Program-made: the position numbers and the translations under genes
The notes under the pieces: generated by a model
What the model was told of the DNA's origin: nothing
The model's database searches: none
The model's input: only the letters and a program-made list of their open reading frames with translations
Assembly (NCBI GenBank): GCA_964057225.1
Contig: OZ059896.1
Coordinates: 11,222,001 to 11,286,000 of the forward strand
Length of the DNA stretch: 64,000 bases
From: Auanema rhodensis
Taxonomy: Eukaryota > Animalia > Nematoda
Direction of reading: 5' to 3'
Shown here: positions 1-64,000 of the stretch, one piece after another
How positions within the stretch are numbered: the first letter of the stretch is position 1
How the letters are laid out: every line of letters starts with the position of its first letter

Positions 1-2932
1 ATTAACTATTAACTTTTAATATTTATAACTAAATCGAAATATTATTGAAAGAAGATATAAGAAAAATCGTTGTTTACATTCAGATGCATATAGAATGAAG
101 AATAAAATGTTTTGAATGTAAAACACAGTAATTAACTTGTAGTTATGAGAAATTGATCAAAATTAAGCATTTTTACAGCAACCTTTTGCAACGAAACATA
201 CTGATTCTAAGAAGTTCAAATAGTTGCTTCAACTTTATCTAAAAACAACAGTTAATTGATATCTAGAAGTGTTAGAAGTATTTTATTCCTTCTTCCGATA
301 TTCCATAAGAAGTAAGAGACATGCTTCTCAATCTAATGAAATAACAACTCATGAACATAACAGTATTGTGTTCTTCATATAATAATATATGGTATACATG
401 AATATACTATGTCTATCTCTTCCATCATTATTAGGTCTTCTTCTTCTTCTTTTTCTTTTTTTTCTTTGATTATTACATATAAAAGAAGAAAATAAAACTT
501 ATCTTTAAATATAAATATACATATAACTATGTATATTTATGTAATCTCTTATCTTTTTTTCTTTCTTTTTTTTTCTTTTTTTGAAATTGTTTATTGTACT
601 TTTAGTTTTAATCAGATATATCTTATTACTATTCTAATTAAATAAAATATTATTTTTACAAGAAATCCCTTGTTGTTTCATATTTGTTCTCTCACCACCG
701 TTTGAATTTCTTTATCTTTTCATTCATTTCCAAAAATGAAATATTTCATCAAAATCACATGCTAACAAATCTTGTTAGCAACTTTCAACATTCAAATTTG
801 TCATGATGATCATATGAAAATTACATTATATTTCATTTCTTTTTTTTATTTTCCTTTACTATATCATATAATCATCAACATACGTATATATTTCTTTAAT
901 TATATCTTAAATTATCTTCTTTAAATATTAAATATAAGTATTATAATGATAATATTACTATACTTAATCAATTCCATTAATATTTAGCAAAATGTGTATG
1001 AAAATATTTTTTTTTATAAATCTTTTCTCATAATCTTTATTTTCTTCGAATGTTTATGACGTCAATCTAATTATATCCTAGCTACATTATTAGTTATTGA
1101 ACATTATACTGAATTCAATCAATATTAACATTTTATTTTAAAATTTGAATACAAAATTTTTGATTTTTAGTTATAGTTAATACTTCAAATTTTAGTTTTC
1201 CTTTTTTTAACTATTATGTTACATTGTAGAAGAAAATGCAAAAATAGGTCAAATATTAAAAAAGATTTCCATTTGAAAAACTTAATTAGTGATTTGATGA
1301 TCATAAATTGACATGTTAATATAATATATGCATATATCAAAGCTTGGCATGAACCCTTGCATAAGGCATTTGGTGCTCAATCCCCCCCCCCCCATCGCCT
1401 TGTCCTTCCTTCTCCGCCTATATTTTCTCATTTTTAAATGTTATGTAGTTTTACTATTAAAATCTCATATTATCAAACAGATGTTCACGACCATTCGACT
1501 AAGGAGGCATTCTTCGAAGATATAATGACACTATGATGTCATCATTATGAGTGCAAATGCAATAACTTTTTTTGTTCTTAAATAGTTTTGATATAACGAA
1601 CATACATACATATACGTCCATTTCATCTTCAAAATTTCATTTTTCCTCTATATTCTTGAATTGTTTGTTTTACAATGGTATTTATATCACATGAAACTTT
1701 TGATGGATTTTTTTGGATGTTTCGTAATTTGAACATGTATCATCTGCTTCTATTCCTTCCTATATCAACTTTACCCTGTCTTTTTTTATCGCATATTATA
1801 ATTTAAGATTATTTTTATGTTTTTCCACTGAGTAAAAATAATATCTTGTTTATCTCTAACTTCTCATCTTTAAAGATAGCAAGCTTACTGTTTTTACGAT
1901 GTTGGCGTCATGAAGCTTTGAAGCAAAAAAAAGTTTTTTTTTAGTTTATGGCGTTACGATTGTTACTTTTTCTTTGGTAGATTGTCGAATATCATTCCTT
2001 GCTGATGAAGAAGCTTTTCTAACTTAAACGTTCAATGTTCTTCGATATCATTCGTGGTTTGTATAAGTTTTACATGTCATCTTCATCGACTACGTTGTCG
2101 ACGTCGTCAACGTCACCCCTTCTAGCATCTTTCCTCCTCTTCGTCTCTTTTATTCTAATTTGGTCAAACTTGGTTTCGGTTTACAACATATTTCTCGTCT
2201 CTACGACTCATATATTTTCAAATTTCGTTCTTTTTGAGATCTGAGTAATCTAAGACATTAAATACTAATTATTACTAAATATTCTGAATCATTATCCTCA
2301 TGTTTTCACATTGTTATCAATGTTGATGACGTTCGTATACTGATTGATTCTCATTCTGTCATAGGTTCTTTACGAATTTAAAATCTTTTCTTCCTAATTA
2401 GGATAAAAGTTCTGATTTTCAGTATTTGAGCAAGCATTTCCTCTGATCGTCGAGTTAACAAGCTAGTTAGAACACTTGCTTCAAATCTAAAGTTGCTTAA
2501 CATCCTTTCCTTTAGAACTTGAAAAAAGATATTTGAACAACTTGGTTTTCTTCAAAAAACCCAAAAGAATTCAAATAAGTATGGAACCATATGCATGTGT
2601 ATATATCTATGTTAATTGAAACTTTTTATCAATTTGCTCTTTTTTTCAATAAAAATTTCAAATAAATCGAATAGTAGCCAGTTAAATATTGTTAATCTTT
2701 ATCATAATTATAAGTTTTGGTTTTCATCTAATTTTTATTTACAACATATAATTTTGCATGAAATTCCAATAACATTAGCTTCTACTGTGAGATGATGTAA
2801 TATTACTCATATGTATATATTCTTTTTTCTTTTATACCATTTTCATACTGATCTTTACTAGTTTTTCAATTTTAACTTGAATTCGTGTTCCAGGCTTGAT
2901 CGACAATTTCGCCCAAGACCCCTAATTTCAAT

Positions 2933-3516
2933 ATGTCAGCCAATTATCCTCAACGACACTACAGGTTAAAAGAATAACTTAAATTAACAACATAACAATG
3001 AATATTTACTTTTCTCTTCAATCAATTTTTTTAATTTCAGCTTATCAACTGTTCTTCTACTTATGTTTCTTTTCTCTACACTCCCAAATACTTCTGCTAA
3101 TGTTCGTTTGTGTGGGCAACGACTAACCAGAACATTATTATCGTTATGTCGAAATCAGCTGTGTGGTGGATTTGTTCATCAAGCAGGTAAGATAACTGTT
3201 TGCTTCTGATTCAACGATTTCACAATTTTTGAGTCAGCAATGACTTTGTTCCTGAAGTGAATAACTAAAATCTTTTTTATCCAATTTTAAGTCAAAAATC
3301 TTGTATTCAATAGAATAATATGCTTTGTAATAGAATAATATGTACAATTATTCATGATTTCCGTAAAATTTATTAATTCCAGTAGACACGGAATCAGCTT
3401 GGAAAAATCCTATTCTATCTATTCATCATTCGGTCAAACGAGATGGAATTGCTACACGATGTTGCATGAATAGATGTACCATCAGCTATTTGAAAACATA
3501 TTGCTGTGCTTCATAA
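2933..3516 (+). CDS. ins-1: INS-1-type insulin-like peptide (3 exons: 2933-2964, 3041-3186, 3383-3516; 103 aa)
   Basis: Spliced translation: signal peptide, B chain NVRLCGQRLTRTLLSLCRNQLCGG, linker ending KR, A chain DGIATRCCMNRCTISYLKTYCCAS*. The 8-Cys pattern matches nematode INS-1. GT-AG introns keep frame. TTCCAG acceptor ~40 nt before the ATG. Confidence 0.93.
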
Positions 3517-3788
3517 TTATTTTTATTTTACACAAATATTCAAATGAAGAAAATCAAGATTTATCATGTACTTATCTTCATTTGTTAACAAAATCTCCTG
3601 AACATCAAAGTACCGTCTTTATGGACGACATGGTTGCATTAATCCTCCATCATCAAGACACGAGTTTCGTTGTCATCATTCCAGCCACAATGTTAAAAGA
3701 ATTTTGCCATTTCCGCTTCAATTCTCCATTTCGGACTGTTTCCGTTTGAAGTTGGTTGATCCTCTCTTCCCAATGTATTCTCAACTGA

Positions 3789-4018
3789 TCTCTCTTTCTC
3801 TCTTTCTCCTCCTCCTTCTTCTTCTTTTTCACATTATTTTTTCTCTCATGCTCTCCGTGGATTTCTCGCATAGTTTAGGTCTCTCACACCACCTCTCACA
3901 CTATCTCTCTCTCTCTCTTTCTCTCTGTCTCTCCTTTTGATCTCTCTGTTCGCCTCTTCACCTTTCTCTATATCGTCTTCTTCCCATCTTCATCTCCTTG
4001 TCTCTGTTCCTAGCTCTA
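3789..4018. repeat. CT-rich low-complexity tract downstream of ins-1 (probable 3' UTR)
   Basis: Long (CT)n/polypyrimidine runs; AATAAA follows near 4073. Confidence 0.6.
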
Positions 4019-5935
4019 TTTTTTTCACTTGCCCGCTATATTTTAAATTGATTTTTGTATTGGATACTATGAAATAAAATTTTATTTTTGTTTGTCTACT
4101 TCGCTAACTTTATTGTACTACATCATCTTTACCCTGTTACCTGTCCGACAAATGTTGAATCTTTTAAAAAAAGTGATCGTCCTCGTTGTTACTTTATGAT
4201 CCATTTTCAAAATCTCAGAATATTTGTTTGATACAAAACATTAATACAGCATCATAATGAGTTTTTATATTTAGTCTTTTCGTCAACCAATAATCAGTGA
4301 TGACCTAGAGATCAAATCAACAGCCCATATGTACGTCTCAAAAACCCCCTCACACTAATGCCTCACGTTTCTCCTTGATCATTTTATCCTCTTGTTGTAT
4401 AATAGCATAATTTCCAGGCTTATCAATTCCCCCCTTTTCACAATTTTCGCTTATTCTTCATTAATAGTAAAGTTAGTTTATTTTCGATAAATCTTGAAGA
4501 TGTTTAAAGCCAGGAATAATAAAGTCGAATAACTTATTCATTTTCATCTAAAAATCTGTTAAATATACGTATATGTCTAAAAATCTTTGTATTATTAAAG
4601 ATATTCTAGTAAAAAGATTAAATATTGTAAGAGTTTATGACTAATAGCTTCAGGACTTACGAAACATAAAGTACTATTATCAACTTCAATGATCACATTG
4701 AAATAGAAGTCATCGTGTTGACGTCGATAGCTCTGATTTCTTAGCTAAAAGGCATGAGATACTCATAGATACAAAGTGGGTGAATGTAATGTGAAACCTA
4801 TTAATTAGTTAGATGAGATAATACTTGTTTTCCTCCCCTTTCCCCAATTTCTTAAAGAAATTATGACGTAGAATTCCCTCTTGTATTCAATATTGAAATA
4901 TGAATAAAATTATTGTTACAACTTATAAATATTGTTAAATGAATGTAATTAGCATCATATAAGAAAATTTAGATTGCATCAAGTTGTTCACATGAATCTT
5001 GATGACGTTGTGCCAGACAACATACTACAGTATTAGAAAATATAATATAATCAAGAAGAAAATCGATAAAAAAAACTTTGAAACTTTTAATATTAGAAAA
5101 TGAATAAGTTTGTATATATTGTGCTTACTATTATCGAGACTCTTTGATTCCGGAGGATGGAAGATTGTCCAGATGAACCACCTGTTCTTGCTTCGGTGAT
5201 CTAGCCGAGTTCAAAAAATAATTATAGATGAAAAACATCTGTGTTCCTACACATTTCTTTGAACCGAATCGAGCAGTTATTTACTAAGTTTTGATTGCTA
5301 TTTTAATAAAAAGGTCTATACAATACAATATATGTTGAAGAAATTTTAAAAAATATTATAAGTTATATTCATATTAGAGAAATCTTATAGTTAATATTTT
5401 TTTACGAATAAACAGGATATACATTACACTTTTATATTTTATAAAGACTACCTGAGCAGCTGAGGACCATATCATAAAATGTTACTGTTATAATGATGTT
5501 ATTATCTAGTTATCAAAGATGTCGGTATCTTAAATTAATTGTTTTATAATGATATGTAAAGTGTAATAGTTATGTATATATTACTATGTATAAATACAAT
5601 TCCAAATAACGGCCTTTGATTCCCTAAGCTACGAAATAATGTTGCAAATCGAGAAGGCAATTAATGTGTACTTGCTGAACTATCTGAAATAGATGTTCAA
5701 AGAAGATGCTTCTCACATTTTCTTAATTAACTTCATTTTTTTCTTCGCTTCTTTCTGTAACTACAAAAACACAACATAGTAGTTGACCTGGTATTTCTAC
5801 GTTGGGTATTGCGTGACCAGATAACGAGGTGTCTGATCGGTTCGGTAATTTCCTAAAGAGAGGATCTGCATCGGAACATGAGCTAACTATATAAGCACAT
5901 AAGGGACACACAAGTTGAAATATGCAACTCAGTTT

Positions 5936-5945
5936 GTTACGTAAT
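5936..5945. promoter_or_regulatory. PAR/E4BP4 bZIP consensus site GTTACGTAAT
   Basis: Exact match to RTTAYGTAAY in a GC-richer block ~400 bp upstream of the bZIP ATG. Confidence 0.5.
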
Positions 5946-6335
5946 CGTTGCGTCAAGCCGTACATGAAAGGTTTTCCGACCTGAGGTCAACGCTCTGTAC
6001 GGAACTGAGGACGAAGCCGCCAACCTGGCACTCCACCCACCGGACACACACCATTAATCTTCTCGTGCATACCTGCTCGCAGAAGACTCAGATTCAACTT
6101 ATTAAGCTAAGACGTGAGCAGTTCACAGGCCGTATTCCAATTTAATTATTTCTTATAAAAATCTGTGATTAATATCTTTTTATTTTGAAAACGTATCTAA
6201 CTTTCACAAACTACTCATAATTTATGAATATTACTGTATTATTCTCCTTTTTTTTAATTTTGATTCACAAAATAATTATGCAATAAGATTATTTTTTTCA
6301 GATTATTTTTCTTTATTTTTCCTAAAACAGATTAA

Positions 6336-7350
6336 ATGACGGATATCAACCAAATGAATATTAACCAGTTGTCTTACGACCAACAAGCGTTCAAGATGAT
6401 GACACATCTCTGGAATATTGACCCCTATGCATATAATTCAGATCAAAAGGTGAATACAAATACTATTTCTTTGTTGAAATTATACGAATGTATTATAATG
6501 AAACTATTTACGTTAATAAGCCTCATATTGTTTCAGTCATCTGCTATCAACTCATTTGCTTATTTCAACAGCCTAACGAATCCCATGCCACTTTTGGAGT
6601 CAGCTGCAAACAACCAAGCATCAAAGAGAAAGCAAAAAAAAGTTCCAGACGAAGAAAAAGATGACGTAAGAAAACAATTTTCAAAATTTCAAAAAATATT
6701 TATATGTAGTATATACACATATACACATACTTTATAGTATTTATTGGTGATTGGATTACCAAATACTATTAGACCTTGTACCATCGTAGACAATTGTAGG
6801 TATAAGAACGTCTAGTACGTTGATCATAGCCTCTCTCGTCTCTATTTCTCCCTTCTTATTCTTTGTCGTCATCTATCGTAATCAACTGTTTATATCTCTA
6901 ATAATCATCATCATATACTGATTTTTTATAACGTAGTGGGAATAACCTATTTTAATTAATGATTAATATTTAAGAGCTATTATGAGAGACGAAAAAAAAA
7001 CAATGAATCAGCTCGTAGATCTCGAGAGCAGCGCCGCCGCAAAGAGGAAGACAATGCAAAAGGATTAGAATTTCTACGAATAGTTAGTTATTACCACTTT
7101 AGTTTTGTTGCCGTTCTGTTAATAACCGCATTCTTTTGATTTTTTTTACTTTATTTCATGCTTAGTGCGGCTTCTGCATCTTCGTCAAATCTTTGACAAC
7201 ATTCTTCGCTTAGCGGCAAGTAATTATGGTTCTTTTAAGGAAAACGAGCGGCTTCGCCAAGAAATGCATCGTCTTTATGCCGAAGTTCAACGTTTGCGGG
7301 GTCTGGTGGGTTCCAATCAGACATTTGGATGGCCCGCCCCAACGTCCTGA
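6336..7350 (+). CDS. PAR/CES-2/E4BP4-like bZIP transcription factor (exons 6336-6449, 6537-6665, 6975-7082, 7240-7350; 153 aa)
   Basis: Basic region KKVPDEEKDDSYYERRKKNNESARRSREQRRRKEE followed by zipper LEFLRIENERLRQEMHRLYAEVQRLRGL; all introns phase 0 GT-AG. Confidence 0.88.
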
Positions 7351-10027
7351 GTTCAGCTGCTTTCCTTCGCCACTAGTACCATGTATGGAAAGAAGGCGTC
7401 CTCCCTTTTTCTCTGTATCTCTACTTCTATCTCTTTTCTAATAGCGTCATTGTATCGGAAAATGGGTCCCAACGGCTTTCTAATCTCATCTGCCTTATAA
7501 ATAACACCATGTGTATATAGTTCATAATTTTCTTAATACGAGACCTATGCCTAAAAAACGGTATATTGTCCGCCATCTAGGAATACAAAATGCTCAAAAC
7601 CAGATTGTCTTTCGTATATAATGTATAATTCTTCTGCGCTCGTTTACATTGTATTTTTCTACCCCTCATTGTTTCTTTTCATATTTCTATCTCTCTCATC
7701 CAATCTCTCGCTTATTTAGTTCTAGCTGTTATTTGTTATGCAAAGCAGTGATCACCACCGTCATCATACAGTCAGTCACAGTTCATTTCTCTACCGTTAT
7801 TTTTCACATGATAATTGTACTAACAATAGGAACTCGTACCTTCTCAGTTTCTGCTTTATTCTTTCTTTTCTTTTTGAGAACTCTTGCCTACGCGTTTTCA
7901 TAGTCGTTGAACGCGTTTCTTTTAAGTCGTTAAACTTCGTAAAAAAAACATTCACTTCCTGAGTTATGATGTCGCTAATATCTGTACATAAAGAAAATAT
8001 TCATATCAAAACATATTTAAGAGCTTACTTATTATTAATAAACTAATACTATATAATACAAGGTGTATTCATCATCTTGCTCTTTTTTACAAATGTATTA
8101 AAATAATTTCTTAAAGGGCGGTGAGGAAAAGGTCCTAAACCGACCTCGTTGAGAGGCCGCGAGGCGGCGCGTGCGTATATTTTTTTCCTGGGCGTCATCT
8201 TCGTACTGGTCACAATGGAGTGTTAATTTTATGTTTAATTTTTACTGTTGTGCACTATTATAACAAGAAATCTCTTTATTAACATAGTATAGTTACTCAT
8301 CAAAAGCTAACAATCCTCTTTTTTTTTGCGATTTTTTTTATTTGGTTTTGTACTATTGGTAAGTTTCACAATGCAAGTAATGGAAGTTTTCAAAAAAATC
8401 TTATTTTTAATTATTCATTACCTATTCTATAATATATTTTATGTTAATAACTAAGTTAAAATTTTATTTCTCTTTAATCTCAACTGATTACTCTTTCTTT
8501 TTAACTGATTCGTACTTGTTACATGATGATATCAATTATTTTTCCTTGGTGTATAGTGTATAGTGGTTGTGGGTAATCTACAAGGTGAATGCGAAGAGAT
8601 ATTGGGTTATCTCGGATCATCACATATCTTTCGACGCTGTTTGTTCAGTCGCGTACACTCTTTTACAGTCACTGTTTGTAGTTTTGCTGATGAGGGGTGG
8701 TCCGAAGCCGTGGTTCAGAAACTATGTTATGAAATCCTATTTTTTCTTGAGCATGATTAATCTCGAATTCGTGATGCTCACAATTTAACTAGGAATCTAA
8801 GAAATTTATATGGGTAATACTGCGAGAATAGATGAAAATTATTAATTGCTTCCAATATTATATTTAGAGTTGATATTACTTTTTTGAAGTGTGATATTTG
8901 TGTTCATTTTTACTAATTTGATTTGTGCTGTGCGCACCTGTTTGGAATTTTATTTATTGTTCTTTGACTAACATCCAGTGCATGCTGGTCTCATATCCAT
9001 TGCAAATCCAATGTTGAGTTTCAGATTCGAGCATTTTTAAAGTTTCCTTACTATTGATTTCTCTTGTCTGTCGTCTAATTGAACTATAATATGATCAATA
9101 CATTCCTGATATTTCAAATAGTTTGAACAATTTTTGGCTTTGTCATGAAAGCTTATGATCGATTCGAATTTTTATTTCGTTAAAATTTAATTTTAAACAT
9201 CATTTTTTTTGTTCAAAAAAATATTAGATCATTTATTATAATAGGTTTGCGTATTTCATGGTCTTGTAATTGACTCCAATTATCTTAGAGTCTGCATCGG
9301 AAGCAAACTCATAAATCTTGAAGAGAGCTGAGTAGCGGCCAGGCTGGTTGACAAATGAAATTGATTATGTTAGAGTGACAGCATATTGTCATTTGCTTTC
9401 ACACTTTTAGTCTCTGTTTCATGCCTGTTCTCAAAGCTCGCTAAAACTGTTTACTTCTCAGCTTCTTTTGTCGAGGAGTTTAATAATAAGTAGTCGTAAG
9501 GTGCACGCGCTGGAAGGTGGGCGGGGCCTGCGACCGCGACGCACAAATCCAAAGAATGTTTTCTTGTTGGCGTCATTTGTTATAAAGAGGGGTGGGGAAT
9601 GTTATTTGGCGGTATTTTCGAATGAGTGGCGTCTCTGTCAGCGCGTATCGATCGATAGGTATGTGTCATCGTTTGAACTCTTTTCTCTGCCGTATGAGTT
9701 GTCATTTGTTGAAAATCATCTTGTTTCCTTGTATAACTATATCATTTAGTACTTGTATTTTTGCCTTATTCGTTTTGTTGTCGTTCTCATTGAAGTGACT
9801 AAAGTGGTTCGTTGCTGCTTCTGCACATGTTTTCTGCTTCTCTCGCTGTTCCCCCAATATTGCATTAGTCGGATAGGACTATCACATCCACTTACGACAT
9901 CTTTGAGTGATTGCATTTAAGCTTTAGAATATTGATCTGCTACTTTGTTCCTTTTTATTGTGATTTCCCCTTTTTAATGTTTTTTTTACAGGGAACACGA
10001 CGGGTATTCCCTCTTTAGTCTGTAGAC

Positions 10028-10835
10028 ATGGCTGCTATTAGAAAAAAGGTAAAATTTATTTAATTAACCATCACTTTAATTATGAATTATAGTTGGTAAT
10101 TGTTGGTGATGGTGCTTGTGGTAAGACTTGCCTTCTCATCGTCTTCAGCAAAGACCAGTTCCCTGATGTATATGTACCCACTGTATTCGAAAACTATGTT
10201 GCCGATATCGAGGTAGATGGTAAGCAGGTATGTTTTTTTTATTGTTTATTTTGGATTTATTATGTATATTTTAAGGTTGAATTAGCCCTATGGGATACTG
10301 CTGGACAAGAAGATTATGATCGTTTGCGGCCACTCTCATATCCTGATACTGATGTGATCCTCATGTGTTTCAGTATTGATTCACCAGATTCTCTTGAGAA
10401 TATTCCTGAAAAATGGACTCCTGAGGTCAGTTAAAATATATATTTAATATTTATATGATAATTATCTTAGGTTCGGCATTTCTGTCCTAATGTTCCTATT
10501 ATTCTTGTTGGAAACAAAAAGGATTTAAGAAATGATCCACAAACTGTTAGGGAACTAGCTAAGATGAAACAGGTGTTAATTTTTATATAATTGTTTTTGT
10601 TACGTTTCAAATCCAGGAGCCTGTCAAGCCAGAACAAGGACGAGCTATTGCTGAACAAATTGGCGCTTTTGCTTATTTGGAATGCTCTGCTAAAACCAAG
10701 GACGTAAGTAGTTTTATCGAATTATAGTAATATTTACTTTTGAATGTTTAGGGAATTCGTGAGGTATTCGAAAAGGCAACTCAAGCAGCTCTCCAGCAGA
10801 AAAAGAAGAAAAAGAGCAAGTGCACACTCCTATAG
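10028..10835 (+). CDS. rho-1: RhoA small GTPase
   Basis: MAAIRKK|[35 protein letters not shown]...[20 protein letters not shown]...; polybasic tail and CAAX box [10 protein letters not shown]. Confidence 0.98.
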
Positions 10836-11250
10836 ATGGTATTTTCTTCATGATAATGTGCATGATATAATCGAGCTATTTATTATTCACAGCTTTTGCC
10901 AATCAAGTCATTAGCTGTCTTAGTTGTCTCAACCTCTTATAGTATCTATTTCCCCCTTGTTTTCGTATCATTTCTTTCGATGCGGTTCTATACACTCCTT
11001 CTTCTGTCGCCCTCTTTTCACTAAATGCTTTGTAAATTCTGTCGACAACTTCCTGCTACAGCCTGCTCCACTTGCAATCTTGTACAAGACTGGGCAATTG
11101 TTGCTTAATTGTAATCGAGTTTTTGTTCATTATGATAAATTTTCTAACTACTGATACATGTATATCTTTATTTAACCGATGTCAAACATAATATTACAAC
11201 CGGGATTAACATGCTCTTTCTAAAGTGTAATGCCTTTAACTATTCCATTG

Positions 11251-14200
11251 CTATTGAAAAATACGGTCCAGTATGTTATTGTCAGCATATACTGGGTGAG
11301 TAATGTCTAATCCATATACCTGTAATTGATATTTAGTTTGTGACGAACCGTTAATGTTTTATAACTATTTTCTCCAAAGATAAGAAGTTATTTACCTGAG
11401 ACTGAGCTCTTGTAATGGCTTCTGTGGCATTGTTGTTTCCGGACCAACTGCGACGTGCTATTCCATTGCAAACATCCCAGTTTAGCATTGATTCTGCTCT
11501 ACATTGAGCTTGCTACAAACAAAGAACATTTTTGGCATAGTTTATATAAGTTTTAGCATTTTTTAGCTTTAAAAATAAATTATATTTTGTTTCTTGAAAC
11601 CATATATATGTAAGATTTTTTTTACCATCCGTTTGACGAATTTTTTACCTTCATTTTCGCTGTATATCTTAAAAAGCTTTTATCTCTCTAGGGTATTAGT
11701 TTGTAACGCCTGAACGACTCAGAGATAACAGCGTATCTATCTTTCTTTTTCTTGATAGATAACGACAGTATTAAGTACTGTTAAATTATTGCGATGTAAT
11801 GTTGAAACAATGAAAAAAAGGTTACCTCGGTACCATCCAATAGCATACCAAAACCTCCGTTGATGACATCTCCCCATCCTACTCCACCACCATTATGGAT
11901 GGAAACCCAAGTAGCACCACGGAAGGAATCTCCTAGAAAAACAAAAAAAATTTCCTTATGGTTAGTTCTGCTTTCATTCCCCTTTCCTTCCTCTTCATAT
12001 TTCTATTTCATTCCTCTAAAATATCCCTTTTCTTTCCCCGTCTCTCTTTTCTTCCTTCCCTCTTCTGGTCTGTGTATAGGCATGTGTGAGTGTGTATGTA
12101 ATGCTGTCTTGTCTGGTGCTAAGAATGAATGAAAACAATGATCTTCTAAGAGGGTGTCTTAGTTCTTACTAAAAAAGGATAGAAACAATGGCAACTAAAA
12201 GGTACATCGGTTAATCTTAAGCCTAGTAAAGTTTCTCTCTACCCAGGTAGAGGAAACAGTTAATAATCTATGATCTCATTTCATCAACATTATTGAAAAG
12301 CGTTTCAGCGGAATTTAAAAATTTAAGCTAAATTATAGCCAATATAGAGGTTCGCAACAGGAAATTATCCAGAATATATTCGCTGGACTTATCGAAATTA
12401 TAATTTACTTTGTGTTTCCGAGTGGAAATTAACCATTCGTCAGTGATTTCACCCAGGTTATTTATAGTTTTATCTTTATATTTTTTTTAATATCAGGCTC
12501 CCAAAGATGAATATAGTAAAATTCTACTACGGTATCAGTCTTATCTAATTTTATTTATTTTCCTGCTCATGACATGTTTTTAGTTTCTTTGTGTCTTTTA
12601 GTAAAAAAAAAACTTTTAGAAAACAAAAAGCACAAGAGCACAGAACGAATTGATTTGTTGTAACGTTCCATTTGAAGCTTTTATCTGGTTTAGTGAAAAG
12701 CTGAATAGAACAGGGGCAACGAATCATTTATTCAAAATTGTATGTTGTTTGAGAATAAATAGCTATTTGAAAGCTTAACCAGTTTAGTGAATTTTTTTCT
12801 TTCTTAATCTTCATTATAACTACCTAAAGTATTTTTTGTGGCTCACATGATAGGTTAGACTGACTAGGCTAGGGGATAAACCACGAACACATTATCGTTT
12901 TATATTGGATAGCATTTCTCTTTAAGTTAATTATGAAAAGAGCATCGAATTGCATAATTAAGATCTTCATTCTCTAGAGTTAAAACTGCTTTTGGTTTTT
13001 CGGGCCGGATCCAAATATATTAGGGATCCTAGAAACCTTCAACCATTTTTTTATTCTCAGATTTCTTTTTCAAGTATATATATATATGTATGTATATATG
13101 TGTATATATATATATATATATTTTGTAGTTAGCGTATTTATGTCTATCTTACTACCATCTCGAATAGGAAGAGATGAAGAGGAGTAGAGTAAGAAGTAAA
13201 GTCTTCGCGAGATAGTAGGATATAATACATATAAGACTAGAATTGAGAGAAAGATGTCCTGATGATAATGCAGGGATCAGGGTACGAGTTTGTTGACGAA
13301 AAGGACAACGAACAACAGATGACAATAAGGACGATGCCAGTTGATGTTGACAACATAGATGATGATCATCAGCCCTAGGTGTTTTATACCTTTTAAGATC
13401 TTTTAAATAGATGTTTGACCTTGCAAGAGAACACATAGCTGAGTATCATTCTTTGCGAACTATTTTCGATTTCATTATAAATTTCTATTGTCACAGCCGA
13501 ATCGATGTATTGCCTCTGAATGGCGTGTTGCTGTGTTCGGCTTATTGGCTCTTATTTCGTGCTCATTCTCTAAGGCAATGAGAAGACAGAGCTTTCGTTC
13601 TTTATACCAGGTTCAATACGAAGATAGGGAAAAGAAGAAAAGAAAACAAAAAAAAATAGAAAAAGAGGAGGACACGAAGGAAACGAGAGGAGAAGACAGA
13701 GATAAAGATGAGTGAAAAAGAAACAGAATAGCTATGAGACACAGAGTAACGATAGTTGCCATAGTATTACCTCTTTTATGTATTTTTGCATAATGCTCTT
13801 GAAAAGCTTAATCTATTTGTTTTTAACTTATCACTACTATCACTTCATGTCTAAAACGATAAAATACAGGGAAAACGTCTTCTAGCCCATATCAAATGGG
13901 CGAAAGGGATGTTTCATCTGCAAACTAACAAAACCGGCAAACACAACGGGTTTTATAGTATTTTGTTTTTTTTTGATAAAATGGAAATACTAAAGAAAAA
14001 ATATAAATGTGTTTCCAAAAAAAAGCACTCAAAAAAACTATTTTTTCCCCTGCAAATTAAAATAAAAAAGGGCACACGTACCAATTACGTTTTGTATTGC
14101 CATATCGGCACAAAAAGCGCTTCCATCTGTTATATTTGATGTTTCACGGAAAGGCGAATCCGTACCAGATACATCATGATGATCTCGTGAAAGCACAATT

Positions 14201-17200
14201 GGAGCCTGAAAATGCAAATTTAATTATCCTCTCCACGATTGGATGGAATCCCAATCCAAATTATGTCACAGAAGACGTGATTTTCTGTCTGCCACAAGAG
14301 CACACATTAAACATGCTTGTTCTTCGATGATTTTAGCAGGAAAGGCGAGAAAAAAATCTTCTTTATGTGTATGTAAATAAATATGTGTGGTAAATGATTT
14401 TGTAAACATACATATATGTATAGGAAACAATCTTTTTTTTTATGAATATGTATATATTGAAGATTGTTCCAGGACATAATATTTTCAAATAAAAAAAAAT
14501 TTAAATCTTATTGACACTAACATAACACTATTGTTTTAGTATCGATGTAAATTTTATAATTTTAATAAACATTTGAAAAATAAATATATATATGTACTCT
14601 TATTGGCTAAACAAGGAAGAAAAATATATTTCCAGAAGTTTAATATAGGAACCAAAAACATATACATATACATATACATGTATATATGAAATGAAAGCAA
14701 AAAAAAAGGGAAAAAAATTATTTTTTGCTTACGTCAGATCAGATTCAAAAATAGCCATTATTTTAATTCAAAAACCGAAAATCTTAAGTGATTTCAATCT
14801 TTCTTTTTTTAATAATTTTTTTATCGATATACTTATTTCTCATAAGAAAGATCTAAAACTTCAAATATAGCAGATAATGATGCTCGAGGAAAAATGCTTT
14901 GATATATGCATGCAGGGATCAAATAGCAGGCGAGAATAAATAAGAAAACTGCATGAAACGAATAAAACCAGCATGAAATAGAAAAAAACCTTATCTAAAT
15001 TTATATCTTGTTTTCATATAAATAATAATAATAATAAATAGACTATAATATAGAATTAAGACAAACTATTACGTGTCCGGTAATAGTTAATGAAGGTAAG
15101 AATAAATTTGATTTTCGTATGTTACATACAAGTAAATATAGTTGTTTTTAAAAAAGCTTATTGAACTTCAATATGCAAAAATAAAGAACTTGATGTGAGA
15201 AATAATATTGAACATAATAGCTTTTTAAATACAAAAAGCTTTTATAAATGTCAAACTATATATTAAAGAGTATTTTAATTTAATTTTGATTCACTGTTTC
15301 TATACATTCATTTCCTTTTAGCTTGAATTTTCTTAAATTAAAAAAGAAAGCTCAAATAATTGCTTACTGAAATATATCCATCCTTGATGGCTTTGTTGAA
15401 TGCTTGTGCAATTGCAATTCGCCCTGCACGATCAGAATACAAAATTCGAGCTTGAGTTCCAACAACCAATTGATTTTCTTCGGCTCCTTTGATCCAACGG
15501 CTATTATCTATATATTGTTGTCGAACAGATTCGGGAACTGAAAATACTTCGTATAACTATTATCTGATTATTAAATTGAGAATGAGATATGAAATATATT
15601 TATATTAAATATATAATATTATACAGACAAATTTTTTCGTTTTCATATTTATCTTGGGGGGAAAAACATGAAAATGACTTAACTACCTCATACATCATCT
15701 TTCGGGAACAAAAAAAACCTTGGTAGGTCTGGAATGCTTGATCTTTATCCTTTAAACTCACTCAAATTTGTTAACAATAGGCACTGCGGAAGAAGAAACA
15801 AGCTAAAGTAATTAGGTCTTACTCCCTTGTTGCTTTTACGCACAAAGCCGAGATCTTCCTCATACATTTCTTATAATCGTTATCTAGTTTTAGTTTCTAA
15901 ATTCAGCCCGAAAACTGCGTCATACTCGTACATTCTCAAAAACATCCTCAAATAGAAAAAAAGGAATAAGATACTAACACAAAAAAAATCTAAAAAACCT
16001 AGAAATATAAGAAAATATGTTTATGAAAGAGGATAGAATTCAATGGTTAATTTTAAAAACTAAAATTAGCTATTCAATCACCTTTTGTGATTTTTCCAGT
16101 ATCTTTACATGGAATAACTTTACTCTGATTAATTAAAATAATTTTTTATTTAAAACTTAATAAACTTAAAGCTCACTTTGGGTTTTAGAAAGTTGTTCAA
16201 TCACTTCGCACGCAATCTTATCCGTTTTTCGAAGATCGTCTGCTAAACCGGATGTACATACCCAGCGGAATGGACCAAAACCCATGGAAAATATATCTCT
16301 AAAACAAAATAGAAGATGGTATTAGAGGGATTCAAATTAATAAGTAAAAAATAAATTAATAGTAATCATATATAGTCAATACCCCATAATATCTTGCATA
16401 TAGGATGGATAACGGAATGATTTGTCATCCATTGCATTCTCTTTCAGCATAGGTACACCAGCTCTCTGACATTCAACCAAAAATGCATTTCCTAATAAGA
16501 AAATAAACTATTAATTAATAGGTAATACTAAAATACCGTAATCCCAGAAATACAGACCTCGTTTACTGAGTCTATCAATTGCAGATATATGACGGCGTAA
16601 GCTGCAAAACCGATTAATATAAGGTTAATAACATATAAATATTATTAAGATCACCTTTCTTGAACAAGTTCTTTAAATTGAACTGGGTTTGATGTCATCA
16701 TTTCATTTGATTGTTCCATACTCAATCCAGCTGGGTAATATCCTCCCAAATACGGATTGTGCAATGACGTTTGATCAGATCCTAAATCAACCAAATGATC
16801 AGGCTCCTCAGCGAGACGTTCCCTGAAATATTATTTCAGTAAATTTTAGAAAATTGATTGTCACTACCATAGATCAACCACATTTCCAAGGTAACCTATA
16901 CTTATAGTAGTTTTTTTGTTCTTATGCTCACGAATCCAAGAGATGATTTGATTCAAATCATCAGAATAAACATCCAGCCAGCCTTGTGAATATCTTTTAA
17001 GCAGTGCCTCTTTACTAATCTAAAACAAGACTCAGCCATCATACAGTAAACATGAGTCGGAAGAAGAACATATCAGCAGTACCACTTTTCTTTCAATATC
17101 TCAAGTGTGTATTGTTACCAACCTCGGCTATTACTCCGATGCAGCCAGCGATTCGAGCAGCCTTTGGCTGTGCTCCGCTCATACCTCCAAGCCCAGCAGT

Positions 17201-18681
17201 AACAAAGACAACCCCGTCCATAGTACTAAGCCCAAGATACTTCCTACCGGCATTCATTACAGTAATCTGTATTTGGTTAACTGTTTTTTAATTGCCAAAT
17301 AATAAAGCATACGGTTGTTCCGTGAACAATTCCTTGAGGTCCAATGTAACAGAAGCTACCAGCAGTCATTTGACCATATTGTGTAACTCCGAGAGCAAAC
17401 ATTTTGTCATACAAAGGTTTTGTTGAAAAGTTAGGTATAACCTGTGATTATTATCATAATTATAATCTAAGCAAACAAATACTACCATTCCATTGGTAAT
17501 TGTCATGCGTGGAGAATCCTCATGACTTGGGAAAAGTCCCATTGGATGCCCGGAATACATAACTAGCGTTTGATTTTTTGTCATTTTTAATAAAAATCTC
17601 AACGTTAATCGAAACTGAAATAATATTATTGTTAATTATATAATTATGAAATAATATTTATATCTCATATATGCTAGCTTTTTATGGTTTTTTGAATTTT
17701 ATTTTCAGATATATTCAAATTTCAGAACCTGTAGATGAGCATTAAGCTGTCTATTAGGTTCTATAAATATACAAAAAGTAATAATACAATATTATTATCG
17801 TCCTTCATGTATTTCAGATTATTTTCTTATTAACCAGTTTCGTTTAAGAAAATATTGGAAAATAATAATAAAATAGAAAATGTTTTTTTAATTAAACAAC
17901 ATCATGAACTTGAATATCTATTTCTGTACATTATCGGAATAGTTATCTACCATTTTGTCGTAAAAAAGCTGCCTGAACAACTTTCGCCGTAAATGCATGT
18001 GATCTCACTCATTTATTTTTATTTCCAATATCTACTTCAAAGAAGGAATTAAACGTCATAATGTGTTTGCTAGAAAGCTATTAAAAGGACTTTTAAACAT
18101 ATTTCCTATAGAAAATATTTTCCTTTCCAAATTAAAATTAATTACTTTTACAAAATTCTCTACTCTCTATGCAATACCTGAATCCAATTGCTGAATACTT
18201 GACCATTACCTCCATAGGTAACCAGCTCTTCTGGAAACTGTGCAACGGCAGGATCGAGATTATTCAAAATCATCAATATGATAGCTCCAGCTTGTTGGCA
18301 TTTAGCATTTATTTGATCAAGCCTTGGTGCCTTAAAAAACAATTGTTCCAAAGGCTTCTTTATTTTGTTTGAACCTTGAGACTAAAATTAGGCATGAAAC
18401 GATAAGCATGAATATGACCATATTCTTCAAGCTCATTCTTGAACTCGGCTGCCAAAATTTCATGGTGTTCAGATGGCACATAACGAAGAATATTGCGAAT
18501 AGCCAACTGAATTGGTAAAAAACATCATGCTGGATACTGAACTTTATAGTGAAACACTAACCTTTTTTTCTTGTTCATTCAGTGGACAGGGTCTCTTGGG
18601 AGCATGAGCAATACCTTTTGTGCGATTTTTAAAAGGAACCAGCGGCTTGAAAGGATCGATGAACAACAAGTCAATGTCCAT
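11251..18681 (-). CDS. UROC1: Urocanate hydratase (multi-exon; largest intron 11933-14081)
   Basis: Exons give ELVTYGGNGQVFSNWIQ, VVGTQARILYSDRAGR, LSRDHHDVSGTDSPFRETSNITDGSAFCADMA, GDSFRGATWVSIHNGGGVGWGDVINGGFG and WDVCNGIARRSW; ends ILDRIFQ*. Confidence 0.95.
13076..13121. repeat. (TA)n microsatellite with TG interruptions
   Basis: tatatatatatgtatgtatatatgtgtatatatatatatatata read directly. Confidence 0.9.
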
Positions 18682-19206
18682 TTTTAAGAACTGATTGAAA
18701 TATAACTGAGATAGATCTCAAGAATGACTATGATTTCGGGCAATTCTCTTTTTATTCTGCGTTTTATGAGGCATCGACCTGTTCGTCTATCAATGCAAAC
18801 AATCTCATTCTCATCTTACAATCAGTGGGCAACGCTCTTCAGGCCCAAAGTTGTAAAAACCAAGTTTACCATCTAATAGTTTTCTTTTCACGAAAAAAAT
18901 ACAGAGGAAAGATTTATGAAGCCAGGATCAGAACAATTAACGAACTCAGGAAGAAACCACCAAGCAAGGGACTAGTCCCGCTACATTATCACAATCTTAA
19001 ACAGTTATATCGACAGAACCGAGAAAAGCACAACTCATTTTCAGAGCAAAGCATAAGATAATAAGAATATAGGGGTCAATAATTAAAGTTAATAAATAAA
19101 AAGCGAGTGTGCATACGGATGAGAGATAGAAGAATGAATGCAGATGTTAACAGGTGATTGAGGCTACATCATAACCACAGTTTGAGTTAACAGGCTACAA
19201 CACTAA

Positions 19207-20937
19207 TTACTCATTATCCTCAAGACTAAGGTGAGTAATTTTGGAGAAATCGAACTCTGTAGTTGTTCCACGGTGGAAGATGTCCAAAACATCCTGAAGG
19301 AAACCAAATTGTTTAAACCAATAATAATAACACAATTAAACCTTGCAAGTAGTCTCGAAATGAGTTGTAGCATCATAAGAGGTGGAAATGAAGATTTGGG
19401 ATTCCCGTCCCAAATCGGTGGGCTCGTAAACGTCAGAAACGGAAATGAACCTATATTAATGAAATTACGACAAAACTAAGTATAAAACGTACTTCTCAGA
19501 GATAGTTCCAAGAAGTTGAAGTCCTGGAAGGATTTCAGCTTCTGGGTTAGATGTTTCAACGGTGGTGGAAACCATGGCTACATACCATCCCTTAGGAGTT
19601 ACCATGTTGGTATTGGAACAGCAAGAGATATAAATATCTGTAAATATTCAATTAATACAAATTTTATTTCATTTTTTTACCGAAATGTCTTCCAACTTGC
19701 TTCTGGGGAATAATGATTTGACATGATTGAGCATCATTAGTGCTAGGAATTGGGTGGTTCAGAAGACAGATAGCTCTGACGACTTGCCCAACCTTCTTTA
19801 CACGATCGGGAACGTAGGATGGATCACAGTAAACCTAGAAATATTAAAACTTAAAAACAAACAAGAAAGAAAAATAATACCTGCTTTCCTCTTACGATCT
19901 CTTCTCCGCATTTAACACCAACAACTTTTCCGTTTTCGATTTCGAGGCCATCAACTGGCTTATCAAGCATGTAAGTTCCACCATAAATAGCAGAGAGACG
20001 AGCGAATCCCTATGATTTAAACTAAATATTAGTTTAACTACTATCAATACCTGAGGAAGTTCTCCAAGTCCATACAATGGGTAAAGATATGGTGATTTTC
20101 CATAACGAGCAAGAGAGTCAGAATAAAGTCTAATTCTCTCAACAGTGGGTCCGAAATGCTGTTGCTTGTATCTTTAAAAAGTCAATATTTACTTGCGTTC
20201 GCTTTTCGAAAACTTACTCATCGTTACGATAGAGAGCAAGAGCATGACCAGTAAAATCAGCAGTGTTCTCATCAAGACCAAACTTCTCATATACTTGCTG
20301 CATAGTATTGACCTCAGGGTCAAGTCCTTGCCAAGTATCCTTGTTCAGGGGATCATAAGATTGAACCCAGACAAGGAACTTTTTGAAACGACGTTTCTCG
20401 AACATTCCCATCAAGCTAGTAGCGAGAGCTTCCATCTCATCAGCAGGAACTTTATGAATCTAAATAACTATGAATCAAGATCAACTAATAAAAATTAACA
20501 AACCTTTCCACCCTTGTAGACATAAGAGGCTTCAACAGACTTGAATTCGAGGTATCTGGTAACACCTGTATGAATCAACAGTTTTACCATAGATCCATTA
20601 GCCATAAGGAATTTAGGAATTAAATCAACATTCCAATCACGGCCACGGCCCATATCAGTGGGGGGCTTTGCGCTAGGTCCTACAATTTAAAAGTACTGGA
20701 CATCTTTAAAAATTAGCGAACCCATGAATTTTTCGTAAAGTTGCTCCAATGGAGTAAGTGAAGCAGATTCTCCTCCATAGTAATTATTTCTGTCGATATG
20801 AAGCACCTTCTTACCAGAAACGGAAAGCATTCCAGAAATGATGCATTCCTGAAAAGAACAAAAGCAATAAATACAAGAAAAAATAGAAATACCTTCAAGC
20901 CTGTGCCCAAAACGATAGCGTCGTATTCCTCATCCAT
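19207..20937 (-). CDS. gdi-1: Rab GDP-dissociation inhibitor
   Basis: [15 protein letters not shown]|[28 protein letters not shown]..., [38 protein letters not shown]. Confidence 0.97.
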
Positions 20938-21056
20938 TGCTAGTTCAAAGAAAACTAAGAATTTCAAATAAATTAAAATGATAACATTACAAGATAAGAA
21001 TTCAACCGCGAGTAAACGGAATATTATTTCTTAAAAAATATAAATATAAATTTTAT

Positions 21057-22906
21057 TTATCCAATTTTTTCAGCGACTAGCGCGTAATTTACAATACTAC
21101 TAGAAGTCCATATCCATTGATTTCCAATGATATCATATGTAAAACCACCAATTGATCTGAAAAACAAGAATTGTTGATTGATTGATAAACATTTGCACTT
21201 GCTTCACTCTACATCCATTGCGGTTGAGACAGACAGACAATTCATCAGGTGTTACGAATTTTTGCCATTCATGAACACCTTTGGGTACAATTTTCAAAAT
21301 GTCCTTTAAAAATTAATGATATTAAAAGGAAAAAAAAACTAGTTACCTCAGCCAACCAAATAGCAGCAGCTTTGCTCGCAAATGTACGGTTAATTGTTGT
21401 GAAGAAAAGCGACCCTCCAACTTTCGTCATTTCCGCGCAGGCTCCCACAAAAGAATCGATATCGGCAACATGTTCCAGAATTTCAGAAGCAATAACTGCA
21501 TCAAAACCTTAAATATAAATATAAAAATATGAATTTACAAAATAAAATTAAAGAGAAAGGGACGCAGACAGGCAGGATATATCGATGATGGCGCTGAGTT
21601 GGGTGGCGCGGGCACCAATTGAGCGGACACGGCGATCGATACAACAAAACAGCGAAAAAGGAGTGCATACACAAGACAGCGTAACCCAATTTATGACAGA
21701 AACGAAAATCTATTAATGAACGCTTTGTCATCTAGATCATCACAAGTTTTTCATAATATAAATTTCTTTGAATTGTATAATGAATTATTAAAAAAATAGT
21801 TGAATAGTAGTGACAGGCAAACATTAAAAAATAGTACGCGCACAACACACCAAATGTGTAAGCGTTCGCATAGTAGCTTGATTGGGGTGGATGGTTCGCG
21901 ACTAACAAATTACTTCTTTAGACATAATAATAAAATATCAAGCTGTAAATCAAATTGTTCGGAATGTGATCTGTATTTTAAAACTTCGTTTCTAATTCAC
22001 TCTTAAAACAGCTAAACAAATAAAAGCGCTTTTAGAGAAAATCGATTGATTATTGAAATATCTATTTTTCTTCTTCAACCAGCACATCGATCGAGTTAAT
22101 GCTACTGTTTCTGCAGAGACAATTCCACAAAAATGTTGAATAGAGCAAAATTAAATTTACGTTATGAACTATATCTTGCTACTTTCGAAGCAAAGAAATT
22201 AATCTATATATAAATATATGATATAATACTGTATGTGCGCTACAAGGATCATTAGAAATATAATAGATGAAGGCGCGTAATAATGCATGACCTACAATTT
22301 TGATCTATTTGGGAATGAAACAACGTATAAAGTAAGTAAACAAAGTTTTATACAATATAGTTCTGATCTCAGGAATGCTTTTCATATATAATATAGTGTA
22401 CTTACTATTTCTATTACTAACAGCGAACTCTTCAGCTGTACAACTATGATATTGTACGCGGTTGGAAATTCCTGAATATTTTAAGCTTGGTAGCTCTAGG
22501 GATTTCTTTGCAACTGCAATCTAAATTTGATGAATCTTATTTTTTGTACGATTAAGAATTGGATATACTCCGTCAGGGGCAGCGTCTATTCCAGTAACAT
22601 GGTGGCCACATCTAGCTAAAGGCACAGATAAAATACCACCGCCACAACCGACATCTAAAACACTGCTCTCTTTTCTCTGAAAGTTAAGAAATTCTCATGA
22701 ATACAATTGATAAATACCAGCTGGTTTTTTAAAATCCAAGGAACTCTTAGCTTATTCAAAGAATGCAGTGCTTTGAAAGGACCATCCTCATCTCCCCAGT
22801 GAGAAGCTAAATGACTAAAACGTTCAATTTCCGCCTTATCAACTGATGAAGAAATATTGCTTATTTGTATTTTATGAATAGCTCGCGCTAAGCGAAGAGT
22901 TTTCAT
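21057..22906 (-). CDS. coq-3: Ubiquinone biosynthesis O-methyltransferase (898-nt intron 21508-22405; GC-AG last intron 21157-21202)
   Basis: [39 protein letters not shown] motif [51 protein letters not shown]. Confidence 0.93.
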
Positions 22907-23067
22907 GCTATAATGGATTGTGTACGATAAACACTGGAACGTTTAAATAATTAAAGTGGCGAAAACCTGTATAACTCGAGACTACTCATGTTTTATTTCA
23001 GAATTCAAATACTGACAAAAATCTACAACTTCTTAACTGTTGCTAACTAAACACAAAAGGCTAGAAT

Positions 23068-23549
23068 TTATTCTTTTCCTCTAAGGAACTTGGAAAGGAA
23101 ATCTTTAGGCTTAGCTTCAACATTTTCACGGAACAAATAGTTGCGAACGTGGTCAGTGTTGTAAAAAGCATAACGGATCGAATATATATGCTGAAAAATT
23201 AATTTTGAGCAAAACTATTAGTGACAAAAATTACCTGTTTAGTTTCACCAACAAGTCTATCAACAACGCGAATGTCGGTCAAATGAGCATTTTTGGTGAA
23301 CTGTTGCTTAAGCACCGAACGAAAAACCCCTAAAGGCATATCCTGGAGCCCAAAATCCCACCAAAATTTAGGAGTCAAACGTTGACTACGATAATAAGTT
23401 TAAATAAATTTAAAAGGAAAAGAGACATACAGTTCCTTATACACTTGAAGAACAGAATGACGAGCTTGTTCTTTAGTTACTGATTGAACAGGAGCAACGG
23501 TGCGTGCGACTCCCGCACCTGCACGAACAATTTTTCCACTGGCAGACAT
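23068..23549 (-). CDS. nuo-3: Complex I subunit NDUFA6 (LYR family)
   Basis: MSASGKIVRAGAGVARTVAPVQSVTKEQARHSVLQVYKEL|QRLTPKFWWDF...HLTDIRVVDRLV...PKDFLSKFLRGKE*. Confidence 0.92.
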
Positions 23550-23950
23550 TACGACAAAGTATCACCACGAGTCACCTAAAAATAGCATTATTATTTTAAT
23601 TTTATTGTGATTTGAATAAACTTTACCTTAGCTTCTAGAAATTCAACCTTTCTTTCAAGAAGGCTTAGTTTATCAGAGAGCGTTGAAATCTTGCTACGGC
23701 AAGATAATTCTAAAATTCAAGTTATAGACAAGTGTGGAATCAGAAATTATACCAAAACTGGACAAAAAGTTTGAGATGCTCTTTATGTTATCAGCAATTA
23801 TCTGAAGAATAATATATAAATACAATTTCTTTCTTATTTATAACATGAAAATTTGTTTCCAGAGCAAAACTTATTACAAACCTGAACGTATTCTCTATTG
23901 TCCCAATCGTCCCGAAGCTGCCTCTGAACAGTTCCTACTCCAGGGTGCAT
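23549..23950 (-). CDS. brk-1: BRICK1/HSPC300, WAVE complex subunit (4 coding exons; stop overlaps nuo-3 ATG)
   Basis: MHPGVGTVQRQLRDDWDNREYVQ|IIADNIKSISNFLSSFE|LSCRSKISTLSDKLSLLERKVEFLEAK|VTRGDTLS*; the DWxNREY, SCRSK and LEA-x-V motifs are those of BRICK1. Confidence 0.92.
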
Positions 23951-24009
23951 CCACCTTAAATTTTTATCATTCAATAATACTTTACATTTTATTTTTTTTG
24001 TAATCTTAC

Positions 24010-24090
24010 CAGGTAGAGGAAACTTGTGATAGCGACAGCGAGCGCGTTTTCTGAAGGAGTCATGTCAGCGCTTGAGTCGTTCGTGTCAGG
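24010..24090 (-). promoter_or_regulatory. Putative promoter and non-coding first exon of brk-1
   Basis: GC-rich patch (AGCGAGCGCG, GAGTCA) followed on the minus strand by a CTG|GTAAGA donor ~55 nt before the brk-1 acceptor. Confidence 0.4.
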
Positions 24091-24208
24091 ACCAATTTTT
24101 AAACAAAATAATAACTATTAAGATATTTATTGTTAACAATAGCATTAAAATATAATACGATAACCGTGAAATATGACATAAAGAATTTCATAAATAAAAT
24201 AATAATAA

Positions 24209-25346
24209 TTAGTGAGAAGCAAAAAAAAGTTTCTTTACATTTTTCACTTTTTGCCTGCATGTCGAGAATGGGCATTGTTCGTTTTCTAGCATTTCCAATT
24301 CATGAGCAATTGTACAGCTAAATTTAAGTAAAGTACTCGTATACAAAATAGTTATATCTTCCTACCAGCACGGTAGCAGTAAGAATAGTGTTTGGTCCAT
24401 TACGCAGTGATCTATCGGGCAAAACCCATCCCTCAGTTTTATGTTGTTTTGCGGTTCTTAAATAAATTAAATCACAACACCAATAAGACTTATTCAAGAC
24501 CTTTCATCTTTTGGCATATAGGACAGTTTGAAGAAGTTATTTTTTCAGCATCGGATTTACATAAAAGATGACCACAGGCTAGAACTATCATCTACAAGAG
24601 AAATTTTTTTTCATTATTTTCAATTTCGCAACCTTGTGAGCAAGATATTGTTCTAAGCATATAGCACACTCGAAGTGTTTTCTTGTCCGCAATAGTTTAG
24701 TAGATGAATACCCGGCAAAGGCTATCTCATCAAAAACCATAAAGCCTTTCTGAAGCTTATTTGAAAATTTTAATTATGGGTGACTTACTATGTTATCAAC
24801 TATGACGAGGGTTCTGCAGGACGGAATGCCTAATAAATACCATTTTGACCGGAGTTTCTTAGAAACACCTTTGAAAAAAAATCTAAAACATGATATAAAC
24901 GAGAGTGATAAGATTATACAACCTCACTCCTAATTGATTCTCCATTTTGAGGTGAAATTGAATTTGTAAGAAATCATTTTTTCGAGCTTCGAGATCGTTT
25001 AAGAAATCTCTCCTGATAAAACAATGAACGTGTTTCAACGTATAGTAGTAATACCTTTATATAAGTATACCTGAACATGATAAACTCTTTCAAGAAATAT
25101 TTTGAAAAATCTTCTGAGCTACTTGGTGCGAGATCAACTGAGTTGATGTTTCTTGGTAAAATTCCCATGATTGGAATTTTATCATAATCTTTCTATAATA
25201 ACAGTTGAATAAGGAGTTAAGCTTATGAATATTGCCTGAAATACGATGTAAACAGAACAGCACGGCTTCATAATCAGATTTAATTCCGGTTGTATAATTG
25301 AAATTTCCATTTTCGGATTCTCAATTGTATGGTCCCACACTTCCAT
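24209..25346 (-). CDS. RING-finger protein (one RING-HC variant plus a second degenerate RING-like module)
   Basis: Spliced C-terminus FECAICLEQYLAHK|MIVLACGHLLCKSDAEKITSSNCPICQ...CPIDHC...LPCCCT...QCPFSTCRQKVKNVKKLFFASH*. The start codon is uncertain. Confidence 0.7.
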
Positions 25347-25554
25347 CTAACGAAAAAAACCATGTCATTCGTACCAGTATTAAGATATTCAATGAGAACT
25401 GATTACATATGCTTGTTCAATGTAGTATACTAACAATTTTTATTAATTAAATTAATAATTCTTATTTTGTATTTAAAACAAAAATATAACTCTGGCTGAA
25501 CGTCCTAGTAAATTATAAATTTGAGAATCATAACTTCTGCGCAAAAATCTGGTA

Positions 25555-27969
25555 TTAATTTTTAGATTGAAACAATTTGCTTTTCAAAACAGCTATTTTT
25601 TCTGCTTGTGTTGAACAATTCATAAGTTCAGATTCATAAATACAAATTGGAGATTGTCCTAGTTTTTCTAATAACCTAATGGATAATTGTTCTGATCCAA
25701 GCAAATATTTTTTATTGGAACCGTCGTAGTCGCCGTAGTTCTATAAAAACAAATCATAAAACAGAAAAACACATTTTAATTTCTCACTTGCAAAGTATGT
25801 TGCCAAGATATGAATATAATCGGTACAACATTCTGCTCTTTTCCGACCCACTGAGATTTAGTGACTAATTTCCCATTCTATATAACAATATAATTTACGA
25901 ATTTTATATAATATACCTCAATCAAAACTTGATCGTCGATGAAAACTCCAGCACTATTGATACAGCTTCCGCCAAAATATGAAGATGGAGCAATCTAGAA
26001 GTAAATTTATGAATAATAATAACTCAAAAATTAAAATTACTTTATGTAATCCTCCCTTTACAAACATTTCATGATATGCTTCCACACCTTTTCCGAATCG
26101 AAGTTGCTTAGCTATAGTAACCTAAAAGGAATGAACGATGTTTTCAATAGGAGGAAGGATTGCTTGCATTCTTCGGGTCGTCCAAATTAATTCCAAACGA
26201 ATCTTTTGAAACTACTGGTCCACTATAACTACTTCCATGCTTATTTTTTACTACCTCTTGAATCTTAAGAATCCTTAACGCTATATATAACTTAGATGAT
26301 GAATTTGCACTGAAAAAAAAATAAATAAAGTTGTCTACAAGTAATTAAAACTTTTCGATTAGTTCACTGATGAAATCTTTGTGAAGAACTGTTTCAGCCA
26401 AAGAAGGTGTTAAACAGTCTTGCAAAGCTAAAGCGAAAATAAAATTTAGCCACGCACTTCCTGAAGTTGCACTTTCTCTCGTCATTTTTTTTGCCAATAA
26501 CTCAGCTGTGGGTTTGATACCCTGAAAAAAAAAATTGTTTCAGGTAACGCGGGAAAAACTAACATCTATGCCAGCAACAGCAAATCCACCAACAGCTCTA
26601 GACAGAACTGCTGGGCTAGCAGATTTTGAATTGGAGTTTACCCAATTGGATAAACATTGCCAAGAATCCGGGTTCCCTAATCGTAATCGAAAAACACAAA
26701 AATTAGTAATTTGAAGACTCATTCTTACCTGCTAAAGGAATCAACAAGACTTGAAACATCATTCCAGGATCTCAGTTGATTAACTTGCTTTCTTAGATCA
26801 ATATCAATTTTTCTCAACACTCGAGCATCAAAATATCTTAACTTAGCAAAAACAGAAGATAAATCCACGATTTGTTGAATCGTGAACAAATTTTTATTTC
26901 TGAAACAATTCCATATCGTTTTAATATGGTTACATATTAAAACGCCTTACTCAGTAATTCGTTGAATTGCAGGCTTAAGGAAAACAAGATCCCGTCTTTG
27001 ATGTAGTCCCAGGCACCTGAAATGTATCGAAATATATCTTGAGCTTTTTATCAATCACAATACCTTATAAACCCAATAATATGAGATACTGTCATTATTG
27101 GAAGTAAAGAAACAGCATGCTTGTAAACAGATTCACGCCAAGCATTAGAAGCAGGTCGATAATAAAGAAGTAAAGTAAGAAGATGAGCAGGATTATTCAG
27201 TGTCCTTAAATAAAGGCTTTTTAAAAAACACTAGATTATATTATTAACTTTATTTGTTCATGTATTGTTGTAGATATAACATCCTCTGCCTGTTTTGAAA
27301 ATTTATAATTAGTTGCTGTGGCTAAGTGGATCATCGGAATTAGAGCAGTTAGCACCGATTCACTTTTTTCCAAGTTAGCACAATTTTCTATATTATATAA
27401 TTATGTACAAATTATTTTATTGAAATACCATTCCAGAATTGCTCAACATCACGAAAACATTGAGTTTTGTTTAATCCTAATTTCAACAAAGATGTTAATA
27501 TTGGTATACAGTCTGCTACTATTAATTTTTTAGAAACCCTAGACCAACTCCTGTAATAGAAATCTGAGAAAAATTGTTGCAATATCTATAATACTCCTCT
27601 ATGATTTCATTGGAGATCTTAGAATCATCATGCAAAGTAGAAAACCCAAATAAAAGATCTTTCATTTGAGTGATTGATAAGACTGTTTGAGAATCAACCC
27701 ACTGAAATACAAAAAAAAAGATTTCCATTGTAAATGATAGAATTACTTTCTTAGCTTCATGGACTGATCGAAATTTAATAAAATCTGAAGAGCTCGTTGA
27801 GCTTGTTGAACATATATTTTCTTTCAAAACATCATCCACCATTTCTACATAAAATATATAGGAGCATACTAGGTGTTTATATACCAGTGAACACCGCCTC
27901 TTTGGACCCAACTGAACCTCCAGAAATAGCCCTTTTAACTAATAGTCCAGGCTTTAATATGCGCAGCAT
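25555..27969 (-). CDS. Mitochondrial FAST-kinase-family protein with C-terminal RAP domain
   Basis: Basic presequence-like MLRILKPGLLVKRAIS; C-terminus LLGSEQLSIRLLEKLGQSPICIYESELMNCSTQAEKIAVLKSKL resembles a RAP domain. Internal exons only partly traced. Confidence 0.65.
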
Positions 27970-28106
27970 TCTAAAAACCTAAAAGAACCCGACATTGATG
28001 AAATGCTATTCGATTGAAATATAGAACAGAATAAACTTCCAAAATAAAAACTTAATAAACAACAATTTTTATTCTTAACAAAACAACAAATTCTAACTGA
28101 ACATAA

Positions 28107-29000
28107 CTAAAGAAGAGCCGATGATTCAACTAAATGATTTCTAATAGCAGCATGAAGACATTCATGTACATCTGCAGTTACTTGCTTAGATGTTGCAATG
28201 AGAGTTGAAAAATGATCTACATGAACTCTATTTTGCAGCTCTACAAGAATAACGTCATCTTTGCCAGAAATAGTTGCTAGCTGGAATAAATTGAATTACA
28301 TACGAAAACGGATTAAGAGAGTACCGTAAGTCTAGGCAAAAGATCAGTTTCTTCTCGAGAATTAACGTCAACTACCGGTGTACCGTCAACTATGCCACAA
28401 GTGACAGCGGAAACGAGACCTTTCATTGGGATTCCAGCATCAGCCAAAGCCAATGATGCTGCATTTACACAAGCAGCAAGATGAGAACCATCGCCCTGCA
28501 ATAACTTTTATTTGGGGAAAAGGATAAAAACCTAACTTGAATAACTTCAAAGAAAATGTCAATCTGGGCTCTGGGAAAAGTGCTCGTAATAATAGCCGAT
28601 TCGAACGCTTTTTCAAGTAAGCGACCAAATTCGGTAGACTTTCGGTCACCACGAGGTCTATTTTTTCGATCAACAGAAGAAAACGTAGCCATACTAAATA
28701 TAATATTTTACATGTATTCATGCTCGTTAGCAAGCAAACCTATATTGGCAGTTTATGACACATTTATCTTCCAATTGTCTGGATCTTTTTCCTTCATGAG
28801 GACCGTACACAGCACAAAGAACCTAGAAACATTTCACATTAAAAAGAAATAGAATATTAGTTTGCTACCTTCGTGTTTCCTTGCTCTATGTATGAAGAAC
28901 CTTCGGCTTTGGGATATACTCCAAGTCTACAATTAATATTACGAATTTGATGAGGTCTACGACCATCTAATCTGAACCCATGTTCACTAATAACCATCAT
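28107..29000 (-). CDS. exos-4.1: Exosome subunit Rrp41/EXOSC4
   Basis: [22 protein letters not shown]...GSSYIEQGNT...VYGPHE...MATFSSVDRKNRPRGDRKS...GDGSHLAACVNAASLALADAGIPM. Confidence 0.95.
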
Positions 29001-29446
29001 TCTGAAAGCTTTCAATAATGATTAAAAAAAAAAAATTCTACCTGTCTGAGATTCGTTAACGGTATCTGTTATCTTGTTTTCTTCAACGTTTATTGGTGTT
29101 TTAGAAGATGATAATACGGACTCAGTAGGTGTAGCTTGGCCTTGTTTGAAAAGAACTTTTGGAGCTTGTTCAGCGAATACTAGCATAAGTCGGCGATTCA
29201 CTCGCATATGCTTGTCGATGCCTGAAGTATAAGAAATATTCCCCATTTACAAAAATTTCAAGCTTACAGTCACTGACGCACCGACTTTCCTGATTGTTTA
29301 GAAAATGCGAATTATAGTCACTCACACAAGATCCAAAACAACGCTCGGTTAAAGTATTATATACGGTGAGGAATTCTCTGAGCTATAAATATAATTTCCA
29401 ATACGGAATTCAAAAAATATTCTACCTGCGTTAAATCTTGACTCAT
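28997..29446 (-). CDS. tin-9.2: Small Tim chaperone (Tim9b/Tim10b-like, twin CX3C)
   Basis: MSQDLTQ|[39 protein letters not shown]|[12 protein letters not shown]. The stop is TGA 28997-28999 if intron 29002-29041 is spliced, or TAA 29022-29024 if it is retained. Confidence 0.88.
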
Positions 29447-29748
29447 AAAGAGTTGTATAGCAAGCTAAATATTAAATTATTTAATAATATTTTCTTAAAG
29501 TTTTTTATAAAGCAAATTTAATTAACTTTTGAAAATTTTAAATAGTAAGAATAATTTTTACCTACGTGCAGCTAAAAATGTTCGCAAATCTGTACGTAGT
29601 AAGAAATATTTCAAACTGTTGGAAAATGTAAATGCAAATACTTATGAATTATGTAGTTTTAGTAGTAATGATCCGTACTATGTTGTGTTGTGTTGTGTTG
29701 TATTCAATTTTAAAATATTAAATTTATTTACAATTACTTTTCAGTAAA

Positions 29749-30687
29749 ATGACTAATATAATAAAGTCTTCGTCTAATAATTTAATGTGTTCATTGGAGG
29801 AAATTAATTTCCGAACAAAACATAAGTTGGTGCATCCTTTGGAAAGCTTAAATCCGACTGCACCGCAGAAAGAACTTGTTCCCGATCGCAAAAAAATGGT
29901 GAAGGAGTATGTCCGACTTCCTGCAAATACAGCAACATGCTCTGGAAATTATGTTCGATCTCCTACCGTTCTTAAAGAAGCGACCTTATACCTATTAAAT
30001 GTCTTTCACGGGCTCAAAGAATCACAATTGGCTTTGTCGTATACATTTGTTTCAAATCGTTTACGAGCTGTTCGTCAAGACTTAATCGTGTCAAACAATT
30101 GGAATGCGGAAGCAATGCTTATATTGGAACAAATGATACCTTTCTATCTAGAAACTCTCCATTTGGGATTATCAACTATCTTTAGTTCATTTGATCTGAT
30201 TCTTCACTTAACAGAACTGCAGGAATGCTTTTCTAAGTGGTTTAACTGCTCTGGTTCTACGAAACGAAATGTTGATATTATAGCCAGTTTTTTATTGTAT
30301 ACTTATCATAGAACTTCGTATGATAGATCATATTTTTCTCTTCTACATACTTTACCAATGAGCTTGAAATCTCTTGTGCAGTCGTTATTATCATCTAATA
30401 GGAGTTGTAATTATGTTCATTATTTCAAGTTACTGAAGAGTATATCTTCAAAAACCATACTATATAGTACTGTATATTTGACAGAAGATATAAGAGTTCG
30501 TGCCACTGATGTAATTTCTATTGCATATAAAAGTAAAAATGCTCAATTACCTAAGGATATAGTCTGTAAATGGTTAGGGTATTCAGTATCTGATGATTTT
30601 GGTTTATCAGAATCGAATCTCATTTTAGTCTCTGATTTAAAAGTTAGTATTTCATCTTGTTGGCCCAAATCTCTTTTTAATATATAA
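29749..30687 (+). CDS. SAC3/GANP/THP3-domain protein (SAC3D1-like), single exon, 312 aa
   Basis: MCSLEEINFR...HPLE...MVKEYVR...RSPTVL...YTFVSNRLRAVRQDLIV are SAC3/GANP motifs; TTTTCAG lies 4 nt before the ATG. Confidence 0.85.
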   Translation: MTNIIKSSSNNLMCSLEEINFRTKHKLVHPLESLNPTAPQKELVPDRKKMVKEYVRLPANTATCSGNYVRSPTVLKEATLYLLNVFHGLKESQLALSYTFVSNRLRAVRQDLIVSNNWNAEAMLILEQMIPFYLETLHLGLSTIFSSFDLILHLTELQECFSKWFNCSGSTKRNVDIIASFLLYTYHRTSYDRSYFSLLHTLPMSLKSLVQSLLSSNRSCNYVHYFKLLKSISSKTILYSTVYLTEDIRVRATDVISIAYKSKNAQLPKDIVCKWLGYSVSDDFGLSESNLILVSDLKVSISSCWPKSLFNI

Positions 30688-31107
30688 TATTAAATTTGAA
30701 ATCCTGTTCTTGTCATAATGTGATTATTACTGGTTAATAAATTTATGTTTCTAGCATTTTTGTATTGTAACACCAAGAAAATCTAAGAGAATAGCATATT
30801 AAATTACACCACTTACTTAGAAGAAGCCTTTTTGTTTGCACGGCTGTTTGATATTCCTGAACGAACATTTACGGACTTTTTCAGAAACATTATTTCCAAA
30901 ACAGTTCATAAAATTCGCAATAAAACGTCATTTTTCTCTCGTTAGCTTCGAAACTTTTAATTTTTCTCAAGTTATGAGTATTTTTAATAGCCATTTTGTG
31001 CGATTAGGAAGCTGGCTCATTTCGGCTCAAGTATTATTTTTCAACATTTTCTTTGGCTCGTAAAATGCTTTCTGATTTGAATTTAACAATAGTAATTTAA
31101 AGATAAG

Positions 31108-32945
31108 ATGGATCAAGTTGTGATGATTACTGATCTAGTTTGGATACCGCGAGGTGTTCCAAAAGAGATTCCTGACAAAGTTAAACTCACCGAGGAAGAG
31201 TTAAAGGAACTTATTGAAGGTTGTAAATTTGATCGTCTTTACTAATTCAATTTTTAGGAGGGGTTGCTGAAACAACAGATAATGATGATTCCGATAATGA
31301 GAAAATGGAAGAAGACAAACCTGTATGTTTGTAAATTTATTGAGTTTATTTTTATTTTTTTTAAAGGAAGCAGAAGCTAAAGGAGGACTTAGAGGCTCTG
31401 CTCCCGACGAAATTACCTCTGACAAAGAAGAAAATATCGAAGAAAAGTATATGAAAGACTTTGATGAAGAAGATAAAGAGAAAGGGTATTATTTCTTTAA
31501 TGGTTGGGTAAACTGAGTAAATCCTTCTAGAATGAGAGGAATAGCCGTATATGCTTCCAACAAAGATGATCCATATATAACTGAGCATGTTGATAGCGAC
31601 AATGAAGACGAAGATAAGGATGACTTTATAATAAAACCTGATGATAATTTACTAGCAGTTGCTAAAATTGATAAAGTAAAATTTTCCACGATTTTCTTTA
31701 AACTGTATTTATAATATCATTCAGAACGAGTATACTATGGAAGTTTACGTTTATAATGAAACTAATGGTGACTTTTATTGCCATCACGATTACATCCTTG
31801 AAGCTCCACCTCTCTGTATTGAACCAATTTTTTATGATCCAGGCAATGATACTGATGGAAAAGTAAAATGAAATGAGGTTAAATCACTAAATTACTTTTC
31901 TTCTAGGGGAATCTAGTAGCTGTAGGAACAATGGAGTCGGAAATTCATATCTGGGATTTGGATATTGTCAACTCTTGTACTCCTTTCTTAACCTTGGGTA
32001 AAAAACAAAAATGTACGTATATTGAAAGTTGAATTCGAATCATTAAACCACTGAAATATAGCTAAAAAACGTACCAAGAGAGATGGAAGCCATCAAGGAC
32101 ATAAAGATGCTGTGATTAGTTTAGCTTGGAACAAATTGATGGAGCATGTAATGGCTAGTGGAGGTAGTTATAATTAGTTATTTTCGAGTATATTTCGAAC
32201 GTAATCAGGCGCTGACCAGCAAATAATTTTATGGGATTTGGATGAAGCAAAACCTGCTCAGTCTATTAGCAATCGTCATGGAGAAGTTTTTATACGGTTT
32301 CGTTCCTTTTTGTTTATTCGTATTCTAGGTCCAATCCCTAGCTTGGCATCCCATTGAAGCCACCTATATTCTATCTGGTACAATGAAGGGAAGTGTGGAA
32401 GTTCTTGATTGCCGAGAAGCAGTTGGAGATCCATCTGCTCAATGGTCTTTTGAAACACAGATTGAGAAAGTTATTTGGAATCACTTTAACCCTTTTTACT
32501 GCTTTGTCGGCTCTGATGATGGTATGTTGAATTTTAATTAGTATGTTTCCTAGTATACGAATTTTTTCAGGTTTTGTAAGATATTTGGATATGAGAAAAC
32601 CAGGTGATGTCATTTGGGAGCACAAAGCTCATGATGGATCTCTTGGAGGTTTAATTTTAAGTACTAAAATTAGAGGGCTTCTGAATTCTCTTGGCCATGA
32701 TGGTGTACGTTCTGATTTGTAAATATTTTACTAGTTAATGATTTAAGATTTTAAATTCGTATAAGGTGGATGATGATGGCACGATTAATAAAATTCATTC
32801 GGTTCCGTTGAACCTCGGATCATTACATTCAGCTGCTTTCAATCCAGAAGTAGGAACAGTTTTAGCTGCTGGTGGATCAGAAGGAGATTTATTGAGACTC
32901 ATAGATTTAACGAAACATGAAGCGATTGTTCAATCGTTCCAATAG
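31108..32945 (+). CDS. PWP1: Periodic tryptophan protein 1 (WD40, ribosome biogenesis)
   Basis: MITDLVWIPRGVPKEIPDK, DPYIT, DNLLAVAK, EVYVYNE...YCHHDYIL...PLCIE, GNLVAVGTMESEIHIWDLDIV, GHKDAVISLAWN. Confidence 0.93.
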
Positions 32946-33272
32946 AAACTTACTCTTTAACTGTTTGTTGCAACTTTCGTTTTGAAAGGAATTCTTGTTG
33001 ATTTGTTTTTGTTACAATGATTATAGTTTATACATGAAATGTTATCGTTTTTTTGTAAAGTTTTCTGCTTTTGTTCCATTTAGCATAGAGTTGGCAAAGA
33101 ATTCCAGCGAACAATCGAGTTAACGTCCACGGTTCGCTCCCTCATCAGCTTTTCTGATTCTGAATGTTTGATGTAGTCGGAACAAATGTGATTTTCCATC
33201 GACTGCTTGAATGACGTTTTCGTTGTTCCTTATTTAGAGAGAAATTTCTAAGATATTACAGAGTAACTTTCA

Positions 33273-33865
33273 GCTCCTGCTCAATTTGCAATAAAGCTTC
33301 TTCTTCGTTTAGATTCGCGGGTGGACCTTAAAAAACCAAATAAATACATGTGTGTAATCAAGATTGTAAAATATACAAACATTAAAAAAAAATGTTAAAT
33401 AATATTGAAAATACCTGTAGAATTAACGTCGGCCAGAACGCACGACGCCTTCACCTGTCTTTTGAGTCTCAGAAGTGTTTCATAGAAGACTTCTAAATAC
33501 ATTAAATTTATTGTTAACGGGATAACAAAAAAATAAACATACTTCGCTAACATCTGAAGAACGCAGAGATGGATCCAAGTGGCCCCGCACTAAACACAAA
33601 ATTTGTTTAATAACTCTAGGAAAAGTTTTAAATTTATGAAATAGGAACATTGTCTTAAAGATTGTTATAAATGAAAGCAAAAAGTTGAGAGGTTTTGTAT
33701 ACCTGCTTGGTGACGAAAAAGAATATCGATGCCTTGAATCTTCTCCAATAAAGATCTGACTAAAACTTCTCTCGTTTCCCGATCCATCCAAAACCACCTA
33801 TATAAGACATAAATTAAATTATAACCCATAGTAAAAATATAAAAACAATTAGAAATCATATTCTC
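33273..33865 (-). pseudogene. Fragment of an unidentified intron-containing gene; second copy inside the Maverick remnant
   Basis: 33272-33612 is near-identical to 35320-35670 apart from indels; exon-like pieces with GT-AG borders encode ...NSTG|PPANLNEEEALLQIEQEL. Frames do not join cleanly. Confidence 0.6.
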
Positions 33866-34787
33866 AGCCGTATATGCTTCCAACAAAGATGATCCATATA
33901 TAACTGAGCATGTTGATAGCGACAATGAAGACGAAGATAAGGATGACTTTATAATAAAACCTGATGATAATTTACTAGCAGTTGCTAAAATTGATAAAGT
34001 AAAATTTTCCACGATTTTCTTTAAACTGTATTTATAATATCATTCAGAACGAGTATACTATGGAAGTTTACGTTTATAATGAAACTAATGGTGACTTTTA
34101 TTGCCATCACGATTACATCCTTGAAGCTCCACCTCTCTGTATTGAACCAATTTTTTATGATCCAGGCAATGATACTGATGGAAAAGTAAAATAAAATGAG
34201 GTTAAATCACTAAATTACTTTTCTTCTAGGGGAATCTAGTAGCTGTAGGAACAATGGAGTCGGAAATTCATATCTGGGATTTGGATATTGTCAACTCTTG
34301 TACTCCTTTCTTAACCTTTCCATTGAACCTCGGATCATTACATTCAGCTGCTTTCAATCCAGAAGTAGGAACAGTTTTAGCTGCTGGTGGATCAGAAGGA
34401 GATTTATTGAGACTCATAGATTTAACGAAACATGAAGCGATTGTTCAATCGTTCCAATAGAAACTTACTCTTTAACTGTTTGTTGCAACTTTCGTTTTGA
34501 AAGGAATTCTTGTTGATTTGTTTTTGTTACAATGATTATAGTTTATACATGAAATGTTATCGTTTTTTTGTAAAGTTTTCTGCTTTTGTTCCATTTAGCA
34601 TAGAGTTGGCAAAGAATTCCAGCGAACAATCGAGTTAACGTCCACGGTTCGCTCCCTCATCAGCTTTTCTGATTCTGAATGTTTGATGTAGTCGGAACAA
34701 ATGTGATTTTCCATCGACTGCTTGAATGACGTTTTCGTTGTTCCTTATTTAGAGAGAAATTTCTAAGATATTACAGAGTAACTTTCA
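33866..34787 (+). pseudogene. Partial tandem duplicate of pwp1 with an internal ~0.8-kb deletion
   Basis: 33866-34318 matches 31543-31995 and 34318-34787 matches 32803-33272, with only a few differences; the 5' exons are missing. Confidence 0.92.
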
Positions 34788-35026
34788 AACGCAGCTTCTT
34801 TATGAAATATTAGTAGTATATAAAAGGTTGGACGGTTATTTTACCGTTTCCTACACTTTTTGCACCTTTTAGCTATTTTAATGCACAAAAACATCACAAA
34901 AATCTGTCTTAACTGATCGAAAATTGGTCATTTCTGAAAAATGATATTTTTTGTACTGGACGGTCTTTTGACAATTTTACCCACATTCAACATTTCCAGC
35001 CTTTTTGAATATTTTTAGTATTACAA

Positions 35027-35113
35027 ATGAAGAATTTAAGATTAGACAAAGCCCTGAAGCCTCTAACTGATTTTGATCTTTTGGATTTAGTAGAAACATT
35101 AGAAATCCAGAAT
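35027..35113 (+). pseudogene. Relic N-terminus of a Maverick adenain-like cysteine protease
   Basis: MKNLRLDKALKPLTDFDLLDLVETLEIQN resembles the PL[ST]xFDL...L.I start of Polinton proteases; truncated. Confidence 0.5.
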
Positions 35114-35667
35114 TGTCTCTCATAAACATTTATCGAAACTTTGCCACCACGCTACAAGGGATACAACAAAAAGAAATAGACATCATAATCAACAAATTCT
35201 TTCTCCATTATTTTTTTGCAAAGCAGATAATATGTCAATAAACATTAACAGCATAATAGAAAACGAGATTCTTCTAATCTGAATCATCTGGCCCTGAGAT
35301 CGATTCGTATAATAGATTGAGCTCCTGCTCAATTTGCAATAAAGCTTCTTCTTCGTTTAGATTCGCGGCTGGACCTTGAAAAAAACCTAACATTAAAAAA
35401 CAATGTTAAATAATATTGAAAATACCTGTAGAAATAACGTTGGCCAGAACGCATGACGCCTTCACCTGTCTTTTGAGGCTGAGAAGAAGTAAGTCAAGTC
35501 TTTCATAGAAGACTTAAAAGACAGGTGAGTAAGTGTTTCATAGAAGACTTCTAAATACATTAAATTTATTGTTAACGGGATAACAAAAAAATAAACATAC
35601 TTCGCTAACATCTGAAGAACGCAGAGATGGATCCAAGTGGCCCCGCACTAAACACAAAATTTGTTTA

Positions 35668-35769
35668 ATATGGTTTTTCGTGAATTATCTTTTTCAAATT
35701 TCCATCAACTAGTATTCTTGGTCGACCGAGACGTTGTTCATCTTCAAGGTCTTCATTTCCTTCAAAAAA
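35668..35769 (-). mobile_element. Mariner transposase HTH/linker fragment
   Basis: FFEGNEDLEDEQRLGRPRILVDGNLKKIIHEKPY resembles the mariner F..G..dLeDe.RsGRP...lk.ii...P segment. Confidence 0.65.
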
Positions 35770-36160
35770 ATAATTTTATTCAGAATATATGATCACTACA
35801 CATGCATTAAATAATTATATATAAAGAGTAGTTATTATATGCTGTTTATACTTTTATAATTAATTTTATTATATCCTGCCAAATATATAAAAAATGTCTA
35901 TTTGAATTTGAAACATCGATTACTTTTTCCGGTACCTAATATATTTGATTAGTTCGAAAAATTAAGAAAAGTTGTTGAAACTCAAATCTAAGGAGAACAT
36001 AACGATAATAATCAGGGATGAAAATCACAAGCAACGCGAACTACAGAAGAAAAGGAAGTCTATTTTTTATTTACAAAAGTTAGAATGAGGTGAAAGAATG
36101 TGATGTTGGCAGTCTCTCTCGTTTCTCTGCGTCTCTGGTCACTCGTCACTCTTCCACTTT

Positions 36161-36670
36161 AGATTGTGCTATAAGGATACTGACTGTTTAATGTATGACA
36201 TTGAAACTGAAGATGTCTACAAAGATATGAAAAAAATATCTCTTTTCGAAGAGATTTCGACTTCAGTGATTATCCGGAAGACCATGTACTTCATAGTGAT
36301 GACAATAAGAAAGTTGTCGGAAAATTTAAAGATGAATTGAGTGGAAAAATCATAACTGAATCAGTTGTTCTAAAGCTTAAACAATATGCTTTTAAGACTC
36401 TGGATGGTGAAGAAATCAAAAAGAGTAAAGATGTAAAAAAGAATGTTGTCAAGAATGAAGTCACAGTAGATGATTTTAAAAGTTGTTTGGTTCATAAAAC
36501 TATTGTCAGAATGATGCAGTATTGTACCAGGAGGATCACGTCGTCCAGAATGACCCAATGCTGGGTCACGCCGTCCTGAATGTGCTAAACATTAAATATT
36601 CACACAATCTCAGAATAAAGTTGCTCTGAATAATGACTCTGGTTAACATAAACCTTACATCCTCAAAGAT
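36161..36670 (+). pseudogene. Frameshifted C-terminal relic of a protein-primed DNA polymerase B
   Basis: RLCYKDTDCLMYDIETEDVYKDMK (YxDTDS-like motif), frameshift, FDFSDYPEDHVLHSDDNKKVVGKFKDELSGKIITESVVLKLKQYAF...DFKSCL, and later QNKVALNND. Confidence 0.85.
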
Positions 36671-39600
36671 AGTCATTTGGTAATTGTCATATTAAACCAG
36701 AGGTTCTTTGATTCTTAGAATCTTGAGAATACTGCTTCTGAAGTCATAAGATTCTAATAACTTGAGCAGTAAAAAACAGTAATAACCACAATGATGTATT
36801 CCAAATTTTTGAATTTGGAAAATGACTTTTTTTCAAAAATGACATGTTTTTGTTGAATGTAAACACATTTTTGGAAAAATAAAGCCTGCAAATGGTCAAA
36901 AAGTGTAGAAAACGTCATTTGGGTAAAATGACGGTCCAGCTTCAACCTTTTATATACTACTAATATTTTATTCTAATTTAGATGAATTTAGTAATTTTGA
37001 GCTTTAAGATTTTAATATTATCAATTAAACGAAAATAACCAGCTTTATCTTTATGTTAAAAACCAAATGGCAAAACTAGTGTGTCAATAATAGCTGACGG
37101 TTTTGCTTCTAGTATACTATGTTTGGCTCGTTTGTGTGTTAACGTTTTCCCTCGGGTTTTGAAGCTATGTCTTATTCTTCTATTTCTCACATATTGTGGC
37201 TAAACGTTAGCATTCTAAAACAAAATGTTTCTTATATCAGATATAAAAATGGTAGCTGAATAAACTATTGTAATGTTTTATTTGAGTTATTTGATATTCT
37301 TTCTTTCATTCATACTAATCAAAGCTATATTTTAAAATTTAACGTAGTTTTACTAAGAGTATAACACTAATTTCAGATATTTCTGAAAAAACCAAAAACT
37401 TTTATGGTTTTCAGAAAATGTTATCATTTCTCTTGTTTTGAATAAACCACAATGATAATTTGAATTAAATCTATGAAAACCGTATGCAGTACTTTTGTCC
37501 GGATTTTTGATTTGTAACTTTTTTTGCTATTTAAATCATCATCTAAAAGGCTGTCAAAGAAAATAATTCTATATTCAAACCCGATTTAAATATTCTATAT
37601 TAAAGATTTGGTTGAAGTATTCTTTTTCACTTCCGAGAATGGAGAAAGAAATATTTTACCGGAATCATTTCATTTAAATCTTCTGAAATGATATGGGCTA
37701 TTCTTTCGCGATCAGAAGAGTTGATATCCTCTAGTAATTATAGAGAATGTGCTTTCGCTCGAGATTTATAAACCTCTTTTCCATCTACGTTAATGATAGA
37801 TGTAATAAATATTTCAAATGATTCTATCTTATAAGTGTTAAGCAAAACTATATTTAGTTATATAGTGTATTTCAAATGCTGCCACATATCGAGTTGATCT
37901 TTTCAGTTGCTTAGGCGAAGCATGTATAGTTAGTTGACTTCTTATTCTTCTTTGGCATTATATTTTCTTATTTTTTTATTTTAAGTTTTTATATTTTAAT
38001 TCAATTTCTTAACTTTTTTTTCTATATTCTTTATTTTTTATTTTATTCAAATGTCTTTATTGTTCTTAATCAGCATCATGGATTGGTAATTATTTTAATA
38101 ATTAATAAATTTCTCACCAAATCTAGATATGGGCTAGAAATTGAAAGAAGCTATCGTTTTCTGAGTTTCAAGAAGAATCTAAGAAAAAAACAAAATAATA
38201 TCTGAAATATTTTAATCTATAACCATATTCATCGACTTATTACTTATACAATCATTTTATTTCTATTTGTAAGTTATACCAACAGTTGATGGAACATATA
38301 CGATTTCGCTTAAGTCATTGTTGTTATTCTGAACATGCCTTTAACAATAGTGATAGTTAAGCTCTAAAATGCTCTTTTCTCAATTGCTTTTCACTTCTTT
38401 CATGCCTTCTATTCGTCTTTTCTTGCAAATTTTCTTCGTTATCTCGCTTGTAAGCTGTTTCTGAAAATCTTCACACAGACGAACTTGAGACATGTCAGAA
38501 AGCTTGAAAAAACCTTGGAAAGAAAAACAAGGCCTACTTCGAAGTTAACCAATTTATCTCACCAAAATCAATCAGAGCTTTTCCATTTCACGACATTTAA
38601 GATGAAGTTTTTGAAATTTTAAAGCAGTTTTTATTCTCCCTGTCTTCAGCCATATACTATAAAATCTTTTTATAACGCGTTAGCTCTGGAAAATAGTGAG
38701 AGTTCTTGTAATCATATTCCTTACTTATAGCATCAATTTTCTCGTCTTATTTTCATCTTTATGAAATATTTGAACGATCTCATTTTACGATGGCAGAAAA
38801 ATTAATTTGAGAAGAGAGTTCTAATTTTCTTTCGCCCAACGTATGTTTGTCTAACTAATCGTCAACTCATTGAGAGTCGGATATATAAGAGAGAAATCAA
38901 ACTTATAATTATATTAATTTCATATTTTATAAAAAAAAATATATATATGTACATATGTATAATGATTTTTTCTTTTCATCTATGTATATAGAATATTTGC
39001 AAACTTTTATAAATACAAAGACATTTTTTAAAGTAAAAGTGGTAGTGACATTCTTCTTTTTTCCAGACTCTCATCAGCTTTATTGGGAAAGATAGAGTCA
39101 TATAATTGGAAAAAGAGTGAAGAGACGTGATTGTGAATGGAAAGACTCATCAATAGGTTTGGTATCATGGGAATTGGAAAACCTGAGCATGTACATATCC
39201 AAATAAGTGCTGTTGTCTGCTATAAATAGATTTGGGCCGAAAGAAGACGAGAGAAGAAGAGGAAATTCGTTCTTTTTCAGAGTAAATGTATTTTTTGAAT
39301 ATTGTTATATGAAATATAGAGTAATGCAAAACATGGAAAAGAAATTGTTTCATATTTAATTATATTTTAACTTTTCAATTTTTAACTGTGCTCATTAGTA
39401 TTAGTAACAACAGTTTATGTGTGAGAAGTATTCCCCCCCCCCCTTAGTTTGAGTGGCAAGAGTTTCGTATAACTCTTCTTACTCTTCTTACCAATTGCTT
39501 TCTATTTTGATGTTTCTTTTTTTAAAACTTTTTTAAAAATATTATTATTTTACTTATAATACAATACAGTTTGAATTACATTATAATTTCTTTTATAAAC

Positions 39601-40042
39601 ATCTTATATAACATCATACTCTATCCTTATATTCATCCATGTCTACCAGTAGTTGTAGGTTTTGAATACATTATTCTTCGTCTAAATCGTCCTTTTTTCG
39701 TTTCGTCATTTTTCAATCGAAAATTTTTTCTCACTACCCAATCATCCTGCTTTCCGCCATATTTTGCATGACAACCTTCAGCTACTTCGTCAGAATTGAA
39801 TATATTCAGATTGTTGGCAACGTCTACCCCCTCCCTCTTAAAGCTTGGCGATGACGACAAGTCTTCTTCGTATAATCTGAAAGTTTCGAATAAAGATTTT
39901 GAAGAAATTATAAATTCAAATTGACAAGTGCTAAAGATGAAGAAGATAATATCATTATGTTTTGCATTACTTTAATTTTTAGTTTTTCTTTGATTTTTTG
40001 CAAATTTCTTTCTTCATATCTCCTTTCTTAACTTTAGACACA

Positions 40043-42795
40043 ATGGCTGATTTTGTTGGAATTCTGGCCATTATTGTTTTCTACATTCTGATATTAGTAG
40101 TTGGTGTATGGGCTGGAAGAAAAACAAAAGTAGGTTTCATGTTTAGGGAAAGTAATTAAAATTTTCCTAAGGATGCTAAAGAGCTGGCTGGACAAGAAGG
40201 TGCTCATACAGAAGAAGTGATGTTAGCAGGTCGTAACATTGGCACAGTGGTTGGAATATTTACAATGACGGGTACTATTATTTGTTTGTAAAAAATAATA
40301 TTTTTATTCCAAAAATAATGATTAAAATATATTTTATAAAAAGCTGAAAAATCAAATAGTTGAGGCAGTTATCATATACATTAGCTTAACATTTTTCATT
40401 TTTCTTCCTTCTATTCTTTAATTAGATTCGTTATCAAAATTTAAAATCATTATTTCTTAAGATTGAAAGGAATATATAATACTTCAACTGAGAAGAAAGA
40501 TACGAAAATTATTCAAAAGAAACTTCTAAACAATAATCTTCAATAGTGTATGAATAGTGTTTCAGCTACATGGGTTGGAGGAGCATATATCAATGGAACA
40601 GCTGAAGCATTATACAATGGTGGCTTAGCCGGATGTCAGGCTCCAATAGGCTATGCCATTTCTTTAGTAATGGGTGGATTACTATTTGCGAAAAAAATGA
40701 GAGAAGAAGGATATATCACCATGCTTGACCCATTCCAGGTAAAAAAAAACCTTTAACTTGGCTCATTGGTTAGTTAAAGATAAAATATGGGCAACGTGTT
40801 GGAGGTTTAATGTTTGTACCTGCTTTGTTTGGGGAAGTTTTCTGGAGCGCAGCCATTCTCTCGGCTCTCGGTAATTTCTTTTTCTCGTTTCTCAATTACA
40901 AAGCATTCAAAAAGGAGCCACATTATCTGTAATTCTGCAATGGGATATGAATATATCAGTTATAACCTCAGCTGTAATAGCCGTTTTTTATACATTTACT
41001 GGAGGGTTGTATGCTGTTGCATATACCGACGTAGTTCAACTGTTTTGTATTTTCATTGGACTAGTAGGTTAAAATGCCATCTTCATTGAGCTTGATGTGA
41101 TTTCAGTGGGTTTGTGTTCCCGCGGCTCTTCTCCAAGATGCTACTAAAGATATATCTCGTAATGCAGAAGATTGGATAGGTACTTCGAAGATTTATATAC
41201 AGACTAAACTTCAAAAAAATATAATAGGTTCAATTGGAGGATTTAAGGAGACAATGTTATGGATTGACTGCATGTTACTATTAATATTTGGAGGAATTCC
41301 CTGGCAGGTAACTGATTTTTAACAATAATTCATTGTATTCATTCAGCCATATATTTAAAAATTTTGAATATACATATTATTATATTGCTAAGATTTTTAG
41401 GTATATTTTCAACGCGTGCTATCATCACGAACATCTGAAGGTGCTCAGAGGTTGTCGTTTATAGCTGGGGTGGGATGCTTATTGATGGCTGTACCACCAG
41501 CTTTGATTGGAGCTATAGCGAAAAACACGGGTTATTCTTTCAAAAAGGGCATCCAATCTAATAGTGCCGATATAGATTGGAGAATGACAGATTATTCCCC
41601 TTGGCATAATGGTACAAAAGTTGCTTCAATTCCTCCAGAGCAAACAAACATGGTTGTTCCTCTCGTTTTTCAATATTTGACTCCTAAATGGGTTGCATTT
41701 GTTGGTAAGCTACCTACATATCTTCGAGATGTATCACGTTTGTCCTAACAACGTTTTTTTTCAGGATTAGGAGCGGTTTCAGCCGCTGTGATGTCATCTG
41801 CTGATTCATCTGTACTTTCTGCTGCTTCAATGTTTGCGCACAACATTTGGAAATTGACAATTAGACCTCATGTAAGTGCTTATTCGACTTTTTATATTGC
41901 AAAAACATAAATTTACATATGTATATGTGAAAAAAATCTTATCTAGGCCTCTGAAAAAGAAGTTATACTGGTCATGAGGGTTTCAATTATTTTGGTTGGA
42001 ATTATGGCGACAATAATGGCTTTGACTATTCACAGTATTTATGGACTTTGGTCAGTTATAATCTTATAAAATATTTATAAAAACAAAATGTAATACAGGT
42101 ATCTATGTGCTGATCTTGTATATGTTATACTATTTCCACAATTATTGTGTGTAGTGTACGTGAAGAGTACCAACACATACGGATCACTATCTGGATATGC
42201 AGGTAAAATTTAGAAAAAAAAAACAAAAGATTGAACTCTTAATATACGTATTTATGTTTTTGAAAATATTTAATATTATAAATATATAATTAAACTTATA
42301 TTTGAATATCGCTTATAGTTGGATTGATTTTGCGGCTAAGTGGAGGAGAGCCATTAATTGGCTTACCGGCATTAATTCATTTTCCCATGTATGAAGATGG
42401 AACACAGTATTTCCCATTCCGTACAATGGCTATGCTTTCCACACTCTTAACTTTGCTCTTAGTAAGAAAAAGCATGTAATTATTAATTAATTATATATTA
42501 TAGGTATCTCGCTTTTCTGTATATTTATTTTCAAATGGATATATTTCACCGGAATGGGATATCATGGACTGTGTAGTAAACATAGAAACTGAGAGAATTC
42601 CTTTGCCTTCTGATGTTTCATTCAACGCCTCCAGTGATACACTAGCAATGCACTCTAAGGTTTTTTTTCTCAATAAACATGCATAAATTTTATTTTAAGC
42701 ATATTTTTCAGAATGAAAATGGAGTTCCTTCATTTAAAGAAACAACTTCATTAGCTCCATACTCTCATGACCAAAATTATATGTCAACAAGTTAA
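40043..42795 (+). CDS. cho-1: High-affinity choline transporter (SLC5A7)
   Basis: [103 protein letters not shown]. Confidence 0.97.
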
Positions 42796-44202
42796 ATAAA
42801 CCCCGCAAGATAACCTTAAAATTAAATAATACATAATAAATACTAATATAATATAAAAATATGTTTTTTATTCTTAATAACTTGAGATTATTTTCATATT
42901 TGTCATATTAATATTTTTAATTTTTAAATTCTAGTTTTACCCTCAACAATCTGAATTTAATCATCATTTATCATTATTATTGTCTATTTCTCCGTTTTAT
43001 ATTTAGGTAGTTTGAAAAAAAATGAAGGAAGACGAAGAAATTATAGCTGTGGAAGACGTGTAGATGATGTTACTCTTGAATATTTTATATGGATTTTTAT
43101 TTGATAATAAAGTATATCTATACATATAACAAATAATATTATATAATAATATATTAATGATGGCAGGGCTATCAGGCTTGAAATCAAGATTGTCTAGGTT
43201 ATCAATCATCGAAACCTGAACAATCAAACGGTTTTCTTTTTCAGATTTTTCTTGTTTTGAATATTTATTAAGATTTTCGAAACTTTTATGTAAATGTTAC
43301 TGAATTTCAATTTTGTAAAGCCATGCCAAAATAAATAAAAATCTCAAAGATTTAAATTTTTTCTAAAATAAATAACTTCAAAAACTTGGAGACAATATAA
43401 AGGGTAAAAAATTAAATTATTAATTTTAGTACATTCAATAAGTAAAAGAATTTTCAGTTGAAAACATTAAAAATGCCCAATTCAATAGAGCTAATCTACA
43501 TATGAAACAAAGAAGTTCTGCAATATGCATTAATTATAAAAAGTGTAACAAGGTAACTATATAACCATATGTATATGATATTATTTTTTACGAAAAGCTT
43601 GAATTACATGTCAATCATTGTTTTTGGTACTGTTACATTAAACATCACCAACATAAGAATATCAATGTTACATATAGACTTTCTAATTTGTATGTTTGAA
43701 AACAATTTTTTAAAAGTTCTAATAAACGTCATTTCAGGTCTTTTTCGATATTTTATTTTTGATATCAGTATACAATCTCAATTATTATTGAATGAATATA
43801 AAAACTGCCTTGAACCTCAGAATGGCATTTGAAAGGAAGTTCGCGAAACGACAAAAGAATCAAGTTCTAAAAGCTTTTGCTGTCGGGTTTTCGATTGGTC
43901 AAGTGATGTCAAGAATTTGATTTTTTTCGAAGTTAAATTAATCGGTTATTTCCTAATACGTGTCTAATTGAACATGATAAACTCAAGAAGCGATGAAAAG
44001 CTTAAAGTTATAAACTTTTATAATAATTAATTTTCAAGACTTTCTTGTTTTATTTAAATATAAAACAGAAAGACTAATTTTAAGATATTTCACACAAAAT
44101 GAGAATGAAATACAATTAAAATACTATATTTATAATATTATTTAATACAATAGATGCTTGCACATTTTAGGAATATTAAGGAAACTATTATCATTATACT
44201 AA

Positions 44203-45024
44203 TTATCCATTTTCCGGTAATTGAGCTTGTTGGCAATCAACTGTTGTTATTGGCCTATAAAAGAAAAATAGTTTCAACAAATTAAAAAAAAACATACAAG
44301 GCATATGGTGTACCAGCAAAGTACTGCCAAGTACCATCCACACAGTCAAGTTCAGCATTTACCACGGGATCATGATCTCCTTCTCCTGGTCCACCAACTT
44401 TACCGTTGAACTAGAACAAATGGTTATAATATTTTGTTTGCTAAGTAATATTTACTCTCATTGATGCGTAATATCCAGTTTTGGCCGTACACGTAACCGT
44501 AAGTTTGTCACAATCTTGACTAAAAAAATGAAACAATCAAATGTTAATATTTAGGTTCACAAGAAAAGAAAACGTACACAGCTGTAGGATCCATATTATA
44601 ATCATTTCCAGGATTAGCTAGTTCAACTTGTTCAAGTTTGCACTTACTACAAGCACCTAAAGTACAAATATATAAGATGACGCAGAAAGTGATATCTATT
44701 AGATTAATAGTTTGAGTTTTTTGAAATTTAGTCAACTTTTCAGTATTTTCAGATCGATCAAGATATAAATAGTTAAAAGAAAAAATTTACCTTCTGTTGT
44801 TGTTTCTGGTATTGGTGTTGTTACAGGTATTGGTGTTGTTACAGGTATTGGTGTTGTTACTGGTATTGGTGTAGTTACCGGCTTTACCTGAATCGCATAT
44901 TGAGTATTTATTTTGAAAATATTGCCAAAGGTACCGTTGTGGTTTCTGTTCCAGGATCTACAGCCATACATGCTTCATGTCCTTGTACCAGTAATATAAC
45001 TACTACAAACAATGTAGGAAGCAT
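44203..45024 (-). CDS. Secreted nematode C6-domain protein with Thr/Pro-rich stalk
   Basis: Signal peptide MLPTLFVVVILLVQGHEAC, (VTTPIP)x4, then CSKC...DCDKLTVTCTA...FNGKVGGP...AELDCVDGTWQY...ITTVDCQQ (six Cys). Confidence 0.8.
44807..44878 (-). repeat. 18-bp coding tandem repeat x4 (VTTPIP)
   Basis: GGTATTGGTGTTGTTAC[A/T] units read directly. Confidence 0.95.
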
Positions 45025-45046
45025 TCTGAGAAAGACTAACTTAACA

Positions 45047-45086
45047 ACAAATAAACAAATAAACAAATAAACAAATAAACAAATAA
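45047..45086. repeat. (ACAAATAA)5 tandem repeat just upstream of the C6 gene
   Basis: Five perfect 8-bp units. Confidence 0.9.
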
Positions 45087-46337
45087 AGAGCTAAATAATC
45101 TTTGAAGATGCAAAATGTCAGCTAACTGAGTGCGAGCAAATCATCAACAGCAAAGCATAGTGAATGCGACCAAACTGAAATTGTTCTGCTGAATATTCCA
45201 GCGATCCAAAACAAGATGGAAGATATGGAAAAAATGTGTCCGTTCAATTACGATTGTTCAAAAGTCTAAGATTGTGTGAATTACGATATGTATGTATGTA
45301 TGTTCGAGATGATTGTCTTGCGAATATCATAAGATATTTTATTCATCTTCCAAACTTCATCACCTTTTGTCAAACAAGTTTTTTTGTTAATATTCTAAGA
45401 GAGCAAAGATCTATAAAAAGATTTAAACAGTGTCGTTTAGTGCATTTCCGTAACAGTAACTTAAGCAAATCAACCATTATGCGAAACTTTTGCTTTTAAT
45501 CGTTGATACAACTGAAACTAAAGATATAACAATGTTTTTCTTTATTATATACATGGTTACTAAAAAAAAATTACATTGATGAATATATATCTATACGTTT
45601 TTACTTTAATATATCTAAATATTATATAGAAATTACACAATTGTGACAATTATGTTATTGATATCCTTATACGGTTTTTGATCTGTGTTGTTCAGGTTTT
45701 GATCACTGTGATTAAATAGGATGACATATTGCACTTAGGCTATGCTTTACCGAAATCAAGGAAGCAACCTGACCAAATCATGATTCAGTTGAATTCGTAA
45801 GGACAGCTGGTTTGACTGACGGATCGAGAAAACCCACAAGCATATCCGGTTTTCTGATACCCGGGGACCTATCATTGCATATCGCAGTAAATTTATTTAA
45901 GAAATTCAAAAAAAGTTATGATTAAGAGGAAGTTTAATTATTAATCTAAAAAAAACATGTTTCATTGGTCAAGTTTTTATAAAGTGGTGAAAGTTAAAAT
46001 AATTTTGAAGGTGTGCATATCCTTCTCATCGTATAATTGTATTGTTTCATTTAAAGGTATAGCACATTGTATTCGAACACTTATAATTGTGTTTAAATGC
46101 TACTATTTGGACATAAAACGTACAATCAGAAGGTTTTCAGTTTTACGTCAACGTAGAACGCGAACATTTTATCGCCATTATGGCATCTGTCAAAGTCCTC
46201 CAATCGTAAATTGTTTGCATAGCTCCAGCTCAAACCTAGATATCCCCAATCAAATGATTTAACTTGATTCAAGAAGTTTTTCGCTCTTCAACGTTATTAG
46301 TCTCATATTCTACTTGATTATCCGAACACCGCTTAAT

Positions 46338-47541
46338 ATGAATCGTATAAAGGATGCGTTAAAAAGAAAAAAAAGGTTAGTATACATTTTACATATTTAG
46401 TTTAATTTATTCATTCAGAACCTATGATTCTGATTCAATTGGATATATTTCAACTAATTCTGATCATTCCTTTACGCGCTCTCAGTTTATCTTGAGACCT
46501 CATTCAGCATATAGTTCTCTAGCTTCATCGTCGTACACGCCCGTAAGTTTTGTCAACTATTGTTTTGAAAACAAATATGTTCAGTTTGATTATGAACACC
46601 TTCCATGTACATCCTATTCATCGAGCATTTTAAGTAAAGAAGGTTCTATTTATGATTCGGTTAGTAGTTCGAAATTGAAATTTTTTAAAAAAGTTTATAG
46701 CAATATGTGATGTGTTCTACACTGGATGAGTTTAGTATTTCAAGTGATTCAAATCAAAATTCAACTTATATGTTTACCAAAGATTCAGATAGCGAAGAAT
46801 CGGTATTTTTAAATTTTTAAATTACAATTTATATAATACATTTAAGATATATGCAACTTCGACAATAGATATGAGCACTACAATATCTGATGATTATGAC
46901 CTAGAAGATCTTTTTGAAGATCTTATTATAGATTCTTCTCATTACCATCCAAGGTTAGTTTGCTAGCTCTTCAGCACAGAAGAAAGTCGTTAAGCACATC
47001 GACGGAAAACAATACTCTGAAAAGAAAGCGATTACTCATCAAGGAACCAGATGATTCGAGCAAAATATATTTCTCGGAACAAATGTCAGGAAGAAAAAAT
47101 GTTCTTCCGTTTAGTGGGTCGATTCCAAGGTACATAATTACAAAAAAAATGTAAAACAGGTTTCATTCAGATCGATTTTGAAAAAAAAACCATCATTAAC
47201 CCATTCCCATATATATGAAGAAATTGAGAATGATTATTTATCTCCAGAACCTGAGGATGTAAGGCCTGTGGTAAGCGAATGTTTCGACAACATAATATTC
47301 ATCTTAAATTTTGGGTTACAGCCTCCCGAAAGACCAGCCGTTTTACCATTCCGAATATTCCCACCATGTAAAACATTTCAACCTCGAAGACTGCAGCCAA
47401 GGTATGCAACTAATAAGTTTGTTCAAGAGCTACTTATTCAGATCGGCATCAACAAGAAAACGAGCTAACCCTGTTCCAGAAGTTAAAAGAGCTTCATCGT
47501 TTAGTTTTGGATTTTTTACATTAAGTATAAGAAAAAACTAA
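46338..47541 (+). CDS. Unidentified Ser-rich, probably disordered protein with Tyr motifs
   Basis: Eight exons join in frame through GT-AG introns: MNRIKDALKRKKR|TYDSDSIGY...IYDS|...|IYAT...HIYEEIENDYLSP...|PPERP...SFSFGFFTLSIRKN*. Confidence 0.7.
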
Positions 47542-47630
47542 ATAAATGCTTTACTCATAAACATATATACAATCTCTCTTAATTTGAATCTGTTACTAAT
47601 ATATCTAATAAGGCAACTTATGGTCAATTT

Positions 47631-48233
47631 TCAATTCCATGCTTTGTCGAAAAGATTATTGAAAATTAAAGAAAGATCCAATCCAACGACTAATCCTACA
47701 TTTCCAGTTGATAAATAACCCAAGGTAGCAAACAAAACGCTTGATCTATCCTGCATTAATTGCGAACGTTGGAACCTAAATTCAAACATCTGTATATACA
47801 ATTCGTTTTTACTTACCTTGCCCGGTAGCATTTATCATATAGCTGAACTGAATTCATATTTCGAAGAGATAAATAAGTGATCGCGGGACCAAGCACAGCT
47901 CCGGCAACTGCGCCATTAACACCTCCATCGACAAAAGACTTTCTAAAAAGATCCGCAAATATAGGAGCAAATATATCTTACTTACGCTAATGATTTAGGA
48001 GTAGCCTCTTCCCTGTTAAACAAAAGCATACTAATAGGTCCCAAAATGGAACCAAGGAAAGCTCCTGTCTGGACAAAAAACTAATTTCAAAAAGGAAAAC
48101 AGAAGACAAGAACTACCTGAACTGTTCTAAATGTTACATGTATACAGAATTCAGTTCCAGGTCTAGGAATCTTCAACAGTTCGAAATCGGATTGTCTAAT
48201 TCCCAAGAAATTTTTCAGCCAATATGTCGACAT
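47631..48233 (-). CDS. DUF1757-like small membrane protein
   Basis: MSTYWLKNFLGIRQSDFELLKIPRPGTEFCIHVTFRTVQ|TGAFLGSILGP...GGVNGAVAGAVLGP...LYDKCYR...RFQRSQLMQDR...DKAWN*. Family name is from memory. Confidence 0.7.
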
Positions 48234-48537
48234 ATCTAATAAAAAAATGATTCAAATATAATGAGACTTCAAAATCGAAAAGTAAACTATGAAAAAACAT
48301 ATAAGAAACAAATTTAGTAAACGCAATTATTCATTGGTTTATGATAATGTAATTTAAAATTAATCAATGCATACAACTCAATTGTAATATTACAGAAAAT
48401 GGTGCACATGCACAAGTACTTTGATTAGTGAATGCTGTTAACTCGAGATAATTAGTGAGTATCGTTTTACCGGCATACCACAAAGCTACAAAGGAATATA
48501 CAAGCTTAAACTATTGGACAAATTCTTTTAAAACATT

Positions 48538-53540
<5,003 letters not shown>

Positions 53541-53797
53541 TGTGCCAAAAAATTATCTACAAAACTTTTCAATGAAATATTGAATTCAAAAACGGAAAAA
53601 ATACACTGAAGATGCAAATTAGAAAACAGGCGGAGAAGCGTCTTTAAACTTTGCAAGGAATGCATAGATGGTGTTAAACAGCGTGCATAAATGGAAAATT
53701 GTAAAACACGTACAAAAAAAACAATTTATTGTCAGATCGTAACAAGAACAAATAACAACGACAACAGTTCAATAAGGAATTAATCGTATCATAGAAA

Positions 53798-56154
53798 TCA
53801 TTTTCTTTTTTTGGAATTCCACTTTTCAGCTTTATTTTTAAGGCTATCAACCAGGGACGGTTCTTTTTTAGTTTCAACTTTGTTGAATTTCTTGGCTTGT
53901 GCTTGAAGTTCAATGAGTTTTGATCCCTGAATATTTTTAAGTTAAGCAAAATATAAATAAAATAAAAACCTTAGCATGTTTTTCAGTTTGTTCGATAGCG
54001 AAAGCACTGTCGGTCAAAAGAGCCTTGAATCTGTCATCTGCTAAAACAGCAGAAGCAGTGCCATAATTGGCTTCCTTAAGTTCAGCTCTCGTTTTTTCTT
54101 TCTAAATTGAAGGTCATTTTTAAAAACAAGAAATGAAAAGTAACAAACCTTCTTCTTTCTTGGCTCATCAGTACATTCTCGCTCTTCTTTGGCCAGTTCA
54201 CGAGCCTCTCTCATTTGTTGCTTTCTTTCTTTTCTTTTTTCTTTTCGTTTTGCTAGGTATGTTTCATAACCTTTTTTTTTGGGCTGAATTTGAAAAGTTT
54301 TAAAGAAACTTCGGCGTATTTACCTTTTCAGATTCTTTCGCTTGTTTAATATCAGGAACAATTTCCTCATCACTGCTTTCTTGATCATTTCTTTTTGCCA
54401 AAGCTTTTTCAATATCACTCGAATCACTTTCTTCATCTTCTTCTCCGCTATCGTTATCACTATTTGTATTCCATGATATCTGAACACAATTAGGTATGAC
54501 TTGATTTGACAATAATTTTTACTTTTAATCTATCTTGCTTCGGCTTTTCGTCGATCATTGATAGAAGGGCATTTCTTCTTGACATGATGGTTTCTTCATC
54601 TTCAGAATCGGATGCAATCAACCCAGATATATTAGCACCATCATTTCTAACATATGCGTATATACTAATAATTAAGGATAAAAAAGACAAACTTGAAGGC
54701 TTCCCGAAGATTTATGGTTCGTAATTCATTATCCTCATCCCATTGAAGCTTTGCTCCTGTGTAAGTCATCGCTGACGCAATCGAAAAAAACATCTTATAT
54801 AGAGTAATTTATACAAAACTCACTTTATCTTTGGATTTGTATTTTTGTGTATTCACATCACTTTCAAACATCTGCTCTTTCAAACGGTCCTCCTAGAAAG
54901 GTTTAAATAGTGTAAGAAAAATTGAAAAGACAATACATCAAAATCCATATCATCAGGAACAAAACGCAAATCCATTTTAAGTCCACTGTCTTCAAACAAG
55001 AAACCATCACAATTTTCGTATATACTTGTAGCTGTAGCTTCTTCATCACATTCAATAATGGCATAATAATACTTCAGTTTATCAATATGATACTTCCTAA
55101 CTGCAATTTTAGTTTCTCTAAAAATATTAATAAGATGCAGACAAATATATTACTAAAGCTTACTCATCCATTTCAGCATTTTCATCGTAGTCTTCAATAG
55201 GTTTTGATAGGTGCAAACGGGGACCCAATTTATCCTCTTCTTCTAATCTTTCTTTTCCGAAGTCTGACAAATATATCGAAATTTTCTCCACTTTTCCACC
55301 CGTTGGCCTATAAATACAGTGCATCAACAAACAGTAAAATATGAAATGAAATAACATACACAAAAGAATTAACTAAAATGAATAAGTCTTCGGCTTTAAC
55401 GAGATCCCAATTCAAATTACAAGCTGCCAGACGTCGACTAGCCCATTCTACTTGTTCAGCATTACTGGAAATGGTTCCATGAAATAATAATGTTCAGCCA
55501 GTTGTACCTGTCAAGATGGGCAATATCAAGCTGGTTTTCTATATCAGCAGGAAGCTCCCAATCAGATTCTTCAGATTCACTATCATCATCTGAAGAGGAT
55601 ATGTTTCCTTCTCCACGAGCTAAGTCAACCTATAATAATATTGAAAAACAATGCTTACAGTAATAAGGTACCTTTATCGCATAATTATCTCCATCACCAT
55701 CATCGTCGTCTTCTTCTTCTTCGCTCTCTGATCCATCCGAAATTTTTGGTTCTGGTATGACTTGCTCTTCTAACTTTCCTTTCTTTTGTTTTTTCCTAGG
55801 TTTTCTTTCTTCTAAAAATTTATAATTTTTTCAACATTAAGTATTCCAAATTACGTTTGCTTTCTTCATCTTTTTCTTGATTTTGTTCTACAGTATACAA
55901 TTCATTTAAATTGTTCTTTTTTTTTCGAAGAGGCTTTCCTCTCCTGTCAATGCTAGTAGCATCGGCAAATTTTTCGTCTGTTAGCAAAGAAGAAAATCGT
56001 TTTTCTATCACAACCTGTAAATTTTCTATTCTCATAGATAATGCAAACTCATTACCTTCTTTTCGCTTGTTTTAATACCATCAAACTTCGGATCAGATCT
56101 GATGTGAGCAAATCTCTCATCAGAAAGAGCTTTCTTTTTAGAATTTTTTTTCAT
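53798..56154 (-). CDS. ESF1: ESF1 pre-rRNA processing factor
   Basis: DERFAHIRSDPKF, IDRRGKP, DLARGEGNISSSDDDSE, RRLAACNLNWDLVKAEDL, IYLSDFGKERLEEE, DDRFKAL. Confidence 0.92.
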
Positions 56155-56332
56155 ATCGCTGTAAAATTAATATGAATTTTTTCTATTGCTTATGGGAGGT
56201 AAATGGATATCAAACCATATTTGCTCTGATACAAAGACTACATTTAACTTTATTAAATTAGAAAAAAAAACAAAAAGCTATATCCCAACAATAACAAAGG
56301 AAATAGACATATAATTTCATAAAAAAAAGCTC

Positions 56333-59300
56333 CTATTTCACATGAACACCACGAAGAGTTGGAGCGGTCATTTTAGAGGTACCACCAACGAGAAGTGGCT
56401 GGCCCTTCCAAGTCGCGATTCCATCTTCAGATACTTTCAAATCTTCAGCCACTGTTTCCCAGATCTAGAAGCAAATGATCTTTAAGACAAAAAAACCTTT
56501 TCAATACTTTTTTCTTAGGATTCAGAACAGCATCAGGCCTGTGCTCGTAAGGTGGGCAAGTAACTGGAGTTCCAGGAACAGCGGATGAATCTACCTCCAT
56601 CACTTCAACCTAGAAGAATCATTATACATATTATACACATAAAACATTTAGTAACCTTTTCAGGAGAAGAAGCGCACATGACCATGGCACGTGATTCAAC
56701 TCCTCTCATTTTTGCAGGTTTCAAATTACATAATACAACAACAAGTCGATTTTGCATCTAAAACTGAAATATATTTCAAGGAATACTGAAATATGTACCT
56801 GCTCAAGAGGAACCCATCTCACTAAGCCAGAAACAACAGTCCTAGGTTCGGGCTCTCCAACATCGATCTTTTCCAAGTACAGAGCATCAGCATCTGGGTG
56901 CTTAACACACTCAATTATTCTACCCACACGAAGATCGAGTCGTCCAACATCAATTGTGTCATCGGCAGCTGCTGAACGATTACAGAAAATTGAAAAAATA
57001 ATACACAGCAAAAAAACCTTCTCCAGCTTTCTTATTAGATTCTTGCTTTCCTTTCTTCTCATTCTTTTTAGCACTTTTATCTTCCTTCTTTGCCGATACT
57101 TCAGGAGCTTTAACTGTCGTAGCTACAGCAGGTGCAGCCTTCTGCTCTTTCTTGATATCAGGAGCAGAAACTTGTTTAACTTAGAAATAAAAGTAATAAT
57201 TTGATTTTTGCTGTAACCAACTTCCTGCGGCCTTTTCAGCTTGAACTAATTTGTTTTGAAGTTCTTGAACCTCCTTTTCTAGTTGAGCGTTGGCCTTTTC
57301 TAATTCCTGTAGCTTATCTTTAGTGAAAAGATTGCCTGACCATGTTACCGGTTAAAAAAAAACAAAAAGTGAAAAACTCACGTGCTTGTTCAAACTTTTT
57401 AGCATTTCCTTCGAGGAGTTGTTTTATGACAAGCTGGTTCTTATGAAGAACAGGGAACGTTTTGGCGAGTGCAGACATCTCTTGTTTTTTTTGCTTTTTG
57501 CCAGAAGTTGCACCTTCCTTAGGCTTAGAGTTGCTTTTACCTGAAAAAAAAATTTTTAAAGAAAAAAATGGGATCAAAATATCATGGAAAGAGTAAGGGG
57601 ACAAGACTAGGAAAAAACATAAAGGATATAAAAAGACTGCAAGAAAAGAGGGGATAGGCATCGACCCAGGCCTGCAAGTGAGTGAACAAATGACGCGATT
57701 CCAAATTATTTCACACTTGCCTTTATTTTCCTTTTTCTCAGGTTTTGGAGCGTCGGGAGTAGAACCACCAAACTGTTTTTTGAATTCATCGATTTTAGCT
57801 TTCTCGATTTTTTCAAACAATGGACTTGGCTATAAAGAAGAACTTATTTAATAATATATAAAACAAAATAATTACTTTTCCGATTTTGTGTCCCTCCTTA
57901 AGATGACAAATAGGATACGGAACATAAACAGGAAGTTCCTCAGCGCCGCACTGTTTTCGGATCTCCTGCGATACTTGGGGCATAATAGGATGAAGCACCA
58001 AAGAAATAAGGTAGGCTACATTAGCTGCAACTCCAATTATAGTTCCAGCCCGTTTCCTGGCAAAAATAATCATTGTAAAAATATTAAGATACTGATTACT
58101 TTTGCTCTTCATCTCCTTTCATAAGAACCCATGGTTGTTGAGCTTGCATGTACTGGTTTCCACGACGAGACATTCCCAGAATACATTTTACAGCATCTTT
58201 TAGCTTCACACCATCAAGTAGTGAATCCCATTCTTTTAAATCCTCTTGAATTCCACTCAGTAATTCAATGTCAGCAGGTTGTAAATTCATTGTAGGAACT
58301 ACTCCATTGAAGAAATTGACAAGGAAAGTTAGGGCACGATTGATGAAATTTCCAAGATTTGACAACAACTCCGAATTGACCTGTTTATGTAAAACTTTAT
58401 TGCATAAAAATAAATAAGTTACTTTCAATCCGAAATCATCCCATGAGAAACTGGTATCTTGTGATTCAGGTCTCATATACAGCAAATAAAATCGCCAAAC
58501 ATCAGGAGCTATTCCTGTACTTTTAGCAGTATCACCGAATACTCCAGTGCCTCGTGATTTGCTAAATAAAAAGAAATGATGTTGATACTTTATCAATCGG
58601 ACAACCTGAATTTGGTGTCTTCGTAATTCAAATATTCAGTGGCACAAAGATGATTAACAATTGTATAATTATCTTCAGCTCCTAGTTGTGTACAAGGGAA
58701 CATAACTCCATGGAAAGCAACATTATCCTAGAGCAATATTAAAATAGAAACAGAATAATGAAGTAATAAACGTACCTTTCCAACGAAGTTATAAAGCTCA
58801 ACTTGCTTGGGATTTTTCCACCACTTTACCCAATTGTCTCCTACAAGGGTTTTGGTGATAGAAAGGTATCCAATCGGAGCATCGTACCAAACATAGAACA
58901 CCTAAAAAGAACGACAATAATATAAGAATTAACAGTTTTATTATGCCTTGTCATCAAACTCAGCTAAAGGAACTTTGGTTCCCCACTTTAAATCTCGAGT
59001 AATACAGCGTTTTTCAAGTCCACCCTTTAATGATTAAAATATTTGTTGAACTTTTGCAAGAAGACTTACCTTAATCCATCCCTTAACAATTGAAATGGCA
59101 TTAGCAGACCAACGATTATCATTTTTAGTGATCTGTTCTTCAACATAATTTTTAACTTGATCCTTAACAAAAAATATCAGATAGAAACAAAAATAGTCAT
59201 ACTTGTAATTTATCTAAATGTAAAAAAATATGAGTTGATTTCTTAACAGATGGTTCTTGTTTACAAACATAGCATTTAGGCTGCTTTAAATCAATCTATA

Positions 59301-60099
59301 ATTCACATATGTAATGCATAGTACGATTATTTAACTTACAGCATTTATAAGCTTTCCACAAGCATCACATTGATCACCACGTGCATCATCATATGCACAG
59401 AAAGGACATATTCCATTAACAAAACGATCAGCTAAAAATCTGAAACATACTTGTGAGCTCGATCGTTGTCTCTCATATGTTCATACTTGTCACAGTTTCC
59501 ACAGTGCAACTGATCTATTGCAGACGTTGAAGTAAACCCATTTTGATGCAACTTTAAAAATATTTCTTGAGCTATTCTGGAAAATTCAGTTAGGCTTGGC
59601 ATCTCATTAATACTACAAACTCAGTTTGATTATCTGTAGTAGTTCTGCCAAATTTATCAAAATCAATGTTAAACCATTCATAAATCTGTTTGTGCAAAAC
59701 GTGATATTTATCGCAGATTTCTCTTGGAGTTAATCCCTCTTGTAAAGCCTGGAATGAATATAAAATTTTTCACAATTACAATAGAACAAACTTTAGTTTC
59801 AGTAGCTGTACCATATTCGTCAGTTCCACAAACGTACAAAGTTTGATGGCCACGCATACGGCAGTACCTTGCGAAGACATCGGCACTCAGTACACACCCA
59901 ATAATGTTACCCAAATGAGGAACATTGTTAACATATGGTAAAGCTGATGTAATCAAAATGTTCCTTTTCCCGGTTTCAGGAGCCAATCTAGAGTTATGAA
60001 CATAGAATATATATTTTTTCTGAGCTACTTCTCTGAAGGAACACGTTGAGCAAAAGTTGGTTGACTATTCCAACCAGCTAACAGATCGCTTGAAGCCAT
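56333..60099 (-). CDS. mars-1: Cytosolic methionyl-tRNA synthetase with C-terminal AIMP1/p43-like coiled coil and EMAP-II/tRNA-binding OB domain
   Basis: [45 protein letters not shown], then RLDLRVGRI...[16 protein letters not shown]...[16 protein letters not shown]. Confidence 0.97.
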
Positions 60100-61016
60100 C
60101 AGTTCCTATAAAATAAGTAATAAGAAAATTTTATATGATATCTACGCATTGTGTAAGTTGTATAAATCAATACAAAATATAGAATAATTGAGTATATGAT
60201 TGATGGTTGCCCATCTGAAAATTAGTGATCAAACATAATTGTGCACGGTGTTTTTTTTATCAATTATCGCAAGCACGATTATTATCTTGTATTTTTTGAA
60301 GAGAAATACAAAATTTAGGTACATTGTAAAGCTAGAATAAAAAAATCTGAAACAACGAACTATCCACTTTGCGATAAAACAAAAGTTGAAAATACGTAAA
60401 CTACGCAAACGGTAAGCTGAGCTATGTAAAAAAATAACCTCAATTTCAAAAATTAAGTATATAACATTAATAGTTGGAAGTCATCAGAATAAAAAATAAA
60501 TCAATTTATTATTTAATTTTATATAATAATATATTTTAATATTCATATGGTCACTTATTAAAATCTAAATGTTTTCATATTTTACGAACAACGTTTATTA
60601 AATTTATCAATGGTATACGTGCTTATTAGGATATATTAAATATTTAACGTATTAATTATTTTATTATTTCTTTAATGTATTTTAAGATACCTTCGAAAAT
60701 AAGGGGTTGAATGCACCCAATTAATTATTTTTGGTTTATATAATAATTTCTTAGCTGTTAACACTCTTGTGAATTGATTATTAATAACGTATATATTGAA
60801 ATACATAGATTTATTTTTATAAGCTATTGGTTACGTGTTCGAATATTTGAAAGTGGAAGCTGAACTGTTCAGAAATTACTGTATAAATTCAATACGTAGA
60901 TGCTTTACGTATCCGAATTTAAACCTCAAAGTGCTGTCGAATAGATATCATCCGCTGTCTAAGTATCTTTTCCTTATATAATATTTGGTCTCTAGAAAAA
61001 TTTTCGGTTTTCAGAC

Positions 61017-63419
61017 ATGAAACGGTTAGTCGCTTGGATTCGCACCGGTATAGAACGTTTGGAGGACATGGAACTGTCCACCAAGTTTCGGTTTCTTCGC
61101 CGGCATCCTAAGAGACGTGTAGCTTCAGTTTTCTTGGTGTTTTTGTTCATTCTATATTTATTTTTCTGTGGAGAAAAAAAAGAGCAATCTTCAATTGCAC
61201 AGCAATGTTTAAACGATCGTCTACAGTTTTGGTCGCAACAATTTGATGTAATTTATTCATTACTTTAAAGTTTACCAACAGTGTTGTAGGATTTGGATCT
61301 TGGAATTGATCGCTCTTCTGTAAATTTCATTGGAAACGGGCATATAGGGGTTGACATTAATGGTGAATTAAGGTTGAAATCTAGAAATTAAAATAACGTG
61401 AGAATGGTTGTTTTAGATTTGCTTCAAGTAGTTCGAGGGTTTTAGATCACATTACGGGTTTCCAGCCTTTTATTCAAACTTCTATGGAAAATGTAGGGGA
61501 TACAGCAGAAAGCCTTGTTACAGATTTCAAAAATGGTATTGTAAGAAAAATCATGTGCTTCGCAGTGGTAAATTAATATCTGAATACTCATTTCTACTTA
61601 TTTTTTAAGAATAGCGAGTGTGCTTGCGTTTTACGATCATATTTTGCTCATAGAAGTCGCCCTAATGTATTAATAGAAGATGTACAAATTATTAACCCTA
61701 CGGTATAGGAACTTTGATTCGCTTTTATTTTATTTTCAAATTCAGAAAGCTTCTTTTACTATACAAGTAAGCAGACCATCACCACACCCCGAATGGATGC
61801 ATAATAAAACGTTGACTCATCAGTTATTTCTGATACTTTATATAAAAGTTATAGAGGTGAAGCTACTGTATGGTTTCGTGAATTCAAAACTGGATCTGAT
61901 ATGCCCAAAACAACTGCTATAGTTTGCTCTAATGCTCCCGGCTCCGTAAGCGTACTCCAAAAAAGGTTCGTAATTCGATTTTTATATAAAATATGATTTA
62001 ATATTTAGGGAAGAAAACTTCCGTTTCATCTGTTTAGTAAACCAAACTTCGAATTTATCTCAAAATGTGGTAGAGGATACTCGTCAGGATATGCTCAAAA
62101 GCATTGTTGACCAGTTTAGTGCTGTAAACTCAGAAAGTAGTTCTACCATAGATAGTGAACATATGTCGGCATGGAATAAGGTTTTTTTGTGAAAAAAATG
62201 TTTTAGCTAGTAACAAATTTTGTTTAAGATCAATTCACCCAGTTTTTTTATATCTCATTCTAAAGCACCAACTGTATTAAATGGAGACCGTATTAATGCT
62301 ACTCGTTATATTTTGTTAAGTAACACAAAATCATCTTCTGAAGTTGGCATTCATATCGAATATTACTTGATTTTATCGAATCTTTCAGAGTTCAGCTGAG
62401 CTCTCTCGTAATAATGAGAGATGTTATACAGGGCATTCTACTTTATTATATCCGTCTAGGCTTTGGCAAGTAAGCATATAGGTCATAATAATTGTGATAA
62501 TACTCATTTTCATAGAACTGGGAAAAACCCGAGGATTTAGTTAATATGGCTGATGTATGGTTGTTAACTCTTGAAAAGCGAGGATGTACTAATTTTGTCA
62601 AAGCAGGAGCAGTAGGTGTTGCCGAAGTTTATAATATTTTTCTTCCATAGACATTTCATAATATTTAGGCTTTTGTGTTGTCTCTATTGGCTTGTTCTTT
62701 TCATGATGGCCATCTGGAGATGGAAATGGCAGCTAGCGACCTACACAGGTTTCCTTTTCCAAGTATTACAGGAACATAACATAATTTACAGAGAAATGGG
62801 AGTTTATGATGTACCTGTGGGAAATACAGGATCAACCGTTTCCATTAAAGTTGTAATTCCCTCTGATAACAAGCCGTATCTGGATGTATCAGCTGCTGGT
62901 AGCTTATACGCTTGTGATGCTGGATGTTTGGATCAGCCTATCACATTGGCAAAGGCTCATGCTAGAATACCAGTCAAAGTTTTCGTTCTTGTGTTTTCTT
63001 TTTCTAATTAACATTTCAGGTAACCAAACCGCAAACAAGTATATTGTATGTCGCTACACAAAGAAAACATTTGGAACAATTGAGGTTTGGTCTTAGATAG
63101 ATGTGTAATCAGATTTTTTTAACATTTTGAGATCTGCTATACATGTATCCGAAGTAGAATCAGCACCGGCTCATGAGGAAGTTGTTCTTGCCATGCATAG
63201 ACATGGAACACCTTGGGGAGGCTTACCAACCTCATTTTGGGTGTTTTTAGGAATTATTTTGATAGCTTTCCACGTTTTCTTGGCTAAACTGTTATGGTTA
63301 AGAATTTTCTTATTTACGCCTTATTTCTTATTATTTATAGGTCGGAATGGAGAAAGGGTGATATGACTCCATATAATCCATACTTCAGAAGTCGGTCCGG
63401 TTATTCTAGATCTCATTAA
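61017..63419 (+). CDS. KIAA2013-like (DUF2152-type) membrane protein
   Basis: N-terminal TM, FIGNGHIG, AHRSRPNVL, APTVLNGDRINATRYILLS, CDAGCLD, AIHVSEVESAPAHEEVVLAMHRHG...GLPTSFWVFLGIILIAFHVFLAKL. Confidence 0.85.
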
Positions 63420-63780
63420 AAAAATCAGACAATTGAAAAGGGAGGGTTCTCATCACTTCATCAGTTTTAATGGTTTAGTGTACATACATAAATTTATATT
63501 TTAAATGTCAGATATTTTTATCAACTGCTTAAACACGTGTAATGGATGTGATCCAGTTTCGCTAATTTATTAATAATTTTAGACGAATATAACTCTGAGA
63601 AATGGCCAAAATGTTATACTTGAATATGTATTTAATAAAAATAATAATATAAATAAAAATAAATCATGATATATTTATGTGTAATAACTGGTTATATATC
63701 ATGGTGTCATTATGCTCATCACCCTTCGAATTTAGCGACCCCAAGGAATAGTAACAGAGGTTGAGATAGTAATTGGACTT

Positions 63781-63966
63781 TTAAACGTTTAATAATTGCT
63801 CTGAGCTTTCTCGTCCTGTTTCTCTCTGTTTGGATAAATCCCTTCTTCTGAAAAAAATTCTCATTAGATATCAATATACTATGTATTATTAACCTATATG
63901 AAATATAAGTTATTGCGATAAAGCCGATTACAAAAATAATAGAAGCAACAAGGTAAAAATTATAAT
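63781..63966 (-). CDS. 3' end of a single-pass membrane protein gene (continues beyond the window)
   Basis: TM exon YNFYLVASIIFVIGFIAITYISY splices (AG|GTTAAT ... TTTCAG|) to RRRDLSKQRETGRESSEQLLNV*. Confidence 0.55.
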
Positions 63967-64000
63967 CTAAAAAAAAAGTCAATTTTAGGTTATATTCAAT

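What the first reader, a model, noticed from the sequence alone, without database searches (positions are those of the whole stretch)
23540..23630. brk-1 stop overlaps nuo-3 start (TAATG): a gene pair with no intercistronic DNA
Seen on the minus strand: tttag|GTG ACT CGT GGT GAT ACT TTG TCG TAA/ATG TCT GCC. The BRICK1 stop (23549-23551) shares one base with the NDUFA6 ATG (23547-23549), leaving no room for a poly(A) site or a separate trans-splice site. A complete brk-1 mRNA must therefore run into nuo-3. Inference: nuo-3 is made by termination-reinitiation on a dicistronic mRNA and/or by trans-splicing to brk-1's last acceptor (26-nt leader), which would cut brk-1. That would couple an actin-nucleation regulator to a complex I subunit. 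I recall C. elegans HSPC300 being annotated within the nuo-3 locus, which would indicate conservation.
Basis: partly seen in the sequence, partly recalled or inferred. Interest (0 to 1): 0.82.

Follow-up and report, generated by a model that had tools for sequence, protein, structure and literature searches.

The report
Two genes on one worm mRNA
In this roundworm the small actin-regulator gene BRK1 ends on the very start codon of the mitochondrial complex I gene NDUFA6. RNA data put both on one spliced message, and the layout is kept across distant roundworms with marks suggesting that ribosomes skip the first start codon to reach the second.

Summary
On the minus strand the BRK1/HSPC300 stop (TAA, 23551-23549) shares one base with the NDUFA6/nuo-3 ATG (23549-23547), inside one 145-nt exon (23575-23431).

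Spliced RNA contigs from four runs carry a 5'UTR exon, BRK1, NDUFA6 and a 3' end near 22975 with no differing letters, so this is not an assembly indel.

The end-to-end layout is ancient. The gap between stop and start is -1 to +24 nt in 12 nematode sequences of clades III, IV and V plus two environmental contigs. C. elegans has +2 and already annotates brk-1 beside nuo-3 (formerly NUO-3A).

- The BRK1 ATG has T at -3 in 10 of 11 sequences with a defined start; the NDUFA6 ATG has a purine at -3 in 12 of 12.
- Almost no ATG in any frame lies between the two starts.
- Caenorhabditis lacks the "26-nt leader" acceptor, and no TURBS-like motif is present.

Leaky scanning on a dicistronic mRNA is the best-supported route. 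Reinitiation and an extra trans-spliced nuo-3 mRNA are not excluded, because only contigs could be laid, not raw reads.

The scan noted similar pairs elsewhere in this genome.

The parts
24010..24050 (-). Non-coding 5'UTR exon of the brk-1/nuo-3 transcript. Its 3' end at 24010 (donor GTAAGA) is shown; its 5' start at the CCTTCAG acceptor (24050) is inferred.
   Evidence: the 12-letter loose end of the X2 contig at 23955 matches genomic 24022-24011; donor and candidate acceptor located; the exon has no ATG.
23882..23954 (-). BRK1 exon 1. The ATG is at 23950-23948 in the context GTGG-ATG-C, with T at -3.
   Evidence: (joint 23801/23882).
23753..23801 (-). BRK1 exon 2.
   Evidence: joints 23709/23753 and 23801/23882.
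23627..23709 (-). BRK1 exon 3.
   Evidence: joint 23573/23625, cut +2, which is intron 23576-23626.
23431..23575 (-). Shared exon. It holds the last 27 nt of the BRK1 CDS (23575-23549, VTRGDTLS*) and the first 119 nt of the NDUFA6 CDS (23549-23431). The TAATG overlap is at 23551-23547.
   Evidence: the exon lies inside one contig in each of the four runs.
23235..23385 (-). NDUFA6 exon 2.
   Evidence: joints 23385/23431 and 23190/23235.
22975..23190 (-). NDUFA6 exon 3 (CDS ends with TAA at 23070-23068) plus the 3'UTR. AATAAA lies at 22997-22992 and contigs end at 22975-22985.
22404..22909 (-). Start of the downstream coq-3 gene. Acceptor AG is 22909-22908 and the ATG is at 22906. This is a conventional operon partner, about 160 nt after the nuo-3 stop.
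   Evidence: coq-3 contigs stop exactly at 22909 in X2-X4, and the X1 contig runs on from nuo-3 into coq-3; coq-3 is downstream in other nematodes.

Best explanation
brk-1 (BRK1/HSPC300, a WAVE complex subunit) and nuo-3 (NDUFA6, a complex I subunit) are expressed from one mature dicistronic mRNA of about 0.75 kb. It consists of a 5'UTR exon, the BRK1 ORF, the NDUFA6 ORF starting on the last base of the BRK1 stop, and a 3'UTR. This transcript is the first unit of a conventional operon whose next gene, coq-3, is separated in the usual nematode way.

NDUFA6 is translated mainly by leaky scanning. Many 43S complexes pass the BRK1 AUG, which sits in a poor context (U at -3). They meet no other AUG in any frame for 227 nt and then initiate at the NDUFA6 AUG, which has a purine at -3.

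The strength of the first AUG would set the ratio of the two proteins. Termination-reinitiation at the adjoining stop and start may add a minor share.

Shown: the overlap, the exon structure, contiguity in RNA assemblies, conservation, the start contexts and the ATG depletion.
Inferred: that single molecules carry both ORFs to the ribosome, and the scanning mechanism itself.
For: (1): in each of four runs one spliced contig covers BRK1 exons 1-4 and NDUFA6 exons 1-3 up to a poly(A)-signal-proximal end, with zero mismatches. The 27-nt BRK1 tail and the NDUFA6 start lie in one exon, so any complete brk-1 mRNA contains the nuo-3 start.

(2): all five C. elegans RNA contigs that encode NUO-3 have the BRK-1 ORF, whole or cut by the contig's end, directly upstream. 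One 747-nt contig carries BRK-1 at 43-267 and NUO-3 at 270-665.

(3): the stop-to-start gap varies as follows.
- -1: window, Auanema
- +1: L016
- +2: C. elegans, C. remanei, B. xylophilus
- +5: S. carpocapsae, L010
- +6: Loa loa
- +8: L015
- +9: L012
- +24: L011

(4): the BRK1 ATG has T at -3 in 10 of 10 sequences, as TGA/TGG-ATG; L015 has G. The NDUFA6 ATG has A or G at -3 in 12 of 12. The C. elegans optimum is AAAAUG, and context correlates with translational efficiency there (PMC5580712).

(5): there are no ATGs between the two starts in 8 of 11 sequences with a defined BRK1 start. The other three share one ATGAATG that opens only a 4-13-codon ORF.
- Base composition predicts 3.3-5.4 ATGs per sequence.
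- The NDUFA6 CDS has 1-9 ATGs per about 390 nt.
- With the protein sequence fixed, P(no ATG) is 0.07-0.6 per lineage. The product over six distant lineages is about 1e-4.

(6) Natural control: where BRK1 is not followed by NDUFA6 (M. graminicola L009 and the Meloidogyne-like L017), BRK1 has 1 and 2 internal ATGs, and -3 is C and A.

(7) The same two signatures define green-algal bicistrons, which were shown by mutation to use leaky scanning (PMC11291117).
Against: - No single-molecule or raw-read data could be laid. Contigs are assemblies and clip short spliced-leader tips, so an additional trans-spliced nuo-3 mRNA cannot be excluded.
- With the amino-acid sequence held fixed, ATG depletion is only modest per species (expected about 1 ATG).
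- The lineages are not fully independent.
- One linked sequence (L015) has G at -3 of the BRK1 ATG.
- The only unlinked controls come from one lineage (Meloidogyne).
- Leaky scanning alone does not require the stop and start to stay within a few nucleotides for hundreds of millions of years. That tightness fits reinitiation, or simply deletion bias together with ATG avoidance.
- No translation data were available.
Confidence: 0.55

Rival explanations
1. Termination-reinitiation. Ribosomes translate BRK1, terminate at UAA, and the 40S subunit restarts at the overlapping or adjacent NDUFA6 AUG, so NDUFA6 output depends on BRK1 translation.
For: The stop and start overlap (UAAUG) or lie within +1 to +9 nt in 11 of 12 linked sequences across clades III-V. 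Such tightness is typical of coupled restart and is not required by leaky scanning.
Against: - ORF1 is 74-82 codons long, and restart after long ORFs is generally inefficient without a tethering element.
- The only UGGGA lies 182-207 nt upstream, inside the conserved DWD codons, so no TURBS-like motif is present.
- It leaves the weak BRK1 context and the ATG-free ORF unexplained.
- It would make an abundant complex I subunit sub-stoichiometric to BRK1.
- One species has a 24-nt gap (L011).
Confidence: 0.2
2. Most NDUFA6 comes from a separate monocistronic mRNA. It would be made by spliced-leader trans-splicing to the last brk-1 acceptor (exon start 23575, 26-nt leader) or from an internal start, and the dicistronic RNA would serve mainly as the brk-1 mRNA.
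For: A good TTTTTAG acceptor lies 26 nt before the ATG in the window, and the same intron is present in Auanema, B. xylophilus, Loa and Steinernema. Nematodes trans-splice widely. Logan contigs cannot show 22-nt leader tips. The 24-nt spacer of L011 holds AATAAA and a TCAG.
Against: - C. elegans and C. remanei have lost that intron, and their nearest acceptor is about 110 nt upstream.
- There is no AG in the last 26 nt in the window.
- All C. elegans RNA contigs with NUO-3 carry BRK-1 upstream.
- ATG avoidance extends over the whole BRK1 ORF and the BRK1 start is weak, and neither is needed under this model.
Confidence: 0.2
3. Artefact. The overlap is an assembly indel, or brk-1 uses another last exon or an internal poly(A) site, so no dicistronic RNA exists.
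For: None found.
Against: Four RNA runs give the same junction with no indels or substitutions. The BRK1 C-terminus VTRGDTLS aligns to the end of human BRICK1. The same layout occurs in 11 other sequences. No AATAAA lies on the minus strand between 23549 and 23073, that is, inside nuo-3 upstream of its stop.
Confidence: 0.02

Closest known systems
C. elegans brk-1 (Y57G11C.1147) / nuo-3 (Y57G11C.12) locus
   Same: It is orthologous. BRK-1 (74 aa) ends 2 nt before the nuo-3 ATG, with coq-3 downstream. HSPC300 was long listed as NUO-3 or NUO-3A (PMC3521709, PMC5132145), and later as Y57G11C.1147 (bioRxiv 10.1101/2022.11.29.518248) and brk-1 (PMC7962252).
   Different: The window has a true one-base overlap and keeps a last mini-exon that Caenorhabditis lost. 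I found no paper in the held library that discusses how the two proteins are made from this locus.
Green-algal bicistronic mRNAs translated by leaky scanning (Duenas et al., PMC11291117)
   Same: Two unrelated conserved proteins sit on one mRNA, with a weak Kozak-like context at ORF1 and depletion of start codons before ORF2.
   Different: This case is in an animal that otherwise resolves polycistrons by trans-splicing. The spacer is near zero. The mechanism here is inferred from sequence and was not tested by mutation.
Viral termination-reinitiation at UAAUG (established knowledge: influenza B M1/BM2, calicivirus VP1/VP2)
   Same: The stop and start overlap as UAAUG, and the downstream ORF is in another frame.
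   Different: No UGGGA/TURBS motif lies within about 100 nt upstream. ORF1 carries leaky-scanning signatures that the viral systems do not need.
Nematode SL2-type operons, and SL1-type operons with no intercistronic space (established knowledge; Blumenthal and colleagues)
   Same: The pair lies at the head of an operon. The nuo-3 to coq-3 junction looks like a standard SL2-type junction: AATAAA, then about 85 nt, then the acceptor.
   Different: Between brk-1 and nuo-3 there is no room for a 3' end signal or an acceptor, because the coding regions themselves touch or overlap.

Membership tests
BRK1/HSPC300 (WAVE regulatory complex subunit) | Protein of about 75 aa that aligns end to end with BRICK1 of the solved WAVE complex. 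| tested here: met
   E=1.9e-24 to 3P8C chain E, residues 7-74 of 75; 77-83% identity to nematode proteins named BRICK1.
NDUFA6/LYRM6 (complex I accessory subunit) | Full-length similarity to NDUFA6 chains of solved complex I structures, and an LYR-family domain. | tested here: met
   E=1.3e-14 to 5e-10 against 16 NDUFA6 chains over residues 2-128. Pfam Complex1_LYR scores 22.6 bits, just under the 24.8 cut-off.
Leaky-scanning bicistronic mRNA | Both ORFs lie on one mature mRNA. | tested here: inconclusive
   spliced contigs carry both ORFs in about 8 taxa, and a shared exon forces contiguity. Contigs are not single molecules, however, and no long reads were available.
Leaky-scanning bicistronic mRNA | Weak start context at ORF1 and a stronger one at ORF2. 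| tested here: met
   T at -3 of the BRK1 ATG in 10 of 11 sequences; a purine at -3 of the NDUFA6 ATG in 12 of 12 (A in 11).
Leaky-scanning bicistronic mRNA | Depletion of AUG in all frames between the two start codons. | tested here: met
   0 internal ATGs in 8 of 11 sequences, and one shared ATG at +4 in the other three. Expectation is 3.3-5.4 by base composition and about 1 with the protein fixed. The unlinked Meloidogyne BRK1 genes have 1 and 2.
Leaky-scanning bicistronic mRNA | ORF2 output rises when the ORF1 start is weakened and falls when it is strengthened. | not testable with these tools
   Needs reporter or CRISPR experiments.
Termination-reinitiation (TURBS type) | Stop and restart codons overlap or lie within a few nucleotides. 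| tested here: met
   the gap is -1 to +9 nt in 11 of 12 sequences.
Termination-reinitiation (TURBS type) | An upstream 18S-complementary motif (UGGGA) within about 100 nt of the restart site. | tested here: not met
   the only TGGGA is 182-207 nt upstream, and Loa loa has none.
Nematode operon junction resolved by trans-splicing | A 3' end signal for the upstream gene and a trans-splice acceptor between the two coding regions. | tested here: not met
   the coding regions overlap, there is no AG in the 26 nt before the ATG, and there is no AATAAA in the last brk-1 exon. The nuo-3/coq-3 junction does meet this feature. Spliced-leader reads themselves could not be examined.

The most novel reading that the evidence does not exclude
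The brk-1/nuo-3 pair is an obligately dicistronic animal mRNA that predates the split of nematode clades III, IV and V. A deliberately weak first AUG and an AUG-free first ORF set the ratio of an actin-nucleation subunit to a complex I subunit. It would be one member of a small class of unresolved dicistrons embedded in otherwise trans-spliced nematode operons; other candidates noted in this genome are TMEM242/PIG-L and a Gly-rich ORF/DB-module gene.
Probability: 0.45. Interest if true: 0.65.

Novelty: new member of a known kind. Interest (0 to 1): 0.55.

Why it matters
Nematodes are the textbook case of animals that cut polycistronic transcripts into single-gene mRNAs by trans-splicing. A gene pair that has stayed uncut across the major nematode clades, with marks of tuned leaky scanning, shows a second and older-style way of making two proteins from one message in the same genomes.

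It also has practical consequences:
- In C. elegans, RNAi against nuo-3 (used in ageing and mitochondrial studies) or against brk-1 (used in WAVE-complex studies) should destroy the shared mRNA. Phenotypes assigned to one gene may therefore come partly from the other.
- Gene predictors fuse the two ORFs into chimeric proteins in many public nematode proteomes.
- The pair is a ready natural model for testing start-codon context rules in worms.

Tried and rejected
- Raw-read evidence for spliced leaders or poly(A) ends. Only Logan contigs were on offer for the four runs, and no SL1/SL2 string occurs in any fetched contig. Leader use at 23575 therefore stays untested.
- TURBS-like motif search: negative.
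- The human internal Met (FDMSCRS against nematode FELSCRS) as a sign of ATG avoidance. Rejected, because Dictyostelium Brk1 also has FELS.
- Synonymous-codon shuffles. They give only modest per-species support, and I report them as such.
- Literature search for a described brk-1/nuo-3 dicistron or for worm leaky-scanning dicistrons. Patel et al. 2008 could not be opened.
- The metagenome scan gave only two more loci.
- No locus from clade I/II nematodes or from a close outgroup was obtained, so the age of the layout beyond clades III-V is open.
- Pfam gave no hit for BRK1. Identity rests on the PDB and homologue matches.

Full report
**Observation**

- BRK1/HSPC300 is encoded by four exons: 23950-23882, 23801-23753, 23709-23627 and 23575-23549. 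The product is 75 aa.
- Its TAA (23551-23549) shares base 23549 with the ATG (23549-23547) of NDUFA6/nuo-3.
- NDUFA6 is encoded by 23549-23431, 23385-23235 and 23190-23068. The product is 130 aa.
- BRK1 matches human BRICK1 of the solved WAVE complex at E=1.9e-24 over residues 7-74, including the C-terminal VT(R/K)G(D/E)TL motif. The stop is therefore at the ancestral protein end.
- NDUFA6 matches solved complex I NDUFA6 chains and nematode orthologues at up to 85% identity. The best hit is Auanema sp. JU1783, so the window comes from a rhabditid related to Auanema.

**RNA evidence**

Four public runs of the same, coded organism hold about half of the sampled words of the locus. Their contigs lack all introns, so they are cDNA.
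- In each run one contig of about 0.7 kb runs from 23955 through all BRK1 and NDUFA6 exons to 22975-22985. That end lies just downstream of AATAAA at 22997-22992.
- No differing letters and no indels were found, so an assembly indel is excluded.
- One contig carries 12 further letters that match genomic 24022-24011. This reveals a short non-coding 5' exon ending at 24010.
- The last 27 nt of BRK1 and the first 119 nt of NDUFA6 lie in one exon (23575-23431). Every complete brk-1 mRNA therefore contains the nuo-3 start.
- The next gene, coq-3, starts 160 nt further on. Its contigs stop exactly at the acceptor (22909), and in one run a contig runs through the spacer. This is the usual picture of a trans-spliced operon junction.
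- Contigs cannot show spliced leaders or single molecules. Whether some nuo-3 mRNAs are trans-spliced at 23575 therefore stays untested.

**Conservation**

Gene predictors fuse the two ORFs into chimeric proteins in Heligmosomoides, Necator, Cylicocyclus, Oesophagostomum, Mesorhabditis, Caenorhabditis auriculariae and Bursaphelenchus.

I fetched genomic loci and RNA contigs and modelled the BRK1 exons. The gap between the BRK1 stop and the NDUFA6 ATG is:

| Gap (nt) | Sequences |
|---|---|
| -1 | window, Auanema |
| +1 | environmental contig L016 |
| +2 | C. elegans, C. remanei, B. xylophilus |
| +5 | Steinernema carpocapsae, contig L010 |
| +6 | Loa loa |
| +8 | L015 |
| +9 | L012 |
| +24 | L011 |

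- coq-3 follows in most of these sequences.
- The layout therefore predates the split of clades III, IV and V.
- It is absent in Meloidogyne graminicola and in a Meloidogyne-like contig, where BRK1 stands alone.
- In C. elegans the literature calls HSPC300 NUO-3 or NUO-3A (PMC3521709, PMC5132145), later Y57G11C.1147 and brk-1 (bioRxiv 10.1101/2022.11.29.518248; PMC7962252). The locus as such is therefore annotated.
- All five C. elegans RNA contigs that encode NUO-3 have the BRK-1 ORF, whole or cut by the contig's end, directly upstream.

**Mechanism**

Three features argue for leaky scanning.
1. The BRK1 ATG is preceded by TGA or TGG (T at -3) in 10 of 10 named or clade III-like sequences; only L015 has G. 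The NDUFA6 ATG has a purine at -3 in 12 of 12, and A in 11. The C. elegans optimum is AAAAUG, and context correlates with translational efficiency there (PMC5580712).
2. ATGs are scarce between the two start codons.
   - There is no ATG in any frame in 8 of 11 sequences with a defined start. The three clade III-like contigs share one ATGAATG, whose second ATG opens only a 4-13-codon ORF.
   - In the window's mRNA model the ATGs lie at 46 (BRK1) and 273 (NDUFA6), and then at 438, 487, 562 and 610.
   - Base composition predicts 3.3-5.4 ATGs. NDUFA6 coding regions have 1-9 per about 390 nt.
   - With the protein sequence fixed the expectation is only about 1 per gene, and P(0) is 0.07-0.6. The product over six distant lineages is about 1e-4, with the caveat of incomplete independence.
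3. Where the linkage is lost (Meloidogyne), BRK1 has 1 and 2 internal ATGs and a different -3 base.

The same pair of signatures defines green-algal bicistrons, for which leaky scanning was shown by mutation (PMC11291117).

**Rivals**

Termination-reinitiation fits the tight stop-start spacing. It does not explain the three features above, it follows a 74-82-codon ORF, and it lacks a UGGGA motif near the junction.

Trans-splicing to the last brk-1 acceptor is possible in this species. It cannot be the conserved mechanism, because Caenorhabditis has lost that intron and the 26 nt before the ATG hold no AG.

My weights are: leaky scanning as the main route about 0.55, reinitiation about 0.2, a separate trans-spliced mRNA as the main source about 0.2, and artefact about 0.02.

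**Comparison and novelty**

The locus is known as an annotation in C. elegans. Bicistronic translation by leaky scanning is a known kind of system.

What I did not find described in the held library:
- the conservation of the zero-gap layout across nematode clades;
- the sequence signatures that point to leaky scanning;
- the natural control in Meloidogyne.

I therefore rate this as a new member of a known kind, of moderate interest. Earlier notes of this scan list two further stop-to-start pairs in the same genome (TMEM242/PIG-L, and a Gly-rich ORF/DB-module gene). Those are unchecked by me and hint at a class.

The neighbouring tin-9.2/exos-4.1 overlap in this window looks different. Its acceptor lies 1 nt before the ATG, and tin-9.2 has internal Met codons. 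That suggests alternative cis/trans use of one acceptor rather than scanning.

**Limits**

- No raw reads, long reads, ribosome profiling or proteomics were available.
- No clade I/II nematode or outgroup locus was obtained.

Noticed in passing
The acceptor ctttcag lies 1 nt before the ATGATG of exos-4.1 (RRP41-like), and the upstream Tim9-like exon has in-frame Met codons. Unlike brk-1 it is not ATG-free, so alternative cis/trans splicing of one acceptor seems more likely than leaky scanning.
   Followed up: partly
window 22404-23190 (minus strand): nuo-3 and coq-3 form a conventional operon junction. AATAAA is at 22997-22992 and the acceptor AG at 22909-22908. One RNA contig (X1) runs through the spacer while three others stop at the acceptor. 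The order brk-1, nuo-3, coq-3 (then a GDI gene) is kept in Auanema, Caenorhabditis, Bursaphelenchus and Steinernema.
   Followed up: partly
window 25193-25235 (minus strand): The upstream RING-finger gene has a GC-AG intron. The joint 25192/25236 has ends CT..GC on the plus strand, seen in three runs. That gene's contig depth is about 30 times lower than that of the brk-1/nuo-3 contig.
   Followed up: no
window 24061-24063 (minus strand): An ATG lies just upstream of the candidate CCTTCAG acceptor of the 5'UTR exon. If transcripts start further upstream and are not trans-spliced there, it would open a uORF that overlaps the BRK1 start out of frame.
   Followed up: no
P0002, P0009, P0013, P0017, P0020, P0027, P0030: Public nematode proteomes hold chimeric BRK1-NDUFA6 predictions of 167-198 aa. 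They were made by forcing a splice or a frame change across the junction, so they are annotation errors caused by the zero-gap layout.
   Followed up: yes
L016:1-330: In this environmental RNA contig the BRK1 frame has no in-frame ATG. The only ATG upstream of NDUFA6 (position 87) is out of frame. Possible causes are a contig indel, an unspliced piece or a non-AUG start; this is unresolved.
   Followed up: partly
L009 and L017: In Meloidogyne graminicola and a Meloidogyne-like contig, BRK1 is not followed by NDUFA6, so the linkage was lost in that lineage.
   Followed up: partly
L011:249-272: The 24-nt spacer of this clade III-like contig holds two AATAAA motifs and a TTCTCAG just before the NDUFA6 ATG. 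In that species the pair might be on the way to a resolved, SL1-type junction.
   Followed up: no

Follow-up and report, generated by a model that had tools for sequence, protein, structure and literature searches.

BRICK1/nuo-3 and Tim10B/exos-4.1, two gene pairs of the nematode Auanema rhodensis, are each spliced into one RNA that carries two proteins. We think it probable that both are conserved and truly dicistronic genes, in which a joined, SL1-capped mRNA is read by leaky scanning and the acceptor at the boundary between the ORFs originated as a trans-splice site. According to this model, a single SL1-capped and fully spliced mRNA would encode a small protein upstream and, downstream, one unrelated to it, and removal of the boundary intron in cis would make the two ORFs overlap or leave only a few nucleotides between them. 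Ribosomes would skip the first ATG, which is in poor context, cross a stretch depleted of ATGs, and start at the second ATG, which is in good context. The boundary acceptor would probably have descended from the trans-splice site of the downstream gene, and where SL1 is added at that acceptor, the resulting monocistronic mRNA would offer another way of making the downstream protein.

In the textbook account, nematode polycistronic precursors are always trans-spliced into one-gene mRNAs. The two pairs would be counter-examples, as an SL1-capped mature mRNA retains two unrelated ORFs, and they offer compact, tractable cases for asking how animal ribosomes reach a second ORF past a first ORF of 70–127 codons. 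With them one could also ask whether a boundary acceptor able to take either the upstream exon or SL1 serves to tune expression.

Anatomy of the two gene pairs

The window is a stretch of 64,000 nucleotides (GenBank assembly GCA_964057225.1, contig OZ059896.1, positions 11,222,001 to 11,286,000), and the three loci considered here, the two pairs and mars-1, all lie on its minus strand. A sequence-only reading had proposed that these loci share a layout with an intron acceptor just ahead of the first ATG of a downstream protein, and this layout is present, the ATG lying 26 nt past the AG at nuo-3, 1 nt at exos-4.1 and 62 nt at mars-1. The same reading correctly described short upstream ORFs with exact stop/start overlaps at two loci (BRICK1, 75 aa, with TAATG; Tim10B, 106 aa, with ATGA), as well as acceptors needed to complete these ORFs, the BRICK1 C-terminus and the Tim10B stop both following boundary introns. 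Protein identities at all loci were searched one exon at a time rather than as joined models. The features of the first pair are as follows:

BRICK1 5′UTR exon, ending at 24010, minus strand; lies ahead of the first coding exon, its joint to that exon showing in run X1 as an overhang of 12 nt
23882..23950, minus strand; BRICK1/HSPC300-like first coding exon (exon model; PDB BRICK1 residues 7-23)
23753..23801, minus strand; BRICK1 coding exon 2 (joints 23709>23753 and 23801>23882 in an X1 RNA contig)
23627..23709, minus strand; BRICK1 coding exon 3 (PDB 3p8c_E residues 41-67, E 4e-6)
23576..23626, minus strand; BRICK1/nuo-3 boundary intron, 51 nt, GTAAAG..TTTTAG, with a candidate dual cis/SL1 acceptor (cis junction in 4/4 runs)
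23431..23575, minus strand; shared exon with the final 8 BRICK1 codons, TAATG and nuo-3 exon 1 (from the sequence)
23068..23385, minus strand; nuo-3/NDUFA6 exons 2 and 3, 23385-23235 and 23190-23068 (exon model; PDB NDUFA6 matches)

BRICK1 starts at the ATG at 23950-23948, which has a T at −3, and its conserved C-terminus, VTRGDTLS, is reached only after removal of the GT-AG boundary intron (23626-23576). In the exon beginning at 23575 the BRICK1 stop codon, TAA at 23551-23549, has its last A in common with the nuo-3 ATG at 23549-23547. The whole nuo-3/NDUFA6 protein is 130 aa in the exon model. The identity of BRICK1 comes from two collinear single-exon matches to PDB 3p8c_E, with E values of 4e-6 and 0.035, and its exon 2 has an orthologous exon in Ancylostoma caninum (A. 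caninum; L028) and in the relatives L029 and L030. A BRICK1 start at ATG 24063 was rejected, this codon being out of frame and the actual start lying at 23950; ATG 24063 probably lies upstream of a trans-splice acceptor at 24052.

The second pair has the following features:

29042..29446, minus strand; Tim10B coding exons 29446-29426, 29382-29268 and 29221-29042 (model; Pfam zf-Tim10_DDP, E 9e-10; RNA joints)
29002..29041, minus strand; Tim10B/exos-4.1 boundary intron, 40 nt, GTAGAA..TTTCAG (junction 29001>29042 in 4/4 runs)
28107..29001, minus strand; exos-4.1/Rrp41, 238 aa, exons 29000-28869, 28822-28740, 28693-28537, 28495-28325 and 28280-28107 (model; Pfam RNase_PH and RNase_PH_C)

The Tim10B (tin-9.2) ORF opens at ATG 29446, also with a T at −3, and its completion requires removal of the boundary intron (29041-29002). 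The exon that follows begins at 29001, the exos-4.1 ATG occupies 29000-28998, and the Tim10B stop, TGA at 28999-28997, overlaps it; splicing out the intron is what forms this stop within the exos-4.1 start codon (aATGA). No AATAAA is present ahead of the exos-4.1 acceptor, and the next gene past exos-4.1, about 135 nt downstream, is on separate RNA contigs and unjoined. An Rfam scan and a phage megablast of the window gave no match.

Joined RNAs and conservation among relatives

Cis-splicing at the boundary acceptors had been expected to give dicistronic RNAs, and it does so at both pairs. The cis junctions 23573>23625 and 29001>29042 are both present in spliced contigs from all four runs of one study, and in each run a single RNA contig spans Tim10B and exos-4.1. 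In Caenorhabditis elegans, 17 RNA contigs from several studies (including L012-L018 and L020-L027) contain both the Tim10B and exos-4.1 ORFs, and two of these, L015 and L017, begin with full SL1, 38 nt ahead of the Tim10B ATG. A contig from a rhabditid relative (L036) has an SL1 tail and both ORFs of this pair, with a 14-nt overlap, and a transcript contig of another relative (L031) holds BRICK1 and nuo-3 joined.

It could be argued that the joined contigs are operon precursors caught before processing was complete, or chimeras made during assembly, and that mature mRNAs are monocistronic as in SL2 operons. The window-species RNA is indeed in the form of assembled contigs, which are no proof of a single mature molecule, and the RNA label of the runs is a guess, but the spliced junctions in the contigs show that the runs are RNA. 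We regard this explanation as very improbable, as all introns have been removed from the joined contigs, their depth is high (about 160–800), and the C. elegans contigs have the same joined form, SL1 standing at the extreme 5′ end, with L031 and L036 joined likewise. Moreover, the upstream proteins have no possible mRNA of their own, because the BRICK1 C-terminus is encoded past its boundary acceptor and no AATAAA stands before that of exos-4.1, and the next downstream gene is not joined to the pair.

True dicistronic genes of this kind would resemble SL2 operons in that unrelated genes are co-transcribed, and the gene after exos-4.1 does resemble a usual operon member. However, SL2 operons have a spacer of about 100 nt and give separate mRNAs, whereas Tim10B/exos-4.1 has neither a spacer nor an upstream 3′-end signal and stays joined. 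A close likeness is to C. elegans tin-9.2/exos-4.1, with the same proteins, order, strand, boundary intron and 4-nt ATGA, and a joined RNA that is SL1-capped; the C. elegans record (chromosome IV, BX284604.4) has a 111-aa Tim10B gene and a 240-aa RNase_PH gene with a 4-nt overlap, and the C. briggsae Tim10B bears the name 'EXOS-4.1 isoform b'. The A. rhodensis pair differs in its Tim10B tail and in the distance from acceptor to ATG, which is 1 nt as against 3 nt in C. elegans. For the first pair, HSPC300 (Y57G11C.1147) and nuo-3 (Y57G11C.12) of C. elegans are the same two proteins, with clone names from the same YAC, and we take them to be adjacent and overlapping in that genome. nuo-3 encodes a complex I subunit, and HSPC300/Y57G11C.1147 is described in a preprint as the worm WAVE-complex subunit. 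A literature search revealed no study of the BRICK1/nuo-3 or tin-9.2/exos-4.1 pairs or of synthesis of their second proteins, and these genes are unlisted in the supplement of a Nanopore study of C. elegans trans-splicing.

As judged from sequence comparison, the two-protein layout is kept across the Rhabditina, in Caenorhabditis, Mesorhabditis and strongylids. The boundary intron of Tim10B/exos-4.1 is found in Caenorhabditis sp. 36, C. elegans, Mesorhabditis, Nippostrongylus, A. ceylanicum and the relative L010; in the strongylids it lies wholly between stop and start, and the spacing once spliced is +9, +10 or about +43 nt. BRICK1 adjoins nuo-3 in A. caninum, L029/L030, L032/L034 and L031 with a spacing of −1 to +3 nt, and in the L029/L030 lineage the BRICK1 boundary intron is gone, the acceptor with it, yet nuo-3 still lies 2 nt behind BRICK1. 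Upstream ORFs range from 70 to 127 codons across the relatives. Chance does not account for stop/start overlaps right behind an acceptor in two gene pairs that are both orthologously conserved.

The two-cistron layout misleads gene predictors: gene models at these pairs are chimeric or truncated in Teladorsagia, A. caninum and C. sp. 36. It also means that RNAi or deletion directed at one cistron affects both.

Routes to the downstream protein

The start codons of the two ORFs differ consistently in context. The first ATG has a T at −3 in both pairs of the window and in A. caninum, L029, C. elegans, C. sp. 36, Nippostrongylus and A. ceylanicum, the sole exception among the readable species being L036, with a C; at the second ATG, position −3 is a purine in every species read. 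The upstream ORFs are also poor in ATGs. BRICK1 has no internal ATG over 214–227 nt in three species, and Tim10B, in five species, has two conserved Met codons in weak context plus none or one out-of-frame ATG, while the downstream ORFs, used as controls, have ATG counts that match expectation. Synonymous resampling gave P values for depletion of 0.085 for BRICK1 and 0.025 for Tim10B, with 0.82 and 0.53 for the controls; the joint P is about 0.002 in the window, the single-species statistics being modest and the species not independent. The conserved feature is a first ATG in weak context with a strong second one and hardly any ATGs in the stretch that separates them, and not the geometry of the overlap.

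The exact overlaps had been put forward as a geometry favoring termination-reinitiation, in which a ribosome, having terminated on the upstream ORF, would begin again at the ATG that overlaps its stop (TAATG or ATGA), and the ATGA overlap does recur in C. elegans, C. sp. 36 and Mesorhabditis. A functional role of this kind is not borne out by the comparisons: spacing is not conserved (Tim10B/exos-4.1, −14 nt in L036 up to about +43 nt; BRICK1/nuo-3, −1 to +3 nt), and the upstream ORFs, at 70–127 codons, are long. Eukaryotic reinitiation is inefficient behind long ORFs unless special RNA elements exist, and we consider it improbable as the route to the second protein. Leaky scanning fits better with a weak first ATG, a strong second one and few ATGs between, and it is most likely the main source of the downstream protein, even though scanning ribosomes would have two or three ATGs to pass in Tim10B. 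Leaky-scanning bicistrons known elsewhere, for example in green algae (PMC7896298), similarly have a small upstream ORF, starts that are weak and then strong, and few ATGs between. The nematode pairs are unlike these in that the phylum has a dedicated mechanism for separating cistrons, and in that the boundary intron sets the spacing.

A further question is whether the boundary acceptors are also used in trans. The claim that an SL could be added at the same AG has a single documented case, at the nuo-3 acceptor of the hookworm A. caninum, where the assembly (L028, 5623-5645) has SL1 exactly at the acceptor of the last BRICK1 intron, followed by intronless nuo-3; the assembly is a draft, and this piece, which resembles an inserted cDNA, follows an N gap and is not a count of reads. 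At the window acceptors no SL or loose ends were found at 23575 or 29001 in the contigs of the four runs, and the ten longest C. elegans exos-4.1 contigs are all dicistronic and have no SL at the exos-4.1 acceptor; in both sets, contigs drop minor forms. Nor does the A. rhodensis genome contain copies of SL1-exon junctions at the three acceptors. The contigs give no isoform quantification, so a monocistronic SL form could even be a major one.

This bears on the possibility of a regulated switch, in which cis-splicing would give a joined RNA that makes mainly the upstream protein, and trans-splicing with SL1 or SL2 would give a monocistronic mRNA as the real source of the downstream one, in a ratio that depends on stage or tissue. 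Besides the precise SL1 addition in A. caninum ahead of spliced nuo-3, this idea draws on C. elegans precedents in which one 3′ splice site serves both cis- and trans-splicing: in sma-9 a 3′ splice site joins either an upstream exon or an SL, giving joined or separate products (PMC2904332), and retained outrons are cis-spliced in mett-10 mutants (PMC11347140). The intron between stop and start in the strongylids also resembles a converted outron. However, the sma-9 joined product is one long protein, whereas here there are two ORFs per RNA and trans use is seen only in a relative. The missing SL ends and the uniformly dicistronic C. elegans contigs speak against a switch, as does the L029/L030 lineage, in which nuo-3 has stayed in place after loss of the acceptor, and ATG depletion with weak-then-strong starts would be pointless unless the joined RNA feeds the second ORF. 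We find a regulated switch rather unlikely as the main explanation, and nothing shows one that unites all three loci, as the sequence-only reading had suggested.

A related version can be attached to the dicistronic model, in which the boundary introns would be former outrons whose acceptors still serve both cis-splicing and SL1 addition, and the source of the downstream protein would depend on how the upstream donor competes with the SL snRNP. We hold this to be doubtful. If true, a complex I subunit and an exosome subunit would be supplied from an SL1 mRNA or by leaky scanning in a way tunable by stage or tissue, and the stoichiometry of the paired proteins could be coupled or uncoupled accordingly.

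The mars-1 locus

The third locus has two features of interest:

57541..57720, minus strand; mars-1 predicted seam intron, GC-AG, 180 nt, in frame and stop-free (from the sequence)
56333..57540, minus strand; mars-1 p43/AIMP1-like C-terminal module, stop at 56335-56333 (model; Pfam tRNA_bind, E 1e-12)

The predicted GC-AG intron (57720-57541) is followed by an exon from 57540, with its first ATG at 57478, and the frame is continuous across it; GC donors are in use in A. rhodensis, as in the RNA-verified intron 26122-26167. The p43-like module consists, in order, of a Lys-rich linker, Met 57478, a coiled coil and an EMAPII-type tRNA-binding domain, its N-terminal portion having no PDB match. 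Rhabditine MetRS with a fused p43-like domain is known (Havrylenko et al., reviewed in PMC4394549), and mars-1 is such a fusion, a class apart from the two dicistronic pairs. It shares with the known fusions its C-terminal coiled coil and EMAPII module, and a first-look search of the genome found no EMAPII exon other than that of mars-1, i.e. no separate p43 gene. A common mechanism with the two pairs was rejected, as mars-1 has no short upstream ORF and no overlap and belongs to this known class. What it adds to the known MetRS-p43 proteins is only the detail of its seam, namely a 180-nt, frame-preserving GC-AG intron and a Met 21 codons in. By a rough estimate a Met is expected within the first 21 codons of about one third of exons, and this ATG is unremarkable. 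The Met, which follows the seam acceptor by 62 nt, may be what is left of an old p43 start.

Two joined gene pairs in the window

All three loci lie on the minus strand of an AT-rich stretch (GC approximately 0.28–0.36; intron size 40–50 nt), and the nearest protein relatives of the genes concerned are in strongylid and other rhabditine nematodes. The sequence-only reading had placed an intron acceptor, needed to complete an upstream ORF, just ahead of the first ATG of a downstream protein at each locus, and our models reproduce every reported distance: 26 nt for nuo-3, 1 nt for exos-4.1, and 62 nt for mars-1. The features of the first two loci are as follows.

23950-23882, 23801-23753, 23709-23627 and 23575 onward, minus strand: BRICK1 exons (model)
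23626-23576, minus strand: BRICK1 boundary intron, 51 nt; the conserved C-terminus VTRGDTLS sits 3′ of it
29446-29426, 29382-29268 and 29221-29042, minus strand: Tim10B coding exons (model and Pfam)
29041-29002, minus strand: Tim10B/exos-4.1 boundary intron, 40 nt; splicing yields A-ATG-A

The BRICK1 ORF, obtained by reading the minus strand and from a scripted model, is 75 aa long and is collinear with human BRICK1 in the pieces that match (residues 7–23, E 0.035; residues 41–67, E 4e-6); the final base of its TAA (23551-23549) is shared with the ATG of the 130-aa NDUFA6/nuo-3 ORF. At the second locus the Tim10/DDP protein, Tim10B, is 106 aa (Pfam E 9e-10), and its TGA (28999-28997) falls within a tandem ATG-ATG that opens a clean 238-aa RNase PH/Rrp41 ORF.

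RNA from the window species comprised four runs of one study, in which roughly half the sequence words from 23420-29419 occur; the assembled contigs are spliced and thus represent RNA. The junctions 23573>23625 and 29001>29042 occur in contigs of all four runs, joining BRICK1 to nuo-3 and Tim10B to exos-4.1, so that the predicted production of dicistronic RNA by cis-splicing holds at both loci. One contig per run covers exos-4.1 together with Tim10B exon 3; in three runs it extends further, to Tim10B exon 2. The gene downstream of exos-4.1 is on separate contigs, so a general inability to separate neighboring genes does not account for the joining.

That downstream gene (approximately 25455-27970, minus strand) begins about 135 nt past the exos-4.1 stop, and its counterparts in C. 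elegans, Caenorhabditis sp. 36, Ancylostoma ceylanicum and Mesorhabditis are FAST_1/RESC6-like. Because the order Tim10B, exos-4.1, FAST-like is preserved in these four, the three genes probably form an operon whose first two cistrons remain joined. Near the first locus, a COQ3-like methyltransferase on the same strand (22655-22906) begins about 150 nt past the stop codon of nuo-3, and a RING-finger gene, also on this strand (24490-24740), stops about 430 nt upstream of the BRICK1 5′ exon; the BRICK1/nuo-3 dicistron may lie inside a larger operon. We also note that within the BRICK1 5′UTR exon (24010-24063, minus strand) an ATG at 24063 would start a 37-codon upstream ORF, which a good acceptor at 24052 (ccttcag) would exclude if this were the SL site.

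Conservation of the boundary intron

Loci orthologous to Tim10B/exos-4.1 were fetched with a natural 74-aa ORF around Tim10B exon 3 and then with the full-length match. On C. elegans chromosome IV (L011) a 111-aa Tim10B gene (3001-3488) overlaps a 240-aa RNase_PH gene (3485-4477) by 4 nt, and 17 RNA-seq contigs of this species, drawn from several studies, contain both ORFs with this overlap; all of the ten longest contigs encoding exos-4.1 are dicistronic, and two RNA contigs (L015 and L017) carry a complete SL1 at the 5′ end, joined 38 nt ahead of the Tim10B ATG. The C. briggsae Tim10B protein is named ‘EXOS-4.1, isoform b’. The design of an intron followed by ATGA recurs in Caenorhabditis sp. 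36 and Mesorhabditis belari, and in a transcript contig of another rhabditid (L036), which starts with an SL1 tail, the two ORFs overlap by 14 nt. Nippostrongylus, A. ceylanicum and a further strongylid (L010) have a strong donor 0–2 nt past the Tim10B stop (for example TAG|GTAAGT) and a good acceptor 8 to about 43 nt ahead of the exos-4.1 ATG. The comparison thus identifies the boundary intron, and not the overlap, as the conserved element; the strongylid order of stop, donor, intron, acceptor, short leader and ATG may be read as an outron to which a donor was later added.

At this locus several public models are chimeras or have been cut short: a Teladorsagia circumcincta protein (P0003) fuses exos-4.1 exon 1 with Tim10B exon 3, and an A. 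ceylanicum protein (P0001) and the Caenorhabditis sp. 36 RNase_PH model (L008 4733-5222, shortened to 147 aa) are also affected, probably because predictors cannot place overlapping cistrons.

Partial relatives of BRICK1/nuo-3 were found with a 61-aa ORF around nuo-3 exon 2. In Ancylostoma caninum (L028) four BRICK1 exons lie immediately 5′ of nuo-3, and the last BRICK1 intron has the same position, its acceptor 27 nt before the nuo-3 ATG (TGA-A-ATG); L032/L034 retain the intron (TAA-G-ATG), while in L029/L030 it has been lost and nuo-3 still follows BRICK1 by 2 nt. A spliced transcript contig from a GC-rich nematode (L031) reads BRICK1 C-terminus, TGA, ACC, ATG, nuo-3. In C. elegans, HSPC300 and nuo-3 (Y57G11C.12) are presumably adjacent. 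A preprint gives HSPC300 as Y57G11C.1147. Both short-ORF pairs are orthologues of an arrangement conserved across Rhabditina and present in the C. elegans record for Tim10B/exos-4.1, presumably also for BRICK1/nuo-3; our literature search found no study of the mechanism of either pair.

Routes to the downstream protein

Past their start codons the BRICK1 ORFs of the window, A. caninum and L029 (214–227 nt) contain no ATG in any frame, and nematode BRICK1 has Leu where the human protein has Met; 12 ATGs occur in the 397 nt of the nuo-3 copy of A. caninum. In Tim10B of five species two Met codons, each with C or T at −3, are conserved; besides these it has 0–1 out-of-frame ATGs, as against 11–13 in exos-4.1. 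When synonymous codons of the window ORFs were redrawn with the protein fixed, the expectation was 1.5 ATGs for BRICK1 (none observed, P 0.085) and 2.5 for Tim10B (none observed, P 0.025), and both downstream ORFs were at expectation. The first ATG has T at −3 wherever readable, with the exception of a C in L036, and the second has a purine at −3 in all cases. The sequence-only reading had described the short upstream ORF with its overlap as a geometry that favors reinitiation, a reading that loses ground here, as stop/start spacing is not conserved among relatives and the length of the upstream ORFs is unfavorable to that mechanism. Taken with this ATG depletion and the weak-first, strong-second contexts, these features argue that leaky scanning yields both proteins from one RNA, the explanation we favor: on the joined mRNA, scanning ribosomes would bypass the weak first ATG and initiate at the second.

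SL1 trans-splicing at the boundary acceptor is a possible second route that would give the downstream protein its own RNA, and the evidence comes from the following A. caninum sequence.

L028 5521-6349 (GCA_003336725.1, JOJR01000697.1): SL1–nuo-3 sequence, intronless, past a 100-N gap

Here a G and the full 22-nt SL1 are joined exactly to the first base after the acceptor of the last BRICK1 intron, and run on into intronless nuo-3, its 3′UTR and the next gene. The stretch has the appearance of a patch derived from cDNA, or of a retrocopy; in either case it records an SL1–nuo-3 RNA made at the AG that BRICK1 needs in cis, so that, on the showing of this single hookworm sequence, SL1 can be joined at the nuo-3 acceptor as well. 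A 249-aa methyltransferase model in the record begins within the stretch, apparently a mis-annotation. Single acceptors that serve in both cis- and trans-splicing are described in C. elegans for sma-9 (PMC2904332) and for cis-spliced retained outrons (PMC11347140). The proposed use of one AG both ways is supported for nuo-3 in this relative, from a single sequence that speaks neither to frequency nor to regulation; among window-species contigs of the four runs there were no loose non-genomic ends at 23575 or 29001, and because rare variants are lost in assembly and the assembly word exceeds the 22 nt of the leader, SL may still be used at these positions.

Canonical nematode SL1 is found thousands of times in the source genome (112 contigs, 181 Mb). 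The SL1 22-mer followed by GTA occurs 3,665 times (≤2 mismatches), mainly as tandem repeats with a unit of about 252 bp or about 341 bp, with arrays on contig C3 at approximately 6,741,500-6,766,500 and 14,134,300-14,140,200 (L001–L006); no Rfam family reached the gathering score in 800 bp taken from the 252-bp array. The repeats may be functional SL RNA genes, or a satellite that arose from such genes.

The mars-1 seam

57720-57541, minus strand: mars-1 seam intron, 180 nt, GC-AG (model)

We found nothing that links mars-1 to the other two loci, and the idea of a single regulated cis/trans switch at all three has partial support. Exons 3′ of the seam code for a Lys-rich linker, a coiled coil and a tRNA-binding domain of the EMAPII type; the EMAPII exons match Pfam tRNA_bind, and a first-pass search of the genome found no EMAPII exon elsewhere. 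C. elegans MetRS has a p43-like C-terminal domain, a separate p43 is absent, and a fusion in Rhabditina is probable (PMC4394549). The first ATG, at 57478, provides a Met 21 codons into the post-seam exon, which is statistically unremarkable and may be a relic of an old start. The GC donor is in good consensus, and this species does use such donors: contigs from all four runs show removal of a 46-nt GC-AG intron (26122-26167, minus strand) from the gene that follows exos-4.1. The seam intron is long relative to its neighbors (40–64 nt), a multiple of three and free of in-frame stops; its retention would therefore add 60 residues and keep the frame.

What the first reader, a model, noticed from the sequence alone, without database searches (positions are those of the whole stretch)
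28995..29045. tin-9.2 stop is created by splicing and lies inside the exos-4.1 ATGATG
Seen on the minus strand: ...CAG ACA G|gtagaa (40-nt intron 29002-29041) tttcag|AA TGA TG. Splicing gives ...Q-T-E-stop, with TGA (28997-28999) overlapping both exos-4.1 start codons (ATGA and TGATG). Retention gives ...GRIFFF* and leaves TTTCAG free for trans-splicing 1 nt before the ATG. I recall this pair being cited as dicistronic in C. elegans, so the pairing may be known; the exact double overlap and two possible Tim C-termini point to coupled translation (inference).
Basis: partly seen in the sequence, partly recalled or inferred. Interest (0 to 1): 0.72.

Follow-up and report, generated by a model that had tools for sequence, protein, structure and literature searches.

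The report
Two genes on one worm mRNA
In this roundworm a small mitochondrial import protein (Tim10B) and an RNA-exosome subunit (Rrp41) are carried on one spliced mRNA, with the first gene's stop codon lying inside the second gene's start; C. elegans already has this layout in its annotation, so what is added here is evidence on how the second protein gets translated.

Summary
On the minus strand a Tim10/DDP gene (ATG 29446) is followed by a 40-nt GT..AG segment (29041-29002), then A + ATGATG, the start of an RNase PH/Rrp41 gene. Spliced RNA contigs from four runs (one study) each skip exactly 29002-29041 and run from the Tim exons through all Rrp41 exons. So the donor is used, Tim ends ...QTE-TGA, and TGA (28999-28997) overlaps both ATGs.

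This is not new in kind. The C. elegans reference annotation has tin-9.2 and exos-4.1 CDSs overlapping by 4 nt (ATGA) across the homologous intron. C. elegans RNA contigs carry both ORFs behind one SL1 leader. C. briggsae calls its Tim10B 'CBR-EXOS-4.1 isoform b'. Other clade V-type nematodes share the layout; Steinernema and Bursaphelenchus do not.

I found no evidence for intron retention (GRIFFF*) or for trans-splicing at the TTTCAG, but contigs cannot exclude minor forms.

- Stop-to-start distance varies from -4 to +63 nt across species.
- All 8 dicistronic Tim starts have T at -3, and all 9 Rrp41 starts have a purine.
- Out-of-frame ATGs in the Tim ORF are depleted (5 vs 13 expected, P about 0.001).

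This favours leaky scanning. The scan has noted other dicistronic pairs in this genome (brk-1/nuo-3, NDUFAF8/UTP23, rpb-11/IWR1), but not this pair.

The parts
29426..29467 (-). Tim10B (tin-9.2-like) exon 1: 5' UTR seen from 29467, ATG at 29446-29444 in a weak context (ctctttATGa, T at -3), coding MSQDLTQ
   Evidence: (contigs X2 and X3 begin 42 nt before the 29426 joint)
29268..29382 (-). Tim10B exon 2 (115 nt) with the twin CX3C motif (CFGSC ... CVSDC). An exon of the same length is present in C. elegans, C. sp. 36, N. brasiliensis, A. ceylanicum and Steinernema
   Evidence: Pfam PF02953 E 9e-10; joints; exon threading
29042..29221 (-). Tim10B exon 3: conserved [27 protein letters not shown] followed by a variable tail ending ...NESQT + G
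29002..29041 (-). 40-nt cis-spliced intercistronic intron (GTAGAA...CTTTCAG). It contains no ATG and no AATAAA. If retained, Tim would end GRIFFF* (TAA 29024-29022)
   Evidence: joint 29042|29001 in 4 of 4 runs
28997..28999 (-). Tim10B stop codon TGA, read only after splicing (G|AA TGA). It overlaps both Rrp41 ATGs
28995..29000 (-). Rrp41 (exos-4.1-like) start ATGATG. The first ATG has A at -3 and the second has A at -3 and G at +4
   Evidence: tblastn of C. elegans EXOS-4.1 residues 1-45, 73% identity
28107..29001 (-). Rrp41/RNase PH coding region, 238 aa. Exons are 29001-28869, 28822-28740, 28693-28537, 28495-28325 and 28280-28107 (TAG 28109-28107)
   Evidence: Pfam PF01138 and PF03725; joints; colinear with C. 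elegans EXOS-4.1 residues 1-238, E 3e-62
28056..28106 (-). 3' UTR with AATAAA at 28073-28068. The longest RNA contig ends at 28056

Best explanation
Shown: Tim10B (the tin-9.2 orthologue, 106 aa) and Rrp41 (the exos-4.1 orthologue, 238 aa) are expressed as one mature dicistronic mRNA. The 40 nt between them is an ordinary cis-spliced intron. Removing it puts the Tim10B stop (TGA) inside the Rrp41 ATGATG. There is no poly(A) signal between the two ORFs. The mRNA ends after an AATAAA downstream of Rrp41. This layout is the orthologue of the annotated C. elegans tin-9.2/exos-4.1 locus and is shared by Caenorhabditis, strongylids and several unidentified nematodes. Inferred: Rrp41 is translated mainly by leaky scanning. 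A share of 40S subunits passes the weak Tim10B AUG (T at -3) and the only two other AUGs, both conserved in-frame Met codons with a pyrimidine at -3. These subunits then start at the first AUG in a good context, which is the Rrp41 AUG (A at -3). Termination-reinitiation at the overlapping stop/start may add to this where the overlap exists. I put the structural part at about 0.9 and leaky scanning as the main route at about 0.5.
For: Structure; 4 of 4 runs hold one contig joining Tim exons 1-3 to Rrp41 exons 1-5 through the joint 29042|29001; there is no AATAAA between the Tim stop and the ATG; in C. elegans the two CDSs overlap by 4 nt and RNA contigs read ...GAAAATAAACAATGAACATC; all 10 listed C. 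elegans contigs encoding EXOS-4.1 (four accession series) carry the Tim ORF upstream; contig L009 has a full SL1 upstream of tin-9.2 and runs through the junction; L024 also starts with an SL1 tail; dicistronic RNA contigs L013, L023, L024 and L025 come from other nematodes. Leaky scanning; the Tim ATG has T at -3 in 8 of 8 dicistronic species but A in both monocistronic clade IV species (Steinernema, Bursaphelenchus); the Rrp41 ATG has a purine at -3 in 9 of 9; out-of-frame ATGs in the 8 dicistronic Tim CDSs number 5 against 12.95 under synonymous-codon shuffling (P = 0.0012). The window itself has 0 against 2.1 (P = 0.036). The two monocistronic genes are not depleted. Every dicistronic Tim has only the two conserved internal Met codons, against 3 and 4 in the monocistronic ones. 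The few out-of-frame ATGs open ORFs of 2-6 codons; stop-to-start distance ranges from -4 to +63 nt, so a tight overlap is not required. Proteins of both ORFs are reported in C. elegans proteomic sets.
Against: All RNA evidence is from assembled contigs, which cannot show 5' ends, minor isoforms or that single molecules are full length. The four runs on the window belong to one study. The eight species are related, so the P value overstates independence. The -3 letters of the two internal Met codons are fixed by conserved Gln/His/Tyr and Leu/Phe residues and occur in monocistronic species too, so they are not independent signals. Only two monocistronic comparators were examined. Five of ten species examined keep a stop/start overlap (the window, C. 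elegans, C. sp. 36, L013, L024), which is also what termination-reinitiation would favour. C. elegans has a uATG 7 nt before the tin-9.2 ATG, which complicates a simple leaky-scanning picture. No translation data were available.
Confidence: 0.55

Rival explanations
1. Coupled translation by termination-reinitiation. Ribosomes that finish Tim10B at the TGA stay on the mRNA and restart at the overlapping ATG(s), so Rrp41 output is tied to Tim10B translation.
For: The stop overlaps the start in the window (ATGA and TGATG), in C. elegans and C. sp. 36 (ATGA) and in L013 and L024 (TAATG). In strongylid genomes the donor sits 0-1 nt after the stop, which would give short spacers if cis-spliced.
Against: RNA contigs of two other species have spacers of +32 nt (L023) and +63 nt (L025). 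The upstream ORF is 95-127 codons long, a length after which reinitiation is normally inefficient without a helper element (general knowledge). No UGGGA (TURBS motif 1) lies in the last roughly 200 nt before the restart site in any of 6 species. The Tim C-terminal tail and its RNA are poorly conserved. This model does not predict the weak Tim start context or the ATG depletion.
Confidence: 0.25
2. Alternative cis/trans use of the same acceptor. The TTTCAG at 29002 is also an SL trans-splice site. Rrp41 is made mainly from a monocistronic SL-capped mRNA, and the dicistronic mRNA serves only Tim10B.
For: Nematode 3' splice sites can accept spliced leaders, and the acceptor lies 1 nt before the ATG, as is typical of trans-spliced genes (general knowledge). 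Contigs drop minor forms (tool note). The next gene downstream shows ordinary operon-like spacing.
Against: A used donor lies 40 nt upstream. No contig in the 4 runs, and none of the 10 listed C. elegans contigs carrying EXOS-4.1, begins with a leader at this acceptor; the SL1 that was seen is upstream of tin-9.2. No poly(A) signal exists for a separate Tim mRNA. The ATG depletion and context pattern would have no reason to exist.
Confidence: 0.15
3. Assembly artefact: contigs chain two separate overlapping transcripts, and no molecule carries both ORFs.
For: The tool warns that a contig across two genes shows no single transcript.
Against: The joint 29042|29001 itself links Tim coding sequence to the Rrp41 start within one 31-mer path, so any molecule with it carries the Tim 3' end and the Rrp41 5' end. 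There is no 3'-end signal or promoter space in 40 nt. The same joined form occurs in independent C. elegans studies and in five other species.
Confidence: 0.03

Closest known systems
C. elegans tin-9.2 / exos-4.1 locus (chromosome IV, sequence name B0564.1)
   Same: It has the same two genes in the same order. A homologous short intron lies between the last Tim codons and the Rrp41 ATG. The Tim stop TGA is read after splicing and overlaps the ATG (ATGA). One SL1-led spliced RNA carries both ORFs.
   Different: C. elegans has a single ATG (M-N-I-I-S), so there is only the ATGA overlap, and its tail reads ...ENKQ* rather than ...SQTE*. Its unspliced reading stops at once (AAG TGA), where the window adds six residues. 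It has a uATG 7 nt before the Tim ATG. The flanking genes differ (dynein light intermediate chain upstream there; SAC3/GANP here).
Strongylid Tim10B-Rrp41 loci (Ancylostoma ceylanicum, Nippostrongylus brasiliensis, a metastrongylid-like RNA contig L025)
   Same: They have the same gene pair and an intron donor at the end of the Tim ORF, T at -3 of the Tim ATG and a purine at -3 of the Rrp41 ATG.
   Different: The stop codon lies before the donor (TAA G|GT, TAG|GT), so it is not reached by splicing and there is no overlap. A spacer of about 9 to 63 nt remains.
Leaky-scanning polycistronic mRNAs of green algae (Gallaher et al. 2021, PMC7896298)
   Same: Two independent ORFs lie on one capped mRNA. 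The start context of the upstream ORF sets the ratio of products, and leaky scanning is favoured over reinitiation.
   Different: That case is unrelated organisms and genes and was tested in vitro. Here the mechanism is inferred only from sequence comparison.
Viral termination-reinitiation (calicivirus TURBS, influenza B M1/BM2 UAAUG)
   Same: Overlapping stop/start pentamers or tetramers (UGAUG, AUGA, UAAUG).
   Different: No UGGGA motif was found. The overlap is not conserved among relatives. Comparison with these viral systems rests on general knowledge, not on a test here.
Nematode operons resolved by SL trans-splicing (SL2-type and SL1-type)
   Same: Neighbouring genes are co-transcribed from one promoter. 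The acceptor lies next to the downstream ATG. The gene after Rrp41 shows the usual spacing of about 80 nt.
   Different: Here the intercistronic RNA is removed by cis-splicing. No upstream 3' end is formed and no leader was seen on the downstream cistron, so the pair stays on one mRNA.

Membership tests
Small Tim, Tim10/DDP family (Tim10B / tin-9.2 orthologue) | Match to Pfam zf-Tim10_DDP above the curated cut-off | tested here: met
   Exon 2 alone scores 38.3 bits against a cut-off of 22.3
Small Tim, Tim10/DDP family (Tim10B / tin-9.2 orthologue) | Twin CX3C motif | tested here: met
   CFGSC and CVSDC are present in the translated exons
Small Tim, Tim10/DDP family (Tim10B / tin-9.2 orthologue) | Closest relatives are nematode Tim10B proteins, with shared exon structure | tested here: met
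   Hits are Tim10B of strongylids and Caenorhabditis. C. elegans TIN-9.2 by tblastn gives E 4e-17. The 115-nt exon 2 is conserved
RNase PH exosome subunit Rrp41 / EXOSC4 (exos-4.1 orthologue) | RNase_PH and RNase_PH_C domains, colinear with EXOS-4.1 | tested here: met
   PF01138 and PF03725 hit on separate exons. C. elegans EXOS-4.1 residues 1-238 align across all five exons, E 3e-62
True dicistronic mature mRNA | One spliced RNA carries both complete ORFs | tested here: met
   Single contigs of 999-1065 nt in 4 runs. They are contigs, not single reads
True dicistronic mature mRNA | No 3'-end formation or leader addition between the ORFs | tested here: inconclusive
   There is no AATAAA between the stop and the ATG, and no leader at the acceptor in any contig. 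Contigs cannot exclude minor forms
True dicistronic mature mRNA | Both proteins are translated from that mRNA | not testable with these tools
   Both proteins are reported in C. elegans proteomic sets, but the template mRNA is not shown
SL-resolved nematode operon pair | Upstream gene has its own poly(A) site and downstream gene receives SL2 or SL1 | tested here: not met
   No signal lies in the 40-nt gap, the gap is cis-spliced, and SL1 was seen only upstream of the Tim cistron
Termination-reinitiation dicistron | Stop and restart codons overlap or lie within a few nt, conserved among relatives | tested here: not met
   The overlap is present here and in 4 relatives, but the spacer is +32 nt in L023 and +63 nt in L025
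Termination-reinitiation dicistron | Upstream helper element (for example TURBS UGGGA) | tested here: not met
   No UGGGA in 6 species. Other kinds of element were not tested
Leaky-scanning dicistron | Weak context at the upstream AUG and good context at the downstream AUG | tested here: met
   T at -3 in 8 of 8 against A in 2 of 2 monocistronic species; downstream purine at -3 in 9 of 9
Leaky-scanning dicistron | Depletion of AUGs between the two starts | tested here: met
   5 out-of-frame ATGs against 12.95 expected, P = 0.0012. There are no extra Met codons. Residual ATGs open ORFs of 2-6 codons. Species are not independent
Leaky-scanning dicistron | Downstream output changes inversely with upstream start strength | not testable with these tools
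   Needs reporter or genome-edit experiments

The most novel reading that the evidence does not exclude
The Tim10B-Rrp41 pair is an old (clade V-wide) dicistronic animal mRNA under measurable selection for leaky scanning: a weak first AUG and an AUG-free first ORF. Together with the other small-mitochondrial-protein-first pairs that the scan has noted in this genome (NDUFAF8/UTP23, brk-1/nuo-3), it would form a class of nematode genes that escape SL trans-splicing and fix the ratio of a mitochondrial protein to a nuclear RNA-processing or respiratory protein at the level of start-codon choice. C. elegans shares the locus, so this would be directly testable by genome editing.
Probability: 0.4. 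Interest if true: 0.5.

Novelty: new member of a known kind. Interest (0 to 1): 0.3.

Why it matters
Nematodes are the textbook case of polycistronic pre-mRNAs that are cut into single-gene mRNAs by SL trans-splicing. This pair is instead kept together by cis-splicing, and the arrangement is conserved. It is therefore a natural, genetically tractable example (through the C. elegans orthologue) of how an animal ribosome makes two unrelated proteins from one capped mRNA. The comparative signature found here gives a concrete, falsifiable prediction: leaky scanning rather than coupling. For annotation it matters in practice, because gene predictors mis-join this pair. Teladorsagia P0003 and Oesophagostomum P0044 are fused models. 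The locus itself is not new: the layout is already in the C. elegans reference annotation.

Tried and rejected
Literature. Full-text searches used tin-9.2, exos-4.1, B0564.1, dicistronic/leaky scanning/nematode terms and brk-1 + nuo-3. None found a paper that discusses this pair as dicistronic. A remembered PMC id for the WormBook chapter on gene structure was not held. The 'known in C. elegans' statement therefore rests on the reference annotation and protein names and on PMC4631084, which lists B0564.1 as tin-9.2 with an RNA-decay role.

Reads. Only contig-type runs were offered, so 5' ends, leaders, the retained intron and relative levels could not be read.

Fusion or readthrough protein. 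Rejected: the two ORFs are in different frames, and spacing and frame vary among species.

TURBS-like motif. None found.

A separate Tim poly(A) site. The only nearby AATAAA (29094-29089) lies inside the Tim ORF, 47 nt before the donor, and the contigs run through it.

Organism. It is not C. elegans: Tim is about 45-67% identical and Rrp41 46-73% identical per exon. The GC content of 32%, introns of 40-46 nt and strongylid-like best hits suggest a clade V rhabditid. I could not name it and did not need to.

Exon threading. My first script chose spurious micro-exons and was replaced.

Joined models. The joined spliced protein models of the window genes were not sent to any search tool. Exons were searched singly by reference. 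Exons were concatenated only inside local scripts, to read frames and count ATGs.

Full report
What is in the sequence.
On the minus strand a three-exon gene starts at ATG 29446. Its exons are 29446-29426, 29382-29268 and 29221-29042. Exon 2 matches Pfam zf-Tim10_DDP (38 bits against a cut-off of 22) and carries the twin CX3C motif. After exon 3 come GTAGAA...CTTTCAG (29041-29002, 40 nt), one A (29001) and ATGATG (29000-28995). This opens a five-exon RNase PH gene (PF01138 and PF03725) of 238 aa that ends at TAG 28109-28107. An AATAAA lies at 28073-28068. Reading across the splice gives CAG ACA G|AA TGA, that is ...QTE-stop, with the TGA at 28999-28997 lying in ATGA and in TGATG. Reading without the splice gives GRIFFF-TAA (ORF 29022..29246). 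Every coordinate in the finding is correct.

Is the splice used?
One search for runs found four runs of one study that hold about 40% of the sampled words of the stretch, as expected for RNA lacking the introns. Laid on 27800-29900, each run has one contig of 999-1065 nt. That contig removes the two Tim introns, the 40-nt segment (joint 29042|29001, GT..AG on the minus strand, 135 letters on the shorter side) and all four Rrp41 introns. The longest one ends at 28056, 12 nt after the AATAAA. There is no AATAAA between the Tim stop and the Rrp41 ATG. The only nearby hexamer (29094-29089) is inside the Tim ORF and the contigs run through it. These are assembled contigs of one study. They show that the joined form exists and is the assembled path. 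They do not show its share, its 5' end, or the absence of minor forms. No retained-intron contig and no loose leader sequence were reported at this junction.

What it corresponds to.
The Tim exon 3 finds Tim10B proteins of strongylids and Caenorhabditis. A profile search adds C. elegans 'Tim10B' (P0015) and a C. briggsae Tim10B that its source names 'CBR-EXOS-4.1, isoform b'. In the C. elegans reference chromosome IV the Tim10B CDS (locus L005, 2501-2988) and the RNase PH CDS (2985-3977) overlap by 4 nt. The DNA reads ...GAA AAT AA|GTGAGA...TTTTGCAG|A CAA TGA AC. C. elegans RNA contigs read ...gaaaataaacaATGAacatc. All ten listed contigs that encode EXOS-4.1, from four accession series, have the Tim ORF upstream with the 4-nt overlap. 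One of them (L009) starts with the complete SL1 leader joined to the acceptor upstream of tin-9.2. PMC4631084 lists the sequence name B0564.1 as tin-9.2 with an RNA-decay function, which fits one gene name having covered both products. The window is not C. elegans, since per-exon protein identity is 45-73%, but its two genes are colinear orthologues. The feature is therefore the orthologue of an already annotated dicistronic locus. The ATGATG 'double overlap' exists only because residue 2 is Met here, where relatives have Asn, Ser or Lys.

How widely it occurs.
- Caenorhabditis sp. 36 has the same splice-then-stop layout (AA|GTGAC...TTTTCAG|ACAATGAAT).
- Ancylostoma ceylanicum, Nippostrongylus brasiliensis and a hookworm-like genomic contig have the same gene pair. 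In these the stop lies just before the donor (TAA G|GTAAGT, TAG|GTAAGT, TAA A|GTGAGT).
- RNA contigs of four further unidentified nematodes carry both ORFs. L013 and L024 have a TAATG overlap, L023 has a 32-nt spacer and L025 has a 63-nt spacer. L024 begins with an SL1 tail upstream of the Tim ORF.
- In Steinernema carpocapsae and Bursaphelenchus xylophilus no RNase PH gene follows Tim10B.

On this small sample the arrangement is a clade V-type trait.

How the second protein is most likely made.
I compared the mRNAs.

1. Start contexts. The Tim ATG has T at -3 in all eight dicistronic species for which the start is known: the window, C. elegans, C. sp. 36, N. brasiliensis, A. ceylanicum, L013, L023 and L024. 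Both monocistronic species have A. The Rrp41 ATG has a purine at -3 in nine of nine, and it is A in eight.

2. ATG content.
   - Every dicistronic Tim ORF has only the two family-conserved internal Met codons (DKxM, RRxM), each preceded by a pyrimidine at -3. The monocistronic ones have three and four.
   - Out-of-frame ATGs total 5 in the eight dicistronic ORFs against 12.95 under shuffling of synonymous codons (P = 0.0012). The window has 0 against 2.1 (P = 0.036).
   - Steinernema (3 against 2.5) and Bursaphelenchus (2 against 1.6) are not depleted.
   - The few out-of-frame ATGs open ORFs of 2-6 codons.
   - The 40-nt intron also lacks ATG.

3. Spacing. Stop-to-start distance ranges from -4 to +63 nt, so a tight overlap is not a conserved requirement.

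4. Helper element. No UGGGA (calicivirus-type) motif lies upstream of the junction in six species, and the Tim tail is poorly conserved.

These points are what leaky scanning predicts, and they resemble the algal polycistrons, where start context sets the product ratio (PMC7896298). They are not what coupling or a separate mRNA would predict.

Caveats. The species are related, only two monocistronic comparators were used, and the -3 letters of the internal Met codons follow from conserved residues. Half of the species do keep an overlap, so reinitiation may contribute. I rate leaky scanning about 0.5, coupling about 0.25, and a separate trans-spliced mRNA as the main template about 0.15.

What was not seen.
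The GRIFFF* form and a leader at the TTTCAG remain hypothetical. Retention and trans-splicing are also different fates. Trans-splicing at this acceptor would discard the Tim part without giving it a 3' end, because no poly(A) signal is present.

Context.
Contigs of the next gene on the minus strand begin at 27980 (ATG 27969), about 76 nt after the Rrp41 3' end. This is ordinary operon-like spacing, so the dicistron may itself be the first unit of a conventional operon. The scan's earlier notes (unchecked by me) list other candidate dicistronic pairs in this genome: brk-1/nuo-3 in this same window, NDUFAF8/UTP23 and rpb-11/IWR1. They do not list this pair.

Rule-bound omissions.
The joined spliced protein models of the window genes were not sent to any search tool, and exons were searched singly by reference.

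Verdict.
The locus is a new member (another species) of a known, annotated kind. The modest added value is the comparative evidence for leaky scanning and the breadth of conservation.

Noticed in passing
window 27969-27980 (minus strand): RNA contigs of the next gene on the minus strand begin at 27980, just after a TTCTTTTAG/GTTTTTAG acceptor pair, with ATG at 27969. This is about 76 nt beyond the Rrp41 mRNA end at 28056, which is operon-like spacing. In C. elegans, C. sp. 36, A. ceylanicum and N. brasiliensis the gene after exos-4.1 is a large protein with faint FAST-kinase-like hits about 200-700 nt downstream.
   Followed up: partly
window 29749-30687 (plus strand): A single-exon 312-aa ORF of the SAC3/GANP family (Pfam E 3e-32) diverges from the Tim10B gene, with about 280 nt between the Tim 5' end and its ATG. 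This could be a shared bidirectional promoter. C. elegans has a different neighbour (dynein light intermediate chain).
   Followed up: no
window 29089-29094 (minus strand): A canonical AATAAA lies inside the Tim10B ORF (codons P-I-N), 47 nt before the intercistronic donor. The RNA contigs run through it, so it appears not to be used as a major poly(A) signal.
   Followed up: partly
L009 80-126 / L005 about 2494: C. elegans tin-9.2 has an upstream ATG 7 nt before its start codon, out of frame. It opens a 13-codon uORF that overlaps the tin-9.2 start. The window and the other species examined lack it.
   Followed up: no
L011 / L012 (Bursaphelenchus xylophilus): There Tim10B is not followed by Rrp41. 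It lies downstream of a large gene with a DNA_pol_A_exo1 (3'-5' exonuclease) domain, and one Logan contig (L012, 3431 nt) spans both. I did not check whether that neighbour is an exosome-associated nuclease.
   Followed up: no
P0003 (Teladorsagia circumcincta), P0044 (Oesophagostomum dentatum): Deposited gene models join pieces of the two genes. P0003 has an Rrp41 N-terminus followed by the Tim10B exon 3. P0044 has a Tim10B N-terminus followed by RNase PH domains. These are probably prediction errors caused by the dicistronic layout.
   Followed up: no
this genome, other windows (scan notes s1-378791, s1-391279, s1-387513): In two of the other noted dicistronic candidates one cistron is a small mitochondrial protein: NDUFAF8 as the upstream cistron, ahead of UTP23, and nuo-3/NDUFA6 as the downstream cistron, after brk-1. 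Here Tim10B (mitochondrial) precedes an RNA-processing factor, much like NDUFAF8/UTP23. This may be coincidence or a class, and I did not test it.
   Followed up: no
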